Assembly: GCA_044892505.1 (NCBI GenBank)
Contig: CM097883.1
Span: 191,952,001-192,016,000, forward strand
From: Schmidtea nova
Taxonomy: Eukaryota
Length of the DNA stretch: 64,000 nt
Reading direction: 5' to 3'
Positions 1 through 64,000 of the stretch are shown one piece after another (positions within the stretch are counted from its first letter, which is position 1; each line of letters starts with the position of its first letter). The notes under the pieces are model-generated. The model did not search any database. It was not told the DNA's origin and worked only from the letters and a program-made list of their open reading frames with translations. The translations under genes were made by a program, and so were the position numbers.

Positions 1-310
1 ATGTCAAAATAAATAGAAGTGCAGAAATTAATTAAAATTTATCAAAAATTAAAAATTAATATTCATTGGGGGAAACGGGTGTGGTTGAACGCCAAATCAA
101 AAGACGAATTCAATAATAATAATAAAAAATTTGATAAGAGACCTACAGAGAAAGTTACATTGTAAAAACAAATTAATTAATCGTTCAATGGGAAGCTCGA
201 GACAATGGGAAACCTGAGCAACGAGGAAACCCCGAGCGTATTAGAGACCCGAAAGATCAAAGTCGGAAGATTGCGAAAAGCAATTTAAAAAAATCCACCC
301 GGGCGCGAAC
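1..310 (+). repeat. Fragment of an LTR-like interspersed repeat, homologous in inverted orientation to ~49820-50150
   Basis: By eye, 1-300 aligns with the reverse complement of 49820-50150 (shared blocks aattaattaaaatttatcaaaaatt, gggggaaa..ggt, ccaaatcaaaaga, cagagaaagtta, caatgggaa, gatcaaagtcgg). Confidence 0.6.
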
Positions 311-2981
311 GGGAGAGCAACAATATAATTTGTTGATGAAATTCTTACCATAGTGTAAGCCAGCCAATAAGATCTCGGCATGACTAGAAAATTTGCGACC
401 TACATCGAATCTAAAAATTAAAATATTAAAATTTTTAGAATCTTAATTTAATTAAAATATGAAATTTTATCATTTTCAGATTTATATCCATAAATTTTTA
501 AGTTTTGTTATCTGATTTTATATTTATATTTTCTGAGTTAAAATTAATAGGAAATTAAATAAAATCGAAAAATATTGAGTTTAACATCATGATGTTTAGG
601 AACATAAAATCCATAGTAATTTTTGTCCATGGTAAGTTTTAGTTATTTAATTTATTCCAAGGGTTTTTAGTGAATTTTTCAGAGCTTACATTAAATAACT
701 AAAATAAATCGATATGTGAATTCAGAATTTCAGAGTTAATTTGCATTATTTAGTGAATGTTTCTATTGCTGAATAAGCGTTCTGAATTGAGTATTATCGA
801 GTGAATACTTGATCTTAATGGTTGTATGAAGAAATATTTTGAGTTATCAAATGAGTTGAAGTCACTTTAGCCAGTAAATTAGGCATAGATGTAGTATATA
901 AAGGACAAAAATGGGCACAGTACTTTCTATCGGTCGCCCATGAACCTACTGCACATTTGGTCAATTATATTTTCGATTGATTCGACGCTTACTTTTTGCG
1001 AATGTCCACCCATTTGTTGCAGTACCAACGCTACATTGTAGGTGTCAACAATATGGTTAACTAATGTTTTGTGTTGGGCTGTCTATGTTTTGAACCATAG
1101 AAACAATCAAGGTCATTTTGTTATCAGCAACCCATCAATGCATAAATGTTCGTTTCAAGTTAAATCAGGACGATGCTAGTAAAGTATTCATTAAAAATGA
1201 TGACGATGATGAATGTAAAAGTGATTTAGAAATATCTAAGCGCGATTTATTGATGTACCATTTCATTCTGCAAGTTGTAAAATTCATTTATTTTACTAAA
1301 TGGTTGAACATGAATTAAAGGTAGGCCATCCTACGCTACGTTGACAAACATCGGAGTAAACGCACCATTGATCATATATGATAAAAATCCAAACTAAATT
1401 GTAAATCTATTGTTTTCACATGAGTAGAAAGATCAACGAATAAAACCCCGGAGCATTTACGTAAATTTTAAACAATAAAATTATACAAGAACACATATAA
1501 AAGTTAATGACACAAACTTGCGTATTTTCTTTTCAGTTGTAGTTTACTATATTAATTTCGATTTTGATTTTACATGCGTTAGCTTTCTTCCGTCTTAGTC
1601 CATAAATTATAAACACTAAAAGAAGCGATAATGTTAGAGATGATTAAGCTGAGGACGAATATAGATAAATTTCAAAAGAATGAATTATTTATTAAACGGT
1701 TTCGATTATAGAATCGTAGAATGAGAAATAATTTTTGTAGTTCTAAATGTGTTAAGTTTTTATATTGTCAAATCAGTATTTCGATTTAATGACGAGATTG
1801 ACATTCGTGCTGATTATTTTTATTATTCTATTGAACTATTCGATTAAAAAATTTTTAATTTACCAATACATTATAAAGACAATAAGACATTCAATTCGAC
1901 TGAGAAAATATTATATTTCACTGAAATTACAAACTATTTTCATTTTGTTATAATTAACATCTCTTATTTTCACCATTGATCATTTCGTTTCTATTTCAGA
2001 AATTTTCATTATTTTGAAAGACTCACTCAACATTTATAAAGTTACACGAAGTTTTAACACAATTTTTTTCAAGTGTGTTCATTTAGTTTCTCCGATCGCA
2101 ACAACCATGTTTCATGCATTATCCGTTACAATATAATATTTTATTGTCGATGTTACATGTTGCAGCAAACTATTCATAGAAACCGGCAATCATTTGTCAA
2201 TAAGTAAGCAATCTAATGTAGCTAGTGTCAGTTTCCAGTCGGAATCAATTTAGTGCCGCGTTATACCATAATATGATTCATTTTTGTTTGAGGTCCAAAA
2301 GTCAGTAGTGAGACCAATATTTGGAATACTTTATATAAAGCTTTCTTAAATTTTGTCAGCTTCTCATTAAATATCTGTTCAATTACAGTGCTGATTGTAC
2401 GTCGACTAGGTAAATCCTAGGCCTGGAGTTGAGGAGCTAGATTTAGTACATAATGTAGTGCATAATCTTTCACAATTGTCGTCGGATGTCCTGAAATCAA
2501 AATTCACTGAGCAATAGCAACTTTCAAATCCGTATAAACTTTGTAGCTTACGGGTTTATTTAATTGACTCGACAAAAAATAAGCTATTTGCTTGTTGCGG
2601 TCAATAACGCGACAATACTTGAGAGGATGTTTGGGCTGAAGGTGATACGTCAGCAATTGTATTTGAACTATGGAAAGCAAACTGTTAATTGCAGTGAATG
2701 TAGTAAACTTTTTCGCCATCGTTTGCTTTGTTAATAGCAGTTCACTTAAAATGAGAATACTTCCTCAACTTTCCACTTAATCATGCAGCAGACAATTTTT
2801 TTAATGTTCTTTTGTATCAAATCGTGGGGTATTTTTATTCGCTATTTATATTAGTTATAAGGATTCTATAATTGGAATGCAATAAAGAAAACAAATATTT
2901 GAGTATAAATTAGCAAATTTATTGACATTTAGCGTGCATGATGTTGGAAACGTGTTTATCGCGTTCAATCGAGAAAACTTG

Positions 2982-3800
2982 CTAATAATTTTTTTGTGTA
3001 TGGTAAATCTTGAAGCAATGCTCCATGCGCAAGCCAATATTGCAATCCTCGCACCAGGTTCTTGTTTCTTTTCGTATTTTCTTCCCATCTGCACTTTTTT
3101 GGAACAACATACGGTGCATCTTGTACGAGGTTCCCTTTTCATTTGATTTGGAGAAATTTGGGATATGAAGTTCTTTTCTATCAATCTTGTTGTATTTTTC
3201 TCTCTTTGTACTTGTCGGGGTACGATTTGTAGATGTTTCAAAAATCTCCATTCTAAATTCCAAAAAAGTTTGTTTGTAACCTTTTGGAAAATAATAAATG
3301 CATTGAATATAAATTGATCGATAAGATGTCGAAACACATTCTTGGCGTTTCCGACTGGTTTTGTAATAAGAAAGTTCTTGATTAGCCCTGTCTTCGCCAC
3401 CCATTGTATGATTGTAGTCACATATCAATAGTTTTTATTACTTCGTCACCTTTAATTGATTTTACTAAAATCGACGAAGAATTGTGAATTGTGCTCGATG
3501 CACAAATTCTTTTTTTATCTTGCCACTTTAGGACCAGGACTTTGCCCCTTTAATAAGCTTTTATTTCTCCTTTCTTAATTTTTATAGCTTGAAAAATAGA
3601 TGGTAGATCCTTTCTATTTACTCGAAGAGTTCCATACAACTGTTTTGTGTTGTAACAAATAATCGGCAAGTTGGGGAGATGTATGAAAATTTACCGTTGT
3701 TACACAGTAGCCTTTGTCTAATAAAGGATCAATTAGATGTAACACATTTTTGGTAGACATAGGAAATTTGTCATATTTTTATCCATAAATTGTGTACTTT
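2982..3800 (-). pseudogene. piggyBac transposase remnant (C-terminal half with Cys-rich tail), frameshifted
   Basis: ORF 2982-3428 has YNHTMGGEDRANQELSYY and the terminal RKETRTWCEDC..CFKIYH Cys-rich motif. Upstream broken frames translate to LLDKGY..NFHTSPQLA..YGTLRVNRKDLP..KWQDKK, typical of piggyBac. Confidence 0.85.
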
Positions 3801-6392
3801 TGCTAATATAAAAATTTTTCATTATTTGTCATTGTTAGAATATTAGGACAAAAGTTGGTATCGGTCGAGGGTGGGATAAAACGTGTGTGGATGTCGTAAA
3901 AATGTAATAAAAATTCATCGAAATCAATTAAACGCAGCTATTTTATTGCTTATTAAAATGCCGCTTTTTACTCCGTAATGCCAATAAATAAATAATTTAA
4001 GAAATTCCTTCCAAATTAAGTTGAAAAAAATAGAAACTTAAACATTTTGGCACAATTTGAAAATTGTGAACAACTAGTGGTTAATGAACATTATTCTCTT
4101 CGTGTAATGTATAATGTTTTCAAGGACGTGTTTCTCAACACTTAGAAAAAATCTATTAATTTTGTAAATGAAAAACGGTGACTTTAATGACATATTCAAA
4201 ACACTTCAAAAGACTTACGTTCCAGGATGAAGGAAATAAGATAAATTACAAAATTTAATATTCAGATTAAAAATAATAATTATCAAACATCTTAAAATTT
4301 ATCATCACACCCTACTAAAATCGCAAAAATTTTCAATTTACTAGCATAAATGATTAATGTTTTATCAATATTTTACTAATTAATTATAATTTCAGAATTG
4401 CTGGCAGATGGAAAAATCGATAATAATATGATCATGATAACATTATGATCTCAATTAGCATATTAAATGCACCAATCGATATTTATTCATGTGATAAAAA
4501 TAAGATTTCGTATTAATATTTATTCATTTAAGACTAATTTGGAAATAAATAGCTATTATAATTTAGCCTCTTGATTTAACTCAAAGAATCTCATTGTCAA
4601 CCGTTGATTCATTTTAGCAAACTTTTCTGTACACATATTAATGCAAGATATCTACATTAGACTTTCAAATATGAAACAAAATTTAAATTTAACCTCTGTG
4701 TCTTTCATTTTTCTATTTGTAAAATCTGTAATGCATCTGTTGAAACACAGAGAAGAGGCATTGACATAGAGTTGAGCTGCTTCCTTTATTTGTAACTAAA
4801 AAATAATTATTAATGAATTATTTATTGACTAAATTATACCTTTGATAACGTAGCTTCAAAATCACTCTCAGAACTCATTTCATATGAATAACAAATATCA
4901 ATATTAAAACAAACACCTGAAAATAGTAATTTATCTTTCACTATTCTATTTATATTCAAATTCTTTAGGTTAATAAGTGTATTATTTATAAAATCTAGTT
5001 TTTAAAATAATTAAATTATTCAATTTTTACAATTGATTTATTATTTGATAAAATTTAAGATATATTATTTAGATATTATCTAATATAATAATTTGGAATC
5101 ACTGAAATTTCGTTAAAAGTAAAAATTCTAAATAAGTAATTGAAGACTTTCAGTTTCGATTGAGCAGTGATCTTATATTTTCTAATGTTATAGTGTTTTC
5201 TCACAATGCTGCCAGGCCTCTAATTATCTTTGTGACACGATTTAAAGCAACATAATTTAAACCGTAGACAGTACTGTTGGGCTGGCGGAATCGAAAATAA
5301 ATTTTGCTTAAATTTATCAAAAATTAAATATATACAAAGAGAAACAAATTCAAATTTTATGATAAGACATTAATCAGTAAAATAATGCAAAGGAAAATAA
5401 AACAGCAAAGTACCGCATCTCATAAGTCGGTCGAGATAGGGTTGAAAGGATAAAAAAGAGGCATCTCAGTGCAGGTCGGATATTCACACGAAAGACCGCA
5501 CGAGAATTGAATGGGCAAGATCATTGCTTATATAGTGACTACGAAAATCATGGTCAAAGAATAAAATCGTTATCAGAATAAATAAAATAATTTATTAAAA
5601 GTTATAAAGAAAATCCCATTGAAATATCGTAAAAATAACAGAAATAGGTATAAAAATTGATTTAAAATTAAAATTGATTATTTTAATCAATCAATTAATG
5701 CACAAAAAACAATGGATACACACATCATTTATTAGAATTAAAAACAACTATTTTGGAAAATAAATTAAATTATAAAGTTAAATTTATAAAAAATAAATAA
5801 ATACTCACTTATTAAAACTAATAAGTAAGTTTAAATTGCTAATATCATTATATAAATAATAACATAAGTGGGCGTCAGTAAAATTAGTATAAATAGACTC
5901 TGAAAAATCAGTCTAAACTTCCCTCGGCATTAATTTACTGAGAGAAAATTTTGACTTCGTAAGTCAGTTGTAAGGATCGATTTCAGAAGTATGTTTTATG
6001 TTTATGTTGCTGGTGTGTTGGTTAGATTGACAACTGAGATCATTATGATTTTATATGTTAGGGTGATCTCGCCAACATAAAAACATTCCCCCGCTGACAC
6101 CCATGATGTATCCCTAACTACTCATCATGTTGGTACTGTGTCAACGTTGTGAAATGACAAGGCAGGTGAGCAACCTTACGGCTACTATTCCCTTGTTTAT
6201 TCACGGGTCCACCACTACCGATAGAAGGTGTTTGTGGATTTCTTTCGGTCCCACTTATGCTCTTGTCTATTGTCCTAGGGTAATTTAGTCTTAGCGCATC
6301 TGCTGTTCTTCATGAATCCGGGTTTTAGTTATATTCAATTCTCAGACATTCCACAAACAAACAAGACAAGTCAACTCATTCATTTTATACAT

Positions 6393-7043
6393 TTATTTAT
6401 AGTTTAACAATACAGAGGGTCTAATTACATTTAGTAGTTCTCGCTCGGATAGACCACTGAGCAAGTCTACTTCTATTCCCAGGTGATCCGCATATGCGCG
6501 TCTCTCCCTACGTTTTTTCGCTCCCAAGCGATTCCTTCGTTTGGTCCTCTGCGACCCTCGTGGTATGGTTGTGGTCATCTCGGTTGCCGTGGTTACGGTT
6601 ATCTCTTTGTCGGTTTGCGTACTCGTCGTTGCTGATGTCGAAGTTAACCATTTGTTGAAGGTACTCATCCTAATCACTGGACGCAATTGCTCAACGATGA
6701 AATCTTGGGTCGACACCTTTAAATAATTGGCCAACTCTAACTTCAGGGCTGCGACCTCCCTCGCTTGTTCATCGATCGTTCGCTCCACTCTGTATCGGGC
6801 CTGTAAGATGGCTTTAACCCTCTCAGGATTAAACCACGTTGCCTTAATCCGCTGGTGCTCCTCGTTCAGTTGTCTCAAGCGACTCTCGAGGACACGGGAT
6901 CGTGCTCTATGTTCGCGTGCCTCTTGCTTGTAATTTCGAGTGGGATTTTCGTCCATATCTGAGTAATGTATCATTAACCAGGGTATGTATGCATTGTTTG
7001 GTTTCTCAGTCCCTATTTTATTGTTAAACAACTGCACCCTCAT
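6393..7043 (-). CDS. LTR-encoded ORF B, 216 aa, coiled coil plus Thr-rich linker and basic (NLS-like) tail
   Basis: Intact in both LTRs (copy 32542-33192). AATAAA overlaps the stop and is followed by a GT-rich tract. No recognisable homolog. Confidence 0.6.
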   Translation of the reverse strand: MRVQLFNNKIGTEKPNNAYIPWLMIHYSDMDENPTRNYKQEAREHRARSRVLESRLRQLNEEHQRIKATWFNPERVKAILQARYRVERTIDEQAREVAALKLELANYLKVSTQDFIVEQLRPVIRMSTFNKWLTSTSATTSTQTDKEITVTTATEMTTTIPRGSQRTKRRNRLGAKKRRERRAYADHLGIEVDLLSGLSERELLNVIRPSVLLNYK

Positions 7044-7151
7044 CCTTACTCATTCCACATACATCCAAAACCAAAACAAAACCCTTTTAAATGGATACAT
7101 ATATTTTTAATTTACAACAGATGTTCGTACATTGGGGTGTCGTCCTCGTGA

Positions 7152-7787
7152 TCAATTGTATGGTCGTAACTCTTGATCGGCCGGGTTCTCGTCTCGGCGA
7201 ATCCCTGTTTCATGGTATATTTCGGGGGCCGGATTCCAACTCAGTTTGTTTTGATAAATGAACACCTCCCAGAGGCGAAGGTCTTTGGGCTCGGGGTGTT
7301 GATCCACGGAAACACTGCCTGGGGCGTTCGGGTAAACGAAGACTTCCCCAGTGTCACCACACCGAGGCCTGTCTAGCAGCAAATACCCGAGTTGACCGAA
7401 TGCCTGCCCGGTCATCATTCCGGTGCTTAGTACCCAGCGGGGTTGTTGTGTTTCATCTACAAATTGATAGAACCATCTTTCGTATCCATCTTTGGTGGGG
7501 TTCGGGGAGGGCGTCCAATCGACATCGCCTTCCCACCTCAGCTGTAGTTGGAATGCACAGGCGGGAATACTTGCCGCTGTGCTCATATGGGTCCTTGTCC
7601 ATCGACGCAGGTGTCTACGTGCGGAGTTGAAAATTTGTCGTGGGGCCTCCTTCTCTCCTTGGATCTCAGTAGGTAATTTTTGTGTGATGACGGAGCGGAT
7701 GCGCCGTTTCCTCCGTAGAATGTACTCCTCTAATTTGACGGTTAGGGGTCCTACCGGCTCCTTCATGAGATATTCTGTTTTCATCAT
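7152..7787 (-). CDS. LTR-encoded ORF A, 211 aa, unknown function
   Basis: Intact in both LTRs (copy 33301-33936). TTTCAG acceptor 6 nt before the ATG. ATTAAA and a GT-rich tract follow the stop. Confidence 0.6.
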   Translation of the reverse strand: MMKTEYLMKEPVGPLTVKLEEYILRRKRRIRSVITQKLPTEIQGEKEAPRQIFNSARRHLRRWTRTHMSTAASIPACAFQLQLRWEGDVDWTPSPNPTKDGYERWFYQFVDETQQPRWVLSTGMMTGQAFGQLGYLLLDRPRCGDTGEVFVYPNAPGSVSVDQHPEPKDLRLWEVFIYQNKLSWNPAPEIYHETGIRRDENPADQELRPYN

Positions 7788-9247
7788 GTTGCTCTGAAAT
7801 GGAATTTTAGGTTAACTGACAGACTCTATCATCGACCATCGATATTTATGTCGATCAACCTACTTGGTTTATCGTTCTATTAGCCGTAGGCCTTAGTAGC
7901 TCGAATATAATTTACTAGGCCGTTGGTCGCGATGTTCATGTAGGTGGTGACTTTACCTGGTGAGTTGATTCACTCCGCAATTTCAGACGGTTTTAGCTAC
8001 GCTAATTTTGGCTTGTTATTTACAATCAATTTATGTTACATTTAATCTTTCACCGATCATTTTCATTCACTCAACACAGTTCATTTACAGATCATCATCA
8101 GCAACTATCAAGGTTCTCGTCACGGGGAAAATTTAGTCATCCCTTAGTCAACTGCTTTGTTGAGGAACACACTAATTTTATCTACTATCGGGTCTGACTT
8201 TTCATGCCCTTAGTGGATTATATGTATATATCTGGCAGCTCATTCGATTCACTACTGCCCCTTGGTGTTAATGTCTTTCGACCGCGATGTTACGTTTTGC
8301 CTATCTCGATTCTCATCGACTTTTGATGTACTAGCACTCCTTGAAGGTATACCCCCTCATCAAGGTACCTCATGCATATATCTTCCCTTGCGAAATGAAC
8401 TTTTACCTTGAGTTGATTTATGGTCATTAACTGTCACCCGATACCCCGTCATCGTGATGTATAGCGTTTATACTAGGCCGTCGCTACCTTGATTTAGTTC
8501 ATGATCGTTAGGTCTTACTCGATACCCTATGTGCATCCCCCTTTCCCCCCCCATCAAGTATTTAGTAAACTTATGGTCCCGCCGCATCAGCACCTCACAA
8601 CCGATAAGGTGTGTTGCACTGAGAGGCCAAAGAATCCGTCAGGCTGTTAGGCCTCCGGAAAACCTTATGGATTTTAATATGATTATAAAATTATGAGGGT
8701 TTAAATAATTAACACTAAAACTCAACCATACTTGTATTTGGATTCCAATCGGTTTTACAATGTCTTCCGTAAAAGTGACTGTTGCACTGATTTACCTTCA
8801 GTAAAAAATGACATTTTCAAATACTAATTTGACTTCAGTATTTATACTCAACCGGTGTTGTTGGTTAGCCAATCAGCATCGAGTATGTGTGTATGTTTGC
8901 TTCATTTTTTCATGTTGTCGGCTTTTTGCTGCCTAACTTAACTCACCGATTTATTTGGTTAATCATGCGGTAAATTTATTTTTTGTATGATTTAATTTTT
9001 ATTTGATTTTGTTTTAACTCTTCGGTGACATCCGCCCACGCGCTGTAATATTCCGATTTTATTTGCTTCGCATGAGTGAGTTATGAAGATTTTTGTTGTT
9101 TTTATTAATACTCTATTTCTTTTAGATGTTGCCGCCTATTTTATTACACTTTGGTGTTGGTAATTTATTTTGTTGTTATTCTGTTGTAAATTTATTTTAT
9201 TGATTGTATATTATTTTTAGATGCTGCTCGATTTGGCTGGCCCAACA

Positions 9248-9263
9248 TCACTCGGGGTCCCCT
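9248..9263 (-). other. Candidate polypurine tract (imperfect)
   Basis: Minus strand AGGGGACCCCGAGTGA directly abuts the 3' LTR. It is only partly purine. Confidence 0.4.
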
Positions 9264-9447
9264 AAAATTGCGTCCCGCAATTACATGCATATACTTACAT
9301 CAACATGCATAAAAAGTTCGTGACAGAACTTACATGCAAAACCACATAAGGTGGTAGCTTTTATACACATTTTTACACATACACATTGTCATTGTCATGT
9401 TTATATTGTTACACAGTTCAATGTTTCTGGCTCATAGGGGTCGATTT

Positions 9448-9972
9448 TCAGGTCCTTTCACTGGTTGACTGCATTTCGTATCGGGCTTGGGTTTGTCGCA
9501 GATGACTTCTCATTCTTTGTTGGGTTTTGGCTTCTCTTCTGGCGCATCTACACATTATCGTTTGTTGTTGTTTGAGGCTTCTGATTCGGTACAGGGTATA
9601 CGTGATCACTATGATCAAGATGATTGTCAATATGGTCATTGTGACTATTCCCACGATGATCCATCTGTTTCGGATTTCGGATTCGATTTGGGTTTGACCT
9701 TTGATTGGCTTTAGGTGATCTTGAAATGTTCTATGGATTTCTCGGATCTTCTCGATTTGATTGAGTAGGGTTTGTAAGGGTTTGCGATGATCATGACTGA
9801 TTCGCATTTGCCGGATTAATTGTTTCAAGTCTTCTCTGACTTCGTTTAGTTGTTTTTCGATCTCCTGGGATATCTCATTTGACAGGGTTCTTTGGATTTC
9901 GATTGTCGTACAGTTCGTGATTGCTGCTGTTAACATAATAGTTAGGATTGGTAGGGTTTTGAGCCAGTTCAT
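9448..9972 (-). CDS. 174-aa predicted type I membrane protein (signal peptide, helical ectodomain, TM, basic tail)
   Basis: Hydrophobic N-terminus, TM WIIVGIVTMTILTIILIIVITYTLY, basic cytoplasmic tail. CAG 2 nt before the ATG. Confidence 0.75.
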   Translation of the reverse strand: MNWLKTLPILTIMLTAAITNCTTIEIQRTLSNEISQEIEKQLNEVREDLKQLIRQMRISHDHRKPLQTLLNQIEKIREIHRTFQDHLKPIKGQTQIESEIRNRWIIVGIVTMTILTIILIIVITYTLYRIRSLKQQQTIMCRCARREAKTQQRMRSHLRQTQARYEMQSTSERT

Positions 9973-10045
9973 TTCTGATTATTCCACTGATTAATACAGG
10001 TTACATCGATTTGTACATTTTTACACACGGATTTTTCGCCTCTTT

Positions 10046-11206
10046 TTACACATCCGTCTCCTCTGGTTCATGGAACCCTTCATCTTGAAGTTCCATTGGT
10101 GGTGGTGGTATAAACGGTAACCACACCACTCTACTTCTCCACATTGCAATTTCGTCTTGATACGTTCGAGAGATTTGTATTTCTTCATCTAACAGATACT
10201 CCATGTAGTCTGATTGTTCGTTCAGAGTTTCGATTTGTCTTTCCATTTCTTCCACTTTTCTCTTCAGGGCTTCTGTTTCTGTTGGTTCGGTTTCTATTTC
10301 TGGGGTTTCTTTCTCTGCTTTCAGGGTTATTATCTGCTGTTTCAGTTCTTCGTTTTCTTTCGTCAAATTCGTTATATTTTCCTCATACGCTTGGTTTGAT
10401 TCCGCATGTCTTTCCTTCACAGCTTTCAGTTCCATTTTCTTTTGAGTTACTACTCCTTGGTAGCCATTTACATCTCTTTCCAGACTTTCTTTTTCCCTGA
10501 TCAACTTTTGTCTTTCCGCTTCCTCTTTCTGTCTAATGCCTCGCATTTCTCCCTTTATCGTCTGTATTTGCCATTGCGTTTTCTTTAGTTCCTTTGCTTG
10601 TTCTCGAATAAATCGCTGTCGTTTTCGACTCCATTCTTTGTTTGTCTGTTCTTGTCGCTTTCTCTGTTCCAATTCCTCCTTCAATTCGTCTATCTCTTGA
10701 TACAATTTCCAATCTTCGCTGTATGCTGTCCTTCTGATTATCTCTTTGGCTTCTTTATATACTCGTTTCGACTCCATCTTCCAATGTCTCGCTTGAGCTT
10801 TGATAGGTAGTAGTTTTACCTCCATCTTTTCTTCTTGTTTCTCCCTTTCTTCTCTTCGCGTTTTCATCATATTTTTATAATGTTCTGCTTGTTTCCTCAT
10901 CCACTGATAGACCTCTTCTATCTTCTGTCGGCTTCGTGAATTCGTTCCTTTTAGCTTCTCTATTTGTGTTGTCAGTTGTACTATCTCTTTATTCACTTCC
11001 TCGAGTTCTAGTTGATATAACTCCATTCGTCTTTCGCATTTTAGTTTCTCGTAGAAATTGTTTGTCATCACTTCGTGTAATTCTCTGGTTCTTTGTTCCA
11101 CTTCCATTTTACATTTACTTTCGATTTCTCTTTCTATTGCTTCTCGTTCGTTCGCCATCTCGTTTTTCGTTTCATCTTCGATTACATGTTCATTTGCGTT
11201 TTCCAT
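10046..11206 (-). CDS. 386-aa coiled-coil protein ending in ETDV
   Basis: Long E/K/R/Q-rich heptad ORF. CAG 1 nt before the ATG. Confidence 0.8.
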   Translation of the reverse strand: MENANEHVIEDETKNEMANEREAIEREIESKCKMEVEQRTRELHEVMTNNFYEKLKCERRMELYQLELEEVNKEIVQLTTQIEKLKGTNSRSRQKIEEVYQWMRKQAEHYKNMMKTRREEREKQEEKMEVKLLPIKAQARHWKMESKRVYKEAKEIIRRTAYSEDWKLYQEIDELKEELEQRKRQEQTNKEWSRKRQRFIREQAKELKKTQWQIQTIKGEMRGIRQKEEAERQKLIREKESLERDVNGYQGVVTQKKMELKAVKERHAESNQAYEENITNLTKENEELKQQIITLKAEKETPEIETEPTETEALKRKVEEMERQIETLNEQSDYMEYLLDEEIQISRTYQDEIAMWRSRVVWLPFIPPPPMELQDEGFHEPEETDV

Positions 11207-11295
11207 TCTGTAATTTACAAATTTACACTTGTTATACTATATGTTTATTGTTGTTGTCAATTTTTACACTTTATTTACAGGGTCGTTCACTCTGA

Positions 11296-12708
11296 CTACT
11301 CTAACCATCCTTTCGTTGACTTCGTGTTCATCGCTGTTGTACTTGCTTTCTTTTCGATCTCCAACTCTACATATAAGTTGTCGTCGTACAACATCTCCCA
11401 CATTGTTTGGTGTGGTATGAATTTTGGTTCTCCAGTCGCTAATGAACATTCTGTGGTTGGTCTTTTGTAAGCTTCGTGCTTACCATCAATTTTGAATACT
11501 CTCGCTATTGTTTCTTTCGAGTTTTTCACTCTCATTATAGCCTTTGTTTCTAGCGGCCATTCTAATATGTCGTCGTAACCACCTTTACACAACGCGAAGA
11601 ATAGTGACACATGCGTTTCCTTTCCTGATCCATCTCCATTTGGATAAATTCTCATTCGAACTTTGTATCCATTTTTCCACAGATAGAATGGTGGACTTGT
11701 TACCGACACTTGACTTCCTGCTTTTGCTGCCGCGAACTTTTCGTTGAAGTTCTTGATTTTCCATACATATGGTGCAACAGGTAAACTCTCAATATCCTCT
11801 GCATCTCGTATCCACATTTGATGTCGCACGTTTACTTCTTTTACCAATGTCTCTATGACTTTGATTTTCTAAATCATTTTCTCTCTGGTGAGCTCGAATT
11901 GCTCTCTCGTTTCCAGTAATAACTCCGTCATTATCTTCTGAGATTCGATTTCTTTTCCCAGCTTCTGTATGGTTTGTTCCATTCCGTTTAAATTTTCTGT
12001 TAGCATCTCTGCGTGTTGTACCGTCTCTGTTTCTAAATGCTCTTTCATTTCTTTGCTCGTTTTCTTTACTAGACATCCTTGTTTACTCCATACGCACTTT
12101 CTTGGTCTTGCTTCGCACTGTTCCCAATGTTCTCTCAACATCACTTCTTCTCCGGTTCCGCAATTACTTGGACAAATTCCTCTGAATTTTCCGCACACTT
12201 TCTCTTCTGCTACATTGAGATGTTCTGTTTCGATTATCTCTCTTGTCTCCCTTTGTTCACAGTATTGACATTCTATTATTTCTGCTTTGCACTCGTTCTT
12301 GTGACTTTTCAACTGCTTGATGGTTATCGTCTGTTGACACTTTTCACATGTTGCTTTCTTGTTTTCGCATTTCTCCAGATGTTGTCTGAGTTCGATTATT
12401 TGACCTTTCCACTCACATGGTTGGTTTATACATTCTGTTTTTATCTTCCAGATCTCCTTTTGGATTGCTTTGTCTGGTTTCGTCTCGTTGATTAGTAGTT
12501 TATCGCCACACTCTGGACACTTTCTTATCTCACTTTCACTGATTATTTGCAATATACACTTGGTGCACATCCTGCATCCACATTCCGTTTGCCTCGGTTT
12601 TAACAGTAGATTTTTACACTTTACACACGTCACATTTACTCCCCATTGTCGATTTTCTCCTCTTAGAATTTCGATCGTTTGGTAATCTGCTTCGCTTTCT
12701 GCTCTCAT
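11296..12708 (-). CDS. TRAF-family protein (RING, TRAF zinc fingers, coiled coil, MATH) with one in-frame TAG at 11869-11871
   Basis: RING CVKC..LLKPRQTECGCRMC..C..CPEC, Zn fingers, MATH YVWKIKNF..SPPFY..GYK..YPNGDG..HVSLF. ORFs 11869-12708 and 11296-11847 are in the same frame (MI*KIKVIETLVKEV). Confidence 0.92.
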
Positions 12709-12799
12709 TCTACAACAATATTTACATCAATTTCCCCCATATTTTTGATTTTTTCTGGTTCTTTATTTACACGTATTTACACAATTTTCCGCTTATTCA

Positions 12800-13150
12800 C
12801 TATACATCCTCCGTTGAATCTGGCTCTGGATACACGTCTATCTCATTTACAATCCAGCTCGTCCAACTATCCGGTATCTCTTCCTCTTCATGTCTCGTTA
12901 ATCGGTCAATTTCCTCTGCTTGCCAATTGTTCACTTCATTCAATGTTCGGTTCTCGTTCTGTAATTCGTTTATCTGTATTTGTTGGATCTCGATTTTGTT
13001 CATTGCTTCGAAATTACAGTTATGACTTTCGGTTAATAATTGCGTTTTGGCCGTCAACTGGCTCTGTAATTCGTTTATTGTTCTGGCTAGCAGGTCACAT
13101 TGCACTTTCCATCTTGTCATCATCGACATCTCTGTGGTTTCTTGATTCAT
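12800..13150 (-). CDS. 116-aa coiled-coil protein with acidic tail
   Basis: Heptad-like Q/E/N-rich ORF. TAG 7 nt before the ATG. Composition matches the rest of the element. Confidence 0.65.
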   Translation of the reverse strand: MNQETTEMSMMTRWKVQCDLLARTINELQSQLTAKTQLLTESHNCNFEAMNKIEIQQIQINELQNENRTLNEVNNWQAEEIDRLTRHEEEEIPDSWTSWIVNEIDVYPEPDSTEDV

Positions 13151-13273
13151 CGTTTTTCTAGATTATATACATCATTCTCTTTTTTCTGTTTTTATGTTTT
13201 ATAATATTTATACCCATACGTATACGGTTATGCATTGGTTTTTACACTACTATTTACACTCATATTCCACCCT

Positions 13274-16200
13274 CTATACAATCACCACTGGTTTTCCTTC
13301 GTACAGTTCCTCGTCCTCGATCTGTACCCACATCTCTTCATGTTTTGATCGTCTTTTCAGCTCTTCTCGTACTGCTTTTGGTAGTTTTATGTTGTAATTC
13401 GTGACCTTAACTTCTGGCCATTTTACTGCTATGGTCTTATTTCTCATGCCATATCTCCAACATACTATCATGATCGTTATCAGCGGTATACACGCTATGA
13501 ATACTCCCATGCTGATTAATCCCATTATTGTTTTCCCGATGCTCATTTTCGGAGCTTCACTTTGGTTTATCATCACGCCATATTGACCTTTCCATTCCGC
13601 TTCCCATTGTTCATATTGTTGTTGTCTCTGTCTGACTTCTTCGATCACTTTCTCTGGTTCCCATCTTTCTTGTTGGTTTGGTATTTTTTCCTCCTTCTCG
13701 TTTTGTTCTCTCTTCTGACTCAATTCTCGGAATTCTAACTTTTTGATTCTCCTCTTTATCGGCGTGTAATAGGTTTCGCACCTTTCTTGTGGATTTCCTT
13801 GTGCGTCCACTTCTTCGATTGCACACACTTCGTATTCTGCGTTTGTTTTCAACTTCCTCATTTCTACCTCGATTATTTCTCCTTTATCATTTGATGTCTT
13901 TTGACAGTTTCGTGGGGACTTTCCCATACTGTTTGGCATTAATGTCCAACAGATTTCTAGGACTTTTTTATGGATCTTCCATATTATCAACGTTGTTGAT
14001 TCCAGTTCGTTTTCTATTGTCGTCTTTTCTGTTGTTGTCTGTTGAGTTCCTTGACTGTTGGTTGTCGTGATTCTTCTTGACTTTCTTTTCCTCTGTCGAC
14101 TTCTTCCCATTTCAATCGTTCTCGTTCCGTTAATTTGCTCTGGCGTCTTGTACAGTTTGCACTCCAGGCTTCTTTGTATTACTTCTCTTATTCTTCGGAT
14201 TACGCAAATTTCATATGTTTGTCCGACTTCGAATCCATTTAGCTGAAACGGGATTCCTCGTTCTCTCGTTCTGCATTGCGGTATTATGGTGTTGGTCGGT
14301 ATTCCGATGTATTTTCTCCAACACATCCCAATTGTTCTCCGACCAATGTTTTTTATCTCCACGGTTACTACTTCATTCGCAATCATTTCTTGATCTTGTT
14401 TCTTTCTTTTTGGGAACTCAATTATCTCCTTTGCTTGGAACACTTTACACTCGCTTGTTCCTGGTCTGTTTCCGTTTGCTGCCTTTTCCATGAGACATAG
14501 TTCACATTTTTTATCTGTCTCTATTTCTGTTATTTCGATTTCTTCATTTGTCTCTGCTTCCCGACTTTCTCTTGTCTCGCTGATTCCAATTACTTCATTA
14601 TTTCGTCCCCAACATCTTCCATTCGTTGTTCGTTGATCTTGGATGTTTACTAACGTCATCACGCTGATATCTATGTCTTCCATGATTCTCTTAATGAGGA
14701 TTAATATTAATGCTACACATATCAATTCTGGTTGGAATGTTAATTTTCCCGCTGGACTTTTGGTTATTCTTTCTTTCTCTGTTCGGTTTCTGATTCCCTC
14801 TTCTGCTTCGGTTTGATTCTTCTCTTTCTCTGATTCCACTTCTGTTCTTCTCGTTGTCTCTTCGCTTCTTTTCTCAATCCATTTCTGTATCTTCAGCGCT
14901 TCCGTTGCTTTGTATAATTGGCATGCAGTTACTTGAGGTGCTTTTGGTTCTCCTCTCTGCTTTATTGCGCATATTATGTATGACTTTTCTTTCTCCAATC
15001 CTTTGATTTGGATGACGTCTCGCTTCAAATCTGACAATATACACTTCAGCGTATCGTTTTTCTTCAGGTTTTCTTTCCAGCATATTCTTTCGTATACTTC
15101 GTTTCCTCTGATTATCTCTAGCGTGACGTATTGTTTCTTGGCTTCTCCTTGTCCGATGATTGTTATCAATATCGCGATACACAACATTTCCGGTCTTAAA
15201 AGTAGACTTCCTGTTCGTTTTCCATAGTTCGTACTTTCGTCTTTTGTTCCTCTGTTTTCTCGTTCTTCGGCTTCTCCTTTCTTGTCGTTTCTCGTTGGCT
15301 TCGGTTCTTCTTGTCTTTCTCTTTCATTATCCTCCGTTCTTTTGTTGTCATTGTCTTCGTTGTTCTCTTCGTTGTTGCTTTTGTCGTCGAAGTCTCTGTA
15401 ACCACCCCCTGGTCCTTTGAAAATGTCGTCCTCGACATTAATTTCTTCAATCAATCTCTCATACGCTTGAACCGCGAGTGTGCTAGACTCGAATTCACGT
15501 ATTTCCATATCCTTGGATGGTTCTATGTCTTTTAATCTACTTTGCTTGATCGCTTCTTTGGCATTTGCCCATTCATTCACATATTTTCTGAACAAGTCTT
15601 TCCACCCTCCTATTCGTTCCTGTTCCTTTGGATTGTTCGTGAATTTCAAATCTCTTCTCTTCAGGAATTCTTCAACAATCTCTGGCTTTTTGTGTCTTAA
15701 TAACGCGCTTCTGATACACCAATTCTGATTCTGTTCCATATGGTCATTGATCTTGAACGCTGGTTCCTTGGTGACCGGATTCACCCATGTTAGTAATGCT
15801 CTTGTCTTTTCTATGTCGTGTATCATTATTGTTAGACTGAAATTCTTTACGTTATTTGCCAGGTATTCTATGTCCTCTTGTCTCTTGATGGACTTTATGA
15901 ACTTGATCATTTCAAAGTTGTTCCATTGTATTGCGATATCTATGATGGAATTATTCTTTCCATTTTTCCCTTCGATTTTTGCTCCTGCTTCGTATAATTC
16001 ATTTAGCACTTTCCATTTCGTCTTCTTTCTTGCTGCGATTATCATGATTGTATCTCCGTTGTCATCGACCGTATTCATGTCTGCTTCGCACTTGACCATC
16101 GCTTTCGTTATTTCTAGCACTTCGTTTTCTTTCTTTCGACGTAATGCCCAGTGTATCGGTAATCTCCCATCCTTTGATAAAAGGAATGCCACTGGCATTT

Positions 16201-17032
16201 GATTTTTGATCGTTTCTATGTCGACCTCGTGATAATCCCCTTGTGCATATCTGTGCACTTTCTCTGTAGTCGCTCCTAGTATCTCCAATGAGTTTTTATT
16301 CTCCTTGAATTCCGATAATCTTTCTTGTGCTTTTGCTACGATTGCGTCTAGTCTCTCTTGATAGTCAGCTTTTGCATTGAACAACACTGCTTTGCTTCTT
16401 ATTCGTGTTTGCATCTGTTTCATCCGTTGGTCTTGATACACTGCTTGTCTGAAGAATTGTCCATATTTCAATGCTTCTATCAGCTCTTTATATCGCTTGC
16501 TTATTTCTTTGTGCTGCTTTTGGATGTCGTAGAAATGTTTGAAGCTCATATCCGGATTCCATTGCTTATCACACCATTTCTTGATTAATCCGAATAATTC
16601 TTTCTTTCGGTCATCCAACTTGTATTCTCTTGGGTTCTCGCTAACCCGTAACGTATCTCTCGCTATTAACACTGCAAGTGTTTTTGGATCGTATGTTACC
16701 TCTAGTAGATGTTTCAGTAACGCATTTTCTCCCCTTATGAACACTTCATTACAATCTATGACCCACGAATCTCCTTCTGGTCGTTTCCACTTTAGCAGTA
16801 TCCTCCAGGTTTTACTGTTCTTTACTCCGATTGCTTGTTTCATGATCGATCCTCTGGTCAGTTCATCGATTTCCCACGTGGTATTTTCCGTAATATACTT
16901 CAGTATTCGGTGATTCGCTCTGTCAATTGCATGATTCAAGAACGTTCGTCCTTCTTTATCTTTTGCCATCCAATTCGATCTGGTGTTTCCGAATAGCTTG
17001 ATTATTTCATCGTTTCTTCCATGAATGGTCAT
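13274..17032 (-). CDS. Polyprotein part 3: ankyrin repeats, hydrophobic segments, four Cys-containing FN3-like modules, C-terminal TM
   Basis: ANK motifs (GRTFLNHAI, GRLPIHWAL, GDTIMIIAA). Repeats CW...C...Y(E/I)(I/V)C...C. TM IMGLISMGVFIACIPLITIMIVCW. In frame with pol across TGA 17033-17035. Confidence 0.85.
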   Translation of the reverse strand: MTIHGRNDEIIKLFGNTRSNWMAKDKEGRTFLNHAIDRANHRILKYITENTTWEIDELTRGSIMKQAIGVKNSKTWRILLKWKRPEGDSWVIDCNEVFIRGENALLKHLLEVTYDPKTLAVLIARDTLRVSENPREYKLDDRKKELFGLIKKWCDKQWNPDMSFKHFYDIQKQHKEISKRYKELIEALKYGQFFRQAVYQDQRMKQMQTRIRSKAVLFNAKADYQERLDAIVAKAQERLSEFKENKNSLEILGATTEKVHRYAQGDYHEVDIETIKNQMPVAFLLSKDGRLPIHWALRRKKENEVLEITKAMVKCEADMNTVDDNGDTIMIIAARKKTKWKVLNELYEAGAKIEGKNGKNNSIIDIAIQWNNFEMIKFIKSIKRQEDIEYLANNVKNFSLTIMIHDIEKTRALLTWVNPVTKEPAFKINDHMEQNQNWCIRSALLRHKKPEIVEEFLKRRDLKFTNNPKEQERIGGWKDLFRKYVNEWANAKEAIKQSRLKDIEPSKDMEIREFESSTLAVQAYERLIEEINVEDDIFKGPGGGYRDFDDKSNNEENNEDNDNKRTEDNERERQEEPKPTRNDKKGEAEERENRGTKDESTNYGKRTGSLLLRPEMLCIAILITIIGQGEAKKQYVTLEIIRGNEVYERICWKENLKKNDTLKCILSDLKRDVIQIKGLEKEKSYIICAIKQRGEPKAPQVTACQLYKATEALKIQKWIEKRSEETTRRTEVESEKEKNQTEAEEGIRNRTEKERITKSPAGKLTFQPELICVALILILIKRIMEDIDISVMTLVNIQDQRTTNGRCWGRNNEVIGISETRESREAETNEEIEITEIETDKKCELCLMEKAANGNRPGTSECKVFQAKEIIEFPKRKKQDQEMIANEVVTVEIKNIGRRTIGMCWRKYIGIPTNTIIPQCRTRERGIPFQLNGFEVGQTYEICVIRRIREVIQRSLECKLYKTPEQINGTRTIEMGRSRQRKRKSRRITTTNSQGTQQTTTEKTTIENELESTTLIIWKIHKKVLEICWTLMPNSMGKSPRNCQKTSNDKGEIIEVEMRKLKTNAEYEVCAIEEVDAQGNPQERCETYYTPIKRRIKKLEFRELSQKREQNEKEEKIPNQQERWEPEKVIEEVRQRQQQYEQWEAEWKGQYGVMINQSEAPKMSIGKTIMGLISMGVFIACIPLITIMIVCWRYGMRNKTIAVKWPEVKVTNYNIKLPKAVREELKRRSKHEEMWVQIEDEELYEGKPVVIV

Positions 17033-20000
17033 TCACATGAGTGGAGTGATTCCTTCCCAATTCACTTTGTCAATTTCCCCTCCACCTTCGAGTATCATCT
17101 CTACGATCTCTTTCACCTTCTCGTTTCCCCCGTGCTTGATTGCATTGTGCAACGCGGTGTTACCCTCTTTATCCTGTAGATTCAATGTTTGAGGGATTTC
17201 CTCTAGCAGCGTTCTTGTTATTGGATGTGCTGTTCTATCCTTCGCATACTCCATTATATTCTTTCGAACTTCCGTCAGTATATTGAAATCGAACCACCAT
17301 TTCCATTCTGGTATAATTTCTCTGGTCCTCCTGACCAGTTCTTTGATGTCTATTATCTCCCTTCGGTTGTCTTCCAGATTTGTTTGCGGCTTTTGTTGTA
17401 CTCGTAACATATTAATTCTCGCCGTCTGTGATCTTGTCATCACCCGTTTCTCTGGTGATAGAGTTGCTGTCTTTGGTATTTTCCTGCATCGACATGCATT
17501 CACGTATATTGGTCTTACCAATGGATTGTTCACCAATCGTACTCGCACATTATTTTCATTTACTGTTGTTATTTCGTATGGCCCTTTGCCTGGTCGTTGG
17601 AGTTTCTTGACCGTACCGGGTATTATCTCTGGTGTCTCGACTATCACCCAATCTCCAACTTTTAAATCATGTGCTTTCACATTCTTTTTCTGATCATGCA
17701 GATCTTTGTAACTCTCTTGATAGAACTTGATGTTTAGTTCCGCCGTTTTCCAGATTTCTTGCATTCTTTCTTTGAACTTTGTAACGTAATCGTCAACCTC
17801 CATGTACTGTGATAATGGTGGTTGGTATTCCAAATCGATCGGTAAGTTGCAATCTCTTCCGTACATTAGTTGGAATGGACTTAGCTTTGTTGCCGCATGT
17901 ATTGACATTCTGTATGCCATTAAACACAAGTTGATATATTCGTCCCAGTCGGTTTGATGTTTACTGACGTAATTCGACAACATGCGTATCAATGTTCCAT
18001 TGAACCTTTCTGTTTGACCGTTCGTTTGTGGATGGTATGGGGATGTTCGTAATTTCGCAATTCGGAAGTAATTCGTGACTTCGTCTAATATTTCACTCAT
18101 GAAGTTCGTTCCTTGGTCCGTTAGGATTTTCTTGGGTGTTCCGTATCTGCAGCATATCTCTTCTACCAATATTCTCGCGACTGTTTTTGCTTTTTGATCT
18201 GGTATTGCGAATGCTTCTGGGAACTTTGTTAGATAGTCCGTAACTACTAAGATATACTGATTCCCCTTTGAGCTTTCCGGCAATGGTCCAACTACGTCCA
18301 TTGCTATCGTTGCCATCGGTTCTGCGGGTATTGGCATTGGTTTTAGTGGTGTTTTCCACTTCGTTCCGACGTTCTTTCTTGTCGCACAGGTTAGGCAGTT
18401 CTTTATCCATTCTTTCACATCATCTTCCATGGTTGGCCAAAAATACTTTTGTCTCAGTCTCCCGATTGTCTTTTTCGTTGACATATGTCCACCTAATTTT
18501 CCGTCATGATATTGAGTCACGATTTCCTTTCGTCTATTCGCAGGTAAGCACATCAATCTCCGTTCTCCATCTTGTATCAATAACCATCCTTTTTCCATCA
18601 CATATCTATGTTGATATTTCTGCATATGTTCGCGCAACGTTTGGTTCTTGTCGAATATTTCTATTTCCCTTTCTTCCAAATACTTGCTGATCATTCCCAA
18701 CTCCTCGTCTTCGAGTTGATCTTTCCTTAGTTCGCTAAAATCCAAATCCTCCGCTATTAATGCACATATTTTCAGAGCGTTTAGGTTCACCAATTCGGGA
18801 AATGTAAACCTTGACATGCAATCCGCGTTTGCGTTTGCTTTTCCTGCTTTAAACTTTATGAATGGCGAGTATTCCTGCAACTGCATCGCCCAACGCATCA
18901 ATTTACTTGATGATTCTTTGTGTTGACCTAACCATACCAATGGTTGATGATCTGTCGTGATATATATTTCATGACCCCACAATAGGTACTTGAAATGCTT
19001 GATTGCTAATATTATTGCATAGGCTTCTCTTTCCGTGACTGAGTAATTCCTTTCATGCTTCCTGAACGTTCGACTGTAATATCCGATTACTCTTTCCTTG
19101 CCTTCTTCGTCAAATTGGCCTAGTACTGCTCCTGCTGCATATCCACTTGCATCTGTTGCCAACAGAAATGGCTTCTTAAAATCTGGATGGACCAGTATTG
19201 GTGCTGTAATCAGCTTATCTCGTAATGTTTCAAATGCTGCTTGCTGTTCTGCTCCCCATACAAACGACACATCTTGTCTTACCAATTCTTGCATTGGTTT
19301 TGATATTCCTGCATAGTCTTTGATAAACTTTCGATAATATCCACACAATCCCAAAAATTCTTGTATTTGAGTCACTGTCTTTGGTGGTGGACATTCTTTG
19401 ACCTTTTCGATATTCCTTGGATCTGGTTCTTTTCCTTTTGCTGATACGATGTGACCTAAGAATGTCACTTTCTCTTTTGCCCAATCGCACTTTGACGGCT
19501 TCAGTTTCAGTTTCCACTGTCTCAATTTCACGAACACATTTCTGATGTCTTGTAAGTGATCTTCAAATGTTGCGGAGTAGATCAATAGATCGTCGATATA
19601 CACCATGCATTGTTTTATGCCATGTGTCACGAAATTCATGCATCTCTGGAATGATGCTGGCGCGTTTGTTAACCCAAACGGCATTTTCTTGAATTGGTAC
19701 AGATCTCGTCCGATTGTAAATGCTGTCTTCTCTTTATCCTCGTCTTTCATTTTGATCTGCCAATATCCGCTTTTTAAATCCAGTGACGTGAAATAAGCTG
19801 CTCCTTGTAACGTCAATAACATTTCATTTATGTCTGGCAGTGGGTACGTATCTCTTTTCGTAACTGCGTTCAATCGTCTGTAATCGATACAGAATCTCTG
19901 AGTTCCATCCTTCTTTTTCACCATCACCACTGGGAATTGCCAGGGTGAGCAACTAGGTTCGATGACCTCTGCATCTAACATCTTTTGTACCTCTTCTTCT

Positions 20001-21034
20001 GCCACTGCTTTTTGAGCTTCTGCCAGTTTATATGGTCTTAATGCTATTGGCGTTTCGTCCGTCAACGGTATCGTGTGTAAGGTTACGTCACATGTTCCTA
20101 AATCCAGATCTGATGCTGCGAATATATCTTTATATTCCATCAACAGTTTCTGTAACTGTTCTTTTTGTCGTTCGTCTAACAACACACTGTCGATTTTCCA
20201 TGGTAATTCGTCTTTGCTTTTCTCGTTCTTGTCTGGTATTTCGATTTCGGACATGGGTGTCAATTTACCCAATCTCTCATTCTCGTATATTATCTTGTCC
20301 TCTTCGTCAAAGTTTACCAGATTAATCGGTATTTCTCCTTCTTGGTTTATCGTGACCAATTCTCTTGCCATTGGTAATTCTTTCTTTGCTTCGAACTTCT
20401 TACTTGGTTCGAATACCATATCTCCCTTTATTGTTGAATCGATCTTGACATAACACATCATTTCGTGTCTCGCTGGCACTACTATTTGTTCTGCACTTGC
20501 CACTTTAACTTTCATTCTGCAGATTTTTCCTGTTCTGTCTTTTAGCTTCATTGCTCCTAGATCAATTACGATTTCCTTGAACAGGTCTGGCATCAGGTCA
20601 GTTCCAATAATACATGGTACACTCAGCGATGGTATTACAGCGATGTACGTGTTGATTTCTGCACCTCGATGCTTAATTTTTACAAACCATCTTCCGGCTA
20701 CTTCTACTGTCTCTTGACTGCATGCGATTACATGTACATTCGTCTTCTCAATTTCTCCTTGGTTTTTCTCTGGTATATAGTTGATGTCGATCGCCGAAAT
20801 ATTCGCGCCTGTATCGATCATAGCTTCGATTTCTCTTCCGTTTATTTCTACGGTTGTTGTTAAGATCGGTCCCATATTTGTGGACATAACTGCTATCGTG
20901 TGCGTGTCTTCCAACGGGTCTACACTTCTGCATCGTTTTACTTTGCATCCTTCTGGAATTATCGGGTATATGCTTGTCATCGGCATCATCTGCATCATAT
21001 TCGGCTTCGCTTTGTATATCGGTTCGTTATACAT
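17033..21034 (-). CDS. pol: Pol: aspartic protease, RT, RNase H, integrase (HHCC, DDE, GPY), start of ankyrin repeats
   Basis: MIDTGAN (PR), VYIDDLL (RT), ATDASGYAAGAVL (RH), H..GGH..CLTC, MDVVGP, TDQGTNF, GQTERFN (IN), GKGPY, EGNTALHNAI (ANK). Confidence 0.98.
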   Translation of the reverse strand: MYNEPIYKAKPNMMQMMPMTSIYPIIPEGCKVKRCRSVDPLEDTHTIAVMSTNMGPILTTTVEINGREIEAMIDTGANISAIDINYIPEKNQGEIEKTNVHVIACSQETVEVAGRWFVKIKHRGAEINTYIAVIPSLSVPCIIGTDLMPDLFKEIVIDLGAMKLKDRTGKICRMKVKVASAEQIVVPARHEMMCYVKIDSTIKGDMVFEPSKKFEAKKELPMARELVTINQEGEIPINLVNFDEEDKIIYENERLGKLTPMSEIEIPDKNEKSKDELPWKIDSVLLDERQKEQLQKLLMEYKDIFAASDLDLGTCDVTLHTIPLTDETPIALRPYKLAEAQKAVAEEEVQKMLDAEVIEPSCSPWQFPVVMVKKKDGTQRFCIDYRRLNAVTKRDTYPLPDINEMLLTLQGAAYFTSLDLKSGYWQIKMKDEDKEKTAFTIGRDLYQFKKMPFGLTNAPASFQRCMNFVTHGIKQCMVYIDDLLIYSATFEDHLQDIRNVFVKLRQWKLKLKPSKCDWAKEKVTFLGHIVSAKGKEPDPRNIEKVKECPPPKTVTQIQEFLGLCGYYRKFIKDYAGISKPMQELVRQDVSFVWGAEQQAAFETLRDKLITAPILVHPDFKKPFLLATDASGYAAGAVLGQFDEEGKERVIGYYSRTFRKHERNYSVTEREAYAIILAIKHFKYLLWGHEIYITTDHQPLVWLGQHKESSSKLMRWAMQLQEYSPFIKFKAGKANANADCMSRFTFPELVNLNALKICALIAEDLDFSELRKDQLEDEELGMISKYLEEREIEIFDKNQTLREHMQKYQHRYVMEKGWLLIQDGERRLMCLPANRRKEIVTQYHDGKLGGHMSTKKTIGRLRQKYFWPTMEDDVKEWIKNCLTCATRKNVGTKWKTPLKPMPIPAEPMATIAMDVVGPLPESSKGNQYILVVTDYLTKFPEAFAIPDQKAKTVARILVEEICCRYGTPKKILTDQGTNFMSEILDEVTNYFRIAKLRTSPYHPQTNGQTERFNGTLIRMLSNYVSKHQTDWDEYINLCLMAYRMSIHAATKLSPFQLMYGRDCNLPIDLEYQPPLSQYMEVDDYVTKFKERMQEIWKTAELNIKFYQESYKDLHDQKKNVKAHDLKVGDWVIVETPEIIPGTVKKLQRPGKGPYEITTVNENNVRVRLVNNPLVRPIYVNACRCRKIPKTATLSPEKRVMTRSQTARINMLRVQQKPQTNLEDNRREIIDIKELVRRTREIIPEWKWWFDFNILTEVRKNIMEYAKDRTAHPITRTLLEEIPQTLNLQDKEGNTALHNAIKHGGNEKVKEIVEMILEGGGEIDKVNWEGITPLM

Positions 21035-21055
21035 TGATTGAGGTGGAGCGCTGTA

Positions 21056-24000
21056 TCACCAATTCTCAACTGCACTCTTTTCGGTATACTGTGGGATCTG
21101 GTTTATATTCGCTTGTCCTCCTTGATCGTCATCGTCATCATCATTGCTTGAGTCGTCTTGTGTTCGATATCCCCTCACTCTTTCCCATAATCCTTTCCTT
21201 TCTTTCTTTAGTTGTCGTCTTGCTTGCTCGTCTTGCATTATCTTTTTGAATTTCCTTCCGACATCTTCATTTGTTCCTTTCATTTTCGCAAGTATCTTCA
21301 ACAATCTCTTTATTCGATGTATGTCTTTTGAATGTCCGTGCAACACCATTGTTTTCGCAAGGAATGGTAAAAACCCTACTACCATTTTCCAATTCATTTT
21401 CTTTTCTCTCTTGTAGATATCGAAGCACGCTAACATTTGCGTTATTATTACTCTGACGATTTGTATTATCAATATAACCCCCAGTATTCCAGCCATCATT
21501 TGTCCAAATATCAGGAATCTTCCCCACATTGCCTTCATCATGTTTTCTGTGGCTTTCTTGAAATGTGCCGGTGACAACAACAGTTCGTAATTCGGTCCTT
21601 CTCTGTAATTCGTTCCTCCCGTTATCGTTACGATGTTTGACAGTAATGCTTCTCTTCTTGCCGGGAATAATATATTCTGCCTTGCTGCTTCTAAGTCCTT
21701 TGGACTATAGATTCCGTTGTTTGAGACATCTACGTCGCTGAACTGTCTATCCTTTGACAACTGCATTAGTTCGAATTCTCTTGGTGCTAATACTTCGGTT
21801 CTTCCTGGGAACATAACCCATTTGCCATCTGGCTTCTGATAAAGCGGTCCGTACGCGTTACTACAGTTGAATGGATTTGGTTCAAATCCTGGTGGATTGA
21901 TGATTCTCGTCACCGGTTGAACATATCGTACTTTTCCTTTATAATCGATTTCTAATTCATTTGTACATTGTCCAGGTTTCAACTGCGTTGTTGCTGCTAG
22001 CGATGCGTGTGTCTTTTCGCAAATATATACATACATTGCCTCTCCAACCACTCTTCCGAAATGTCCTTCTCTCAGTGGTAATAATGGCATCGCGCTATCT
22101 GGATTCGTAATCGCTTCGGCCAACTTTGTCTTTAATATTTCCCGATTCAGTATACAATCGTTATTTATCAGATCATAGTACACTTTTTGCAATGAGGCTT
22201 GTCCTCTATGGAATAAGAAATCCATTTTATTATTCACATACAAGTGTAGCTTGATATCCATTGTGTCGATCTTGGGTTTCGCATTCGGCACTTCTTGTTT
22301 CGACACGTATATTCCTGGATAATTTGTTTCGTATACTGTTGTACTGCACTTAAGGGTTGCTTTCCCTTTTATGAATCTCATTCCCACATCCTGATTTGTG
22401 GTTATCAACACTGTTGGTGTGGCTCTCATCTCTATTCGTTTTTCTCTATGATCTGGTCTCAATTGTCTTTTGTTCTCTAAAGCTTCTTTGAGATGTTTTG
22501 CTCTAGCTTTGTCATCATCGTCCTCTTCCTGGAACGTTTTTCCTTGGATTTCGTCGAACTTTGCTCCTTGTAGCAGTTGTAATTGACATTCGTTCACTTT
22601 CGGTTTGTATACCAATGTTGACATTCCCGTTTGACACATACTCCTGTCGATTTTACACATGGATAACGTTTTCATTTCTCCGGTTGTCGGTTCGAAGAAT
22701 GCTTCGTAGCTTTTCAGTTCGACTATGTACGTATCCATCACCACTAAGTTGGTTGCAGGTGCTCCGAATATTGGGTAGGTTTCCCCTTGACAATACCCTT
22801 CTCCTCCCGTAATTCGTCCTGCTACATAATACGTCTGCTGTAACATCATTCCTGGTTTTCCTTTTATCTTGATTTTATCTCTCGTTGTTACTTCTCCATG
22901 TTTAAATAATGCTTCGCAGTCTTCCCCTTGCAATACGATTGGTTCTCTTTCTGTTCCTGGCATGACAATTGCTGAATAATGTCCTCTCCCACAATAGAAT
23001 GCGAATCTCGTCTTCTGTACCTTGCATTCATTCACCATTGTCTTTATTAGTTCTGCCTCTTGATACACGTGATACCATTGTTCTTTTTTAATCTCTTTCA
23101 ATTCTACTGGAGTTGCGTCTTTGCATTGCTCCGTACCTCTCAATGAGTACTTTTCTCCCAATTTCATTTGATCACAATCAAATACTTCGAACGTTGTTAC
23201 ACCTTCTGTGCTTAACAACCATACTAGCATCATCATGATTATCGAGTTTAGATTCAACGTCGACCTTCCGTTTCCTTGCATCGTTTGTCTATTCTCCATT
23301 TCTCTCAATACTCCTTCGAGTTTCTTTCTCATCACGTTAGAACCTTCTTTTGTCTGATTCTCTTTTATGAACTTTTCCCATCCTCCTTTTCTGAGGATAT
23401 ATGGTTCAATTTCTTTCTCGATAATCATCGCCGTATTCTTGATATGTCTTCCCATCGGACTTGACTTCGGACTTCCTCGGCTTAGCGTTAGCAAATTGTA
23501 TATCGTATACGAGATTGCTACTAGATATTTGCTGTCCGTTTCTGCTCCGTTCAGTAGCCTTTTTATCAACATCGTGGTTCCTTGCCAATCTAGATGATTC
23601 GATTTTGTTTTTGCCTTTATCAATTCCGGCATAATCGGTGCTATTGCATTGTGTAGCATTTTTGCCTTTGTACTGGGTTCGTTTATCCGCCACAAATTCT
23701 TTAATTCTGGGTCAATTATCGCTAACACATCCATTATCGTTTTGGTGAGCCATTCTTCTCCTTGACAAACTTGATTCTTCTCTTTTCCTCTGATTTCTGC
23801 GATTTTGTCTAGTTTCTTCAAGCAAATCTCCCATTGCTCTTGTCTCCTTTCTTCTCTTGTCTTTGGAATTGTTGTTGCTGGATCTATCTTTGGTCTCCCT
23901 CTTGGTCGTTTTTCCATTCCAGTTCCGGTTTCTATAAATCTCGCTGCTCTTCCGGTTTCTTCTGTAACATCTCTTCCTTCGTTCGCTCGCTGTTCTAACC

Positions 24001-27000
24001 ATCTTTCCATTTCTTGAGTAAACTGTGGTTGTTCTTGTTCGTCTTCCGAATCGTTTACCATTTCTATGACTACCTCCTGTTCCACTCCTTGATCGTCGAT
24101 TTCTGCTGGTGACGTTATTGGCATCTCTATTATTCTGTCGAAAATATTTGCCGTTGGTTTTTGAGTTAACTTCGTTAGTTCTTCTATCGCCTCATCACTA
24201 TCTGTTAGTATCTCATCGACGTCATACGCTTCTGGCGGTGTTCTCTCTCTCGTTTTTATTGGTGTTGTCCTTGCTTGTCCTGAACTTGTTCCTGGGGTCA
24301 TTGTTGACTTCATCGGACTTGGTGTACTCATGCTTCCTTTCGCTTTCTTTTCCTCTTTAAACTTCAGTGGTTGACCCACTATTTGTGCCACTGTTAGCGT
24401 ATTCATTAGATCCAATTGCACTGGTGTCAGCCAGATTTCCAAATTATTATCCAACGATCGTCCTTGATGTTGCAGGTGGAATGGTAGTTCATACATCAGT
24501 TTCTCTTTAACACTCTTCACTTTTTCGGTTAGCATCACCCAAAATTCTTCTTTTCTCTGATTCGGATACATTATCCTCAAATGTATTTTCTGTGGCGTTT
24601 CCTCCGCGAATTCTCGGTTTCTCCACTTTTTTATTACATCGTCTAGTTGCTCTGGACACCACTCGTTAACTCTCTTGTATTCTGCTATCGCTTTAGCTAC
24701 TTTTCTCAAGTTCGTTATGTCTTCTCCATTTGAGATTATGAATTGTGCTAAGCCTTTTATTGTTTGTCTTTTTCCCCGAGTATTTCCTCTCAACAGCTCG
24801 ATCAATTCACTTGTTTTCTGTTTCTCCAATTCTGCCCATATTACTGCAGTTTCTGGTCCGTCTAAGTCCGTTGGTAGTAACCTCCTTGTTACCATACATA
24901 TCCGTTTCGTATTCAGTTCATATCTGTCTTCTTCTTCCGGATCTTCTTCATATACGCCTCTTTTCACTTTCCAACATTTCTCTTTGTTATCCCATTGCTT
25001 CTCTACTGGCGTCAATCGTCGTCTGTTAAGATCCAATTCTCCTAATATTGTCTCCCATTCTGGCTTCATCTGCCAGTTCCGATAGATTTCTACTATCTGC
25101 CTCAGCTTACGCATAACGTCCTCTTGTCGTTTCTTTTTCCTTTCCTCATCTCTTGGTGTTGCTCTTTGCACATCATCCATTCTGATGACATGTATTGTCT
25201 GATAATTATCCCATATGCCGATTTTGTACGCTCGTCTCTCATCACGTTCGTTTAGTAGGTGTTCTTTGTATTTTATCGCAATGTCATCCTCGAATTCGTC
25301 TTCTCGTTCTCGTTGTAATATCGTCTCATTGATGACCTCTACTATTTCTCCCACTTTACTATCTGGTATTACTTCAATTTGTCTTGTCTCTTCGTTCGGT
25401 AATCTCACAGTAATCATCAGATCTGATACCTCTCCTCTTTTAAACATTTCTTTTCCCATCTTTGCAATTAGCTTGTCCGTCTTGAAGTTTGAATGCCTCG
25501 TTTGACTTGTGTCTCGTATGTTCTCGATACACTGTTTCAAATTCTCATACTCGCTTTTTGTCAATTCCTTTCGATGTTTCTTGATTTGTTGAATGATCTG
25601 TTCTATCATCGTATTCAAATTCTCTGCCAAGATTCTTTCCTTTGCCTCCATCAACTGAGGTTTTATTCTCATCTCATAACACGTATTCGCTTCTCTGACG
25701 ATTCCTTGTAGGTTCTCTTCCTTTTTGGTGTTGCATATAGCTAGCGTTGTTATTTCTCCTGGCCATATGCCTGTGTCTATCATATGCGTTCCTTTTCTCA
25801 CCAATCCGTTTTCCGAATATATGAATTTGTCTTTGTACGAGCTTCCCAATCTGTCCTCAACCCATCTGTAAATTCCATCCGTCATTGGGTTCCTTATCCA
25901 GATTCTTGGTGAACACTCGTTTATCCATATTTGTATTACGTATTCGTTCAGTGGTTCTTTCAATAACTTCTCTATGAATTCCTGTATTACCCTCACTTCT
26001 CTTTCTTGTAACCACTCTTTATACTTCATCTGCCATACTGCTCGTATAAACTTTCTATATCGTTTCCCGTCGATAAACTCCTCGTTATGGATTACTTCCA
26101 ACGCGTTATCCATCAGCTTCTGAATTTCCTCTTCCTTTACTGACATCGTTTCTATCGTCTCGACTACTTCCATCTTTTTATCCTCGTTTTCCGGTTCCTT
26201 TAGCATGTCTCCTGCCAGACTGCTAACTTCGCTGTCGTCTTCTTCATCTGACAACTCTTGTCTTGGGTGTCTCAGCATCCCAATATGCGCGGTTGGTCTC
26301 GCTTCGTTTTTGCTAACTTCTTGTATTAGTTCATTCTCGTTTCCCGTTATTTCAGCTTTTCCCATTCTCTTTTCCAACTCGTCTATTTCTTCCAGCCGTC
26401 TTCGTCTTATTTTTCCTTTAAATATTCGACTGATCCGAGTTTGATGTTTCACTGGTGGGGGAATTTTCTCCGGTTCCGCCTCTCTAATGATCATCACGTT
26501 TATTTTCGTCTCCGTTACTCCCATATTTTCCCATATATCAGTCATCTTCAACTTTACTTCTGGCAAATCCTCTGTTTGTAGGAATGCTTCTCTGGGCAGT
26601 TTCGTTACTCCCGGAATCATCTCATTCACTTTATTGAACAATCTTCCCACTTCTTCTTTTACATCATATTTGAATCGCCACACGTGATCATTCGGCATGA
26701 TCACCAACATTCCTCTTTGTTTGATTCTCACTTCCTCTTCTTGATTCGTTTCTTTTTCTACTTCTTTTTCCGTTTCTGTTTCTTTTTCTACTTCTTCATC
26801 CTTTTGATTCTGCTCCGCGACTTCTACTTCCTGATTCACTTCTTCTTGTTTCTGCCCTTCGTTTCTTTTCTCTTTAACTTCTGACTCGTCTGACTCATCC
26901 TGCTGCTTCTCTTCCATCATTGCTCGCATCATGTTGATCCTTGGATTTCCCTTTTTTAACTGTTGTAATCGTTGTTGCCTGACTTGTTCTTCTTCTCGTC

Positions 27001-28168
27001 GTACTCTAGCCCATTCTTGATTATGTTTCTGTTGGCTTTCTCTATTCTCTCTTTCGGCCTCAGCTTCTATTAACTGGATCATGTTTATCTTTGGTTGAGC
27101 AGCTTGCTGGCTTCCTTTTGCCATGCTTTCGATTATCTCATGTAATCTGGATACCTCCTGTCTCAACTTAGCTTCTTTCATACTGGCTTCATTTGCACTG
27201 CTGTTTGGGTTATTCCGTTGTTGACCTTGATTCCCATAGCTTGGTCGATTCCCGTAATTCGGTCTATTTCCACTGTTTGACCAACTTCTCTGTTGATTAC
27301 AGTCTCTTGACATGTGTCCGGTTTTTCCACATGTGTAACACGTTTTCCCATAACATCGATTTTCTGAGTGACCTTTTTGTCCACACAGTTTGCAGGCTAC
27401 ATTCTGAAAACACTCTTGTTGCCAATGTCCGTTTTTCCCACACGTCTGACATTGCTTATTCTGCCTGTCATTGTAACTATTTCCTCCACTCGTGTTCACC
27501 GTGATATATCCGTTATTCTTCCTCGCTGGCGGTTCTTTGAATAGTCTCTGCGAATGGGGAATACTCTGGTTCATATTTCTTTTCCCTTGTTCTTCATCTT
27601 CTGTCGTTTTTCCCATTACCGCCGTAATTCTCATGTCATTCATTGCCATATGCAATTCGAATAGGTTGGCTGCTTCCAACGCTTCATCGACTGTTTTACA
27701 TCCTTTGCATCCCACTTGTGCTCTGATGTCAGGTCTCCTGAGACCTCGTACGAATAACGCTGTCATTAATTCCTCATCTACTGGACTTCCTCTGTTAAAT
27801 GCCAGTTTCACCAACTTTCTTAATTCGCTTGCGTACACCGCATTTGACTCGTTTCTCCTTTGTTTTCTTGCTGAAAACTCATCGAATGCTTCATTCAGCA
27901 CTTTATTTATCCCAAACGTCTGTTGGAAGAACTCCTTGATTGCTTCCCACGTTCTGGGTGGACTACTTCCCGATCTCTTTTCAATATACAGATCCAATGC
28001 GCTATCTTTCAAGTATAGCGGGATTCGATTTGCCAACGTTTCTGCACTCCATCCGCATATATCCACGAATATGCCAAATTCCTTTAGAAACGTGTCCAAT
28101 CTACTGGCGTCTCCATTGAATGGTTCGCCCTTGAATTTTTCTCTCAGATCCTCTCTGTGATCGCTCAT
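21056..28168 (-). CDS. gag: Gag-cargo-Env polyprotein, 2370 aa: capsid, 3 CCHC knuckles, 2 Ubl-like domains, Bcl-2-like domain, chuvirus-type glycoprotein
   Basis: PFNGDASRLDTFL..WEAIKEFFQQTF capsid. CQTCGKNGHWQQEC, CKLCGQKGHSENRC, CYTCGKTGHMSRDC. EPYILRKGGWEKF (BH2-like). Cys-rich glycoprotein between a signal-like segment and a TM. Confidence 0.93.
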   Translation of the reverse strand: MSDHREDLREKFKGEPFNGDASRLDTFLKEFGIFVDICGWSAETLANRIPLYLKDSALDLYIEKRSGSSPPRTWEAIKEFFQQTFGINKVLNEAFDEFSARKQRRNESNAVYASELRKLVKLAFNRGSPVDEELMTALFVRGLRRPDIRAQVGCKGCKTVDEALEAANLFELHMAMNDMRITAVMGKTTEDEEQGKRNMNQSIPHSQRLFKEPPARKNNGYITVNTSGGNSYNDRQNKQCQTCGKNGHWQQECFQNVACKLCGQKGHSENRCYGKTCYTCGKTGHMSRDCNQQRSWSNSGNRPNYGNRPSYGNQGQQRNNPNSSANEASMKEAKLRQEVSRLHEIIESMAKGSQQAAQPKINMIQLIEAEAERENRESQQKHNQEWARVRREEEQVRQQRLQQLKKGNPRINMMRAMMEEKQQDESDESEVKEKRNEGQKQEEVNQEVEVAEQNQKDEEVEKETETEKEVEKETNQEEEVRIKQRGMLVIMPNDHVWRFKYDVKEEVGRLFNKVNEMIPGVTKLPREAFLQTEDLPEVKLKMTDIWENMGVTETKINVMIIREAEPEKIPPPVKHQTRISRIFKGKIRRRRLEEIDELEKRMGKAEITGNENELIQEVSKNEARPTAHIGMLRHPRQELSDEEDDSEVSSLAGDMLKEPENEDKKMEVVETIETMSVKEEEIQKLMDNALEVIHNEEFIDGKRYRKFIRAVWQMKYKEWLQEREVRVIQEFIEKLLKEPLNEYVIQIWINECSPRIWIRNPMTDGIYRWVEDRLGSSYKDKFIYSENGLVRKGTHMIDTGIWPGEITTLAICNTKKEENLQGIVREANTCYEMRIKPQLMEAKERILAENLNTMIEQIIQQIKKHRKELTKSEYENLKQCIENIRDTSQTRHSNFKTDKLIAKMGKEMFKRGEVSDLMITVRLPNEETRQIEVIPDSKVGEIVEVINETILQREREDEFEDDIAIKYKEHLLNERDERRAYKIGIWDNYQTIHVIRMDDVQRATPRDEERKKKRQEDVMRKLRQIVEIYRNWQMKPEWETILGELDLNRRRLTPVEKQWDNKEKCWKVKRGVYEEDPEEEDRYELNTKRICMVTRRLLPTDLDGPETAVIWAELEKQKTSELIELLRGNTRGKRQTIKGLAQFIISNGEDITNLRKVAKAIAEYKRVNEWCPEQLDDVIKKWRNREFAEETPQKIHLRIMYPNQRKEEFWVMLTEKVKSVKEKLMYELPFHLQHQGRSLDNNLEIWLTPVQLDLMNTLTVAQIVGQPLKFKEEKKAKGSMSTPSPMKSTMTPGTSSGQARTTPIKTRERTPPEAYDVDEILTDSDEAIEELTKLTQKPTANIFDRIIEMPITSPAEIDDQGVEQEVVIEMVNDSEDEQEQPQFTQEMERWLEQRANEGRDVTEETGRAARFIETGTGMEKRPRGRPKIDPATTIPKTREERRQEQWEICLKKLDKIAEIRGKEKNQVCQGEEWLTKTIMDVLAIIDPELKNLWRINEPSTKAKMLHNAIAPIMPELIKAKTKSNHLDWQGTTMLIKRLLNGAETDSKYLVAISYTIYNLLTLSRGSPKSSPMGRHIKNTAMIIEKEIEPYILRKGGWEKFIKENQTKEGSNVMRKKLEGVLREMENRQTMQGNGRSTLNLNSIIMMMLVWLLSTEGVTTFEVFDCDQMKLGEKYSLRGTEQCKDATPVELKEIKKEQWYHVYQEAELIKTMVNECKVQKTRFAFYCGRGHYSAIVMPGTEREPIVLQGEDCEALFKHGEVTTRDKIKIKGKPGMMLQQTYYVAGRITGGEGYCQGETYPIFGAPATNLVVMDTYIVELKSYEAFFEPTTGEMKTLSMCKIDRSMCQTGMSTLVYKPKVNECQLQLLQGAKFDEIQGKTFQEEDDDDKARAKHLKEALENKRQLRPDHREKRIEMRATPTVLITTNQDVGMRFIKGKATLKCSTTVYETNYPGIYVSKQEVPNAKPKIDTMDIKLHLYVNNKMDFLFHRGQASLQKVYYDLINNDCILNREILKTKLAEAITNPDSAMPLLPLREGHFGRVVGEAMYVYICEKTHASLAATTQLKPGQCTNELEIDYKGKVRYVQPVTRIINPPGFEPNPFNCSNAYGPLYQKPDGKWVMFPGRTEVLAPREFELMQLSKDRQFSDVDVSNNGIYSPKDLEAARQNILFPARREALLSNIVTITGGTNYREGPNYELLLSPAHFKKATENMMKAMWGRFLIFGQMMAGILGVILIIQIVRVIITQMLACFDIYKREKKMNWKMVVGFLPFLAKTMVLHGHSKDIHRIKRLLKILAKMKGTNEDVGRKFKKIMQDEQARRQLKKERKGLWERVRGYRTQDDSSNDDDDDDQGGQANINQIPQYTEKSAVENW
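21330..23250 (-). other. env: Envelope domain, chuvirus G-like (class III fusogen) within the Gag polyprotein
   Basis: Motif series FDC..C..CKV.....YCG..H..C..AG...G.C.G, YVNNKMDF, DCIL, GEAMYVYIC, GIYS.KDL..ILFP, WGRFLIFG..AG, matching from memory the chuvirus-like glycoproteins. Confidence 0.8.
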
Positions 28169-29043
28169 CCCGATTCCACTATCTTGGAATACTGTACTAG
28201 TTTTCTTTGCTTCTAGTTCACCACTTGTTTCTGAATTCGACTCTTCTTTTTCACTACTCTCTGTTTCGTTATCTCTTGATTCGCTTCTTGTTCTGTTTTC
28301 CCTGACTAGTTCACTGTCTATCGTCTCTACTTCGTTTTGAACTTCTAGATCTTCTGGGGTTTCTTCTTGGTTCTCTTTATTACTCGAATTATCGCTGATC
28401 TCTACTTGTTTGTTCTTTTGTTGCTTAGGCTTGTTACCTGTTCTTGTTCTTTTTGCTGCTTTTCTTTCGGCTTCCGTTAAGATTGGTATTATACCTGATC
28501 TTGTTTCTCGTCCCTCAATTTTGTCTATTCCTCAATTTCTTATATTCTCAACTGATTTTCTACTCCGCTTTTGCTTTGCTTCTTCTTTGATTTGTTTCCT
28601 TTGATTGCTCTGACTGCTAGATTGCCTTGAATTGTTTGATTGATTTGTTTCCTTAAAACAAATAATCACTTACACGATACGTCCCCGTTATCGTGTTTCT
28701 CGTCCCTCTCACGGGTGTAGTCATAATTCATGAAGATCCCCATTTTTCCCATTTCCCTTGATTTTAAGTCTATTTAAATTATCTATGCAGTCGTATCAAT
28801 TATCTATTCTTTATCAAATACACCAATTACTTTTCCCCAGTTTCCCAATCACTTTGTCGCTCAGCGCTCTTATTATTCCCTTTACTTTTCTCAGGCTTCT
28901 CTGGCTCTGAGTTCAAATTTCCCCTTATCTGTCGACTACCCTGTTTCTCGACTATTCGCTTTATTTCCTATTCACACTACGTTTACTACTTCATTTCAAT
29001 TCTCATCTCTACTCACCTTTAATTCAACTGACATCTCTCGTTG

Positions 29044-29510
29044 GCCTGCTGGGTTTTCCAGTCAGCGCTTTTAATCTCACCTTTTATCTCGAACTCTGTT
29101 TCTCTCAACTTCACTCATTATCTCATTAGCCTGCTGGGTTTTCCAGTCAGCGCTTTTAATCTCACCTTTTACTTCTGCTTCATTATTCTCGACCTCAATT
29201 GTCGTTTCATTAGCCTGCTGGGTTTTTCCAGTCAGCGCTCTTATTATCCACCCTTTATCTCTTCACTGTCGACTTTTACCTGCTCTTTATTCCGATGATC
29301 ATCACTTTTGACCTGCTGGGTCTTCCAGACAGCGTCCTCAATTTCACCACTTTATTATTACTCACTTTTGTTCTCTCGATCTTTCCTGATCGTTATCGTT
29401 GACCTGCTGGGTTTTCCAGCTAGCGTCTTTACCACTTTACCTGTCTTACCAAACCGGTTTCATTTTATTCTCATCGAATCTCATGGTCTGCTGGGTTTTC
29501 CAGTCAGCAC
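29044..29510. repeat. Six copies of a ~21-nt hairpin CTGCTGGGTTTTCCAGTCAGC spaced 84-98 bp apart
   Basis: Core starts at 29046, 29131, 29215, 29313, 29404, 29488. The spacers are pyrimidine-rich and mostly divergent. Confidence 0.9.
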
Positions 29511-29831
29511 CTTTACTTACTCACTTTACTTTACTACTCCTTTGTATGCATACTTTCACCTCATTAGGCCACATAATCAGCTTTACTCGCATTTATCAAT
29601 ACCTAGGTGCGCACCTTCAACTCTCTCGTTATTAATTCGGTTTCTTTCAACCCTTATTCCTCATTATTCGCTATTCATTTTCACTATTCATCATTTATCC
29701 TCATTATCACTTATTCATTTCCATTATCGCTTATTGATCTTCACTATCCGGATAGTTTTATACTTTATTTAGTCCTCATCTGCCTCACTTCGTCGTCTTT
29801 CTCGTGGGCTTTTACTCGATATTTTATTTCG

Positions 29832-30450
29832 AACGAGAACTATGCTCACCGTTGAGAACTATGCTCACTGACGAGAACTATGCTCACTGACGAGAACTAT
29901 GCTCACTGACGAGAACTATGCTCACTGACGAGAACTATGCTCACTGACGAGAACTATGCTCACTGACGAGAACTATGCTCACTGACGAGAACTATGCTCA
30001 CTGACGAGAACTATGCTCACTGACGAGAACTATGCTCACTGACGAGAACTATGCTCACTGACGAGAACTATGCTCACTGACGAGAACTATGCTCACTGGC
30101 AAAACATGGTTGTTATGAGGGTTCTGCTTACTGATGGAAACTCTTTGCTCCGGGGACTATGTTCCCCGATGAGAACTATGCTCACTGATGGTGACTACAG
30201 GAATTATGTTTCCTGATGAGAACTACGCTCACTACGATGACTATGTTTATTGATGAGAACTACGCTCACTGATGAGGACTATGTTCGCTGGTCTTGTGTT
30301 TATTAATGAGAACTCTGCTCACTACGAGATTTATATTTACGGACGAGAACTATGCTCACTATGATGTTGTGTTTCATGACGAGACCTATGCTCACTATGG
30401 TGTTATTTTTATAACGAGACCTATGCTCACTATGAGACCTATGCTCACGA
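29832..30450. repeat. 19-bp tandem array (GACGAGAACTATGCTCACT): 12 perfect units 29870-30097, 2 variants before, degenerate copies to ~30445
   Basis: Counted directly from the sequence. Confidence 0.95.
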
Positions 30451-31152
30451 ACGAGAACTCGAAATATCATCTCTCAGTGGTTGCATGTGTTGCTTCGGGA
30501 TGTTCCTCCCAGTGGTCACTTATGCTTCTTCGGAGAATCTATTGTCGCGTTTCGTTAAGTTCTATCTTTCAAGAACTATGGGCAAATCCTTTCTCTTTAG
30601 GACCCCTTTTATCATTTCCTTTCTTTCAAGGAATTCGTTAAATCCTCGAGTTTTTTCCCTTTCACTCGGTTCATCTATTACACCCCTTTATTCTGTTATC
30701 TATTCATCGACTTCTCTACTTGATTTTACTTTATGCGAGCTGATTACGTGCCTTTCATCATATACCTCATTTCTCTACTCATCTTACTCATTTCATTGCT
30801 TTATCTCTCTCTTTACTGATCAGTTTCAACATCCTCTTTTTATAGTTTTTTCTGCGCGCGCCTAAACCTCGTTGAGTTGTCCCTACCTTTCACCCCAACC
30901 AAAATATATAAAAAGATCGCATTGGTCCACTGATGCACGATGTGGTGATCAATCACATCACAAGAGCTTTCCAATATCCGCGATTGGCCCCTTTCTACAC
31001 ATTTCGGGTAAGTTGATCAGTTGGTTCCCCCCAATGGGTGCTTATCGGACTACTCGTGAGTAGCTCATAATTACTTAGGTCATTTTTACTAAATCATCTT
31101 TAAACCCTCATAATTTCAATAACAACTGCACTTGTTCAAAACTTTATTTCTA

Positions 31153-31611
31153 TTACAAGTACACTGTTATTTTCTCGGATACGGGAAGGTTGCACATAGG
31201 ACATCGTTCATTTATTTTACATTCATTACAGAATCGGAAATGCCCACACGGCAACAACATTATCTGTATTTTGTTCATTTCACAGATATAACACGTCAGA
31301 TATTGTCTCGTATGTTCTGTTGTTATTCTTATCCACTCATCGTGTTTTGTTGTTAACTGTTGCTCTAGCCTGTGGCACTCGATATTCATCTCAGGGTTGT
31401 TTAATCTTTCTCTATACCATTGATATCGTGTTGCTGTATCCACTGTGTTCTTATTCTCACTTAAGCTCATCATCCTTTCGGCTCTTTCTGTGTTGTTTGT
31501 CGGTTCGTGATATTCTCCTACCTCGAGTCGTTTTAACTTTCTCGTTATTGTCTCCACTGTCTCGTTGTTTGTTTCGAAAAACGTTTGCATTTCTTTTATT
31601 TTGTTCTCCAT
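31153..31611 (-). CDS. 152-aa protein with C-terminal IAP/Mdm2-type C3HC4 RING (putative E3 ligase)
   Basis: CYIC.....IMLLPCGHFRFCNEC...RCPMC...SEKITVYL at the extreme C-terminus. CAG 3 nt before the ATG. No BIR domain seen. Confidence 0.85.
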   Translation of the reverse strand: MENKIKEMQTFFETNNETVETITRKLKRLEVGEYHEPTNNTERAERMMSLSENKNTVDTATRYQWYRERLNNPEMNIECHRLEQQLTTKHDEWIRITTEHTRQYLTCYICEMNKIQIMLLPCGHFRFCNECKINERCPMCNLPVSEKITVYL

Positions 31612-32132
31612 CCCCTGAATGAATTCTCATTAATTTTGTTATCGATTTTTATTTATTATTTATCATTCCTATTCTATGGTAGCCCTACTGTTCGCTTTCT
31701 GTTGTTCTGTTTTACGTCGTTACTTGCGTATCCCCCCGTGTTCTTGAATGTCGCCCCGACATGATCCTTGTTAGCTGCTCACACTCCTACCATTTTCATA
31801 CACGCTTTTCATCATACTTTTACATCATGCATACTTTTCATCACTTTTCATACTGTCACTCCACATACTATTCATCCTGCTTCATTCATCCTCATATTTC
31901 CACATTCATACTTTCGTTCTCATGCATACTTTTATCATGCTCATCATTCTCATTATTTTGCACTCATACTTTTATTTATTATTTTTCAACCCGATTCATT
32001 CTTGCTTCAGGACCCTCAAACCCTCTATTATTTACTTTACTTTTCCTCGCTAAATTCAATTCCATCCCGGTTCATGCGCTCTAACACTGTCCGCAGATAT
32101 CGAATTCACTTTTTCCCACAAAGATCGATATA

Positions 32133-32150
32133 ATCCCGGCTGAGCCCCCA
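32133..32150 (-). other. Primer-binding site, tRNA-Pro type
   Basis: Minus strand TGGGGGCTCAGCCGGGAT, 16/18 identical to the canonical Pro PBS TGGGGGCTCGTCCGGGAT, 6 nt from the 5' LTR. Confidence 0.9.
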
Positions 32151-32541
32151 AATTTATGCTGGTGTGTTGGTTAGATTGACAACTGAGATCATTATGATTT
32201 TATATGTTAGGGTGATCTCGCCAACATAAAAACATTCCCCCGCTGACACCCATGATGTATCCCTAACTACTCATCATGTTGGTACTGTGTCAACGTTGTG
32301 AAATGACAAGGCAGGTGAGCAACCTTACGGCTACTATTCCCTTGTTTATTCACGGGTCCACCACTACCGATAGAAGGTGTTTGTGGATTTCTTTCGGTCC
32401 CACTTATGCTCTTGTCTATTGTCCTAGGGTAATTTAGTCTTAGCGCATCTGCTGTTCTTCATGAATCCGGGTTTTAGTTATATTCAATTCTCAGACATTC
32501 CACAAACAAACAAGACAAGTCAACTCATTCATTTTATACAT

Positions 32542-33192
32542 TTATTTATAGTTTAACAATACAGAGGGTCTAATTACATTTAGTAGTTCTCGCTCGGATA
32601 GACCACTGAGCAAGTCTACTTCTATTCCCAGGTGATCCGCATATGCGCGTCTCTCCCTACGTTTTTTCGCTCCCAAGCGATTCCTTCGTTTGGTCCTCTG
32701 CGACCCTCGTGGTATGGTTGTGGTCATCTCGGTTGCCATGGTTACGGTTATCTCTTTGTCGGTTTGCGTACTCGTCGTTGCTGATGTCGAAGTTAACCAT
32801 TTGTTGAAGGTACTCGTCCTAATCACTGGACGCAATTGCTCAACGATGAAATCTTGGGTCGACACCTTTAAATAATTGGCCAACTCTAACTTCAGGGCTG
32901 CGACCTCCCTCGCTTGTTCATCGATCGTTCGCTCCACTCTGTATCGGGCCTGTAAGATGGCTTTAACCCTCTCAGGATTAAACCACGTTGCCTTAATCCG
33001 CTGGTGCTCCTCGTTCAGTTGTCTCAAGCGACTCTCGAGGACACGGGATCGTGCTCTATGTTCGCGTGCCTCTTGCTTGTAATTTCGAGTGGGATTTTCG
33101 TCCATATCTGAGTAATGTATCATTAACCAGGGTATGTATGCATTGTTTGGTTTCTCAGTCCCTATTTTATTGTTAAACAACTGCACCCTCAT
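32542..33192 (-). CDS. LTR ORF B, 5' LTR copy
   Basis: 216 aa, 2 aa differences from the 3' LTR copy. Confidence 0.55.
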   Translation of the reverse strand: MRVQLFNNKIGTEKPNNAYIPWLMIHYSDMDENPTRNYKQEAREHRARSRVLESRLRQLNEEHQRIKATWFNPERVKAILQARYRVERTIDEQAREVAALKLELANYLKVSTQDFIVEQLRPVIRTSTFNKWLTSTSATTSTQTDKEITVTMATEMTTTIPRGSQRTKRRNRLGAKKRRERRAYADHLGIEVDLLSGLSERELLNVIRPSVLLNYK

Positions 33193-33300
33193 CCTTACTC
33201 ATTCCACATACATCCAAAACCAAAACAAAACCCTTTTAAATGGATACATATATTTTTAATTTACAACAGATGTTCGTACATTGGGGTGTCGTCCTCGTGA

Positions 33301-33936
33301 TCAATTGTATGGTCGTAACTCTTGATCGGCCGGGTTCTCGTCTCGGCGAATCCCTGTTTCATGGTATATTTCGGGGGCCGGATTCCAACTCAGTTTGTTT
33401 TGATAAATGAACACCTCCCAGAGGCGAAGGTCTTTGGGCTCGGGGTGTTGATCCACGGAAACACTGCCTGGGGCGTCCGGGTAAACGAAGACTTCCACAG
33501 TGTCACCACACCGAGGCCTGTCTAGCAGCAAATACCCGAGTTGACCGAATGCCTGCCCGGTCATCATTCCGGTGCTTAGTACCCAGCGGGGTTGTTGTGT
33601 TTCATCTACAAATTGATAGAACCATCTTTCGTATCCATCTTTGGTGGGGTTCGGGGAGGGCGTCCAATCGACATCGCCTTCCCACCTCAGCTGTAGTTGG
33701 AATGCACAGGCGGGAATACTTGCCGCTGTGCTCATATGGGTCCTTGTCCATCGACGCAGGTGTCTACGTGCGGAGTTGAAAATTTGTCGTGGGGCCTCCT
33801 TCTCTCCTTGGATCTCAGTAGGTAATTTTTGTGTGATGACGGAGCGGATGCGCCGTTTCCTCCGTAGAATGTACTCCTCTAATTTGACGGTTAGGGGTCC
33901 TACCGGCTCCTTCATGAGATATTCTGTTTTCATCAT
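33301..33936 (-). CDS. LTR ORF A, 5' LTR copy
   Basis: 211 aa, 2 aa differences from the 3' LTR copy. Confidence 0.55.
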   Translation of the reverse strand: MMKTEYLMKEPVGPLTVKLEEYILRRKRRIRSVITQKLPTEIQGEKEAPRQIFNSARRHLRRWTRTHMSTAASIPACAFQLQLRWEGDVDWTPSPNPTKDGYERWFYQFVDETQQPRWVLSTGMMTGQAFGQLGYLLLDRPRCGDTVEVFVYPDAPGSVSVDQHPEPKDLRLWEVFIYQNKLSWNPAPEIYHETGIRRDENPADQELRPYN

Positions 33937-36246
33937 GTTGCTCTGAAATGGAATTTTAGGTTAACTGACAGACTCTATCATCGACCATCGATATTTATGT
34001 CGATCAACCTACTTGGTTTATCGTTCTATTAGCCGTAGGCCTTAGTAGCTCGCATATAATTTACTAGGCCGTTGGTCGCGATGTTCATGTAGGTGGTGAC
34101 TTTACCTGGTGAGTTGATTCACTCCGCAATTTCAGACGGTTTTAGCTACGCTAATTTTGGCTTGTTATTTACAATCAATTTATGTTACATTTAATCTTTC
34201 ACCGATCATTTTCATTCACTCAACACAGTTCATTTACAGATCATCATCAGCAACTATCAAGGTTCTCGTCACGGGGAAAATTTAGTCATCCCTTAGTCAA
34301 CTGCTTTGTTGAGGAACACACTAATTTTATCTACTATCGGGTCTGACTTTTCATGCCCTTAGTGGATTATATGTATATATCTGGCAGCTCATTCGATTCA
34401 CTACTGCCCCTTGGTGTTAATGTCTTTCGACCGCGATGTTACGTTTTGCCTATCTCGATTCTCATCGACTTTTGATGTACTAGCACTCCTTGAAGGTATA
34501 CCCCCTCATCAAGGTACCTCATGCATATATCTTCCCTTGCGAAATGAACTTTTACCTTGAGTTGATTTATGGTCATTAACTGTCACCCGATACCCCGTCA
34601 TCGTGATGTATAGCGTTTATACTAGGCCGTCGCTACCTTGATTTAGTTCATGATCGTTAGGTCTTACTCGATACCCTATGTGCATCCCCCTTTCCCCCCC
34701 CCCATCAAGTATTTAGTAAACTTATGGTCCCGCCGCATCAGCACCTCACAACCGATAAGGTGTGTTGCACTGAGAGGCCAAAGAATCCGTCAGGCTGTTA
34801 GGCCTCCGGAAAACCTTATGGATTTTAATATGATTATAAAATTATGAGGGTTTAAATAATTAACACTAAAACTCAACCATACTTGTATTTGGATTCCAAT
34901 CGGTTTTACAATGTCTTCCGTAAAAGTGACTGTTGCACTGATTTACCTTCAGTAAAAAATGACATTTTCAAATACTAATTTGACTTCAGTATTTATACTC
35001 AACCGGTGTTGTTGGTTAGCCAATCAGCATCGAGTATGTGTGTATGTTTGCTTCATTTTTTCATGTTGTCGGCTTTTTGCTGCCTAACTTAACTCACCGA
35101 TTTATTTGGTTAATCATGCGGTAAATTTATTTTTTGTATGATTTAATTTTTATTTGATTTTGTTTTAACTCTTCGGTGACATCCGCCCACGCGCTGTCAT
35201 ATTCCGATTTTATTTGCTTCGCATGAGTGAGTTATGAAGATTTTTGTTGTTTTTATTAATACTCTATTTCTTTTAGATGTTGCCGCCTATTTTATTACAC
35301 TTTGGTGTTGGTAATTTATTTTGTTGTTATTCTGTTGTAAATTTATTTTATTGATTGTATATTATTTTTAGATGCTGCTCGATTTGGCTGGCCCAACAAT
35401 GTTAACGTAATGTTTTTGGGATAATTTATATTCAATATTTACAATAAAGCTTTGATGTAAAATTTTCGTTTTGATTAAAGGATTCCTGATAAAAATCTGA
35501 CCGTAAAATAAATAAGTGCGCCCTCTGTTGGGAAAGCCGTATTGGTGGGCCTGTTTATAGCTTCACAGTAAGGTTAGAACAAACTAAAATTCATTGATAA
35601 TTAAATTTTGGTTAATGGGAAAATGAAAATTTAGGACATAAATGTAAAGTAAACATGAGGGAGTTAAGAAAGGTTCTCTATCTATATTTTGTGAACGAAT
35701 AAATGTAGGAAATTGAAAGCTAAGATATAATCATGCGCCAAGACCGTAGAGTAAGCAGATGCGTAAGTTCTTTTATCAGCAGCAGGAACCCAAAGGAAAA
35801 AATATAGTGAGAAGTGGTTTTGGTAGCGAAGCTCATCTGTTCACTAGATTCTCGCCACCGTGTACAGTATCAACATAGTTAATTAGGAAATAACTATGGA
35901 TTCACGAGTGAGGTCGTTTAATATTTATGATGGGCTATGGGTTGTATTAATACCTAGAGGCAAAAATCATTTTTATAACAACGCCCATATCATCCAAAAG
36001 TACAGTTGGGCAAAAACTAAGAGTTGTTTAAAAGAAGTGGTAACACAGCACGTAGAGAGCGCACAAGAAGTTTATTTAAAATTCATTGAGCCAAAACATC
36101 AAATTAAACATATGTTGAGGTTCCGAGAATCTCAACTTGATGTTTCTTATATAAATAGAAACAAGACTGGTTCTTTTCTAAACTTTTATTTAAATTATAA
36201 TAATTTACAAATTTGATAAAAATTAAACAATTATTTCACAGATAAG

Positions 36247-36250
<4 letters not shown>

Positions 36251-36280
<30 letters not shown>
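36251..36280. repeat. (TA)15 microsatellite
   Basis: Direct reading. Confidence 0.95.
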
Positions 36281-36283
<3 letters not shown>

Positions 36284-37539
36284 ATTTCAACTTATATTTT
36301 ATGTATGTATAAATGCGTGGGTGTGTGTGAATATTTGCAGCTTCCTGAGCTCGAATGTGTAAATAGGTATGCTCAAATTATGTTGTAATATCAATTTATT
36401 GAATTTACAACTCTTCTTTAAAGCTTTTGATTTTTTGGTGGTTTGACTGAGAAATATAGTAAAATCTTTAATCTCTCTGTCAACAAATTTTATTTGTCCA
36501 TTATGCTGTTTACTCAGCAAAATTTCCCTTATTTTAAAGTACAATACGTAATTCCTATTTTTAGTATCATCCCTTTTCCCAGCATCCCTGAGGTTAATAA
36601 TTTGGTTTTCTATATTAGTCGATATTTATATATCGACAGTTACATTAATTTTCATATCTATTGCCTCTAATTATCTTTTATAAGTATTATAATATTTTTG
36701 TTTTAATTGTCATATTATATACTTTATAATTCAATCTGTATTATTTTATTATTTATTTATATAAATGAAAGATATTAAATTTATCATATTTTACGAATAA
36801 TGTAATTTTTTGTCATACGTGGAATATTAAAAATTCAAATTTTCAAAAAGCCAAAAGATTTGATTTCAAAACAAAATTGAAATTCATAAAAGATACAATT
36901 AAATTAACAAAGTTTTTAATGTTTTAAAATAATCTCGTTAGAATGAAATTAGAAAATGTGTTTCAAATGAAATTTATATTTTCAAATTGATCTTATTTCA
37001 AGACCAAAATCCTAATGTCACCATGCAAAAACAATATAAACGAATAACTTAAATCACATCTAAAATATCTCACATTTTGTATTTGACATTGCTAAAATTA
37101 AACTTTCACTTTTAGCAAATGCACTTGATAAATCGATAATTGCCTTAGAACAATTCGAGAAATTAAGATACATTTTTAATTAAATAATTTCCAAAAATAA
37201 AATTTAATATAAATCTCCATTAATAAAGATTAGTTTCCTATTTTTAAGAAGTGAATTTTAAATTTAGGTTTCACAATCTTCATTTGTCAAATAACTGATA
37301 AAACAATGAAAATTTTATTTTCCTGATTAAAATTTTAAAATTAAATAATTTCCATTTTGTTGAAAAATAAACCATAATGTATAAATTTCTTTTTTGGCAC
37401 TAAGTGCCTTTTTGTTTGCGATTGTGGATTGCGTTTGCTTTCTTGAGCACTAAGTGCTCATTTTGTTGACTTTACATTGCTCTCCACTTTCCGCAGCGTG
37501 TTGACACAGGAATTTAGCACAAGATTAATTTTCCTTTTT

Positions 37540-37900
37540 AGGAAAAATAAAATAATAATAATAATAATAAAAATAAAATAAGAATAAGAATAATAACATA
37601 AAATAATAGTATCAATAATAAGAATAATAAACATACTAATTTTAATAACAATAAAACAAAATAATAATATTAATAATAATAATAATAATAATAACAACAA
37701 AAACAAAACAATAATATTAACAATAATAGTAATAATAATAATAATCAAAATAATAATATCAATAATAACAATAATATTATTAAATATTCGATTTCTATTC
37801 GAATTCTATCGAATATAAATATAATATTAAAAAAATAATAATAATAACAATATTAGCAACAATAATAATAACAAAAGTAGTAATAATAATAATAATACTT
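37540..37900. repeat. AAT-rich low-complexity / degenerate microsatellite
   Basis: Runs of aat/aac/aataat. Confidence 0.85.
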
Positions 37901-38659
37901 GTAATACTTGTAATTATATTAACAAAAAAATTTAATTTATTCTATTTGCCAATATTTTATTAAAATTAATGTAATTAATAAAATTAGTTTATTTAATCAG
38001 ATTGATTGAATTTATATTTATTTATTTAGTGATGAATGCTTTTGTAATGTTATTTGTTATTTCCCTTGTCTATCTATTTTAAAAAATATATCAACAAATA
38101 AAATCAATTAATCATATAACCATATCATCATTTATCAAAACCAATAAAGTAAAAGAAAATGTTATCACAATCAGATGTAGTTCATCAAGTCAAATTATTA
38201 TCATTTTTGGCCTGGGTTCTGATTATTGTTATCCACATACACATTTAGTCTATACTTATTTGCCTTTATTGTATAATTTTCATCTATCTCAAATTTTTCG
38301 ACTATCTTCCAAGTATCTAACCCATAATAATCACAAAGCACCGAAATAATTAAATAAAACACGTCTAAAAATTAAAATGAACAAAAGCGCAACAAGTATA
38401 CACGTGAAAAATACATACATAATGTGATGTAATTATAACGGGATATTTGATTTCCCTAACCCTTATTATATATTGTGTCATGCCTGCATGTGTGATTGAT
38501 TATGCTTGATTGACTGGGTCCTCAGATGACATCATTGTTTATTATTTTCCAAAGAAGCTATTGCTGATTGTGCTGGTGTCGGCACACCGGGTACTATAAA
38601 TAGTACCAAGATTTCTTAAATAAAGTTTTAGAACTTTAAAAGTCATTCTTATTCTTTAC

Positions 38660-39829
38660 ATGGCGACCACGCTTTCAACTCAGGAATTATTACGGATTCT
38701 CCCACAGCCGAAAATCTATTCAATTGGAGACGATTTGGAAGAATTTATTGAGAAGATCGAATCATATTTTTCAATTATTCAGTTAGACAATAGTCAAAGA
38801 AAAGTAATTGTTCGAGCTTATTTGGACGAAAATTGCCGCAACAAATATGACAAGATTCCAGATGAAGAAGATTATGTGAAAAGGCTTAGACTAGCGTTCG
38901 AAGTAAACCAGGATTTAGCTAAGGATTTGGAAAATTTGCTAAATTACCGAAAAAGAGAAGATGATGCAGAAACATACATCATCAAAATTGAGAAAGGCGT
39001 TCAGAAAATTTTGAAACACAAGCTAACAATGTCAAATTTGACAACATTCTTCCTAAAGCATTGTCTTGATAATGAAGAAGAAAAACGTGAAATAAAAAGA
39101 TATGAAATGACGGAAGATTTGCTGAAAGTAAAATTATCGAAAGAAGATTTCAGAAATGACGGAGAGTCAGTACAGAAAGGTCCAACGGCAAATAAATATA
39201 TTAAAAGAATTTTACAGAAATTGGATGAAGATAAATCAAAGATACAACAAGTTTCAGCCGTTGGAAATGCCTCTTACGCGTCAATTGTGAAAAACGGTCA
39301 ATACAATTCCAATGAAAAAAGAAATAGTTATGGAAATCAGCGAAATCAAATTGATAAGAAAAATGAATTTTCAAAACAAAGAAATCAATTTCAAGGACGA
39401 TCAGATTATCAAAGGAATTTCAATAAAAATTTCAATGGAAGACCTCAAAATGGAAACAATTATCAAAATCGAAGTTCAGATCAATATTCAAAAGTGCAAT
39501 GTTAGGCATGCCGTGAAATTGGTCATATTCGTCGGGAATGCCCAAATATGCGTTGTTCGTGTTGTGGAAAAGCAGGTCATTTAAGTTTTCAATGTTTTCA
39601 GAAACAACATCACTACGAGATGAGATTTCAAAGAACTTCGAATCAAAACAATGGAAATTTCAATCGATACAATCGAAGTTCTAATCAAGAAAATGATCGA
39701 AACAATGGGGATCACGTGGCTGCAGTAGATGATGACGAATCGAGAGACTATGATGGACAGTCAGAGATATCGGGAAATGCCAAAGCTCCGAGTAGAGGGG
39801 ATATGTTAGGAGCGATAAATCACATGTAA
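38660..39829 (+). pseudogene. gag: gag with 2 CCHC knuckles, in-frame TAG at 39503-39505
   Basis: ORFs 38660-39505 and 39548-39829 share a frame. The stop falls inside a knuckle (C*ACREIGHIRREC). Confidence 0.88.
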
Positions 39830-42800
39830 GCAATGATAAATTTTTGAGGACCCGAAATGCTGAATGTAATGATTGTTTGGTTGATTGTTTGTTTGATAAT
39901 GTTAATGTTGATTTTTTCCCCAATCAAAAATCTGATTATGATTTTTATTTAATTAATAATTGTAATAATGAACAAAATGAGAATGACTGTATATTTGTGA
40001 GTGATTGTTATAAAAATGATTGTATTTTAAATATATTTAATAAAAAATTAAAATTACCGAGTGTAAATGTTATTAAAGATATATTTGATATAGGATATTG
40101 TAAAGTAGATGGTAGACCATTTAATAATGTTAAATTAAATAATGTGACTTTTAATTCATTATTTGACACAGGAGCAAAAATAAGTGTTTTATCTAAAATG
40201 ACTGCTGAAAAATTGAATTTAAAATATTTTAATGAAGGAAATAGAAAGATATCTTGTGCCAACGGTAGAATGTTAGGGATTTTAGGGAAAGTTTCTTTAA
40301 GGTTAGAGTTCAACAATAAAGAAATAACTGGAGAATTTTTCGTTGCAGAGGAAATATACCCAGAAGTAATTATAGGAATAGATATATTGAATTCTTTAAA
40401 TATTAAGTTAGTTGAATTTTGTAATGAAAATATCCTCAGTTTGCAAGCAAAATTTGGTAATAATTTAAAATTAAATATTAAAAATAAATATATTAATGAA
40501 ATATTGAAAATTGAAAGATGCAATCCGATATATGAAATAGTTATTGAATTCTGAGATATTTTTATGTGTAATAAATGGGATATAGGCAAAACAGATATTT
40601 TAAAGCACAGAATAGAAACTAACTGCAATTCAATACCAATTAAGTCACGGCGACAACCAATGCACTATGAGGAAAAACTAGAGGAAATTGTTAAAAACCT
40701 AGAAGAAAATAAAATTATAGAGAAATGTGAATCACCTTGGAATTCTCCAATAGTTTGTGTGCCAAAAAAGGGAACTTCTGAAATTCGAATGTGCTTGGAT
40801 TTTAGGATTTTAAATTCAAATACTGTTAGACCAGCTTTTCCAATTCCCAATGTCGATGAAATGCTAGATTCTTTGTATGGGGCCAAATATTTTTCTTCGA
40901 TCGACTTAGGAAATGCTTATTATCAAGTTGAATTGAATGAAGAGAGTAAATTGAAAACAGCATTTTCTACAAGACAGGGCCAATTCTGCTTTAATAGGAT
41001 GCCTTTTGGGATAGCTGCCGCACCATCAACGTTTCAAAAACTTATGACATTAATAGTTGGAGATATGATGTGGAATGAAGCATTAGTCTATTTAGATGAC
41101 ATACTGATTTTTTCGAAAACTATTGAAGAACAAAAAGAAAGAATAAATAAGCTCTTCCTTAGAATTAAGAAATCTAGACTAAAAATTAACCCTGAAAAAT
41201 GCAAGTTCCTAGTATCTGAATTAAAGTTTCTTGGACATATAATTAATGAAAAAGGTATTAAAACAGATGAGTCTAAGATTGAAACAATTAAAAATGTAAA
41301 GCAGCCTAATTGTGTGAAACATCTTAGGAGCTTTTTAGGATTGTGTAATTACTATGGGAAATTTATTCAAAATTACTCAAAAATAGCTAGGCCATTGGAA
41401 TCTTTAATTGGAGGTAAAAGCAAAAGTATTATTTGGACATCACAATGTGAAAAAGCTTTTGACGAGTTAAAACATAGTTTGATCAGTGCACCATTACTAT
41501 GTCATCCGGATTTTAATAAAACGTTCATTTTAGACACTGATGCTAGTTTTGATTGTATTGGTGCTGTTTTATCACAAAGAGGTGACGATAATGAAGAAAA
41601 GATAATCGCATATGGTTCAAAAAGTATGAATAAACATGAAATTGGGTACTGTATAACAAGAAAGGAATTATTATCTGTTTTCCATTTTACACAGCATTTT
41701 AAACATTATCTGTACGGAAAAAAATTTATTTTAAGAACTGATCATAAGGCAATCACATTTATGTTAACTACAAAAAAACCAATTACCGCTCAGTTTCAAA
41801 ATTGGATAAATTTTTTAAATAGTTTGGGCATGAAATTAGAATATCGCAAAGGTGAGAAACACAATAATGCGGATGCACTATCACGACTGAATATTGGAAA
41901 TTGCACACAATGTCAGATGAATCATATTGATGCTAAAGCAGAAAGAATTAAAACTAAAATTTTAGCAATGTCGATAGAAGATCAAACATTTAAATGGCAA
42001 AGTAATTCTGAAGAAATAATGGAAATAAAAGAAAACATTCAGAACGGCAAAACTGAAGATTATTATGTGGACAATGGAATTATTATGACTCATAATAATA
42101 AAATATATATTCCTTCATATTTGAAAAATGATTTTATACTAGAAATCCATAAAGAATTGTGTCATGCAGGAATCAACAAAACGACAAGCTACATAAAGAA
42201 TTATTATAATTTCCAAGAAATGGACAAAAGTATTAAGAGAATTATCACAACTTGTGAAATTTGCCAGAAACGTAAAACATTCACTGGTAAAACAAAAGAA
42301 GTTATTCAAAAACTAATTGCGCATGAATCATTTGAAAAAATATATATTGATTTTTGTGGCCCTTTTAAAATGACACCATCTGGCAAAAGATATGTGATGG
42401 CTATAATAGATCATTTTAGTAAATATATAGTATTAAAAGCTGTAAGAACACAAGAAGAAAAGACATTAATTGATAATCTGGAAAGTTCGTGGATATTGAA
42501 GTTTGGACCACCAAAGGAAATTCATGTTGATAAAGGAAAATGTTTCGAATCTCAAGCTTTTAAAAATATGGCAATAAAGTATCACTTGAAGATTGTTTAT
42601 TCAAGTCCTTATCATCATCAATCTAATGGACAAATTGAAAGGCAATTTAGAACGCTAAGAGACTGGATTTCCTGCTGTTTGGAAGAGAAACAGTTTAAGA
42701 CATGGGAAGAAGCATTGCCTCATATAGAATTTGCAATGAATTCAACAATGCAGTCAAGTATAAAAGTTAGTCCTGTTGAAGTAATTTATGGAAGGAAATT

Positions 42801-43116
42801 TTGCAAAGAGCGTTTTACTAATGGTCCAGAAATTAATGCTAAAGAACAAAAGAAACATGAAATTGCATTGAATATTAAATCATTGAACCGTATAAATAAT
42901 TATAATCAGGAAAATCGAATACATAGATCTTTTGGAGTTGGTGAATTGGTACTCGTCAAGGAAGATATCAGAAACAAGCAAGATAACAGGTATTGCGGAC
43001 CTTTTGAAATAATGGAAAAATATAATAAAAATAGTTATTTATTAAATAATGCTGATAATAAATATATTACTAGAAATGTGGAATGGCTAAAGCCATTTAA
43101 AACGAGGGGGATGTGA
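39796..43116 (+). pseudogene. pol: pol (PR-RT-RH-IN) in the -1 frame relative to gag, in-frame TGA at 40552-40554
   Basis: LFDTGA, VYLDDIL, LDTDASF, H..LCH..CEIC, IDFCGPF, SNGQIER, YCGPF. Confidence 0.93.
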
Positions 43117-43836
43117 TGTAATTATAACGGGATATTTGATTTCCCTAACCCTTATTATATATTGTGTCATGCCTGCATGTGTGATTGATTATGCTTGATT
43201 GACTGAGTCCTCAGATGACATCATTGTTTATTATTTTCCCAAGAAGCTATTGCTGATTGTGCTGGTGTCGGCACACCGGGTACTATAAATAGTACCAAGA
43301 TTTCTTAAATAAAGTTTTAGAACTTTAAAAGTCATTCTTATTCTTTACACATAACATAAAACATCAATTATGGAATGAAATTACAAATAAGGATAAATTA
43401 AAGTATTTTTAGAAGAAAAACTTCGATTTTTATCTTAAAAATTCGTAAAAATATGAGAGAAAATTATTTTAGTTAAAAATTTAATAAATTAAACTAAATT
43501 AAGAAAAACTTTAATTCAAAAGTAAAATTTTGGAAAAAAGTTTTATTAAAATTTTATGTAAAAATATTAATTTGGTTTTGGGTAAAATTGTTAAATTTAA
43601 TTTTGATAAAATTGAAAATTCCTTCTGGAACAATTTGTTTTACTACATCAATGAACACAAAACACAGAACATTATATACGTGATGCACCCAATAAGTCGT
43701 GAGACTAATATAGAAATAATAATAGTAAAAAACTTGATACAGACATATTTAAACTTCAACTTATATAGGTAAAGAAAATGTATTTTGTTTTAATAATCCA
43801 TTATTTTTTAAGTATATCTTTGCGAACATTCGAAAA

Positions 43837-44355
43837 ATGCCTCTGAAAACTATTCAATACCGTATCGTTATTTGCTTTCTATTTCTGAAAGGAAAAAATA
43901 GAGAAGAGGTTCTTTCTGAACTAAAAGCTGTTTACCAACAAGAGTGCCCATCCACAGCAACAATTTATCGTTGGTTGAATTACTTTCAGAGTGGTAGAAC
44001 CTCCGTGGTGGACGAAGAAAGATCAGGAAGACCCTCAGAAATTCATGAAAAAATAACGCAAAAGCTGCAGACAATCGTGAAAAACGAGAGAAAAATAACG
44101 ACGAGAGAGCTAACAGCCCGTCTAAATGTGAGCAAAGGCACTGTGCATACTCTCCTCACTGAAAGTGGTATTCGAAAACTATGTTCCCTTTTTGTGCCAC
44201 GCTTCTTAACGATGGAAATGCGACAACAAAGCTTGGAATGCTGCTTGGAGAATCTGCAGATCAGGATCAGTGTTGGAGACCGTTTCATTGATAATATCAT
44301 CACTGTGAACGAGACACCGCTGTCCCTTTATGTCCCTGAATCTAGAGAAAATTAA
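43837..44355 (+). pseudogene. Truncated mariner transposase (N-terminal HTH to first catalytic motif)
   Basis: YRIVICFLFLKG..STATIYRWLNYFQSGRTSVVDEERSGRP..WVP-like FVPRFLT..IITVNET (degenerate GDET). Confidence 0.88.
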
Positions 44356-44981
44356 TAAAGACATAATATATGCAACCGAATTTTAATATATCGCTTAAGC
44401 TGGAAATCCACATAAATCTTTCATCATCATTAGGAAAAGAAGCCTCCCGTCAAATCTCGTCCACGTTACAGAAATTGAGGATGTTTCATGATAATTTTAC
44501 CACATTGCTTTTATTTAAGGAAATCCAAGGCTATATTTTTGGATGTGTTGGGTTATTAACAAATAGTAGCTTGATATCTGACTCATGTGTCCTTCTCTGA
44601 TAACAATAACGAAAACCAAACACAATAATCTTTATTTTCAAATTTATTTTCAATCCACACAATAATCTTTAATAACACAAGTTCAATTATACAATTCTCG
44701 GTCTGCTTTTTTCAGCGTTAGGGCAGGTGTTTCAATGGGAAATCTCCCTTTCTGGTATGCAAGAAGATTAAGTTAATCTAGATTCTAACCTTTAGTTCTC
44801 TCTTAAAGTTTCTTTCTGTCGCTTGTGATTTTCGTCACAATGTTACAATTATAAATATTTTTTATCTTCGACCACAATAGCAATCCTGGCAACTCACCCT
44901 GAGTTGATATAGTGACTTTGTCACTTCAGCCTGTCGATTTAATTCATTTTCGATACTTGCTTTATAGGTCCTCTAAACAAA

Positions 44982-45125
44982 TTATTCAAATTGTCTTACT
45001 ACTGGTTTTGTTACTTCCTGCTCTATTGACAACATAGCCACCTCCTCTAACTTATCTTGTTGCATGTTAGAAGGGGATAGTGAGTGCTTAGTACCACTTT
45101 TTTCCCATGTTGCAATGGTTGCTAG
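44982..45125 (-). pseudogene. hAT transposase C-terminal dimerisation-domain remnant
   Basis: TIATWEKSGTK..SNMQQDKLEEVAMLSIEQEV resembles the hAT motif ERSFS..STMSQERL..LA.LSIE. Confidence 0.5.
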
Positions 45126-45137
45126 ATTAAATATACA

Positions 45138-45420
45138 CATCAATATATAATCTCCAGGGAAGATGTTGCTAGAGTAAACACACGAGAATGGGTTTTCTTC
45201 TAAGGACCTGTTGCTTACGTAAATAAACACATTAAGGTGTATTCCCTGCGAAACCTGTTGCTAAGATAAACACGCGCGTCAAATAGGAGTTCGCTAGGAA
45301 CCTGTAGTTAAGGTAAACAAATACATCAATATATAATCTCCGTCGAAGATGTTGCTTGGGTAAACACATACATTAATATATAGTCTCCGGGGAAGATGTT
45401 GCTAAGGTAAAACACACCCA
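45138..45420. repeat. Degenerate dispersed ~45-50-bp repeats (catcaatatataatctcc..gaagatgttgct..gtaaacac)
   Basis: Three recognisable copies near 45139, 45326 and 45372. Confidence 0.6.
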
Positions 45421-46019
45421 TACCATTATTATTAGCCGTACCAAGTAACATATGATAATAGTTTTATTTATTTGAATGGCATTTTATTTTAATTAAGTGA
45501 TTAACATTTCGAATAGTAGTGCAACATATTCTTAACTGATAACTTTCGATATATAATTTAATTTGAGTTAAATGAACTTTATAGAATCGAATGTGAAAAC
45601 TATGAAAACGAATGAAATGAATGCGAGAATTGTGAGAGTATTCGAAAGATATAAAGATAATTCAACAGAGGGAAACTGCAAGAGCGGATGAAATTTATTA
45701 TTAATTGTAAACAGAAATAATTATTTTTAAATTAAAGAAAAATGATTGAAATAAATCATAAATATTTTTTATACTATTCAGGATTACAAATCCGAACGAC
45801 AAAACCAGACCGAGTCCAATCTTAATAACACATAAAATTTTTGAAAATAATTAAACATAACAGTCTAAAGAAATATAAAACTAAATACAATGAAACCAAT
45901 TATTTTTAACAAAGTTTTATTCATTACAAATGAGAATTTGAGATATAATTTGAATTGAGAGCTGGATCTGGAACTGGAACACTAACTTGATCTTTTGATT
46001 GGTCTATAAACGAATCACA

Positions 46020-46398
46020 TTCCTTATAATGTTCATATGCAAGACTTTCATTTTCCCCACTTAAAGCCTTTTATCATCCAAGTTCAGTAAGGCTACTTTA
46101 TGGTTTTTATTAGTAAATAATTGATGATCTTTGCTAATTATTCGTGATTAAGCAACAGAAACCATCGAATTATTATTACAATCCAGGTACGACTGATGTT
46201 TCAAGTCTGTACCCTTCAATGTTATACCCTTAGCCTTAATGATCTCTTTATCACCTAAAAGACTGTAACACTCTGGCCTAAGAAACACCCACTCAATATA
46301 CTTGAATCATTTATTGTCGTCTTTGAATTTACCAATGACGGAATCTAGATTTTTCGAGTATAAGGTATGATTAGGGTCATAATTCGAAGTATCTAAAA
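46020..46398 (-). pseudogene. Family B DNA polymerase C-terminal remnant (Polinton/Maverick-like)
   Basis: Translates LDTSNYDPNHTLYS..VIGKFKD..FLRPECYS..IKAKGI..KVALLNLDDKR with stops. Confidence 0.75.
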
Positions 46399-46458
46399 CA
46401 TTTGTCGGTTCACTTTACTTGTTAAAAACAAACTGTACTGGATTTATCTAATCTAAGA

Positions 46459-46710
46459 ATGTATCAACTCCAGTATGAAGAATTACAAAACTATCGTAAT
46501 GAATTCAACTGTGAGATTGGTATTGTCGCTGGTGATACAGATTCTTTCATTTTGGAAGTTAAAAATTGTAAGTTGGATATTCTTTTGTCGGCTATGGTTA
46601 GGGATAGGCTTTTAGATACCTCGAATTATGACCCAAATCATACCTTGTACTCGAAAAATCTAGATTCCGTCATTGGTAAATTCAAAGACGAGAATAAATG
46701 ACTCAAGTAT
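46459..46710 (+). pseudogene. Family B DNA polymerase fragment with the DTDS motif, inverted relative to the neighbouring remnant
   Basis: AGDTDSF..LLDTSNYDPNHTLYSKNLDSVIGKFKDE. Confidence 0.8.
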
Positions 46711-47789
46711 CAGAAGTAATTTTATCAACCCGAGAAAATTGCCGTTTTGGGGTTTATAAAGTTTATCCCAATTTCCACGAAAAGCTAAATTTCTACTTGT
46801 TAAAAAAAGAATTATTTCTACTATTCTTTTTAAAACATTTTAAAATTTTTCAATTTTGTTGTCTCTTAATTTTAAAGAAGTCTGGTCAATTAAATATTTG
46901 TGTTTCATACCATTTTCTAAGAAATTCAACTTCATTTTACATTCGTAATGACGTTGAGATGTTTCGTGTTCATTTAGTTTATCACCTACATGTTTCCAGT
47001 CATTAAAACCATTTATAAAAGAATTATTCTGAGTCCTGTTATGAAATAACTTGCAAACGAAACAATATAATTGTTATTTCAGAATGAAATAACCATTTTC
47101 TCTGAACAATTTCTCCATTAGGCAATAATCTATTACAATATTTTTTACCTTTATCTGCTGGAGAAGTTTTCATTTTGTCACTATTAAATTTATGTTACAC
47201 AATTTCTACACGCAATTTGTCATTTATTATATCGGGAAATTTTGAAATTTTGAAAATATTTAATTTAGTAGAATTCTGTTCCGTAGATGTTGATGTTGAA
47301 GGTTGATCTTCCGTTATTGAATCAACTTTACTTAACTAGTTTTCATCCTCGTTAGAGCCCGCTTCATCTGCATCTTGATTATTCTCCGTTTGTTTATAAG
47401 GAGGCAGCAGATGACATGACATGCACAGACATGTAAAGAAATAACCTTAACGAGCGAGATGCTATCGCTGTCGAATGGAGAGTGAGGGTGATTTTAGAGG
47501 TGTATCCGTGTGTTATTTACGAGATTTATTTTTAACCCTTGATGATTACTCGTAGGTCACACATACAGCACTATACTTTTAATATTTAGGTACTAAATTT
47601 TGGGCAGGATTTTTGTTGTCTTCAAAATTCGTAATGTTGCATTTATTAAACATAAAAGTTGCAATAACGGAAAGTCTTGCATTATTTATTTTGTTTGTTA
47701 TTTTATTGCCCTGCAACTTTTTTAGACGCCGCGCTTTGATCCGAAGCCATCTATTATTTAAAGTCTTTTCATTGCTTTCTGTGTCTATA

Positions 47790-48280
47790 GTTACTGGTTC
47801 TTTCAGCTTCCAAACGTTTTCCACCGCCCGCAACAGCTCGACGACCAGCTACAAATCCACTGGGATCGGCTTTGAATAACAGTGGCTTATCCATCTCTTT
47901 ATCACAAGAAAATGCGATCATTGAACAGCCTAATGGCATCATTGCAGCTGATTGAGTGTACAATTGATTAATATCGGCTATACATCGACAAATCCTGTCA
48001 CCGGACATACCGAAATCAAAGCTGCATTAACATCGTGCAATTTCCAGTTGTGCACGGCATACTTGCGATCCGCAATCAGGAATCATTCCGGCCTAACGCA
48101 ACCGGTACTCTCTGGAACTTCTCTTTGTGTAGCAACTACGCCACAATCATTATCTCGAACATCAACAGAAAGTAATCCATCCAACGCCATCGCTTTAAAT
48201 GCCAAGTCGACTTGAAATAATCTACCTTCGGGTGAAAAAATAGTCATATGAGGATCAAAAACTCTCGAACTCGAAGACAT
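47790..48280 (-). pseudogene. PSMA6: 20S proteasome alpha subunit (alpha1/PSMA6-like) intronless pseudogene
   Basis: [32 protein letters not shown] and ICRCIADINQLYTQSAAMMPLGCSM..FKADPSG. Frameshifted and 3'-truncated. Confidence 0.85.
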
Positions 48281-48524
48281 TTATTAAAATTGAATATTCC
48301 GAAAATAAAAAATTCCAACCAAATTCCAAAATTTAACCCAAGTTAATTACAATTAAATCACAATTTAAATTCAAAAGTTCCAATATTTTTCTTCCTCAAG
48401 GATACCAAAACGAAACCAAAATCAAACAACGCAAAAACCAATTAATTCCAAATAATCCAGTTAAACAAATCTCTAAAAAACCCAAAATCGAAAAAATTCC
48501 AAAAATCCACCAATCGCTATTCGA

Positions 48525-48920
48525 TTTAGCCCGAAGGCTTTCACAATCCATTAGATTTAGATTATATCTTTTAGAAATTCCATTGTGACAAAATAATTGA
48601 ACAATTAAATTGCAAGATTGTTCATTGAAATCAGTTTACATTTATCAACACTTTTGGTTATATTGCTAGACCGAAATACCGACATACATGATTTCACAGT
48701 CAATTTACAATTAAATTTGATGGATTTACCATCGCAAATACTTTCAAAAAAAGACGATTTGAATTGAAATCTACCAAATGCTGAACGAGAATTATTGACT
48801 GTTCTGAGGCTTAATTCATTTCCATCCCACTCGAAATATATATCATCTCCTAACTTTGAGAGTGAAATAATACATCGCGAAAAATCCTTAAGTTCTTTAG
48901 ATAAAAATTGATAACTTCAT
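48525..48920 (-). pseudogene. rad9: Rad9 (9-1-1 clamp) N-terminal retro-pseudogene
   Basis: Across frameshifts: MKLSI..SRCIISLSKLGDDIY.EWDGNELSLRTVNNSRSAFGRFQF..FF..NCKLTVKSCMSVFRS..SVDKC..LIVQLFCHNGISKRYNLNLMDCESL, collinear with the Rad9 N-terminus as I recall it. Confidence 0.85.
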
Positions 48921-49006
48921 TAAATTCAATTTAATTATTTGAAAGATTATTTGCTTATTTTGCTTTTGTTTTTTTAAAATTTTTTTTTAAACTTGCTTCA
49001 ACTTCT

Positions 49007-49030
49007 CATATAAGATTTATATAGATTTCG
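49007..49030 (-). other. Spliced-leader remnant at the 5' end of the rad9 retrocopy
   Basis: Minus strand CGAAATCTATATAAATCTTATATG equals the last 24 nt of the S. mediterranea SL as recalled. No GT donor follows, so it is not an SL RNA gene. Confidence 0.8.
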
Positions 49031-49538
49031 TTTAAGGGCTTCCGGCTTCCAGGCTCGCCCCACAATCTCTCACAGCAATCCAGCCCCGCAATTTATTATT
49101 TAATTATTTTTAAAATTATTTTAAAGGCGGGCGCGACCAGTTACAATGGCTACAGTTCTTTATAAATTGAGAATTTACATATTAATTCCATTTTATATTG
49201 TGAAAAAATGTCCTTTCTTTATAGCTGAGAATTTAATAGTGGAATTCAATTGTTCAATGTTTAAAATTACTTTTTTTGTCTACGAGTATAATACGCACCT
49301 TTATTTTTGCTTACTAAAATCTGAAAAAAGTGCGTATTATAGTCAAGATTTTACGGATCATCGACATTAAAAATGCAGGGAAAGACCTGCGTTAAAATCC
49401 GACTTGTAGAAAACGTTTCATTCGGTGTCTATAATTGTTAGAATATGAAAGCGCGGGGCCTCGGGAAAATAACTGAAGTTCCGACCTCTGAGCCGGCCCT
49501 GTATTTAACACAAATTGATCAACACAAATTACAATCTT

Positions 49539-50220
49539 TGTTATACACACTTTTGATCAATTTACGTTTTCTTTTGGATTCGGATTTGACTCTTTAGTTA
49601 AAAGGATACTTTCTCACTTTGTCTGTTTGGTTTCTTCGGGATCTTTCTTTATTTGTTTTCGAACCAGTTTTAATATTCCCTCTTTTTAACTATCAACTCG
49701 TCCGCCCCGTCCTCTGTTTTGCGCTGCCTTTTATAGTTCTCGCAAATAGCAATTAGGTTTAATCAATATCTAAAAGTTAACCAATCTCGGGTTTAATTGT
49801 TTTGCTAACAAATAATTTTAATTACCCTCGGATGGATTTTTCCTAATTGCCCCGACTTTGATCTCTCGAGTCTCTTTGCACTCGGGCTTTCCTCATCGCT
49901 CGAATTTCCCTTTGTCTCGGGCTTCCCATTGCCTCGGGTTTCCCATTGAGCGATTAATTAATTTTAATTAGTTTGTTTTTATTAAATAACTTTCTCTGGG
50001 GACCCCTTATTAAATTTCTATTATTATTTTTGGGTTCATCTTTTGATTTGGTATTCAAACATACCCATTTCCCCCAGTGAATATTAACTTTAAATTTTTG
50101 ATAAATTTTAATTAATTTTCGCATTTTAATTAATTTTGATATTTCTTGTTACTTTTGTGATTTTTATACTAACCCCAACATATCTCACCCCTTTATTTAA
50201 GATTCGTCCTCGAATCTATC
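49539..50220 (-). mobile_element. Probable 3' LTR (49539-50181) of a truncated gypsy element with PPT
   Basis: Minus strand TTCGAGGACGAATC..AAATAAAGGGGTGAGA then TGTTGGGG...TAACA. Contains TATAAAAG and AATAAA. Homologous to window positions 1-310. Confidence 0.55.
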
Positions 50221-51339
50221 TTTTAATTTATTAAAATGGTATAATCCACTCAATACCATTATTATATATACTAATAATAATTTAGCTTATAAATAAGATG
50301 GTAGAGTAATCTCAATACCAACTACAATAAAATATTTTACTATAATAATATTGAATGCTAGTGTAGTGCCTCCGTTATTTATATAGTATTACAATATTTA
50401 TATGTAGAAATTTAATTAAATATCATTATATTTATATATTAAAATTAAATATTAATATATATTAAAAAATTAAACTCGATTTGTTTAAATCACCAAAAAA
50501 GGACATTTTTCTTCAGATTCAAAAAAAAAGAACACTTTTCTTCAGATATAAAAAAATGACACTTTTCTCAAGATTCAAGAAAACCACAATCAAGAAAGAA
50601 TATTCACTAAACAATTTCAGAACAGTATTATTGGATCATCCATTTCAAAAGCTGATATGCAACAAACAATTAAATTTGAATATAAATAAAATGTTTAGTT
50701 ATTTTATTGTATTATTATATATTAGTTCCGCTGCTAAAAATGGTGTCAGAAATCCTCCTGATGACAGTCAAACAGGACTGTTTACAAAGCAGCAAATGAA
50801 CCAATTACCACAATAAATGAATGAAATAATTCTAATAAACAATCGGTTTAGAGAAAATTCCGTCGAAGATAGCCCTTTACAATTCATGCAAGCCCAGTTG
50901 AATTTGCAAAGCCAAAAGTTTCCCAATTCTCACATTCCATTTGCAAATCCAACCGGAAACTTCCGACAAGAAAGACCTCAAATGAAGGAATTCAATGATC
51001 CAAGTTGTCACAAATCGCTGCCAAAGATGAATGTGATGCCCAACAATAAGAATCCAAATAGCCGGCGTTCTTTCCAACAGGAATTCAATAAACCGAACGA
51101 GCACTATCGGCATTATTCCTACAATAATCTGCCATTTAACAGCAATAACGAAAGAAACAAATATTTCAATGATCAACCTTCAGTAATCTATCTTCAACAT
51201 CCACACGGCGAGTTATATTTTAAATTTATACTATTAATTAATTATTTATTATACGCATTCATCTTAAATCACGTAATATTATATATAATATTTATTATAA
51301 TTATAAAATTTAATGCTGTACAATTTTTCTACTCTCCCA

Positions 51340-52358
51340 TGAAAGTCTGTGCTAATAACCCCACTCAATCCACCACGTACAACAACGAGTCTTTCGCCAC
51401 TTCCCCAACATATGTCCTAACGCGTTTCAACTACAAAACACGCCAAATCCCCATTTTCACGGATTTGCACACTGATATCGCCACCTCTCATTTGATGAAT
51501 AGGAATGATTTTTACATGACGTTCAACGGTTTCCCAGTTTCATCACTCACCGACATTCCACCTAATGCTATCATAGAAATTCATTGCCGCGTTTTAGGAG
51601 GCGTCCGACCCACTATAGAACCGCCTTATTCATCCACTTCACGCCCAATCTTGTTCTTTTTGTATCCCGACGGCACACCCTCGTCGTGGTTCCGCATTTT
51701 CGAATCGCGCACGTCTTCCTTTCCAAAATCACGCGCCAATTACCTACTCGACAGCTTACCATCTGAATTGATAGCCGAGCTTACCCCGAAAATAGCCGAC
51801 GCGCTTTACGCAGACAACCTGTATGATGATCTCAAATCCCTGATAGTGTCAAAATACACCTCATCACAAACCCAAGCTCTCACAAAGCTTTTGGCACCAC
51901 AAAATTACGCAGGACAACAACCAAGCCTGTTCCTAGCACAGATTGCCCGCTCCAACGACATCGTCATTCCAGATCTGTCCAAAAACATTCAACTCTTAAA
52001 ACACCAATGTCTCTCCGCACTTCCATATAATCTACAAACCTCCCTCGCATCAATAGACTCTGAAGACCCGTACCATCTTGCTAAAATAGCTGATCGCATT
52101 TATACACTCCAACCCCATAAACCGCGCGCTGATAATTACACACCACCACCGCCACCTTCCATTGTCAACGCAACACATTCACCCGAAAACCACTACACCT
52201 GCAACGTCACAAAGTATTCCAACTATACACCTCCATCACAGCAAGCACAACGCCCCTGTCATCCACCTGTTACACGCACACAGAACATACAACCCAGTAG
52301 CAGCGCACCACTAATTTGCTATTTCCACTGCCGATTCAAAAAACATGCACAGAAATAG
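51340..52358 (+). pseudogene. Ubl-like segment ending RVLGG fused to a retrotransposon Gag remnant (DUF7041/Mag-like)
   Basis: PSSWF..FE..LPSELI..LYDDLK..SQTQAL.KLL..QQPS.FL..LP..LQ..LA..LAKIADRIY and CYFHCRF. No pol follows. Confidence 0.65.
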
Positions 52359-52687
52359 CAACAATAATAATACTTACAATTCTAAGTTCTAGAGTAGGGG
52401 ATAGTAAGAACACAGGACCAAGCCATTTATCCCTAAACTGTATATACTACGTAATAATTATACAGTTACCTTACCCCACCCCCATCACCCAATATTACAT
52501 AATGTTATATATTATTACATAATCATCACGCAAGTAACATGTAATTATTATGTGATTATTACGTCACTATTACGTAATTAATACGTCATTATCACATCCT
52601 ATATCTATGTCCATCAACTTCATCATATTTCAAAATAGCTAAAATGCTATAAATGAAACACAAGTCAGTAGACAGAAGTGTGCTCCA

Positions 52688-53434
52688 TGACTCATCGGTA
52701 AACAAAGACAATGACGTCATCGATGAGTCACCCATACCCCCGCCCCCCCCCCGATGACTCATTTTTTTCTTTGTTATGACTCATCGATATTGTCATCGAT
52801 GACTCATTTCAAATTTGAATTTTATGACGTCATCGATGACTCATTTAAAATTTAAAATTTAAATTTAAATTTCCAAAAGTCAAATAAGGTCAAACCTTCA
52901 AACAAGGGTATCATTCGAAAGGTCTTGGAGAGGTCTATCCAATGGTCATACCCTCGAAGGTCTATGGAAGGTCATTAACCTTCAAGGGGTCAAAAACCTT
53001 TAACCTTTTACAATCCTTACAAGTTATATATCAAACAAAAGGTAATTGAGAGGTTAGTATGATGGTCATACCTTCGAAGGTCTATGGATGGTCTTGAACC
53101 TTCAAGGGGTAAAAACCTTTAACCTTTTACAATCCTTACAAGTTATATATCAAACAAAAGGTAATTGAGAGGTAAGTATGATGGTCATACTTTCGAAGTT
53201 GTATGGAGGGTCCTGAACCTTGAAAGGGTCAAAAACCTTCAACCTTTTTTTATCCTTATAATATGTACATCAAACAAAAGGTAATTGAAGAGTGAGTATA
53301 ATGATCATACCATTGAAGATTAAATTGTTTTCTTAATGACTCATCAGTATGATTTATTTGGATGACTCATTGGGATGACTCATCTAAATGACTCATCTAA
53401 ATGACTCATCGGTATGACTCATTGGTGTGACTCA
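52688..53434. promoter_or_regulatory. Two clusters of AP-1-type TGA(C/G)TCA sites (6 and 7) plus 2 TGACGTCA
   Basis: Counted directly. Function is not shown by the sequence. Confidence 0.5.
52943..53310. repeat. ~120-bp tandem repeat, about 3 copies
   Basis: tggtcatac..gaagg unit starts at 52943, 53063, 53182, 53302. Confidence 0.9.
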
Positions 53435-53642
53435 TCATTATGAATCATCAATAAAAACAAATATTAACAAAGACATTGCAATGCACGTGAAAATTAACAA
53501 AGACTTTGCAAAGTGAATGCAAAGAAACAAAGACTAATGAAATATAACTTTTAATAATAATAATTTTTTGTACACAGATAACTTGTGTGTGTGTTTAAGA
53601 CTAAATACTGTACTCATTGAACGCGCGTGAAACGCGCGTTCT

Positions 53643-54044
53643 NNNNNNNNNNNNNNNNNNNNNNNNNNNNNNNNNNNNNNNNNNNNNNNNNNNNNNNNNN
53701 NNNNNNNNNNNNNNNNNNNNNNNNNNNNNNNNNNNNNNNNNNNNNNNNNNNNNNNNNNNNNNNNNNNNNNNNNNNNNNNNNNNNNNNNNNNNNNNNNNNN
53801 NNNNNNNNNNNNNNNNNNNNNNNNNNNNNNNNNNNNNNNNNNNNNNNNNNNNNNNNNNNNNNNNNNNNNNNNNNNNNNNNNNNNNNNNNNNNNNNNNNNN
53901 NNNNNNNNNNNNNNNNNNNNNNNNNNNNNNNNNNNNNNNNNNNNNNNNNNNNNNNNNNNNNNNNNNNNNNNNNNNNNNNNNNNNNNNNNNNNNNNNNNNN
54001 NNNNNNNNNNNNNNNNNNNNNNNNNNNNNNNNNNNNNNNNNNNN
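53643..54044. other. Assembly gap (N run)
   Basis: N characters. Confidence 1.
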
Positions 54045-54053
54045 CACGCAACT

Positions 54054-55301
54054 ATGACTTGCATGCCTCAACATGCGCACACTGCTGGTGATCACTCATC
54101 CGCGAAGAGCAAATTGCCTAATTCTGTAGATCGATTATTATCTGAATTATTGAATAATCAAATTACGATATCTAAATCTCTTTTGGAATATTTGTATAAA
54201 TCTTGTGCAGATAAAGAAGAAAATTGTGTTCAGCAAAATGTGGATTACCCTTCTGTCAATAAGCATTTGGCTTCGATTGAAACTTCATCTCTCAATATGG
54301 CTGAAAATATTGGATGTTTTTCTAAAGAAATTTCTAAATCAACTGGAGAAAATGACATTTCTATTCAACAACCTGTGGATTTTTCTCCTTCTTCGTTTAG
54401 CAATCGCTTGGACTCGTTGGAGGAATCATTTCGCAATATGGCTGAAAAGGTAGATTGTTTTATTTCGAATTTTTCTAATGAATTGTCAGATAAATCTCTA
54501 AATGTAAATAAATCTTTTAATAATAAACACTTTCCAAAATCTGCTGAAATTAATTTAATTAATGATCAATCATTTAATTCTAACTCTACCCCTTTTCAAA
54601 ATTTGGAAGTTTCTGTTAGTAAAAATAAAAAAATAGTAAAATTTAATAAACACTCAACTGAATCTGTCAACCGTAAAAGTAATAGTCTTAATTTTAAAAT
54701 TCTGGTCCGTATTCTAACGAAACGTGAACGACAGCAAATTTTTAGTAAATTCCCAGATCTTCTCCCATTGATTAAACTTAAGGATTCTAAAAATAAATAT
54801 ATTAAAATTAATCAATTTCTTAGTAGCGAGAAATTAAATGAAAATCCCCTCAACATTAAAGATTTTGATCATTTCTTTTTTAGAAATTTAAATATTTGTG
54901 TTTTTTGTAAAATAAACAATAAACCCAATAATATTTCTTCACCCAAAGCTGATATTTTTAAAAATAACATATCATTAATTGATCACAACATAATCAAATC
55001 TTATCCAGTTCTTTCTGAATATATTCCAGCTCCAATGTCTATAAGAAAGTTTTTATTTAATCTCTCTACTGAACTTTCGGAGACTGTTTCTATCAAAAAT
55101 GAGAAATTTAGGGAAAATAGAATTAATAACATCATTAATTCTCTCAAAATTAAACAACAAATGCCAAATTATTTGATAAAATCGAATATTAAGTACGTTA
55201 ATGGGGAATTTGCCATGTTAGATTTAACTAATGCAAAAGCGAAATTTAACGATAGCAAGACCTTGACAGCTTCAAATTCCTCCGAACTTTCGAGAAGTTA
55301 G
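54054..55301 (+). CDS. N-terminal ORF of the non-LTR element (N/S/K-rich, 415 aa)
   Basis: Long ORF on the same strand. It can be joined to the next ORF by a 32-nt GT-AG intron. Confidence 0.55.
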   Translation: MTCMPQHAHTAGDHSSAKSKLPNSVDRLLSELLNNQITISKSLLEYLYKSCADKEENCVQQNVDYPSVNKHLASIETSSLNMAENIGCFSKEISKSTGENDISIQQPVDFSPSSFSNRLDSLEESFRNMAEKVDCFISNFSNELSDKSLNVNKSFNNKHFPKSAEINLINDQSFNSNSTPFQNLEVSVSKNKKIVKFNKHSTESVNRKSNSLNFKILVRILTKRERQQIFSKFPDLLPLIKLKDSKNKYIKINQFLSSEKLNENPLNIKDFDHFFFRNLNICVFCKINNKPNNISSPKADIFKNNISLIDHNIIKSYPVLSEYIPAPMSIRKFLFNLSTELSETVSIKNEKFRENRINNIINSLKIKQQMPNYLIKSNIKYVNGEFAMLDLTNAKAKFNDSKTLTASNSSELSRS

Positions 55302-55372
55302 ATAAAATCCATGTACTAATTTTTATAGATTTTGTTGAAAATTCTGCGACTAGATCATTATCGATTGTAAAA

Positions 55373-58300
55373 TTGATTGAGTCTTTAAAGCTTAATAACT
55401 CTTTTCCAGACAATATATTTTATGAAGGTGGGAAATTTTACCAATCTCATAATAAACCAATATCTTCAAATAAGACCCCGGACATAATGTTTAATCTTGG
55501 ACTTTTTGATTTGGTAAATATGTGCAAAGATGATATGGAATTGAAATCAATCCTTGAGAAAAATGATTTTAATTTTAAGATTGTAGAGATAGTTTTTCAT
55601 CTAAATTTCTTGAATTTGAATGGATCCCTTAAAATGTCGGAAAATCAAATTTATTCTGATTACGTGAAGAATTATATTTGCAATTGCTTGTTAATTAATT
55701 CACTTTGTTCCATTGACGATCTCGTATCTCTGTCAATTGATGACTTTGAAAACTGGGCCAATGAAATTGTTCCAAAGATACCAAATTCATCTTATTTTTA
55801 CACTAGTTGTCAAGAGAAACTTTTGAAATTAAAACAATGGGACATTTCTAGTAAAATTAAGAAAATTCATAATGTCATTTCTCCTGAAATAGTTTCATGT
55901 ATAAATAGTTTCCTTGAACTTTTAGACTTAAACTTTCCAACTAAATATCAACAAAGTAATATGCTAATTAAATTAATGAAATCTATTAATGAACGTAAAG
56001 TTGTTGATGACACACATGGAGCCAAAGCAAAAAGATTTATTTACTTTTTGCTGAGGGATGTTAGAAAATATTTAAATGGCAACCAGCATTTCAGATTATA
56101 TGAATCTAGCAATAAATATTGCACTCCTGAGATGGGCCAACAAATTTCCAAGATAATCATTGACCTTAAGTCTACTATAAACAAAATAAATAATGACGAA
56201 CAAACTATTCCAGATATAGTTACAGTAAAACAGATTGAGAAACAGTGTGAGCCCGAACCAATCGTTTTGATTGAGGAAATCAACTGCATGAAATGCAATA
56301 ATAAACTTGAGAAATGCATTTCAATCAGAGAAGGAGTCGACATCAATATATGTGAAAAGTGTTTAGTTGAAGCAATTTCAATTGTAAAGCCGATCCCTGA
56401 TGCTCCTAGCTCGGATATTGAAGAAACCTTAGAAGTACCAACAAAGAAATCAGGTCCAAATACCAGAACAACAGTGAAGAAACAACCACCGAAACTCAAA
56501 TGAAGATGTGTGCCTGCATCAGCTCAATCTTCTGCCATTTCCTCTAATGAGACTGATGCAGAGAACACTATCAACACCAACTATTTAAACCTTGACGATC
56601 GTGATCCTGAAATGTGGTTTTCCGATAATGATATTGACTGGTATTTGGAGCAAAATATTGACAATCCACTGCACGCATACATAAAATGCTTTGTCGTAAA
56701 TATTCTTTGTTCTGATATGCATCAAGACATTATTAAAATTCCTCAAACCATAATCAATGCTGAAACAGTTTTTTGTCCCCTAAATATCAACAATTCGCAT
56801 TGGATCCTATTTGTCTATAGCAAGAAGTTTCTATCATCCTATTTTATTGACCCAATCTATGCTAATCGACATAAGCCAATTAACAAACAAATGGCATTAA
56901 AAATAAACGTAGAATTAAATAAATTCTTCAAATTAAATATTACTGTTTCCCGTCAACCACATGTACATCTTGAATATCAAAAAAATAATTTTGACTGCGG
57001 TCCATTCACTTGCGCTTATGCAGTGATTATAAGTAAAGATTGGACGAGTCTCCCTGTTGGATTCATTGAACAAATACGGAAAGATGTACATTTATATCAG
57101 AAACAGTTACAGATTTCTAAATCAAAGTCATCAGGCGGTGCAAATCTAAAGATTGACACGTCTAAAATCAACATTAAAAAAGCACTTGACAATAAAAGAG
57201 TAGTAAATAACGATACAACTATAACCAAAATACTAAACACTCAAAAGCCATGTGTGTCATCAATAATTTGTAAATATTATCAAAATAACACTACAATCAC
57301 AGTTTTATCTGCTGAAATGACTCTTAATTTAATTGCACAAAATAAATCTTTCATTGCTGATAATGTAACATTTAAGCAATTTAAAGGAGTAGATCATATA
57401 ATCGCTGTCATTCCTAAATTCAACGATTGGTGCCTCTTCATCTACTCAAATACTCTTGAAAACAGTCTCATGTTTGATTTTAGTTACCGAAACATTGACG
57501 ATCGACTAATTGAAATTGGAGAAAAGATGACCGAATACCTCAATAAATTTTGTCTAGGACGTAATATTGAATTCTTAGCTAATCATCGAATTTCTCATCC
57601 GACTTTTTTCTCTTATGATGATCAATTGTTTGCTAGCTCTTTCATTGTTCTTTTCGAGAAACTTGTTTTTGGTAAAATCTTAGAAAATGATAAAATATAT
57701 AATTTGCTAAATACAATAAAAATTCAAACTTGTATAGAAATTACTCCTAGTCTAAGCTCTATCAATGGTAAAATAAGTGAGAAAATCATCAGTGAATATT
57801 TTCTTAATCTAAACTTATCTAATAATTTTATTCTTTTAAATAAAACCATGTGTGCTGCAATTTCAGATGATTGCACTCAATACTTGAAAGAATTTTTAAA
57901 CATTGAGTGCATGATGAAAGCTAATGTTATCTTTGCAATCATTTCGCCTCCAAAGGTCCATGATTTGCTCATGATAATCGACTTCAACACAGATGAGCAT
58001 TATTTTATTAGCCCTGTGATTAAGGAAGTGAATATAATGACAGAAGTTTACTGTCACAAAATATTTCTTAAAATAAATGATATAAGGGAAAGCACAGGAC
58101 GTGCTATTAAAACTCGTAACTGTCCTCATGATGTAAAAGGTTCTGGATTGTTTAGTAAAATTTTAATTTGTGCTTTTATGAGAAATTATGCACAAGACAG
58201 ACCTTTGGAAAACATTAATCTTCACGAAATTGCCAATCTGATAAATGCTCTTGTGCCAATAGTCGATAAAAATGACAATGTGATGGAAGAAAGACGTCAA

Positions 58301-61105
58301 AAGTTAAAACTTGTAAATTCGTTAAAATTGAACTTAAAACAACGATTAGAAAAGATCAACCGACTTTTAGATACACTTGAAAATTCGAGCGTTGATGAAA
58401 TAATCTCTTGTATTCTTTCAAACATTCCTCGTCTAGAAAATCTTAACACAAATCACACTCGAAGCCCATATCTAGGTAGTAAGCCATTAAAAACTAAGAA
58501 AATGAAAAACTCTACAGAGTTTTTAACTAATATGAAACAAACTGTTTATAGGATATTAGGTGATAAAATTGAATCAGTGGCTCCGTCTTTTCAGGAAATT
58601 ATTTCCAACTTCAGTCATCCAGATGAATTTCCTGCTAGTTGGGAAAGCATTTTAAAATTCACCAAAACATCTAATGCGATGCTTGTTTTAGATCCAATGA
58701 CACCTAGAGAAATCTTTACTAATCTTGAGAAAACTGACAACACATCACCAGGGCTTGATAATGTTCGTTACAAAGACCTTCTGTTATTTGATCCTGACTG
58801 TAAACTTTTGGCTTTTTTATTTAAAAGAATTATTCAACTTCAAATAATTCCCACAAGTTGGAAGTCTTTTAAAACAATATTAATTCCGAAACCTGATAAA
58901 AAAGGTCAATACCATAAAGTGTCATCTTGGAGACCAATAGCGTTATTGTCTGTTATTTACAAAGTCTTTGCTTCAGTCTTAGCAAATCGTCTTAGTTCAT
59001 GGATCAGAAATAACTCACTGTTACACGTTGGCCAAAAGGGTGGTTCGGAATACGAGGGATGTATTGAACACAATTCAATTCTTTCTGCGATTGTCGAACA
59101 TTCGAAATATAGTAAATCCTCACCTGTGACTATAGCTTGGCTCGACATAAAAGACGCGTTCGGTAGTGTTCCACACGACTACATGTGGACACTTTTAAGA
59201 TACATGAACGTTGGTGAAAACTTTATAAAGATATTAAAACTACTTTACACGGACACAAGCTCATTTTATTGCTGTAATAAAATGCAGACACCAGACATTC
59301 TGATAAAGAAAGGTGTCAAGCAAGGTTGTCCAATTTCAATGATACTCTTTTCAATAGCTATCAATCCAGTTCTTGAAGCTATAAACTTGTCGAATGTTAA
59401 TCCATTTATGATAGGGACTTCTCCTGTACAAGTGTTGGCTTATGCAGATGACATAGCTCTTATCGCGACGAATACATTTGATTTACAGACATTGATAGAC
59501 ATTGCTATCAGTACTGCTAATGAAATCGGATTTGAATATCGTCCTGAAAAATGCGCATACATTCAATATCCAAAGGTTGAAACTGTAAGTGAAATTGATG
59601 TTAAAAAAGAATACATAAAAAAGATTACGACAAATGAATTTTACCAATATTTGGGTGTACCAATAGGTGAGAATAATGATCAAAGTCCCTATGAAATCGT
59701 CAGCAAAGTCATCGAAGACACTAAAAAGATTGCTAATTCTGATCTTCATGGCTGGCAAAAACTTAAGGCTTATAAAATGTTTTTGCATTCTCGGCTAATT
59801 TTCCCATTTAGAACTAGAGAAATAAAAACCAGTTCTTTAGCTAATCCCCAAAATAATTCAAGAATAAATGTTAATAATACTAGTCTGCTGAGAAGCCATT
59901 TAAGAAAGATTTTAAACTTACCGAACTATTCAGAAATTAGTTATTTTTATAATGCAACGGAAACTGGTGGAGCTGGTTGCATAGATCTGCTTGATGAGTA
60001 CCACACACAGACGATTGTATACTTTTATCGTTTGCTAACATCACCTTGTGAATACTCGAAAAAGATAAATACCTTTTCACTCTTGTCTGTAACGAGTCCA
60101 AGACTTGGAATTAAAAATCCAACTCTTCGGCAAAGTTTAGAATGGGTTAATGGTAAAGATAGTAAACAAAATCACAGCGGTGGTAAAACTCGTTTTTACC
60201 GATTACGAACATCTATTGCTTACTTTGCCAGAGTTCACAACATCAAACTATTATTTGAAACTGGCAAAGAAAATCTTTCAATTCGTATCAATACAACATT
60301 AACTGGCACACGCATATTATTACCAACTCTAAGAAAGGCGTTGTCAAAAATATTGCATTCTGCAATACAAGTTTCATATCTCGAAAAATGGGAAATGAGT
60401 AATAATAGTAATCTTCTCGTGTCTGCGATTAAACTCTGTCCTCTTGTAAATAAGCTTATTTTCCGGAGTGATTTGACAGAATTCGAATGGAAATTCGTTC
60501 ATCGTGCACGAACAAACACTCTCTCAACTTTCGCCAAACCACATAAAACTGGCGAGAGTCGTCTGTGTCGCAGGTGTAAATCTGAGGATGAAACGATATT
60601 TCACGTTTTACAAAAATGTAAAATCAATCAATCTTTAGCTACAAATAGACACAATGCTTGTATAGATAAAATCAAAAATGAACTCAAAAATCCACATTTA
60701 CTCGTTGTCGTCGATCACAAATGTTCCCTGGTACCGAATTCAACTGAACGCGTTGACTTTTTAATAACAAATACTGAAAAGAAAACTATACTTTTAGTAG
60801 ACATGAAATGTCCAATTGATTCTGTTTCAAACTTTGAGTTGAGTGACAAACTAAACTTGGAAAAATACGAAAATTTGAGATCTGAGATACAAGCAGTTAA
60901 ACCAGACTTTAAAGTTGAATTGTTTACTTGTATAATTGGCTCCTTGGGATCATTCGAACCTAAAACAATAGATCTTTTATTAAATATGGGGGTCCAAGAG
61001 AAAAGAATTAAAACACTGTTGAAAGATTGTGCAATAAGTAATATTGCACATTCAGCTAGAATTTGGTACTTTCATACCAATGGGTTTCTCCCAACCTTTG
61101 TGTAA
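55373..61105 (+). CDS. Ulp1-like protease x3, RT, zinc knuckle and RLE, with one in-frame TGA at 56501-56503
   Basis: NSHWILF..IDP..QKNNFDCGPF (H-D-C triad). SPGLD, WRPIAL, LDIKDAFGSV, QGCPIS, YADD, YLG. CRRC..ETIFHVLQKC, RHN, VDF..LVDMK. ORFs 55373-56503 and 56510-61105 are in frame. Confidence 0.92.
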
Positions 61106-61438
61106 ATAAATATTAAATAGTATTAATTAAACAAATTTAAATTATTATAAAGTTTTGTAAAATAATTTGTTTTAATTATAAAAGTATGTAAAAATTAACC
61201 CTCTTTTGAACTGGCAATTCAAGTAGTTAAAGGTAATTTTCGAAATAAAACATTCTGCGACGAAACCATTTATATTTTAGAAAGCTGAATTCAACTGAAA
61301 AATGTCGCAAAGCTGGATGATGAATTCCAATGAAATATCAGATCCGCGAAAAGATGCAGCAGTTTTTTTAACATATGATTGTTGTTGTAATATTCCATGC
61401 TGAATATCTTATCTGTACCTGTAAAAAGACAAACTTGT

Positions 61439-61619
61439 NNNNNNNNNNNNNNNNNNNNNNNNNNNNNNNNNNNNNNNNNNNNNNNNNNNNNNNNNNNNNN
61501 NNNNNNNNNNNNNNNNNNNNNNNNNNNNNNNNNNNNNNNNNNNNNNNNNNNNNNNNNNNNNNNNNNNNNNNNNNNNNNNNNNNNNNNNNNNNNNNNNNNN
61601 NNNNNNNNNNNNNNNNNNN
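61439..61619. other. Assembly gap (N run)
   Basis: N characters. Confidence 1.
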
Positions 61620-61735
61620 ATACCAACTTATATAACTTATAAAAATTTTTATAAAAAACCTTTTAAAAAATAGAACAATCAAAAACTAAAATGTAAATTA
61701 CTAAAATTTATTAAATAACATTTATAAAATAACAT

Positions 61736-62152
61736 TTATGCATATCGCGCACTGTCGATTCTCCAAATTGGAGTTATAACATCCTTTGTATCGATTTTAT
61801 AGCCCTGAATTATTATGGTAATAAACCAATTTTCTTGATCCTTGTATTCGATTGATTGGAAAGCATCATGGAAACGGGTCTTTCGATTGTTGATCCATAT
61901 AGTTTCCTTGCAACTTAAATTGTTATTGATTTTGAATAAAACTTTATTTAGTGCAACAACATCTTCTTTACTTAGATTTGCAGCTAAATTATCATACAAA
62001 GACTTTGTTAACTTCACTGGATACGACAAACGAAACGATATCTCTTGAACCAAGAAATAAATTTTGTAATCGTAATACATTTGCACTGGTTTCACTTCAT
62101 TATTGATTTTTCTTTCTTCACTGATATCATAAGTTGATTTACGTGCTGGCAT
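61736..62152 (-). CDS. 138-aa hypothetical protein
   Basis: Clean ATG-to-stop ORF with globular composition, in a same-strand cluster of small intronless ORFs. Confidence 0.45.
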   Translation of the reverse strand: MPARKSTYDISEERKINNEVKPVQMYYDYKIYFLVQEISFRLSYPVKLTKSLYDNLAANLSKEDVVALNKVLFKINNNLSCKETIWINNRKTRFHDAFQSIEYKDQENWFITIIIQGYKIDTKDVITPIWRIDSARYA

Positions 62153-62700
62153 TTTTGAAATTGTGACAATATCTTAAAAATGTCTTTGTATTTATAGTGA
62201 GGACTGGATGCCTTTGTCCAATCAAAATTAGCATTTGTATTGCACATGATATGCATGTCTTTGTTGTAAGTATGTGTAATTGATGCATGTGTGTCTATTT
62301 TATTGTGTCTTTATTTAATAAACATATTTTTCACTTCTTACTTAAAAACATTATTTAAATTTGTAATAAAATCAGAATAATAAAAACAGATTAATAAATA
62401 AATAAATCAATAAAATTTCAAACAATTTCAAAAATACTTATTTAAAAAGCACTTTAACAAACTAAATGAGAAAACATTTAATAATAATAAAAACATCGTT
62501 TAAATAATTAGGATCTTTATTTACTTATAAATAATTGTCATTAAATCTAATTTATTTTCTTAAAAAACAAAATTATTTAAAAGACTTAAAATAAAGGAAA
62601 CTAAAATAAGATAATACATATATTAATACATAAAATGATAAAGACATAAAATGCTGACTACAATGATATAAAATCACAATTAATTTATACAAAATATTGT

Positions 62701-63237
62701 TCATTCAATGGATTGGCTGCAATTTGGATGGCTGGAATCAGGAACAATATTGTCGTCAATTTTGCGATGGCATTCATCGCAAATTGTCGATTCTGGTGAT
62801 TCCATCGGCTGATCGCCTTCAAGCGGATATGGCCCATCGAGAGTTGGGCATTCTGAAGGCGAATCAGAATGAGCCGGACAATCTGTAGTAGTATCCATCG
62901 ATTCATCTGGAGTACAATTGGGCCATTCTTCTTTTTCTTCTTCTATAACATTCATTTTCTTTGACTCCATTTCATATTTCTGGAGTGCATTCCTTAACAC
63001 CCAAATTCTATATTTATGAATCCGCTCCTGGCAACCCCCGCATTGATATGAGCAAAGGATGTGTTCTGCCATGTATGGAAGATCCATATCACAATTGGCA
63101 AGGTGATCCAACAAAATTTGAGTAACATCAATGCCAGTTATTGATAAAATTTTAATTGGTAACATCTACGGAGCCGTGTAGACTAGCTTCTGCATTAATG
63201 TTATGAATAGTTCTTCCATTTTACCGAACAGAACGGC
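62701..63237 (-). pseudogene. Small hypothetical protein with CSYQCGGC motif and acidic tail, in-frame TAG at 63166-63168
   Basis: MAVLFGK..YTAP*MLPIKIL reads through in one frame. Confidence 0.45.
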
Positions 63238-63503
63238 CATTAATTTATCTAAAAGATAAATATTATAAAAAATGCTAAATGATAAATTTAAAACTTTGCC
63301 ATATTTAACTAAAGATTCTTTGAGACACATTGTACAATAATAAATGAATGTAAAATGTTCATTGTATATATACCAAAGTAACACACAAGAAAAAGAAACA
63401 CACAATCAACCAATCAGATTTGAGTATGCATAAAATTTCTTTATTCTATCGATACACACTCGACCAATCAGAATCGTGCATTTCCATTGCATCAATATTG
63501 CAG

Positions 63504-63951
63504 TCATGAGTCACATGTTAGTATGAAATCAATACAGACTTTATCTTCTATAATTGATTTTATATCATTAATAATATTATCAACTATATTTGCATAGTCT
63601 TTGTTTTTTAATCCTAATATGACTATTTTACCACTTGCAAAAATATTGACACACATTGGATTATATTTTATATTCTGGCTCGTAAACACATGGAATCAAT
63701 TTAGATAATTCATTTAAATTACAAATAAATCCTAAATCTGCAGTCACAGTTATCGATTGTATTGTTAAGTCATGCAACTTTACTTTTTTATCACTAATAA
63801 ATTCCTTGCAACCCATTATTCTATATCTACCTGTCTTAAAGTATATTATTGGGTACTTTCTACTTCTATCTACAATTTGCTGTGGTTTCCTACTTGGGAA
63901 TTTCATGTGTGACACATCTGTCTTACCCTTGTAATTAATGTTTCTAATCAT
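63504..63951 (-). pseudogene. Divergent minimal TBP-like gene with a frameshifting deletion
   Basis: IIYFKTGRYRIMGCK, IQSITVTADLGF..NLNELS..YEPE and KYNPMCVNIFASGKIVILG match the two TBP repeats. The LFP-type segment after YEPE is missing at the frameshift. Confidence 0.7.
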
Positions 63952-64000
63952 TAATAAAATTATTTTAAATGTAACAACAAAGAGATAATTAATATTTTAA

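Follow-up and report, generated by a model that had tools for sequence, protein, structure and literature searches.

What kind of element occupies positions 6008 to 35398 of the window, the 64,000-nucleotide stretch of Schmidtea nova DNA analysed here? A sequence-only reading had seen in it a complete, enveloped retrovirus-like element with a toolkit against apoptosis and innate signalling. We find that it inserted recently, is broken by nonsense mutations and belongs to a high-copy Ty3/gypsy (Metaviridae) LTR family; the features of the element are collected in Table 1. Its termini are as intact as had been claimed: LTRs of 3.24 kb place TG..CA ends at 6008 and 35398, the 4-bp target duplication ATGT lies on either side, and no N interrupts the sequence between. 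The two LTRs differ by 6 mismatches and one 2-bp indel over 3,240 aligned columns. The primer binding site, also rightly recognised, is set 6 nt away from the LTR and exactly complements the host tRNA-Pro(TGG) end. Exact LTR-primer binding site junctions count at least 516 family copies (control, 0). An LTR pair is present in 18 of 20 family copies, 17 of them with 99.67-100% LTR identity, and total length across the 18 ranges from 25.7 to 29.6 kb. An Rfam search gave 0 matches. Two sequencing runs of unspecified kind covered 30/30 bins, which has no bearing on expression.

Table 1. Positions of the element and its features within the window, listed in the element's own reading direction
Feature	Position	Strand	Remarks
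Whole LTR element	6008..35398	minus	29,391 bp; internal region 22.9 kb
5' LTR	32157..35398	-	3,242 bp; TG..CA ends
LTR-borne 211-aa ORF	33301..33936; second copy 7152-7787	-	no known family; omega 0.16
LTR-borne 216-aa ORF	32542..33192; second copy 6393-7043	-	no convincing family; omega 0.10
Primer binding site	32133..32150	-	18/18 complement of host tRNA-Pro(TGG) 3' end + CCA
152-aa RING ORF	31153..31611	-	helical N-terminus and IAP-type C3HC4 RING, without BIR
Tandem repeat arrays, 4-kb leader	29032..30435	.	85-bp, 19-bp x14 and 35-37-bp units
Polyprotein piece 1 (Gag, Ubl, Bcl-2-like, Env)	21056..28168	-	2,370 aa; private stop at end
Gag capsid and three CCHC knuckles	27296..28141	-	Retrotrans_gag E=7e-6
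Two Ubl-like domains	25169-25426 and 24359-24595 (span 24359..25426)	-	weak profile support
Bcl-2-like domain	23339..23836	-	BH2-type GGW kept; BH1 W-G-R-type motif not kept
Env	21410..23245	-	PF24664 E=1e-67
Polyprotein piece 2 (PR, linker, RT, RNase H, IN, ankyrin start)	17033..21055	-	same frame; private stop at end
PR	20585-20857	-	Pfam match; DTG present
RT	19445-19921	-	Pfam match; YIDD present
Polyprotein piece 3 (ankyrin, hydrophobic segments, four Cys-bearing repeats, TM, 60-aa tail)	13274..17032	-	same frame
Four ~86-aa repeats, predicted FN3 fold	14888-15145, 14423-14695, 14123-14380, 13748-14005 (span 13748..15145)	-	one repeat folded
Last TM of polyprotein	13463-13519	-	after FN3-fold repeats
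116-aa likely coiled-coil ORF	12800..13150	-	omega 0.05
TRAF gene (RING, TRAF zinc fingers, coiled coil, MATH)	11296..12708	-	private stop 11869-11871 splits this copy
386-aa likely coiled-coil ORF	10046..11206	-	omega 0.08
174-aa ORF with one strong TM segment	9448..9972	-	omega 0.11
3' LTR	6008..9247	-	3,240 bp

Completeness holds for the termini but not for the coding sequence: two in-frame stops interrupt the polyprotein and a third interrupts TRAF, and a full polyprotein is beyond this copy. The stops, at 21056-21058, 17033-17035 and 11869-11871, are shared by 0/38, 0/38 and 0/35 covered sister copies, respectively. Since all three are private to one copy, the family encodes a single polyprotein of ~4,960 residues, in the order Gag-Ubl-Bcl2-Env-PR-RT-RH-IN-ankyrin-FN3-TM, and beside it a TRAF of full length and further free ORFs. 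Indeed, 5 of 20 family copies are free of stops and frameshifts over 4,964 codons, naturally open frames reach about 5,080 codons, and the TRAF frame is open over 476 codons in many copies. True gene ends carry a stop codon in 35/35 covered copies, and the polyprotein end stop (13274-13276) is common to the whole family. The element itself shows three long ORFs with an ATG in each, as would be expected if the stops were signals for programmed read-through or separated distinct gag-env, pol and accessory genes; that design has next to no chance of being correct, as all three sites are free of stops in the sister copies and one of the stops sits within an ankyrin repeat. It is rejected for the 39 copies examined.

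The Ty3/gypsy assignment of the enzymes was borne out by the order PR-RT-RH-IN and the catalytic motifs DTG, YIDD and D,D(35)E, the last kept in IN, which matches Pfam as does RNase H. Between PR and RT lies a conserved 96-aa linker (omega 0.02; 61% identity to a sister family) with no Pfam match; it occupies the position of Burro's dUTPase-like region. The supposed fusogen is likewise confirmed by its match to PF24664, and this match, the signal and TM segments and the cysteine pattern fit a class III (gB-like) ectodomain, which stays putative. The Env comprises an internal signal-like segment (aa 1642-1660), a 14-Cys ectodomain, a REKR furin-type site and a TM segment (aa 2224-2242), and all of these, the 14 cysteines included, are conserved in family copies. 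Env is present in 18 of the 19 rows of the RT clade. A comparison of Env with PDB sequences gave no match.

The cargo domains fared differently under profile searches: TRAF, RING, ankyrin and the fusogen were recovered, the Bcl-2-like and Ubl domains came through only via relatives, and FN3 failed by sequence and stood by predicted fold. The ankyrin repeats of the polyprotein match Pfam at E=4e-10. Against ubiquitin-like PDB chains, the two Ubl-like domains reach a weak E=0.002-0.02 at best, with a profile built with relatives. The Bcl-2-like domain alone has no Pfam match, whereas a profile that includes three sister-family domains matches Bcl-xL (E=1e-4). Set against four host Bcl-2 ORFs, it obtains only 3% probability in hhalign and is missing their BH1 motif; a homologue search with this region returned nothing, an atlas search gave no usable match, and its single-sequence fold (pLDDT 45) was unusable. 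For the four repeats ahead of the last TM segment, sequence searches, including a profile against PDB sequences, found nothing significant, and the FN3-TM half had 0 matches among 1.84 billion proteins. By contrast, an alignment-based model of one repeat (pLDDT 80) matches FN3 domains, with middling Z-scores (7.4). A second hydrophobic segment between repeats 1 and 2 complicates the topology of repeats 2-4. The FN3 region scored 0.83 in the atlas search, a lead only.

MATH occurs in the downstream TRAF gene only and not in the polyprotein. As the sequence-only reading held, this gene is a TRAF, with profile matches for MATH (E=2e-27), zf-TRAF (E=2e-5) and a RING-ZnF region against TRAF6 (E=5e-14), and 8/8 of its RING ligands are invariant in 20 copies. 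In a MATH tree that took in 16 genomic loci, chosen among 150 listed, only two branches were starred and the donor TRAF stayed unplaced. The short RING ORF carries an IAP-type RING (E=3e-9) with cIAP and XIAP RINGs as best PDB matches and all 8 ligands invariant across 18-19 copies; no BIR matched in the 11 element ORFs scanned. The 211-aa LTR-borne ORF keeps its length among LTR subtypes at 60-67% identity, and a homologue search with its alignment returned nothing. Complex retroviruses also have genes for proteins that lie within the LTR or overlap it (MMTV sag, foamy virus bel genes). Unlike them, the element has a Ty3/gypsy RT and a putative class III-type Env; the likeness is one of gene placement.

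The family's cargo is maintained by selection and the family is still multiplying. Measured on variants common to dispersed copies, every ORF is under purifying selection (omega 0.01-0.21), against controls of 0.49-1.71 for non-coding sequence and 1.5-3.8 for wrong frames. Both the Bcl-2-like domain (omega 0.01; 48 synonymous and 2 non-synonymous) and Env (omega 0.02; 125 and 8) are tighter than the polyprotein linkers (Fisher p=0.004 and p=0.0003, respectively). Shared synonymous and non-synonymous variants number 66/21 for TRAF, 30/13 for MATH, 24/16 for the RING ORF and 89/52 for the FN3 region. However, constraint is strong in the linkers themselves (omega 0.05-0.07), and it is no tighter in Ubl, TRAF or MATH (p 0.2-1). 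Selection thus demonstrates a function without telling which.

Giant, enveloped planarian retroelements that carry apoptosis cargo are, in their design, largely published already. The reading of an enveloped Ty3/gypsy element with cargo stands in large part, for an architecture mostly described before in the compared parts of PMC6431247 and PMC13524379, and the giant Burro elements it mentioned do appear in the former with the same cargo types: Gag, MATH/TRAF-C, Ubl, BCL2, ankyrin and BIR, and an in-frame Env that follows Gag and precedes PR. According to the same part of that description, Burro-1 (GYPSM1) to Burro-4 of Schmidtea mediterranea and a Burro-like element of Dugesia tigrina resemble ours in their ~30 kb, multi-kb LTRs and polyprotein of ~4,900-5,100 aa, in a Gag with three CCHC followed by Ubl, BCL2-like and an in-frame Env ahead of PR, and in a mononegavirus-like fusion protein, ankyrin repeats, MATH/TRAF, tandem repeats and high copy number. 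Among Burro clade traits, we find a length of ~30 kb, an internal region of <=25 kb, a single polyprotein (at family level) and MATH/TRAF and ankyrin cargo, as well as Ubl then BCL2-like before Env, the latter through transitive profile support only. Two traits of the Burro-1 subfamily proper, MATH in the polyprotein and a BIR-containing IAP, are missing. Unlike Burro as described in that part of PMC6431247, the element has its MATH in a downstream full-length RING-ZnF-MATH TRAF gene (in the D. tigrina element, MATH is in an upstream ORF), its family is without BIR, and its FN3-fold repeats with terminal TM and two LTR-borne genes have no counterpart there.

A sister family in the same analysis (L152-154) has MATH within a 4,606-aa polyprotein, in Burro1's domain order, and is 88% identical to the element's family in RT-RNase H. 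Both the RT-RH and the Env tree place the two as sisters (SH-aLRT 100). Judged by architecture and by this family, taken as proxy for a Burro reference sequence, the element's family likely belongs to the Burro clade of planarians. The part of PMC13524379 compared describes six S. mediterranea elements, Smed_errantivirus_1-6, with the same Gag-Env-Pol order and an HSV/gB-type Env; by eye, the element's Env has eight cysteines and several motifs in common with these, errantivirus_5 being closest. The sister family resembles Smed_errantivirus_6, and a 14-15-kb family resembles _3; the supplement rows compared for these entries hold no LTR, primer binding site or cargo annotation. The Burro1 BIR-RING protein (B-IAP; Lee et al. 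2026, Dev Cell), as cited in part of PMC13465017, is reported to be anti-apoptotic and to protect stem cells, with BIR credited with caspase protection. There too, an LTR element carries an IAP-type RING and anti-apoptotic-looking cargo; the element's own RING is without BIR.

The same genome holds a high-copy 25-kb relative without capsid, Env, RT and IN (2/2 copies fetched). Its cassette, in the same order, holds a full TRAF together with a BIR-RING IAP, and of the latter protein only the RING matches the element.

We consider it probable that this is a giant Ty3/gypsy family of Burro type that would spread from cell to cell in enveloped form, its Bcl-2-like, TRAF and RING proteins damping cell death and stress signalling. 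Hydrophobic segments within the polyprotein may thread it through the ER membrane, with signal peptidase, furin and the element's protease as the enzymes that cleave it. The Env signal-like segment, right after the Bcl-2-like domain, could double as the tail anchor of that domain and tether Gag to the membrane. The putative gB-type Env would, rather more probably than not, fuse membranes for entry, and there is a slight balance in favour of TRAF and RING modulating TNF/TLR-type signalling and apoptosis, whether as E3 ligases or as adaptors. A surface protein of receptor-like or decoy kind, made up of the FN3 repeats ahead of the last TM, is a guess at a little under even chances from the predicted fold. 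That the family would be infectious and would manipulate host cell survival, as the sequence-only reading had proposed, we infer from sequence, the selection on Env being an indirect sign of the former.

Such an Env might instead be kept for ER-membrane budding or particle assembly in a purely intracellular retrotransposition cycle. High copy number fits this, as does the multiplication of the Env-less relative; an Env locked in frame between Gag and PR is hard to lose, and part of PMC13524379 calls it unclear how far such Envs mediate infectivity. However, Env amino acids are tighter than the linkers, the signal-like segment, furin-type site, 14 cysteines and TM are all retained, and Env persists nearly throughout the RT clade; we regard the intracellular cycle as unlikely. 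Somewhat less likely again is that the captured domains serve as structural parts (anchor, spacers, assembly aids) with no action on apoptosis or immunity. The divergent Bcl-2-like domain without BH1 motif, the missing BIR and the weak Ubl matches would suit it, but TRAF is free-standing and full-length with invariant RING ligands, and the cassette recurs with a BIR-RING IAP in a capsid-less, RT-less relative, where a structural role is implausible. Finally, the cargo may be kept for the benefit of the host, as the Burro1 protein reportedly protects stem cells (as cited in part of PMC13465017). This we hold to be improbable: constraint on variants common to dispersed mobile copies points to selection during replication, and single copies, the present element included, accumulate stops, although host benefit could remain a side effect.

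It is tempting to extend the enveloped reading to a helper-satellite consortium, in which autonomous enveloped families would package the 25-kb cargo relative and supply the FN3 decoy and LTR regulators, cell-death and immune control being pooled among co-packaged genomes; we think this doubtful. No non-autonomous Burro is described in the titles or abstract openings of the literature searched, nor was literature found that joins retrotransposon, FN3, polyprotein, planarian and ankyrin.

In the Burro and errantivirus literature compared, we found neither the FN3 membrane tail, the LTR-borne genes and the cargo-only relative nor the free full-length TRAF; the figures and supplements of Grohme 2018 and Lee 2026, outside that scope, may show them. 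Our findings add quantitative purifying selection on Env and every cargo gene in a still-multiplying family, and evidence that TRAF/MATH and IAP modules shift among polyprotein, free genes and cargo-only relative. Should enveloped spread between cells be shown, a retrovirus-like life cycle within a host would become open to testing outside insects, in stem-cell-based animals. Counts in the planarian TRAF expansion reported in part of PMC6109357 might also be raised by TRAF copies that sit in such elements.

The element is genuine and well formed, although this copy is broken; it belongs to a Burro-type family and is not Burro-1 proper. Its termini proved to be as the sequence-only reading had described them, with intact LTR ends, a target-site duplication and a primer site; the last lies 6 nt inward of the 5' LTR and is an exact 18-nt complement of the host tRNA-Pro(TGG) end plus CCA. 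The two LTRs of this copy differ at 6 of 3,240 columns and by one 2-bp indel. The coding strand between 13274 and 28168 is 41% A. Host tRNA-Pro(TGG) genes form a tandem array of 308-bp period, the 3' pattern having 1,105 exact matches genome-wide.

Features of the giant element and of its neighbours in the window
Feature	Position	Strand	Details
Giant Ty3/gypsy element	6008-35398	minus
LTRs	6008-9247 and 32157-35398	minus	TG..CA ends, flanked by 4-bp duplication; two ORFs inside each
Leader, 4 kb			152-aa RING ORF and tandem arrays
Three successive long ORFs	21056-28168, 17033-21055, 13274-17032	minus	common frame, single stop between each
3' of polyprotein frame			116-aa ORF; TRAF gene with one splitting stop; 386-aa ORF; 174-aa ORF
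Small ordinary Ty3/gypsy element	38422-43349	+	239-bp LTRs, 99% identical; Gag-Pol ORFs fragmented
Tc1/mariner-type HTH transposase fragment	43837-44355
Separate 413-bp element	46298-46710		inverted arms of 101 nt, 95%
513-aa ORF, then repeats	50817-53447		weak DUF7041 match; 120-bp repeats and 13-bp tandem array with TGACTCA
Two ORFs upstream of non-LTR ORF	54054-56503
Non-LTR retrotransposon ORF, 1,497 aa	56612-61105	+	N-terminal Ulp1-type protease and RT

The claim that the element is complete holds for its termini but fails for its coding sequence, which is broken by three stops absent from the sister copies covered. A 1.2-kb RT query gave 822 first candidates, of which 40 were scored (97-100%) and 39 compared with the window copy; these are the closest copies, and older subfamilies are under-sampled. 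The three sites carry a sense codon in 38 of 38 covered copies, in 37 of 38 (with a gap in the other) and in 35 of 35, and the true gene ends carry a stop codon in all 35 covered copies. Among 20 copies extended to full length, picked from those with full middle coverage, five have neither stop nor frameshift across 4,964 codons, and natural open frames of ~5,080 codons exist. The stops are thus damage rather than design, and the products encoded by the family are a single polyprotein and an undivided TRAF.

The family has multiplied recently and under purifying selection. An LTR pair was recovered in 18 of the 20 copies, 17 at 99.67-100% identity, and a gap lowers the remaining pair to 95.6%; short flanking duplications were seen to differ between copies. 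Exact matches to the LTR-PBS junction number 516, against 0 for the reversed control. Omega was computed from variants common to at least two of 21 copies, with a simple estimator uncorrected for mutation bias. Values were 0.01 for the Bcl-2-like domain, 0.02 for Env, 0.02-0.06 for Ubl, 0.00-0.03 for PR, RT, RH and IN, 0.05-0.12 for ankyrin, 0.05-0.21 for the FN3 repeats, 0.08 and 0.12 for the TRAF halves, 0.16 for the RING ORF, 0.05-0.11 for other 3' ORFs, and 0.16 and 0.10 for the LTR ORFs, against 0.49-1.71 in nine non-coding pseudo-frames and 1.5-3.8 in six wrong frames. Polyprotein linkers are likewise constrained (0.05-0.07); relative to these, constraint is significantly tighter only in the Bcl-2-like domain and Env, and looser in FN3, RING and the 211-aa LTR ORF. 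This last ORF has the same length in different LTR subtypes, at 60-67% identity. In three of the 18 paired copies the LTRs are short (1.5-1.7 kb, 3' LTRs) and most or all of both ORFs is missing from them, yet the two LTRs of each copy are nearly identical; the LTR genes are therefore dispensable in cis.

The proposed Ty3/gypsy enzymes (PR, RT, RNase H, IN) were matched directly, as were Gag, CCHC, ankyrin, MATH, zf-TRAF, RING and the fusion glycoprotein PF24664 (E=1e-67 in Env); domain searches of the element found no BIR. The TRAF N-half best matches TRAF6 and TRAF5, and the leader RING best matches cIAP and XIAP. Env combines a signal-like segment and a TM with 14 cysteines and a furin-type site. 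The remainder of the proposed cargo set is reached less directly. Alone, the Bcl-2-like domain gave no match in a Pfam search, lacks the BH1 motif of host Bcl-2 ORFs and scored only 3% against these in hhalign. Its assignment is suggested only through relatives: it is 24% identical to sister-family domains that match PF00452 (E ~1e-5), and a joint profile, three of whose four rows are those relatives, matches Bcl-xL (E=1e-4). The Ubl profile matches almost exclusively ubiquitin-like chains (best E=0.002) and also picks a domain of the assembly polyprotein P0066 that Pfam calls ubiquitin (E=4e-5). The four C-terminal repeats have in common a T, a CW and two further cysteines. A model of repeat 3 (22-row alignment, pLDDT 80, seven strands) placed FN3 domains on top in Foldseek (best E=0.018, probability 1.0) and in VIA (Z up to 7.4, with an rmsd of 2.8 across 75 residues), a middling match consistent with a predicted FN3 fold. 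A motif that recurs eight times, among other places at the capsid end, before PR, between RH and IN and at the IN end, may mark PR cuts; 500 shuffles gave a mean of 1.1 and a maximum of 6 for this pattern, which was chosen post hoc.

We have here a tRNA-Pro-primed LTR element with a single polyprotein and free accessory genes. Internal hydrophobic segments would thread the polyprotein through the membrane, signal peptidase, furin and PR would cut it, and the Env signal segment would also act as a tail anchor for the Bcl-2-like domain. TRAF, RING and Bcl-2-like proteins would damp death and stress signalling, the FN3 repeats may form a surface protein, and the family would spread between cells in enveloped form.

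On novelty, which the sequence-only reading left undecided, the main architecture and the kinds of cargo have already been published. Burro elements carry Gag, MATH, Ubl, BCL2 and Env in frame ahead of PR, with dUTPase-like, ankyrin and BIR domains; their accessory ORFs may stand free or form part of the polyprotein as subdomains, and the elements have been suggested to be proviruses that meddle with apoptosis and ubiquitination (PMC6431247). The present family is a variant of this design, with a complete TRAF gene outside the polyprotein, a membrane tail of FN3 type, genes within the LTRs and a cargo-only relative. PMC13524379 catalogues six elements of S. mediterranea with Gag-Env-Pol order and a gB-type Env; compared by eye with the Envs given there, the window Env has eight cysteines and several motifs in common, most with number 5. 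The Burro1 BIR-RING protein is stem-cell-protective according to Lee 2026, as cited in PMC13465017, and PIWI loss derepresses BURRO1 (PMC8532177). These resemblances suggest that the host is a planarian.

In an RT-RH tree the element falls within a 98/97 clade of 19 of the 35 rows, mostly assembly proteins at 47-56% identity; 18 of the 19 carry PF24664, and the remaining sequence begins inside Pol. Assembly polyproteins P0065-P0089 have the Gag-Env-Pol order with varied cargo (extra proteases, ankyrin, ubiquitin-like, C2H2 and Ig domains). Sister to the element in quick trees of RT-RH and of Env (SH-aLRT 100) is a MATH-polyprotein family of the same genome, with which it has 88% identity over RT-RH and 50% over Env. 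This family's 4,606-aa Gag-Ubl-MATH-Ubl-Bcl2-Env-PR-RT-RH-IN-ankyrin order is that published for Burro1; it has a leader RING, the element's primer site and three FN3-like repeats, and no BIR within the stretch examined.

The cargo-only relative, a high-copy 25-kb family described from two copies, has LTRs of 4.4 kb. The pair, present in full in one of the two copies, is 99.96% identical, and these LTRs are ~82-85% similar to their counterparts in the MATH-polyprotein family. A single ~1,040-aa ORF holds Ubl, PR, ankyrin and one FN3-like repeat; tblastn of both copies gave no match to capsid, Bcl-2-like, Env, RT, RH or IN. Its 3' cassette keeps the window element's order of ORF, full TRAF and coiled coil but contains an additional, inserted BIR-RING IAP, an exact BIR 25-mer of which occurs 374 times. 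This family may be mobilised by the autonomous families. It has its LTR type and primer site in common with the MATH-polyprotein family, and the two jointly account for 2,158 exact matches of the junction. Further families of 14-15 kb encode Gag-Ubl-Bcl2-Env-Pol (~3,000 aa), then a 584-876-aa ORF with a faint ISG20 exonuclease match (E=0.032); by eye, their Env resembles Smed_errantivirus_3.

Follow-up and report, generated by a model that had tools for sequence, protein, structure and literature searches.

We suggest that the element described here probably makes a separate mRNA for each of its accessory ORFs by splicing in cis a single short leader, encoded in its LTR, to alternative acceptors. 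The element lies on the reverse strand of the window, the 64,000-nt stretch of Schmidtea nova contig CM097883.1 that we analyzed (Table 1). A conserved YAG before seven ORFs, together with a conserved donor in the LTR, makes cis-splicing of one leader likely, as judged by comparing copies of the element. A sequence-only reading of the same DNA had offered two routes, addition of the host spliced leader (SL) or cis-splicing from one leader donor. The conserved donor and the ATG-free leader favor the second of these and leave the first as the weaker option.

Transcription would begin near 34960, and a leader of ~80 nt would be joined at the donor at 34882 to a single acceptor at a time. The nearby targets would be the acceptors of LTR ORF A, LTR ORF B, and the RING ORF, and the distant targets, 22-25 kb downstream, those of the four cargo ORFs that follow the stop of the polyprotein. 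Splicing would make the ATG of each ORF the first AUG of its mRNA. A common 3' end, located past TM174 or within the 3' LTR, would likely serve all four cargo mRNAs, although some transcripts may terminate in spacers 2 and 3. Unspliced RNA, retaining the hairpins behind the donor, would be the genome. In this scheme we infer the splicing events, the RNA ends, and the function of the hairpins. The donor and leader evidence is tied directly only to some spliced product, most simply that of the LTR ORFs 1-2 kb away; we extrapolate from it when we let the donor serve the acceptors 22-25 kb away, which lie beyond three or more earlier ones.

Table 1. Features of the element and of its predicted expression signals (positions in the window)
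Feature	Position	Strand	Remarks
Whole element, Burro-like gypsy/env LTR	6008..35398	-	29.4 kb; TG...CA termini; 4-bp target duplication
5' LTR	32157..35398	-	99.75% identity with 3' LTR
Predicted LTR promoter	34956..35024	-	reverse CCAAT 35020-24, TATA 34990-97, Inr-like TCATTT
Predicted common leader exon, ATG-free	34883..34960	-	3' end is an AATAAA/AATACA-like hexamer
Predicted major splice donor	34877..34882; 3' LTR copy starts 8731	-	GT in 19/20 LTRs
Two predicted hairpins just inside intron	34730..34815	-	7 sequences; both-side changes in 2/23 pairs
Acceptor-type CAG of RING ORF	31615..31617	-	3 nt before ORF; upstream TTAAY branch-like motif
Leader RING-finger ORF, 152 aa	31153..31611	-	PF13920 E=3e-9
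Polyprotein frame, ~4,960 codons	13274..28168	-	Gag(CCHC)-Env(fusion)-PR-RT-RH-IN-ankyrin
Spacer 1, 123 nt	13151..13273	-	TGTA motifs, small conserved hairpin, TAG 13158-60, no AATAAA
Cargo ORF, 116 aa	12800..13150	-	likely coiled coil
Spacer 2, 91 nt	12709..12799	-	AATAAA 12762-67, acceptor TAG 12710-12
TRAF-like cargo (RING, zf-TRAF, MATH)	11296..12708	-	stop at 11869-71 in present copy
Spacer 3, 89 nt	11207..11295	-	AATAAA 11270-75, acceptor CAG 11208-10
Cargo ORF, 386 aa	10046..11206	-	charged, likely coiled coil, no family
Spacer 4, 73 nt	9973..10045	-	candidate acceptors CAG 9987-89 and CAG 9975-77
TM174 cargo ORF, 174 aa	9448..9972	-	likely signal peptide and transmembrane helix, from sequence reading
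Candidate shared poly(A) site of cargo cluster	9300..9370	-	TATAAA at 9365, then U/GU-rich tract; inferred
Polypurine-tract region preceding 3' LTR	9248..9263	-	
3' LTR	6008..9247	-	
Acceptor-type CAG of LTR ORF A	7794..7796; 5' LTR copy 33943-45	-	ends 6 nt before ATG
LTR ORF A, 211 aa	7152..7787; 5' LTR copy 33301-33936	-	no family
Acceptor-type CAG of LTR ORF B	6959..6961	-	2 nt before internal ATG 6954-56
LTR ORF B frame	6393..7043; 5' LTR copy 32542-33192	-	no Pfam family

Architecture of the element

The Burro-like assignment rests on size, long LTRs (3.24 kb), the order of Pfam domains, a single Env-containing polyprotein, and the cargo domains. In Pfam searches, Env (PF24664, E=1e-67) lies in frame between CCHC and RVP, and ankyrin, MATH/TRAF, and RING cargo are all present; BIR and BCL2-like motifs gave no match at E<=0.01. 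Rfam returned no match across the whole element, the two hairpins included. The ankyrin ORF ending at 13274 is the tail of the polyprotein. In-frame stops at 21056-58 and 17033-35 split the frame in the present copy, and they are copy-specific, with sense codons at these positions in 10/10 and 9/9 other copies. RING-zf-TRAF and MATH form a single ORF in all 29 other close copies. The 386-aa ORF had zero homologs among 7,999 near-length candidates, and the Atlas matches of LTR ORF A were uninformative.

Acceptor-type sites before the accessory ORFs

All six YAGs that had been reported 1-7 nt before ATGs are present. TAG 13158-60 ends 7 nt ahead of the ATG of the 116-aa ORF, TAG 12710-12 and CAG 11208-10 end 1 nt ahead of those of the TRAF-like and 386-aa ORFs, and CAG 9975-77 ends 2 nt ahead of that of TM174; the remaining two, at LTR ORF A and the RING ORF, lie 6 and 3 nt away. 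The sequence-only reading had proposed following the AGs across copies. At the cargo acceptors the AG is intact at all four sites in 30/30 close copies and, scored by eye, in nearly all diverged loci (spacer 1, 11/11; spacer 2, 12/13; spacer 3, 17/18; upstream CAG of spacer 4, 13/13). For TM174, the acceptor originally proposed, CAG 9975-77, is joined by a second candidate: The former is kept in 11 of 13 diverged loci and CAG 9987-89 in all 13 (by eye). In the diverged locus L040, with 45-55% aa identity, a YAG lies 2 nt before the ATG at each of the three spacers present. The acceptor CAG is found in ~18/20 LTRs for LTR ORF A (by eye), in 16/17 of the LTRs with a match to ORF B for LTR ORF B, and in 50/50 rows for the RING ORF (40 distinct loci, aa identity down to 65%).

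On a 45-sequence tree, the eight AG columns show 0.5 changes per site and the ATG 0.58, versus 3.79 for four-fold sites (P=1e-5). Whole spacers are themselves constrained, at 1.45 changes per site, and purifying selection is evident on both ORFs and spacers. Relative to the rest of these strongly conserved spacers, the AG columns are only marginally more conserved (P=0.067), and the spacers may therefore be kept for other reasons. From these alignments we conclude that the acceptor-type sites are conserved and under selection. Uridines are sparser at the cargo acceptors than at the three host acceptors available for comparison, two for the SL and one for cis-splicing. The tree leaves out L035, L039, L041, L044, and L047; rows dropped from the comparisons were L047 (an unrelated 2-kb stretch), L039 (MATH only), L044 at spacer 2 (misplaced), and, for gag, L161 (misplaced), with L154, L157, and L159 having no gag match.

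Beyond the six sites reported earlier we observed a seventh, CAG 6959-61, in LTR ORF B; the internal ATG at 6954-56 is likely the true start of this ORF.

Promoter, leader, and donor in the LTR

The predicted promoter motifs are conserved across 20 diverse LTRs, whose leaders have a median identity of 58%, and the predicted donor lies ~80-130 nt past the predicted start. ATGs are strongly depleted in the leader, with 1 observed versus 33.8 expected in the 20 LTRs and 1 versus 29 in 16 cluster representatives. Over an equal length past the donor there are 41 ATGs versus 30.9 expected, so that the depletion ends at the donor, which is as expected for an exon retained on translated mRNAs. TTG, GTG, and CTG show no depletion in the leader. 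The hairpins inside the predicted intron may constitute a packaging or export signal. A different donor candidate, AAG|GTAAAT at 8795/34946, was rejected, having been found in only 2/30 copies.

Spacers and polyadenylation signals

The spacers measure 123, 91, 89, and 73 nt; the earlier description of short spacers stands, with its lower bound of 74 nt corrected by one. AATAAA, reported in two of them, was located at 12762-67 and 11270-75, and it is kept in 41/42 sequences at spacer 2 and 40/43 at spacer 3. It is nearly absent from spacer 1 (1/41 sequences) and spacer 4 (0/30 close copies). The hexamer thus occurs in only two of the four spacers and is not above chance: It is seen in 22-54% of shuffles per spacer, and its density is 5.2/kb in the spacers and 4.3/kb in the leader. 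The sequence past the spacer hexamers is A-rich (T 0.17-0.30), with no U-rich downstream element; past the best hexamer at RING, TM174, both LTR ORFs, and the LTR donor, T is 0.35-0.50.

Other motifs are concentrated in the spacers. TGTANATA is found six times in the 580 nt of spacer sequence and a single time in 18 kb of coding DNA, and TGTA is 10-fold enriched, its copies being possible Pumilio/PUF sites. A reading of the TGTA motifs as CFIm sites is doubtful, because planarians are reported to have no UGUA upstream motif (PMC5068929). Spacer 1 of the present copy has a CCAAT and TATAAATA at a spacing like that of the LTR promoter; this CCAAT/TATA pair is lost in the loci that have diverged most, and the YAG stays there.

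Host spliced leader and searches for junctions

The host performs SL trans-splicing, as had been noted for planarians: The 3' end of the Schmidtea SL1 exon has 1,075 matches in the genome, and the SL is joined at a genomic AG in both host genes traced (2/2). The frame of the SL terminal ATG does not discriminate, since host SL mRNAs likewise have this ATG out of frame (checked by hand). Among genomic SL copies searched for junctions to the cargo starts other than those of TM174 and the LTR ORFs, no SL-cargo junction was found, and 17/17 matches to an SL+ATG pattern are three non-cargo sequences; this DNA search is weak, because the mRNAs that it samples may number no more than ~70. A literature search by SL motif gave nothing relevant.

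Retrocopies joining leader to acceptor were sought as well. There were none for TRAF or the 386-aa ORF in 36 genome matches, none for RING (0 matches), and none for LTR ORF A among the 100 listed of 154 matches; 14 candidates from the TRAF, 386-aa ORF, and LTR ORF A searches, inspected in full, contained no junction. The one cargo match in the TRAF and 386-aa ORF search (L187) was rejected, as it is a normal spacer that has lost 1 nt. Another locus, L098, lacks spacer 2 through a 96-nt deletion, which is ambiguous: It could be loss of a GT..AG intron and is equally explained by deletion with 1-nt microhomology. The 15 listed joints, in four contig runs resembling genomic DNA, show no splice-type end or acceptor match and have no bearing on splicing.

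Alternative explanations

The four 3' cargo ORFs might instead form an SL-resolved operon, with or without cleavage in the spacers, the LTR donor serving nearby acceptors only. Such a hybrid system, in which the leader is cis-spliced nearby and the host SL resolves the cluster of four cargo genes 22-25 kb away, is in our judgment unlikely, although several observations agree with it. The host SL is present and used, the 73-123 nt spacing fits the ~100-nt operon mode given for Macrostomum in the relevant part of PMC8629364, AATAAA is kept in spacers 2 and 3, the LTR donor is >21 kb from the cargo acceptors, and Cer1 is described as having an SL1-spliced mRNA (PMC3315495, in the part concerned). 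However, the cargo acceptors have a potential partner in cis, the conserved donor farther upstream in the same transcript, and an upstream cis donor outcompetes the SL, according to passages of PMC4558846 (citing Hastings 2005) and PMC8629364. Spacers 1 and 4 are almost always without AATAAA, the hexamers of the others are followed by A-rich sequence, and the SL+ATG matches were all non-cargo, which counts weakly given the sampling.

Somewhat less probable still is that the spacers act without long-range splicing, as internal promoters, short reinitiation introns, or 3' UTR control elements, the YAG being a by-product; in the short-intron version, splicing would place the start codon next to the preceding stop and so allow reinitiation. 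The constraint on entire spacers, their TGTA and TGTANATA content, and the promoter-like pair in spacer 1 would all fit. Against it, that pair is lost in the loci that have diverged most, where the YAG is retained, and upstream GT sites joined to the acceptors by hand give no in-frame fusion at spacers 2 and 4; nor does it explain why the RING ORF and the two LTR ORFs have the same YAG-ATG layout with branch-like motifs. That the layout arose by chance seems very improbable. The background is appreciable, with a YAG 1-7 nt upstream of 118 of the element's 578 internal ATGs (20%), but all seven accessory ORFs have a YAG 0-15 nt ahead, and it is kept where the flanks, and even the offset to the ATG, have changed. 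Within 1-7 nt, a YAG precedes 6/8 ORF starts examined (binomial P ~1e-3, hand calculation), the exceptions being gag and LTR ORF B at its first ATG. Cis-splicing from the LTR leader remains the reading that we prefer.

Relation to known systems

Burro elements fill planarian genomes, and their cargo is apoptosis- and ubiquitin-related. In S. mediterranea, a species with Burro1-4 and with transcriptomes, knocking down piwi de-represses BURRO1 (PMC8532177). Burro/GYPSM1 are giant gypsy-like LTR elements of planarians, and the section of PMC6431247 devoted to them describes features common with the present element: a length of ~30 kb, a single polyprotein of ~5,000 aa with Env between Gag and PR, ankyrin, MATH/TRAF, and RING motifs, accessory ORFs, and many copies. 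Unlike the elements of that section, the present one encodes TRAF in an ORF of its own, within a cluster of four genes that follows the polyprotein, and BIR and BCL2 went without Pfam detection. The same section is silent on accessory ORF expression, and we found no account of its mode for Burro in the literature searched, a scope that did not include Grohme 2018 and its supplement.

As in complex retroviruses, one predicted donor is LTR-proximal and acceptors lie just before accessory ATGs. HIV-1, for example, has a major donor and acceptors before its accessory genes. The present element departs from complex retroviruses in being gypsy-like and in having seven acceptors distributed across 25 kb, of which two are LTR-internal; no Rev-like factor was identified, and LTR ORFs A and B have no family. 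Foamy virus, in the part of PMC3694450 that treats it, has its major splice donor inside the LTR beside a poly(A) signal; the predicted donor here also adjoins a poly(A)-like hexamer, which however lies just upstream of the donor and not downstream. Like Cer1 of C. elegans, the element is an LTR retrotransposon whose host uses an SL, and it has accessory-mRNA splicing, which here is predicted from sequence. Cer1, as the relevant parts of PMC3315495 and PMC10309623 present it, has one spliced accessory mRNA, with and without SL1, the SL being near the 5' end, and no operon-like cluster. With the SL operons of C. elegans and Macrostomum, as outlined in part of PMC8629364, the cargo cluster shares same-strand ORFs ~100 nt apart and an acceptor before each ATG, but it differs in its conserved upstream cis donor and in that no more than two of the four spacers have poly(A) context.

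The map of one donor and seven acceptors predicts exact junctions that RNA data already in existence can test. It also suggests that the gene regulation of complex retroviruses was reached independently by a gypsy-like element. Were the SL used instead, a retroelement would be carrying an operon.

The genomic SL matches examined sit in LTRs of another element, which carries the SL together with 5' ends of host mRNAs. This LTR family preserves host trans-splicing events in DNA and may offer a route of gene capture, and it may matter more than the map of cargo splicing.

Architecture of the element

The minus-strand LTR element has LTRs that are 99.75% identical to each other, flanked by a 4-bp target duplication. 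Pfam identifies a leader RING ORF and, in the 3' cluster, RING, zf-TRAF and MATH domains; the large frame between them has a CCHC knuckle and a viral fusion glycoprotein (E=1e-67) and, after these, PR-RT-RH-IN and ankyrin repeats. The published description of planarian Burro elements (PMC6431247) agrees with this architecture, and the element is Burro-like. A genome search gave 1,182 candidate copies, of which 36 were scored and 30 fetched. The two stops splitting the polyprotein are sense codons in 10/10 and 9/9 other copies, and TRAF is a single ORF in all 29 other close copies (about 95% identical).

Coordinates of features in the window
Feature	Position	Strand	Observation
Burro-like element	35398 to 6008	-	
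Transcribed LTR part	34950-33950; 8800-7800		Hypervariable with both LTR ORFs; promoter block conserved
Rejected donor candidate	34946		GT site in just 2/30 copies
RING-gag leader	29036-29528; 29776-30371		Six ~51-nt repeats and a 19-nt tandem array
Open frame upstream of gag Met	28169-28690	-	121 open codons without ATG, here and in most close copies
Donor-like GTAAGT	28673		
Spacer 1 hairpin	13205-13225	-	5 bp, conserved in 7/7 with one G-U to G-C change
Gypsy-like element	38422-43349	+	Separate, small; 239-nt LTRs (99%), broken gag-pol
Second LTR family	~47800-49125	-	SL exon about 150 nt inside the LTR
Non-LTR-like element	54054-61105	+	1,497-aa ORF behind two ORFs
Small-ORF cluster	61736-63951		138, 154 and 96 aa, behind 13-nt TGACTCA-containing repeats

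Acceptor-type sites precede the accessory ORFs

All six YAGs that the sequence-only reading had placed just before ORF starts were recovered. A YAG lies 1-7 nt upstream of 118 of the 578 internal ATGs of the element, against which its occurrence before 6/8 ORF starts has a P of about 1e-3 (hand calculation). The AGs are intact in 30/30 close copies, which says little given the 95% identity of these copies; we therefore fetched 19 diverged loci bearing MATH. Cargo order is unchanged wherever several ORFs remain, and the YAG is kept (by eye) in 11/11, 12/13, 17/18 and 13/13 alignable spacers 1-4, respectively. Indeed, the diverged locus L040, at 45-55% amino acid identity, has a YAG 2 nt before the ATG at all three spacers that it retains.

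A tree built from 45 sequences gave 3.79 changes per site at four-fold sites (n=323), 1.27 at codon positions 1-2, 1.45 at other spacer sites (n=304), 0.58 at the ATG and 0.5 at the AG (n=8), and the base preceding the AG changes between C and T only. These rates indicate selection on the cargo ORFs and on the entire spacers. Relative to four-fold sites the AG is conserved (P=1e-5), but only at P=0.067 relative to other spacer sites; it thus ranks towards the conserved extreme of the range, without sharp contrast to the rest of the spacer. Elsewhere in the element, the RING ORF acceptor and its TTAAY motif recur in 50/50 rows (40 distinct loci), a pyrimidine-rich YAG precedes LTR ORF A in about 18/20 LTRs (by eye) and a YAG precedes LTR ORF B in 16/17. 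Every accessory ORF (7/7) therefore has an acceptor-type site, and comparison across copies indicates that these putative acceptors are real sequence features under constraint.

A conserved donor-type site and ATG-poor leader in the LTR

We aligned 20 LTRs, whose ORF A is about 29-97% matching to that of the window. All share a CCAAT-TATA-Inr block, and a predicted donor column 100-167 nt after the TATA is GT in 19/20, mostly AAG|GTAHGT. From TATA+36 to the donor there is a single ATG in 1,706 nt (33.8 expected), or 1 versus 29 when each 70%-identity cluster (16 in all) contributes a single LTR, whereas an equal length past the donor holds 41 (30.9 expected). TTG, GTG and CTG are not depleted in the leader, and TAG is low both before and after the donor. 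We interpret the ATG-poor stretch as most likely a leader exon retained on translated mRNAs, because ATGs would not be purged from an outron that SL replaces, nor would an unspliced RNA drop the constraint at the donor. An AATAAA-like hexamer directly adjoins the predicted donor, recalling how U1 controls poly(A) in the LTR of foamy virus (excerpt of PMC3694450), and two hairpins are predicted downstream of the donor, for which an Rfam search gave no match. At the amino acid level, LTR ORF A is 65% identical between copies in which RING reaches 95-99%; such variability beside a conserved promoter block suggests LTR exchange or fast evolution. Between RING and gag, the ~51-nt repeats contain donor-like GGTGAG sites and cores that resemble hairpins, and 13/14 aligned sequences keep a block with the GTAAGT and a T-rich AAG.

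Cis-splicing versus spliced leader addition

Cis-splicing of one LTR leader to the alternative acceptors is probably the best explanation of these patterns, and the support for it is stronger at the LTR and RING ORFs than at the distant cargo; the element would then work like a complex retrovirus. A search of genomic DNA for a leader-to-acceptor retrocopy, covering the TRAF, 386-aa, RING and LTR ORF A acceptors (the last for 100 of 154 hits), found none. One copy, L098, lacks spacer 2: a deletion of 96 nt, out of frame, runs up to the TRAF acceptor and fits either a GT..AG loss in which one base differs or a deletion with 1-nt microhomology; since a deletion without GT in another copy (L033) also ends at an acceptor, we give it little weight. 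No description of Burro splicing was found in the literature search; the texts or supplements of Grohme 2018, Rossi 2014 and Zayas 2005 may bear on novelty.

The host does use SL: a 21-nt sequence from the 3' end of the SL exon (Fig. S6 of PMC10899757) occurs 1,075 times in the genome, versus 0 for the reversed control, and marks the host as likely a Schmidtea-like planarian; SL replaces a U-rich outron at a genomic AG in both captured mRNAs that were traced to genes. Moreover, an LTR-element mRNA, Cer1, is able to take SL1 (excerpt of PMC3315495), and spacers 2 and 3 keep their AATAAA (41/42 and 40/43 sequences). SL addition at the distant 3' cargo acceptors is nonetheless unlikely. Spacer 1 has the hexamer in only 1/41 sequences, and spacer 4 has it in no close copy (0/30) but in 7/12 diverged loci, where it adjoins the ATG (by eye); the two AATAAAs of the sequence-only reading are in place but not enriched over chance. 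Past the spacer hexamers the T content is 0.17-0.30, and the best sites following RING, TM174 and the LTR ORFs have 0.35-0.50; planarian cleavage sites are described as U-rich (excerpt of PMC5068929). Finally, upstream cis donors are reported to outcompete SL (passages of PMC4558846 and PMC8629364). A pattern covering the starts of the 116-aa, TRAF, 386-aa and RING ORFs found no SL-cargo junction among genomic SL copies, its 17 matches all being three non-cargo sequences; this test is weak, because 23 distinct mRNAs in 27 elements suggest roughly 70 overall (hand estimate). Of the earlier proposal, host SL trans-splicing or cis-splicing from one leader, the constrained acceptors and host SL stand and the LTR donor and ATG-poor leader favor the cis option, whereas membership of the SL operons is disfavored, as the acceptors would probably be paired with the conserved predicted donor upstream.

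TGTANATA, a putative PUF element, also abounds in the spacers: it occurs 6 times in 580 nt, compared with once in 18,330 nt of coding sequence. The 3' arm of the spacer 1 hairpin resembles SL RNA and the LTR donor hexamer.

An SL-carrying LTR family and neighboring elements

In a second LTR family (also L051-L097 and L217-L223, loci elsewhere in the genome), the SL exon precedes the 5' end of a host mRNA, which varies from element to element. All 30 fetched SL matches, of 1,075 exact ones, share upstream sequence, and none is an SL RNA gene. The fetched pairs are 1.4-1.9-kb direct repeats in 7/7 cases, 99.4-100% identical; one, L221, has (AAT)n on its flanks, TG..CA at its ends, and sites resembling a PBS and a PPT. 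The 1,200-1,400-aa ORF is pieced together from FHA, HSP90 and ubiquitin, and RT and integrase are absent in 3/3 examined. These LTRs likely arose by template switching onto co-packaged SL mRNAs, the shared SL completing strand transfer. Our literature search found no account of SL-capturing LTRs, although the same three papers may bear on this, and the family is possibly more novel than the acceptors before cargo. Among the neighboring elements, the 1,497-aa ORF likely has an N-terminal protease and RT, as read from its translation. The small-ORF cluster recurs as an insertion in L040 (7336-9516) and is likely another mobile element.

Follow-up and report, generated by a model that had tools for sequence, protein, structure and literature searches.

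Why should a retroelement carry the same small inverted repeat six times upstream of gag, and which molecule, if any, would read it? This question is raised by a locus of Schmidtea nova lying in the window, the whole stretch of 64,000 nucleotides analyzed here. The cores of the repeats start at positions 29046, 29131, 29215, 29313, 29404 and 29488, with spacings of 85, 84, 98, 91 and 84 nt and no further core anywhere in the 64-kb window, and a covariance model of the hairpin has exactly six matches in these 64 kb, all on the minus strand. Both searches confirmed the number and spacing given in a preliminary description of this DNA. Genome-wide (1.25 Gb), the core 16-mer has 620 matches versus 0 for its reversed control, and 99 of the first 100 matches listed are clustered. 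Three of the units form an 85-nt tandem repeat (79%). The spacers, which had been called diverged, are indeed near shuffle level in identity (0.53-0.69 versus 0.55 ± 0.03 in shuffles; 0.75-0.96 for the hairpins), but their origin is to be corrected to tandem duplication and, as judged from these comparisons, they are decayed tandem duplicates.

The host of the array is an LTR element of 29.4 kb that reads on the minus strand, is bounded by a 4-bp target duplication and is composed of the following parts.

32157..35398, minus strand: 5' LTR, 3242 nt, 99.75% identical to the 3' LTR
32133..32150, minus strand: primer-binding-site-like 18-mer
31153..31611, minus strand: accessory ORF with a terminal RING-like cysteine cluster (labeled by eye)
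21056..28531, minus strand: gag (zinc knuckle) and chuvirus-like fusion glycoprotein frame, first ATG at 28168
17033..21055, minus strand: pol (PR, RT, RNase H, integrase) in the frame of gag, with an in-frame stop at its end in this copy
13274..17032, minus strand: ankyrin-repeat part, continuing the gag-pol frame
11296..12726, minus strand: TRAF-like RING/zinc finger and MATH frames, split by a stop in this copy
6008..9247, minus strand: 3' LTR, 99.75% identical to the 5' LTR

The element is young, and its 18-mer is presumably of the tRNA-Pro type. In the polyprotein, PF00098 and PF24664 precede PR-RT-RH-IN in a single frame. A gag search of the genome retrieved 150 places, 139 belonging to the same family (family A) and 11 to a sister family at 67-68%. 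In this copy, the gag/glycoprotein frame also ends with an in-frame stop, making two in the polyprotein; since the frame exceeds 5,000 aa in more than 20 of the 139 family copies, these stops are not a family trait, and programmed read-through was dropped as an explanation because the frame is open in many copies. A 396-aa frame with no significant family match follows the TRAF genes (10046-11236, minus strand). The array had been placed about 0.9 kb upstream of gag, which is correct for the first ATG at 28168, while the open frame of gag already begins at 28531. This segment (28168-28531, minus strand) is open for about 120 codons before the first ATG in family A, in the sister families S1 and S2 and in family D, and an ATT codon in strong context stands right after the stop upstream of the gag frame; a Gag with a non-AUG N-terminal extension is possible.

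By anatomy, the host is a Burro-type element, as far as the accessible part of the description of planarian Burro elements allows the comparison (PMC6431247). With Burro/GYPSM1 it shares a length of about 30 kb, long LTRs and accessory ORFs, an env that follows gag and precedes pol within a single frame of about 5,000 aa, and ankyrin and MATH-TRAF modules; the Burro polyprotein is described there as single, with about 4,900-5,100 aa, and the elements as having an internal part of up to 25 kb and a total length above 30 kb. It differs in that its TRAF ORF comes after the polyprotein and that BIR and BCL2-like modules gave no match at E≤0.01 in a Pfam search, the one search applied to them. The part of the description available mentions tandem repeats and no hairpin array (PMC6431247), and the likeness to Burro1-4 is one of anatomy. 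Among the proteins retrieved by a search with pol, most were generic gypsy relatives and none was a named Burro.

Other elements are present in the window. Another gypsy element, a small one whose terminal repeats measure 239 nt and are 99% identical, occupies 38422-43349 (plus strand). A reverse transcriptase frame of the non-LTR type lies at 53631-61105 (plus strand); its N-terminal part matches Ulp1/C48 protease, and two unassigned frames stand before it. At 49876-49948 there is an LTR-like piece of a group of smaller env-bearing LTR elements (3,400-aa frame; L061-L084), whose LTRs contain a 17-nt unit repeated three to eight times. A pattern for apical-core arrays with other flanks had 26 matches in the genome; ten loci were fetched, the seven of them that were inspected proved to be LTR repeats of smaller elements and not hairpins, and this class was set aside.

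As the host element reads on the minus strand, its RNA exposes an A-rich loop and a bulged A instead of the U-rich loop and bulged T proposed initially. On this sense RNA, the unit measures 27 nt and contains 10 bp, interrupted by two bulges of one purine each and capped by an A-rich loop, in the order 3-bp basal stem, bulged G, 3 bp, bulged A, 4 bp and loop of 5-6 nt, with a folding energy of about -11 kcal/mol. The stem-loop first described, 7 bp with one bulge, is real but incomplete, since it misses the basal stem, which is the bearer of most covariation. The six units are listed with their upper-stem pair probabilities in a 2.5-kb context fold.

29485..29511, minus strand: hairpin unit 1, 5'-most on the RNA, basal GGU/ACC, pair probability 0.97
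29401..29427, minus strand: hairpin unit 2, basal GAC/GUC, pair probability 1.0
29310..29336, minus strand: hairpin unit 3, basal GAC/GUC, loop AAGAC, pair probability 0.44
29212..29239, minus strand: hairpin unit 4, basal AGC/GCU, 6-nt loop, pair probability 1.0
29128..29154, minus strand: hairpin unit 5, basal AGC/GCU, pair probability 0.98
29043..29069, minus strand: hairpin unit 6, outermost pair an A-C mismatch in this subfamily, pair probability 0.98

The claims that loops vary and that the bulge may shift without loss of pairing were borne out: in unit 2, the bulged A has moved by one position with every pair preserved. Unit 3 has, in this copy, a U in place of the bulged A. The array region (511 nt) is more stable than all 100 shuffles, with z-scores of -3.2 on the minus and -3.5 on the plus strand, and this equal stability of both strands counts against an RNA-sense reading.

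Selection on the pairing was assessed in family A, where 90 loci, after removal of eight duplicates and one locus without a unit, gave 81 loci with 454 units. Six units are found in 57 loci, five in 14, four in five, three in two, seven in two and two in one, counts from which badly decayed units may have escaped. The pair types were tabulated for 397 units, with the 57 bulge-shifted units excluded. The outermost basal pair is G-C in 210, A-U in 142 and A-C in 36 units, the last being the single widely shared pairing break; the second is G-C in 301 and A-U in 87, and the third C-G in 296, U-A in 77 and U-G in 20. One upper pair is C-G in 382 units and U-A in ten. Of the 454 units, 443 retain the bulged G, and 389 of the 397 tabulated units retain the bulged A; the bulge-shifted form is kept in more than 50 units, and four loop types are common. 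A covariation test was run on 15 hand-picked types, bulge-shifted and 6-nt-loop units excluded: 90.7% of the cells are paired, a value reached by 0 of 500 shuffles (17-47% in slid controls), and five of the ten pairs are altered on both sides, a count reached by 3 of 500 shuffles. Random breaks of pairing in other copies, which the preliminary description named as contrary evidence, are thus not what the copies show. RNAalifold recovered the 7-bp core only, as the basal stem is specific to family A. Lineage-fixed wobble pairs, in the hairpin and the neighboring structures together, are mostly G-U on the sense strand (six events versus one by our own tally). The covariation, as reconstructed here, is about five events among related sequences and not a probability; moreover, all compensatory changes are transitions, and template switching could equally yield them. 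With these qualifications, the hairpin is very probably an RNA structure under selection, and the earlier suggestion of a multivalent RNA platform for protein binding is supported, pairing being kept and 80 of the 81 copies carrying three to seven units.

The relatives of family A place this array in an evolutionary context, and comparison across them, as had been recommended, found paired changes both in the 454 family-A units and in three sister families. At the syntenic spot, the single hairpin of S1 shares the bulged A but differs in its loop and has C-G in place of a U-A pair. A search with the stem pattern gave 258 matches versus one for the control, and all 30 loci fetched, from two families, have one hairpin upstream of gag. 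Because this pattern itself selects for pairing, sampling was repeated through an unrelated 20-nt anchor.

28767..28786, minus strand: AT-rich 20-nt block used as anchor, invariant in six families

The block, which we take to resemble a GATA/TATA-type DNA site, has 591 matches in the genome at one mismatch and tandem partial copies upstream; from these 591, 30 loci were sampled, then 19 chosen for not matching the listed ones, with one refetch. The hairpin was present in 5/5 loci of S1, 9/9 of S2 (three with one broken pair) and once in L158. In S3, the covariance model matched in 11 of 15 loci, where the hairpin is often duplicated, broken or deleted and carries two G-U wobbles in its best form. 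The model had no match in S4 (three distinct loci), S5 (five) and family D (eight; gag identity 34%), nor in ten loci of the smaller env-bearing elements. As MAFFT misplaced the array in whole-leader alignments, these served for flanking blocks only. The single copy in two sister families marks the six-fold array as an expansion specific to this lineage, and the hairpin is not universal, being decayed in one family and absent from three. Absence of the array from relatives, the other contrary outcome named beforehand, is therefore seen in part: related families have a single hairpin, a decayed pair or none.

Such a distribution invites the view that only one ancestral hairpin matters, or once did. 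Tandem duplication where reverse transcriptase pauses would then have produced the six-fold array as a tolerated by-product, and template switching would have made the paired changes. A single copy suffices in S1 and S2, the unit number ranges from two to seven within family A, and a different, weakly folding leader repeat has been amplified in each sister family: the leaders of L085, L105, L140 and L181 each have their own (about 30-45 nt, weak hairpins), at the place held in family A by a 19-nt minisatellite. We nevertheless consider a by-product quite unlikely, for unit-specific pair types keep every stem while the spacers have decayed to near-shuffle identity, and both bulges persist although arm-to-arm copying ought to erase them.

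Repeated short motifs may also act as DNA. The 5' UTR of gypsy contains 12 Su(Hw) sites and gtwin six short repeats (PMC3383448, accessible part), and the smaller env-bearing elements repeat the GGAAAACCC core three to eight times in their LTRs, upstream of a TATA-like box. The hairpin core presumably resembles kappaB/NFAT or Zic sites. A set of DNA sites for transcription factors or insulators, comparable to the Su(Hw) sites of the gypsy leader, is still the least probable of the readings considered here: the GGAAAACCC core, a nonamer, is lost in S1, S2 and S3 with the pairs retained, and changes in one arm are matched on the opposite arm across an asymmetric, bulged palindrome.

Further structures surround the array in the leader.

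30939..30959, minus strand: DIS-like hairpin, 6-bp stem and 9-nt loop with the self-complementary hexamer UGAUCA
30733..30752, minus strand: 5' arm of a predicted long-range helix
29833..30459, strand not assigned: 19-nt minisatellite with degenerate repeats, inside the span closed by the long-range helix
29567..29592, minus strand: 3' arm of the predicted long-range helix, adjoining the array on its 5' side in the RNA
28652..28669, minus strand: splice-acceptor-like site, a U-rich tract with terminal AG before gag

The DIS-like hairpin is present in seven families (A, S1-S5 and D), as found by a search that required the motif, and its loop hexamer is invariant in all of them, down to 34% gag identity. 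Its stem is 97.9% paired (1 of 500 shuffles) and two of six pairs covary (61 of 500 for the pair count). The long-range helix, of about 21-23 bp, covaries, being kept with differing sequences in A, S1, S2 and S4, and has G-U pairs on the sense strand, while its probability is 0.00 in the 2.5-kb fold; it loops out a family-specific repeat insert. The DIS-like hairpin is surrounded by a conserved non-coding block (30860-31080, minus strand) that contains CCAAT-like and TATA-like words and might act as an internal promoter. Three further small hairpins lie at 28672-28911 (minus strand), after the array and before the acceptor-like site; by eye, they have apparent counterparts with changed pairs in sister families.

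This setting recalls a retroviral packaging signal, and the hairpins could be a part of one bound by Gag, through its zinc knuckles or a basic N-terminal extension, the upstream palindromic hairpin dimerizing the genome. Their covariation fits this reading as it does the one we prefer, as do their position between the DIS-like hairpin and gag, upstream of the acceptor-like site, and their purine-rich unpaired context, which agrees with the packaging signals described in the part of PMC12789967 available. Against it, S4, S5 and D are multi-copy families which have the DIS-like hairpin without the array hairpin, and the copies of S3 are broken, although all need packaging. Nucleocapsid domains read unpaired G, and no G is conserved in the loop. 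We regard Gag binding as possible though doubtful, and only slightly less probable than the reading we prefer. The earlier idea of a packaging platform loses ground in one respect: an array that is not general is unlikely to serve all these elements as their core packaging signal, and the DIS-like hairpin appears to be the better candidate for a universal dimer signal.

The leader also bears on which RNAs would contain the array. Three ORFs lie between the LTR start and gag, with 41 ATGs in the final 2.7 kb, so that gag is likely translated from a spliced RNA; the array, about 390 nt upstream of the acceptor-like site, would then be retained in the unspliced genome RNA only. The acceptor-like site was found in 50/50 anchor loci, and is followed by 480-560 nt or more free of ATG in 6/6 loci from six families; the 400 nt preceding the anchor contain 5-11 ATGs. 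A search for spliced retrocopies gave three matches versus 46 for its control. A 777-nt skip over the array, observed in contigs of unrecorded type from four runs of one study, likely reflects sister families; these contigs carry no information about expression or splicing, and one of them has an end that we take to be transposase-adapter-like. In another planarian, Burro1 is transcribed and PIWI-controlled, splicing being unmentioned in the accessible part of that report (PMC8532177).

A candidate ligand is encoded in the LTR.

32542..33105, minus strand: ORF-R, LTR-encoded, candidate ligand

Both LTR ORFs (32542-33105 and 33301-33960) recur in the 3' LTR, and the second (33301-33960, minus strand) has homologs in sister families. 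ORF-R, an orphan protein of coiled-coil type, is predicted to form long helices, a disordered linker, a helix opening with an arginine-rich stretch and short hydrophobic helices (pTM 0.32); its C-terminal helices are hydrophobic by eye. No homolog was retrieved from a large protein database, the best Atlas score was 0.79, Pfam gave weak matches only, and the PDB matches were designed helical peptides along with weak capsid matches at E 6-8. Homologs are found in A, S1, S2, S4 and one of eight D loci, several of the D stretches being too short for the LTR. The arginine-rich motif is intact in A, S1 and S2, the families with sound hairpins. S3, whose hairpin is decayed, has only a C-terminal piece in one of two loci, and in S5, which lacks the hairpin, ORF-R was not found in 2/2 loci; for both families, a truncated LTR may conceal the gene. 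Co-occurrence with the hairpin is thus concordant in A, S1, S2 and S5, partial in S3 and discordant in S4 (two loci read) and one D copy, which have ORF-R without the hairpin; the S4 motif is the most diverged among the families. The arginine-rich stretch may also be a plain nuclear localization signal. In the sections of the sources at hand, Rev-like proteins are described as binding a structured cis element, multimerizing and exporting unspliced RNA (PMC3856414), and bulged hairpins as targets of arginine-rich motifs (PMC5113205). Stems and bulges that are conserved around a free loop fit this mode of recognition better than loop reading.

On these grounds, the reading preferred here is that the six hairpins form a multivalent response element for ORF-R. 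The bulged hairpins would fold in the RNA of the element and be bound, as repeated sites, by the LTR-encoded arginine-rich protein, which would read the stem and bulges and not the loop; its oligomerization on them would admit the unspliced genome RNA to nuclear export and to packaging. Gag would be made from spliced RNA, leaving the hairpins in unspliced RNA only, and one ancestral hairpin would have been multiplied by tandem duplication, the copies being retained for avidity. Taken as a whole, this sequence-derived mechanism is tentative and falls short of probable.

The ligand might also be of host origin, for instance an export factor, an RNA-localization adaptor or a splicing regulator limiting use of the acceptor. 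A host ligand would leave the mismatch between ORF-R and hairpin in no need of explanation, and the 5' arm of the hairpin resembles, as we take it, a branch-point motif with the A bulged out. Simple retroviruses recruit host export factors through cis elements, including direct repeats (PMC12789967, in the part accessible). However, an Rfam 15 covariance-model scan of 27500-36000 gave 0 matches at E≤1, and the bulge-shifted unit, kept in more than 50 units, is without a branch-point-like sequence, so that a host ligand appears unlikely. SECIS, IRE, MS2/PP7, boxB and Smaug sites were compared with the unit and rejected, their loop or quartet features being absent. Release of small RNAs, proposed at the outset as a further role of the array, is also unlikely and was put aside: the stems have 10 bp, versus about 30-35 bp in the small-RNA precursor clusters covered by the available part of PMC12553114.

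The proposed response element can be set beside known leader elements, as far as the accessible parts of the sources go. With the Rev/RRE system of HIV-1 (PMC3856414), it would share an element-encoded, arginine-rich and likely oligomeric protein and a structured cis element likely confined to unspliced RNA. It differs by separate small tandem hairpins in the leader in place of one large element in env, by a putative ligand, ORF-R, that is encoded in the LTR and has no sequence kinship to Rev, and by a gypsy-type retrotransposon as host. Retroviral packaging signals and DIS (PMC12789967) likewise have a chain of bulged stem-loops with unpaired purines before gag, a palindromic-loop hairpin and a long-range helix, whereas here an accessory ORF separates the leader structures from the primer site, at a distance of 1.2-3 kb, the centre of the palindrome is AU in contrast to the GC-centred ones of retroviruses, and the array hairpin is missing in several replicating sister families. 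The gypsy insulator and the ZAM and gtwin 5' UTR arrays (PMC3383448) also have, in an env-bearing gypsy leader, a short motif repeated six to 12 times; these are DNA sites conserved in sequence, whereas pairing is conserved here and the apical sequence is not. By analogy, the array seems to work like a retroviral leader cis element, membership in the RRE or the packaging-signal family being putative. A literature search returned no description of this hairpin or of a Rev-like protein in Burro; the original Burro description and Repbase may bear on this point.

For RNAs of retroelements of 25-30 kb, the sources consulted here describe the Burro proteins and give no cis signals for export, dimerization and packaging. 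The present analysis provides a map of such a leader, backed by covariation and comprising a hairpin array, a DIS-like hairpin, a long-range helix and an acceptor-like site, together with a named candidate ligand. If ORF-R is this ligand, the system would be a convergent, Rev-like one outside retroviruses, with a new peptide-hairpin pair. That Burro-type elements evolved their own Rev/RRE-like switch, in which spliced RNA makes Gag-Env-Pol and a dimerizing genome is exported unspliced, is distinctly doubtful at this stage; if true, a gypsy-type element would be regulated in the manner of a complex retrovirus.
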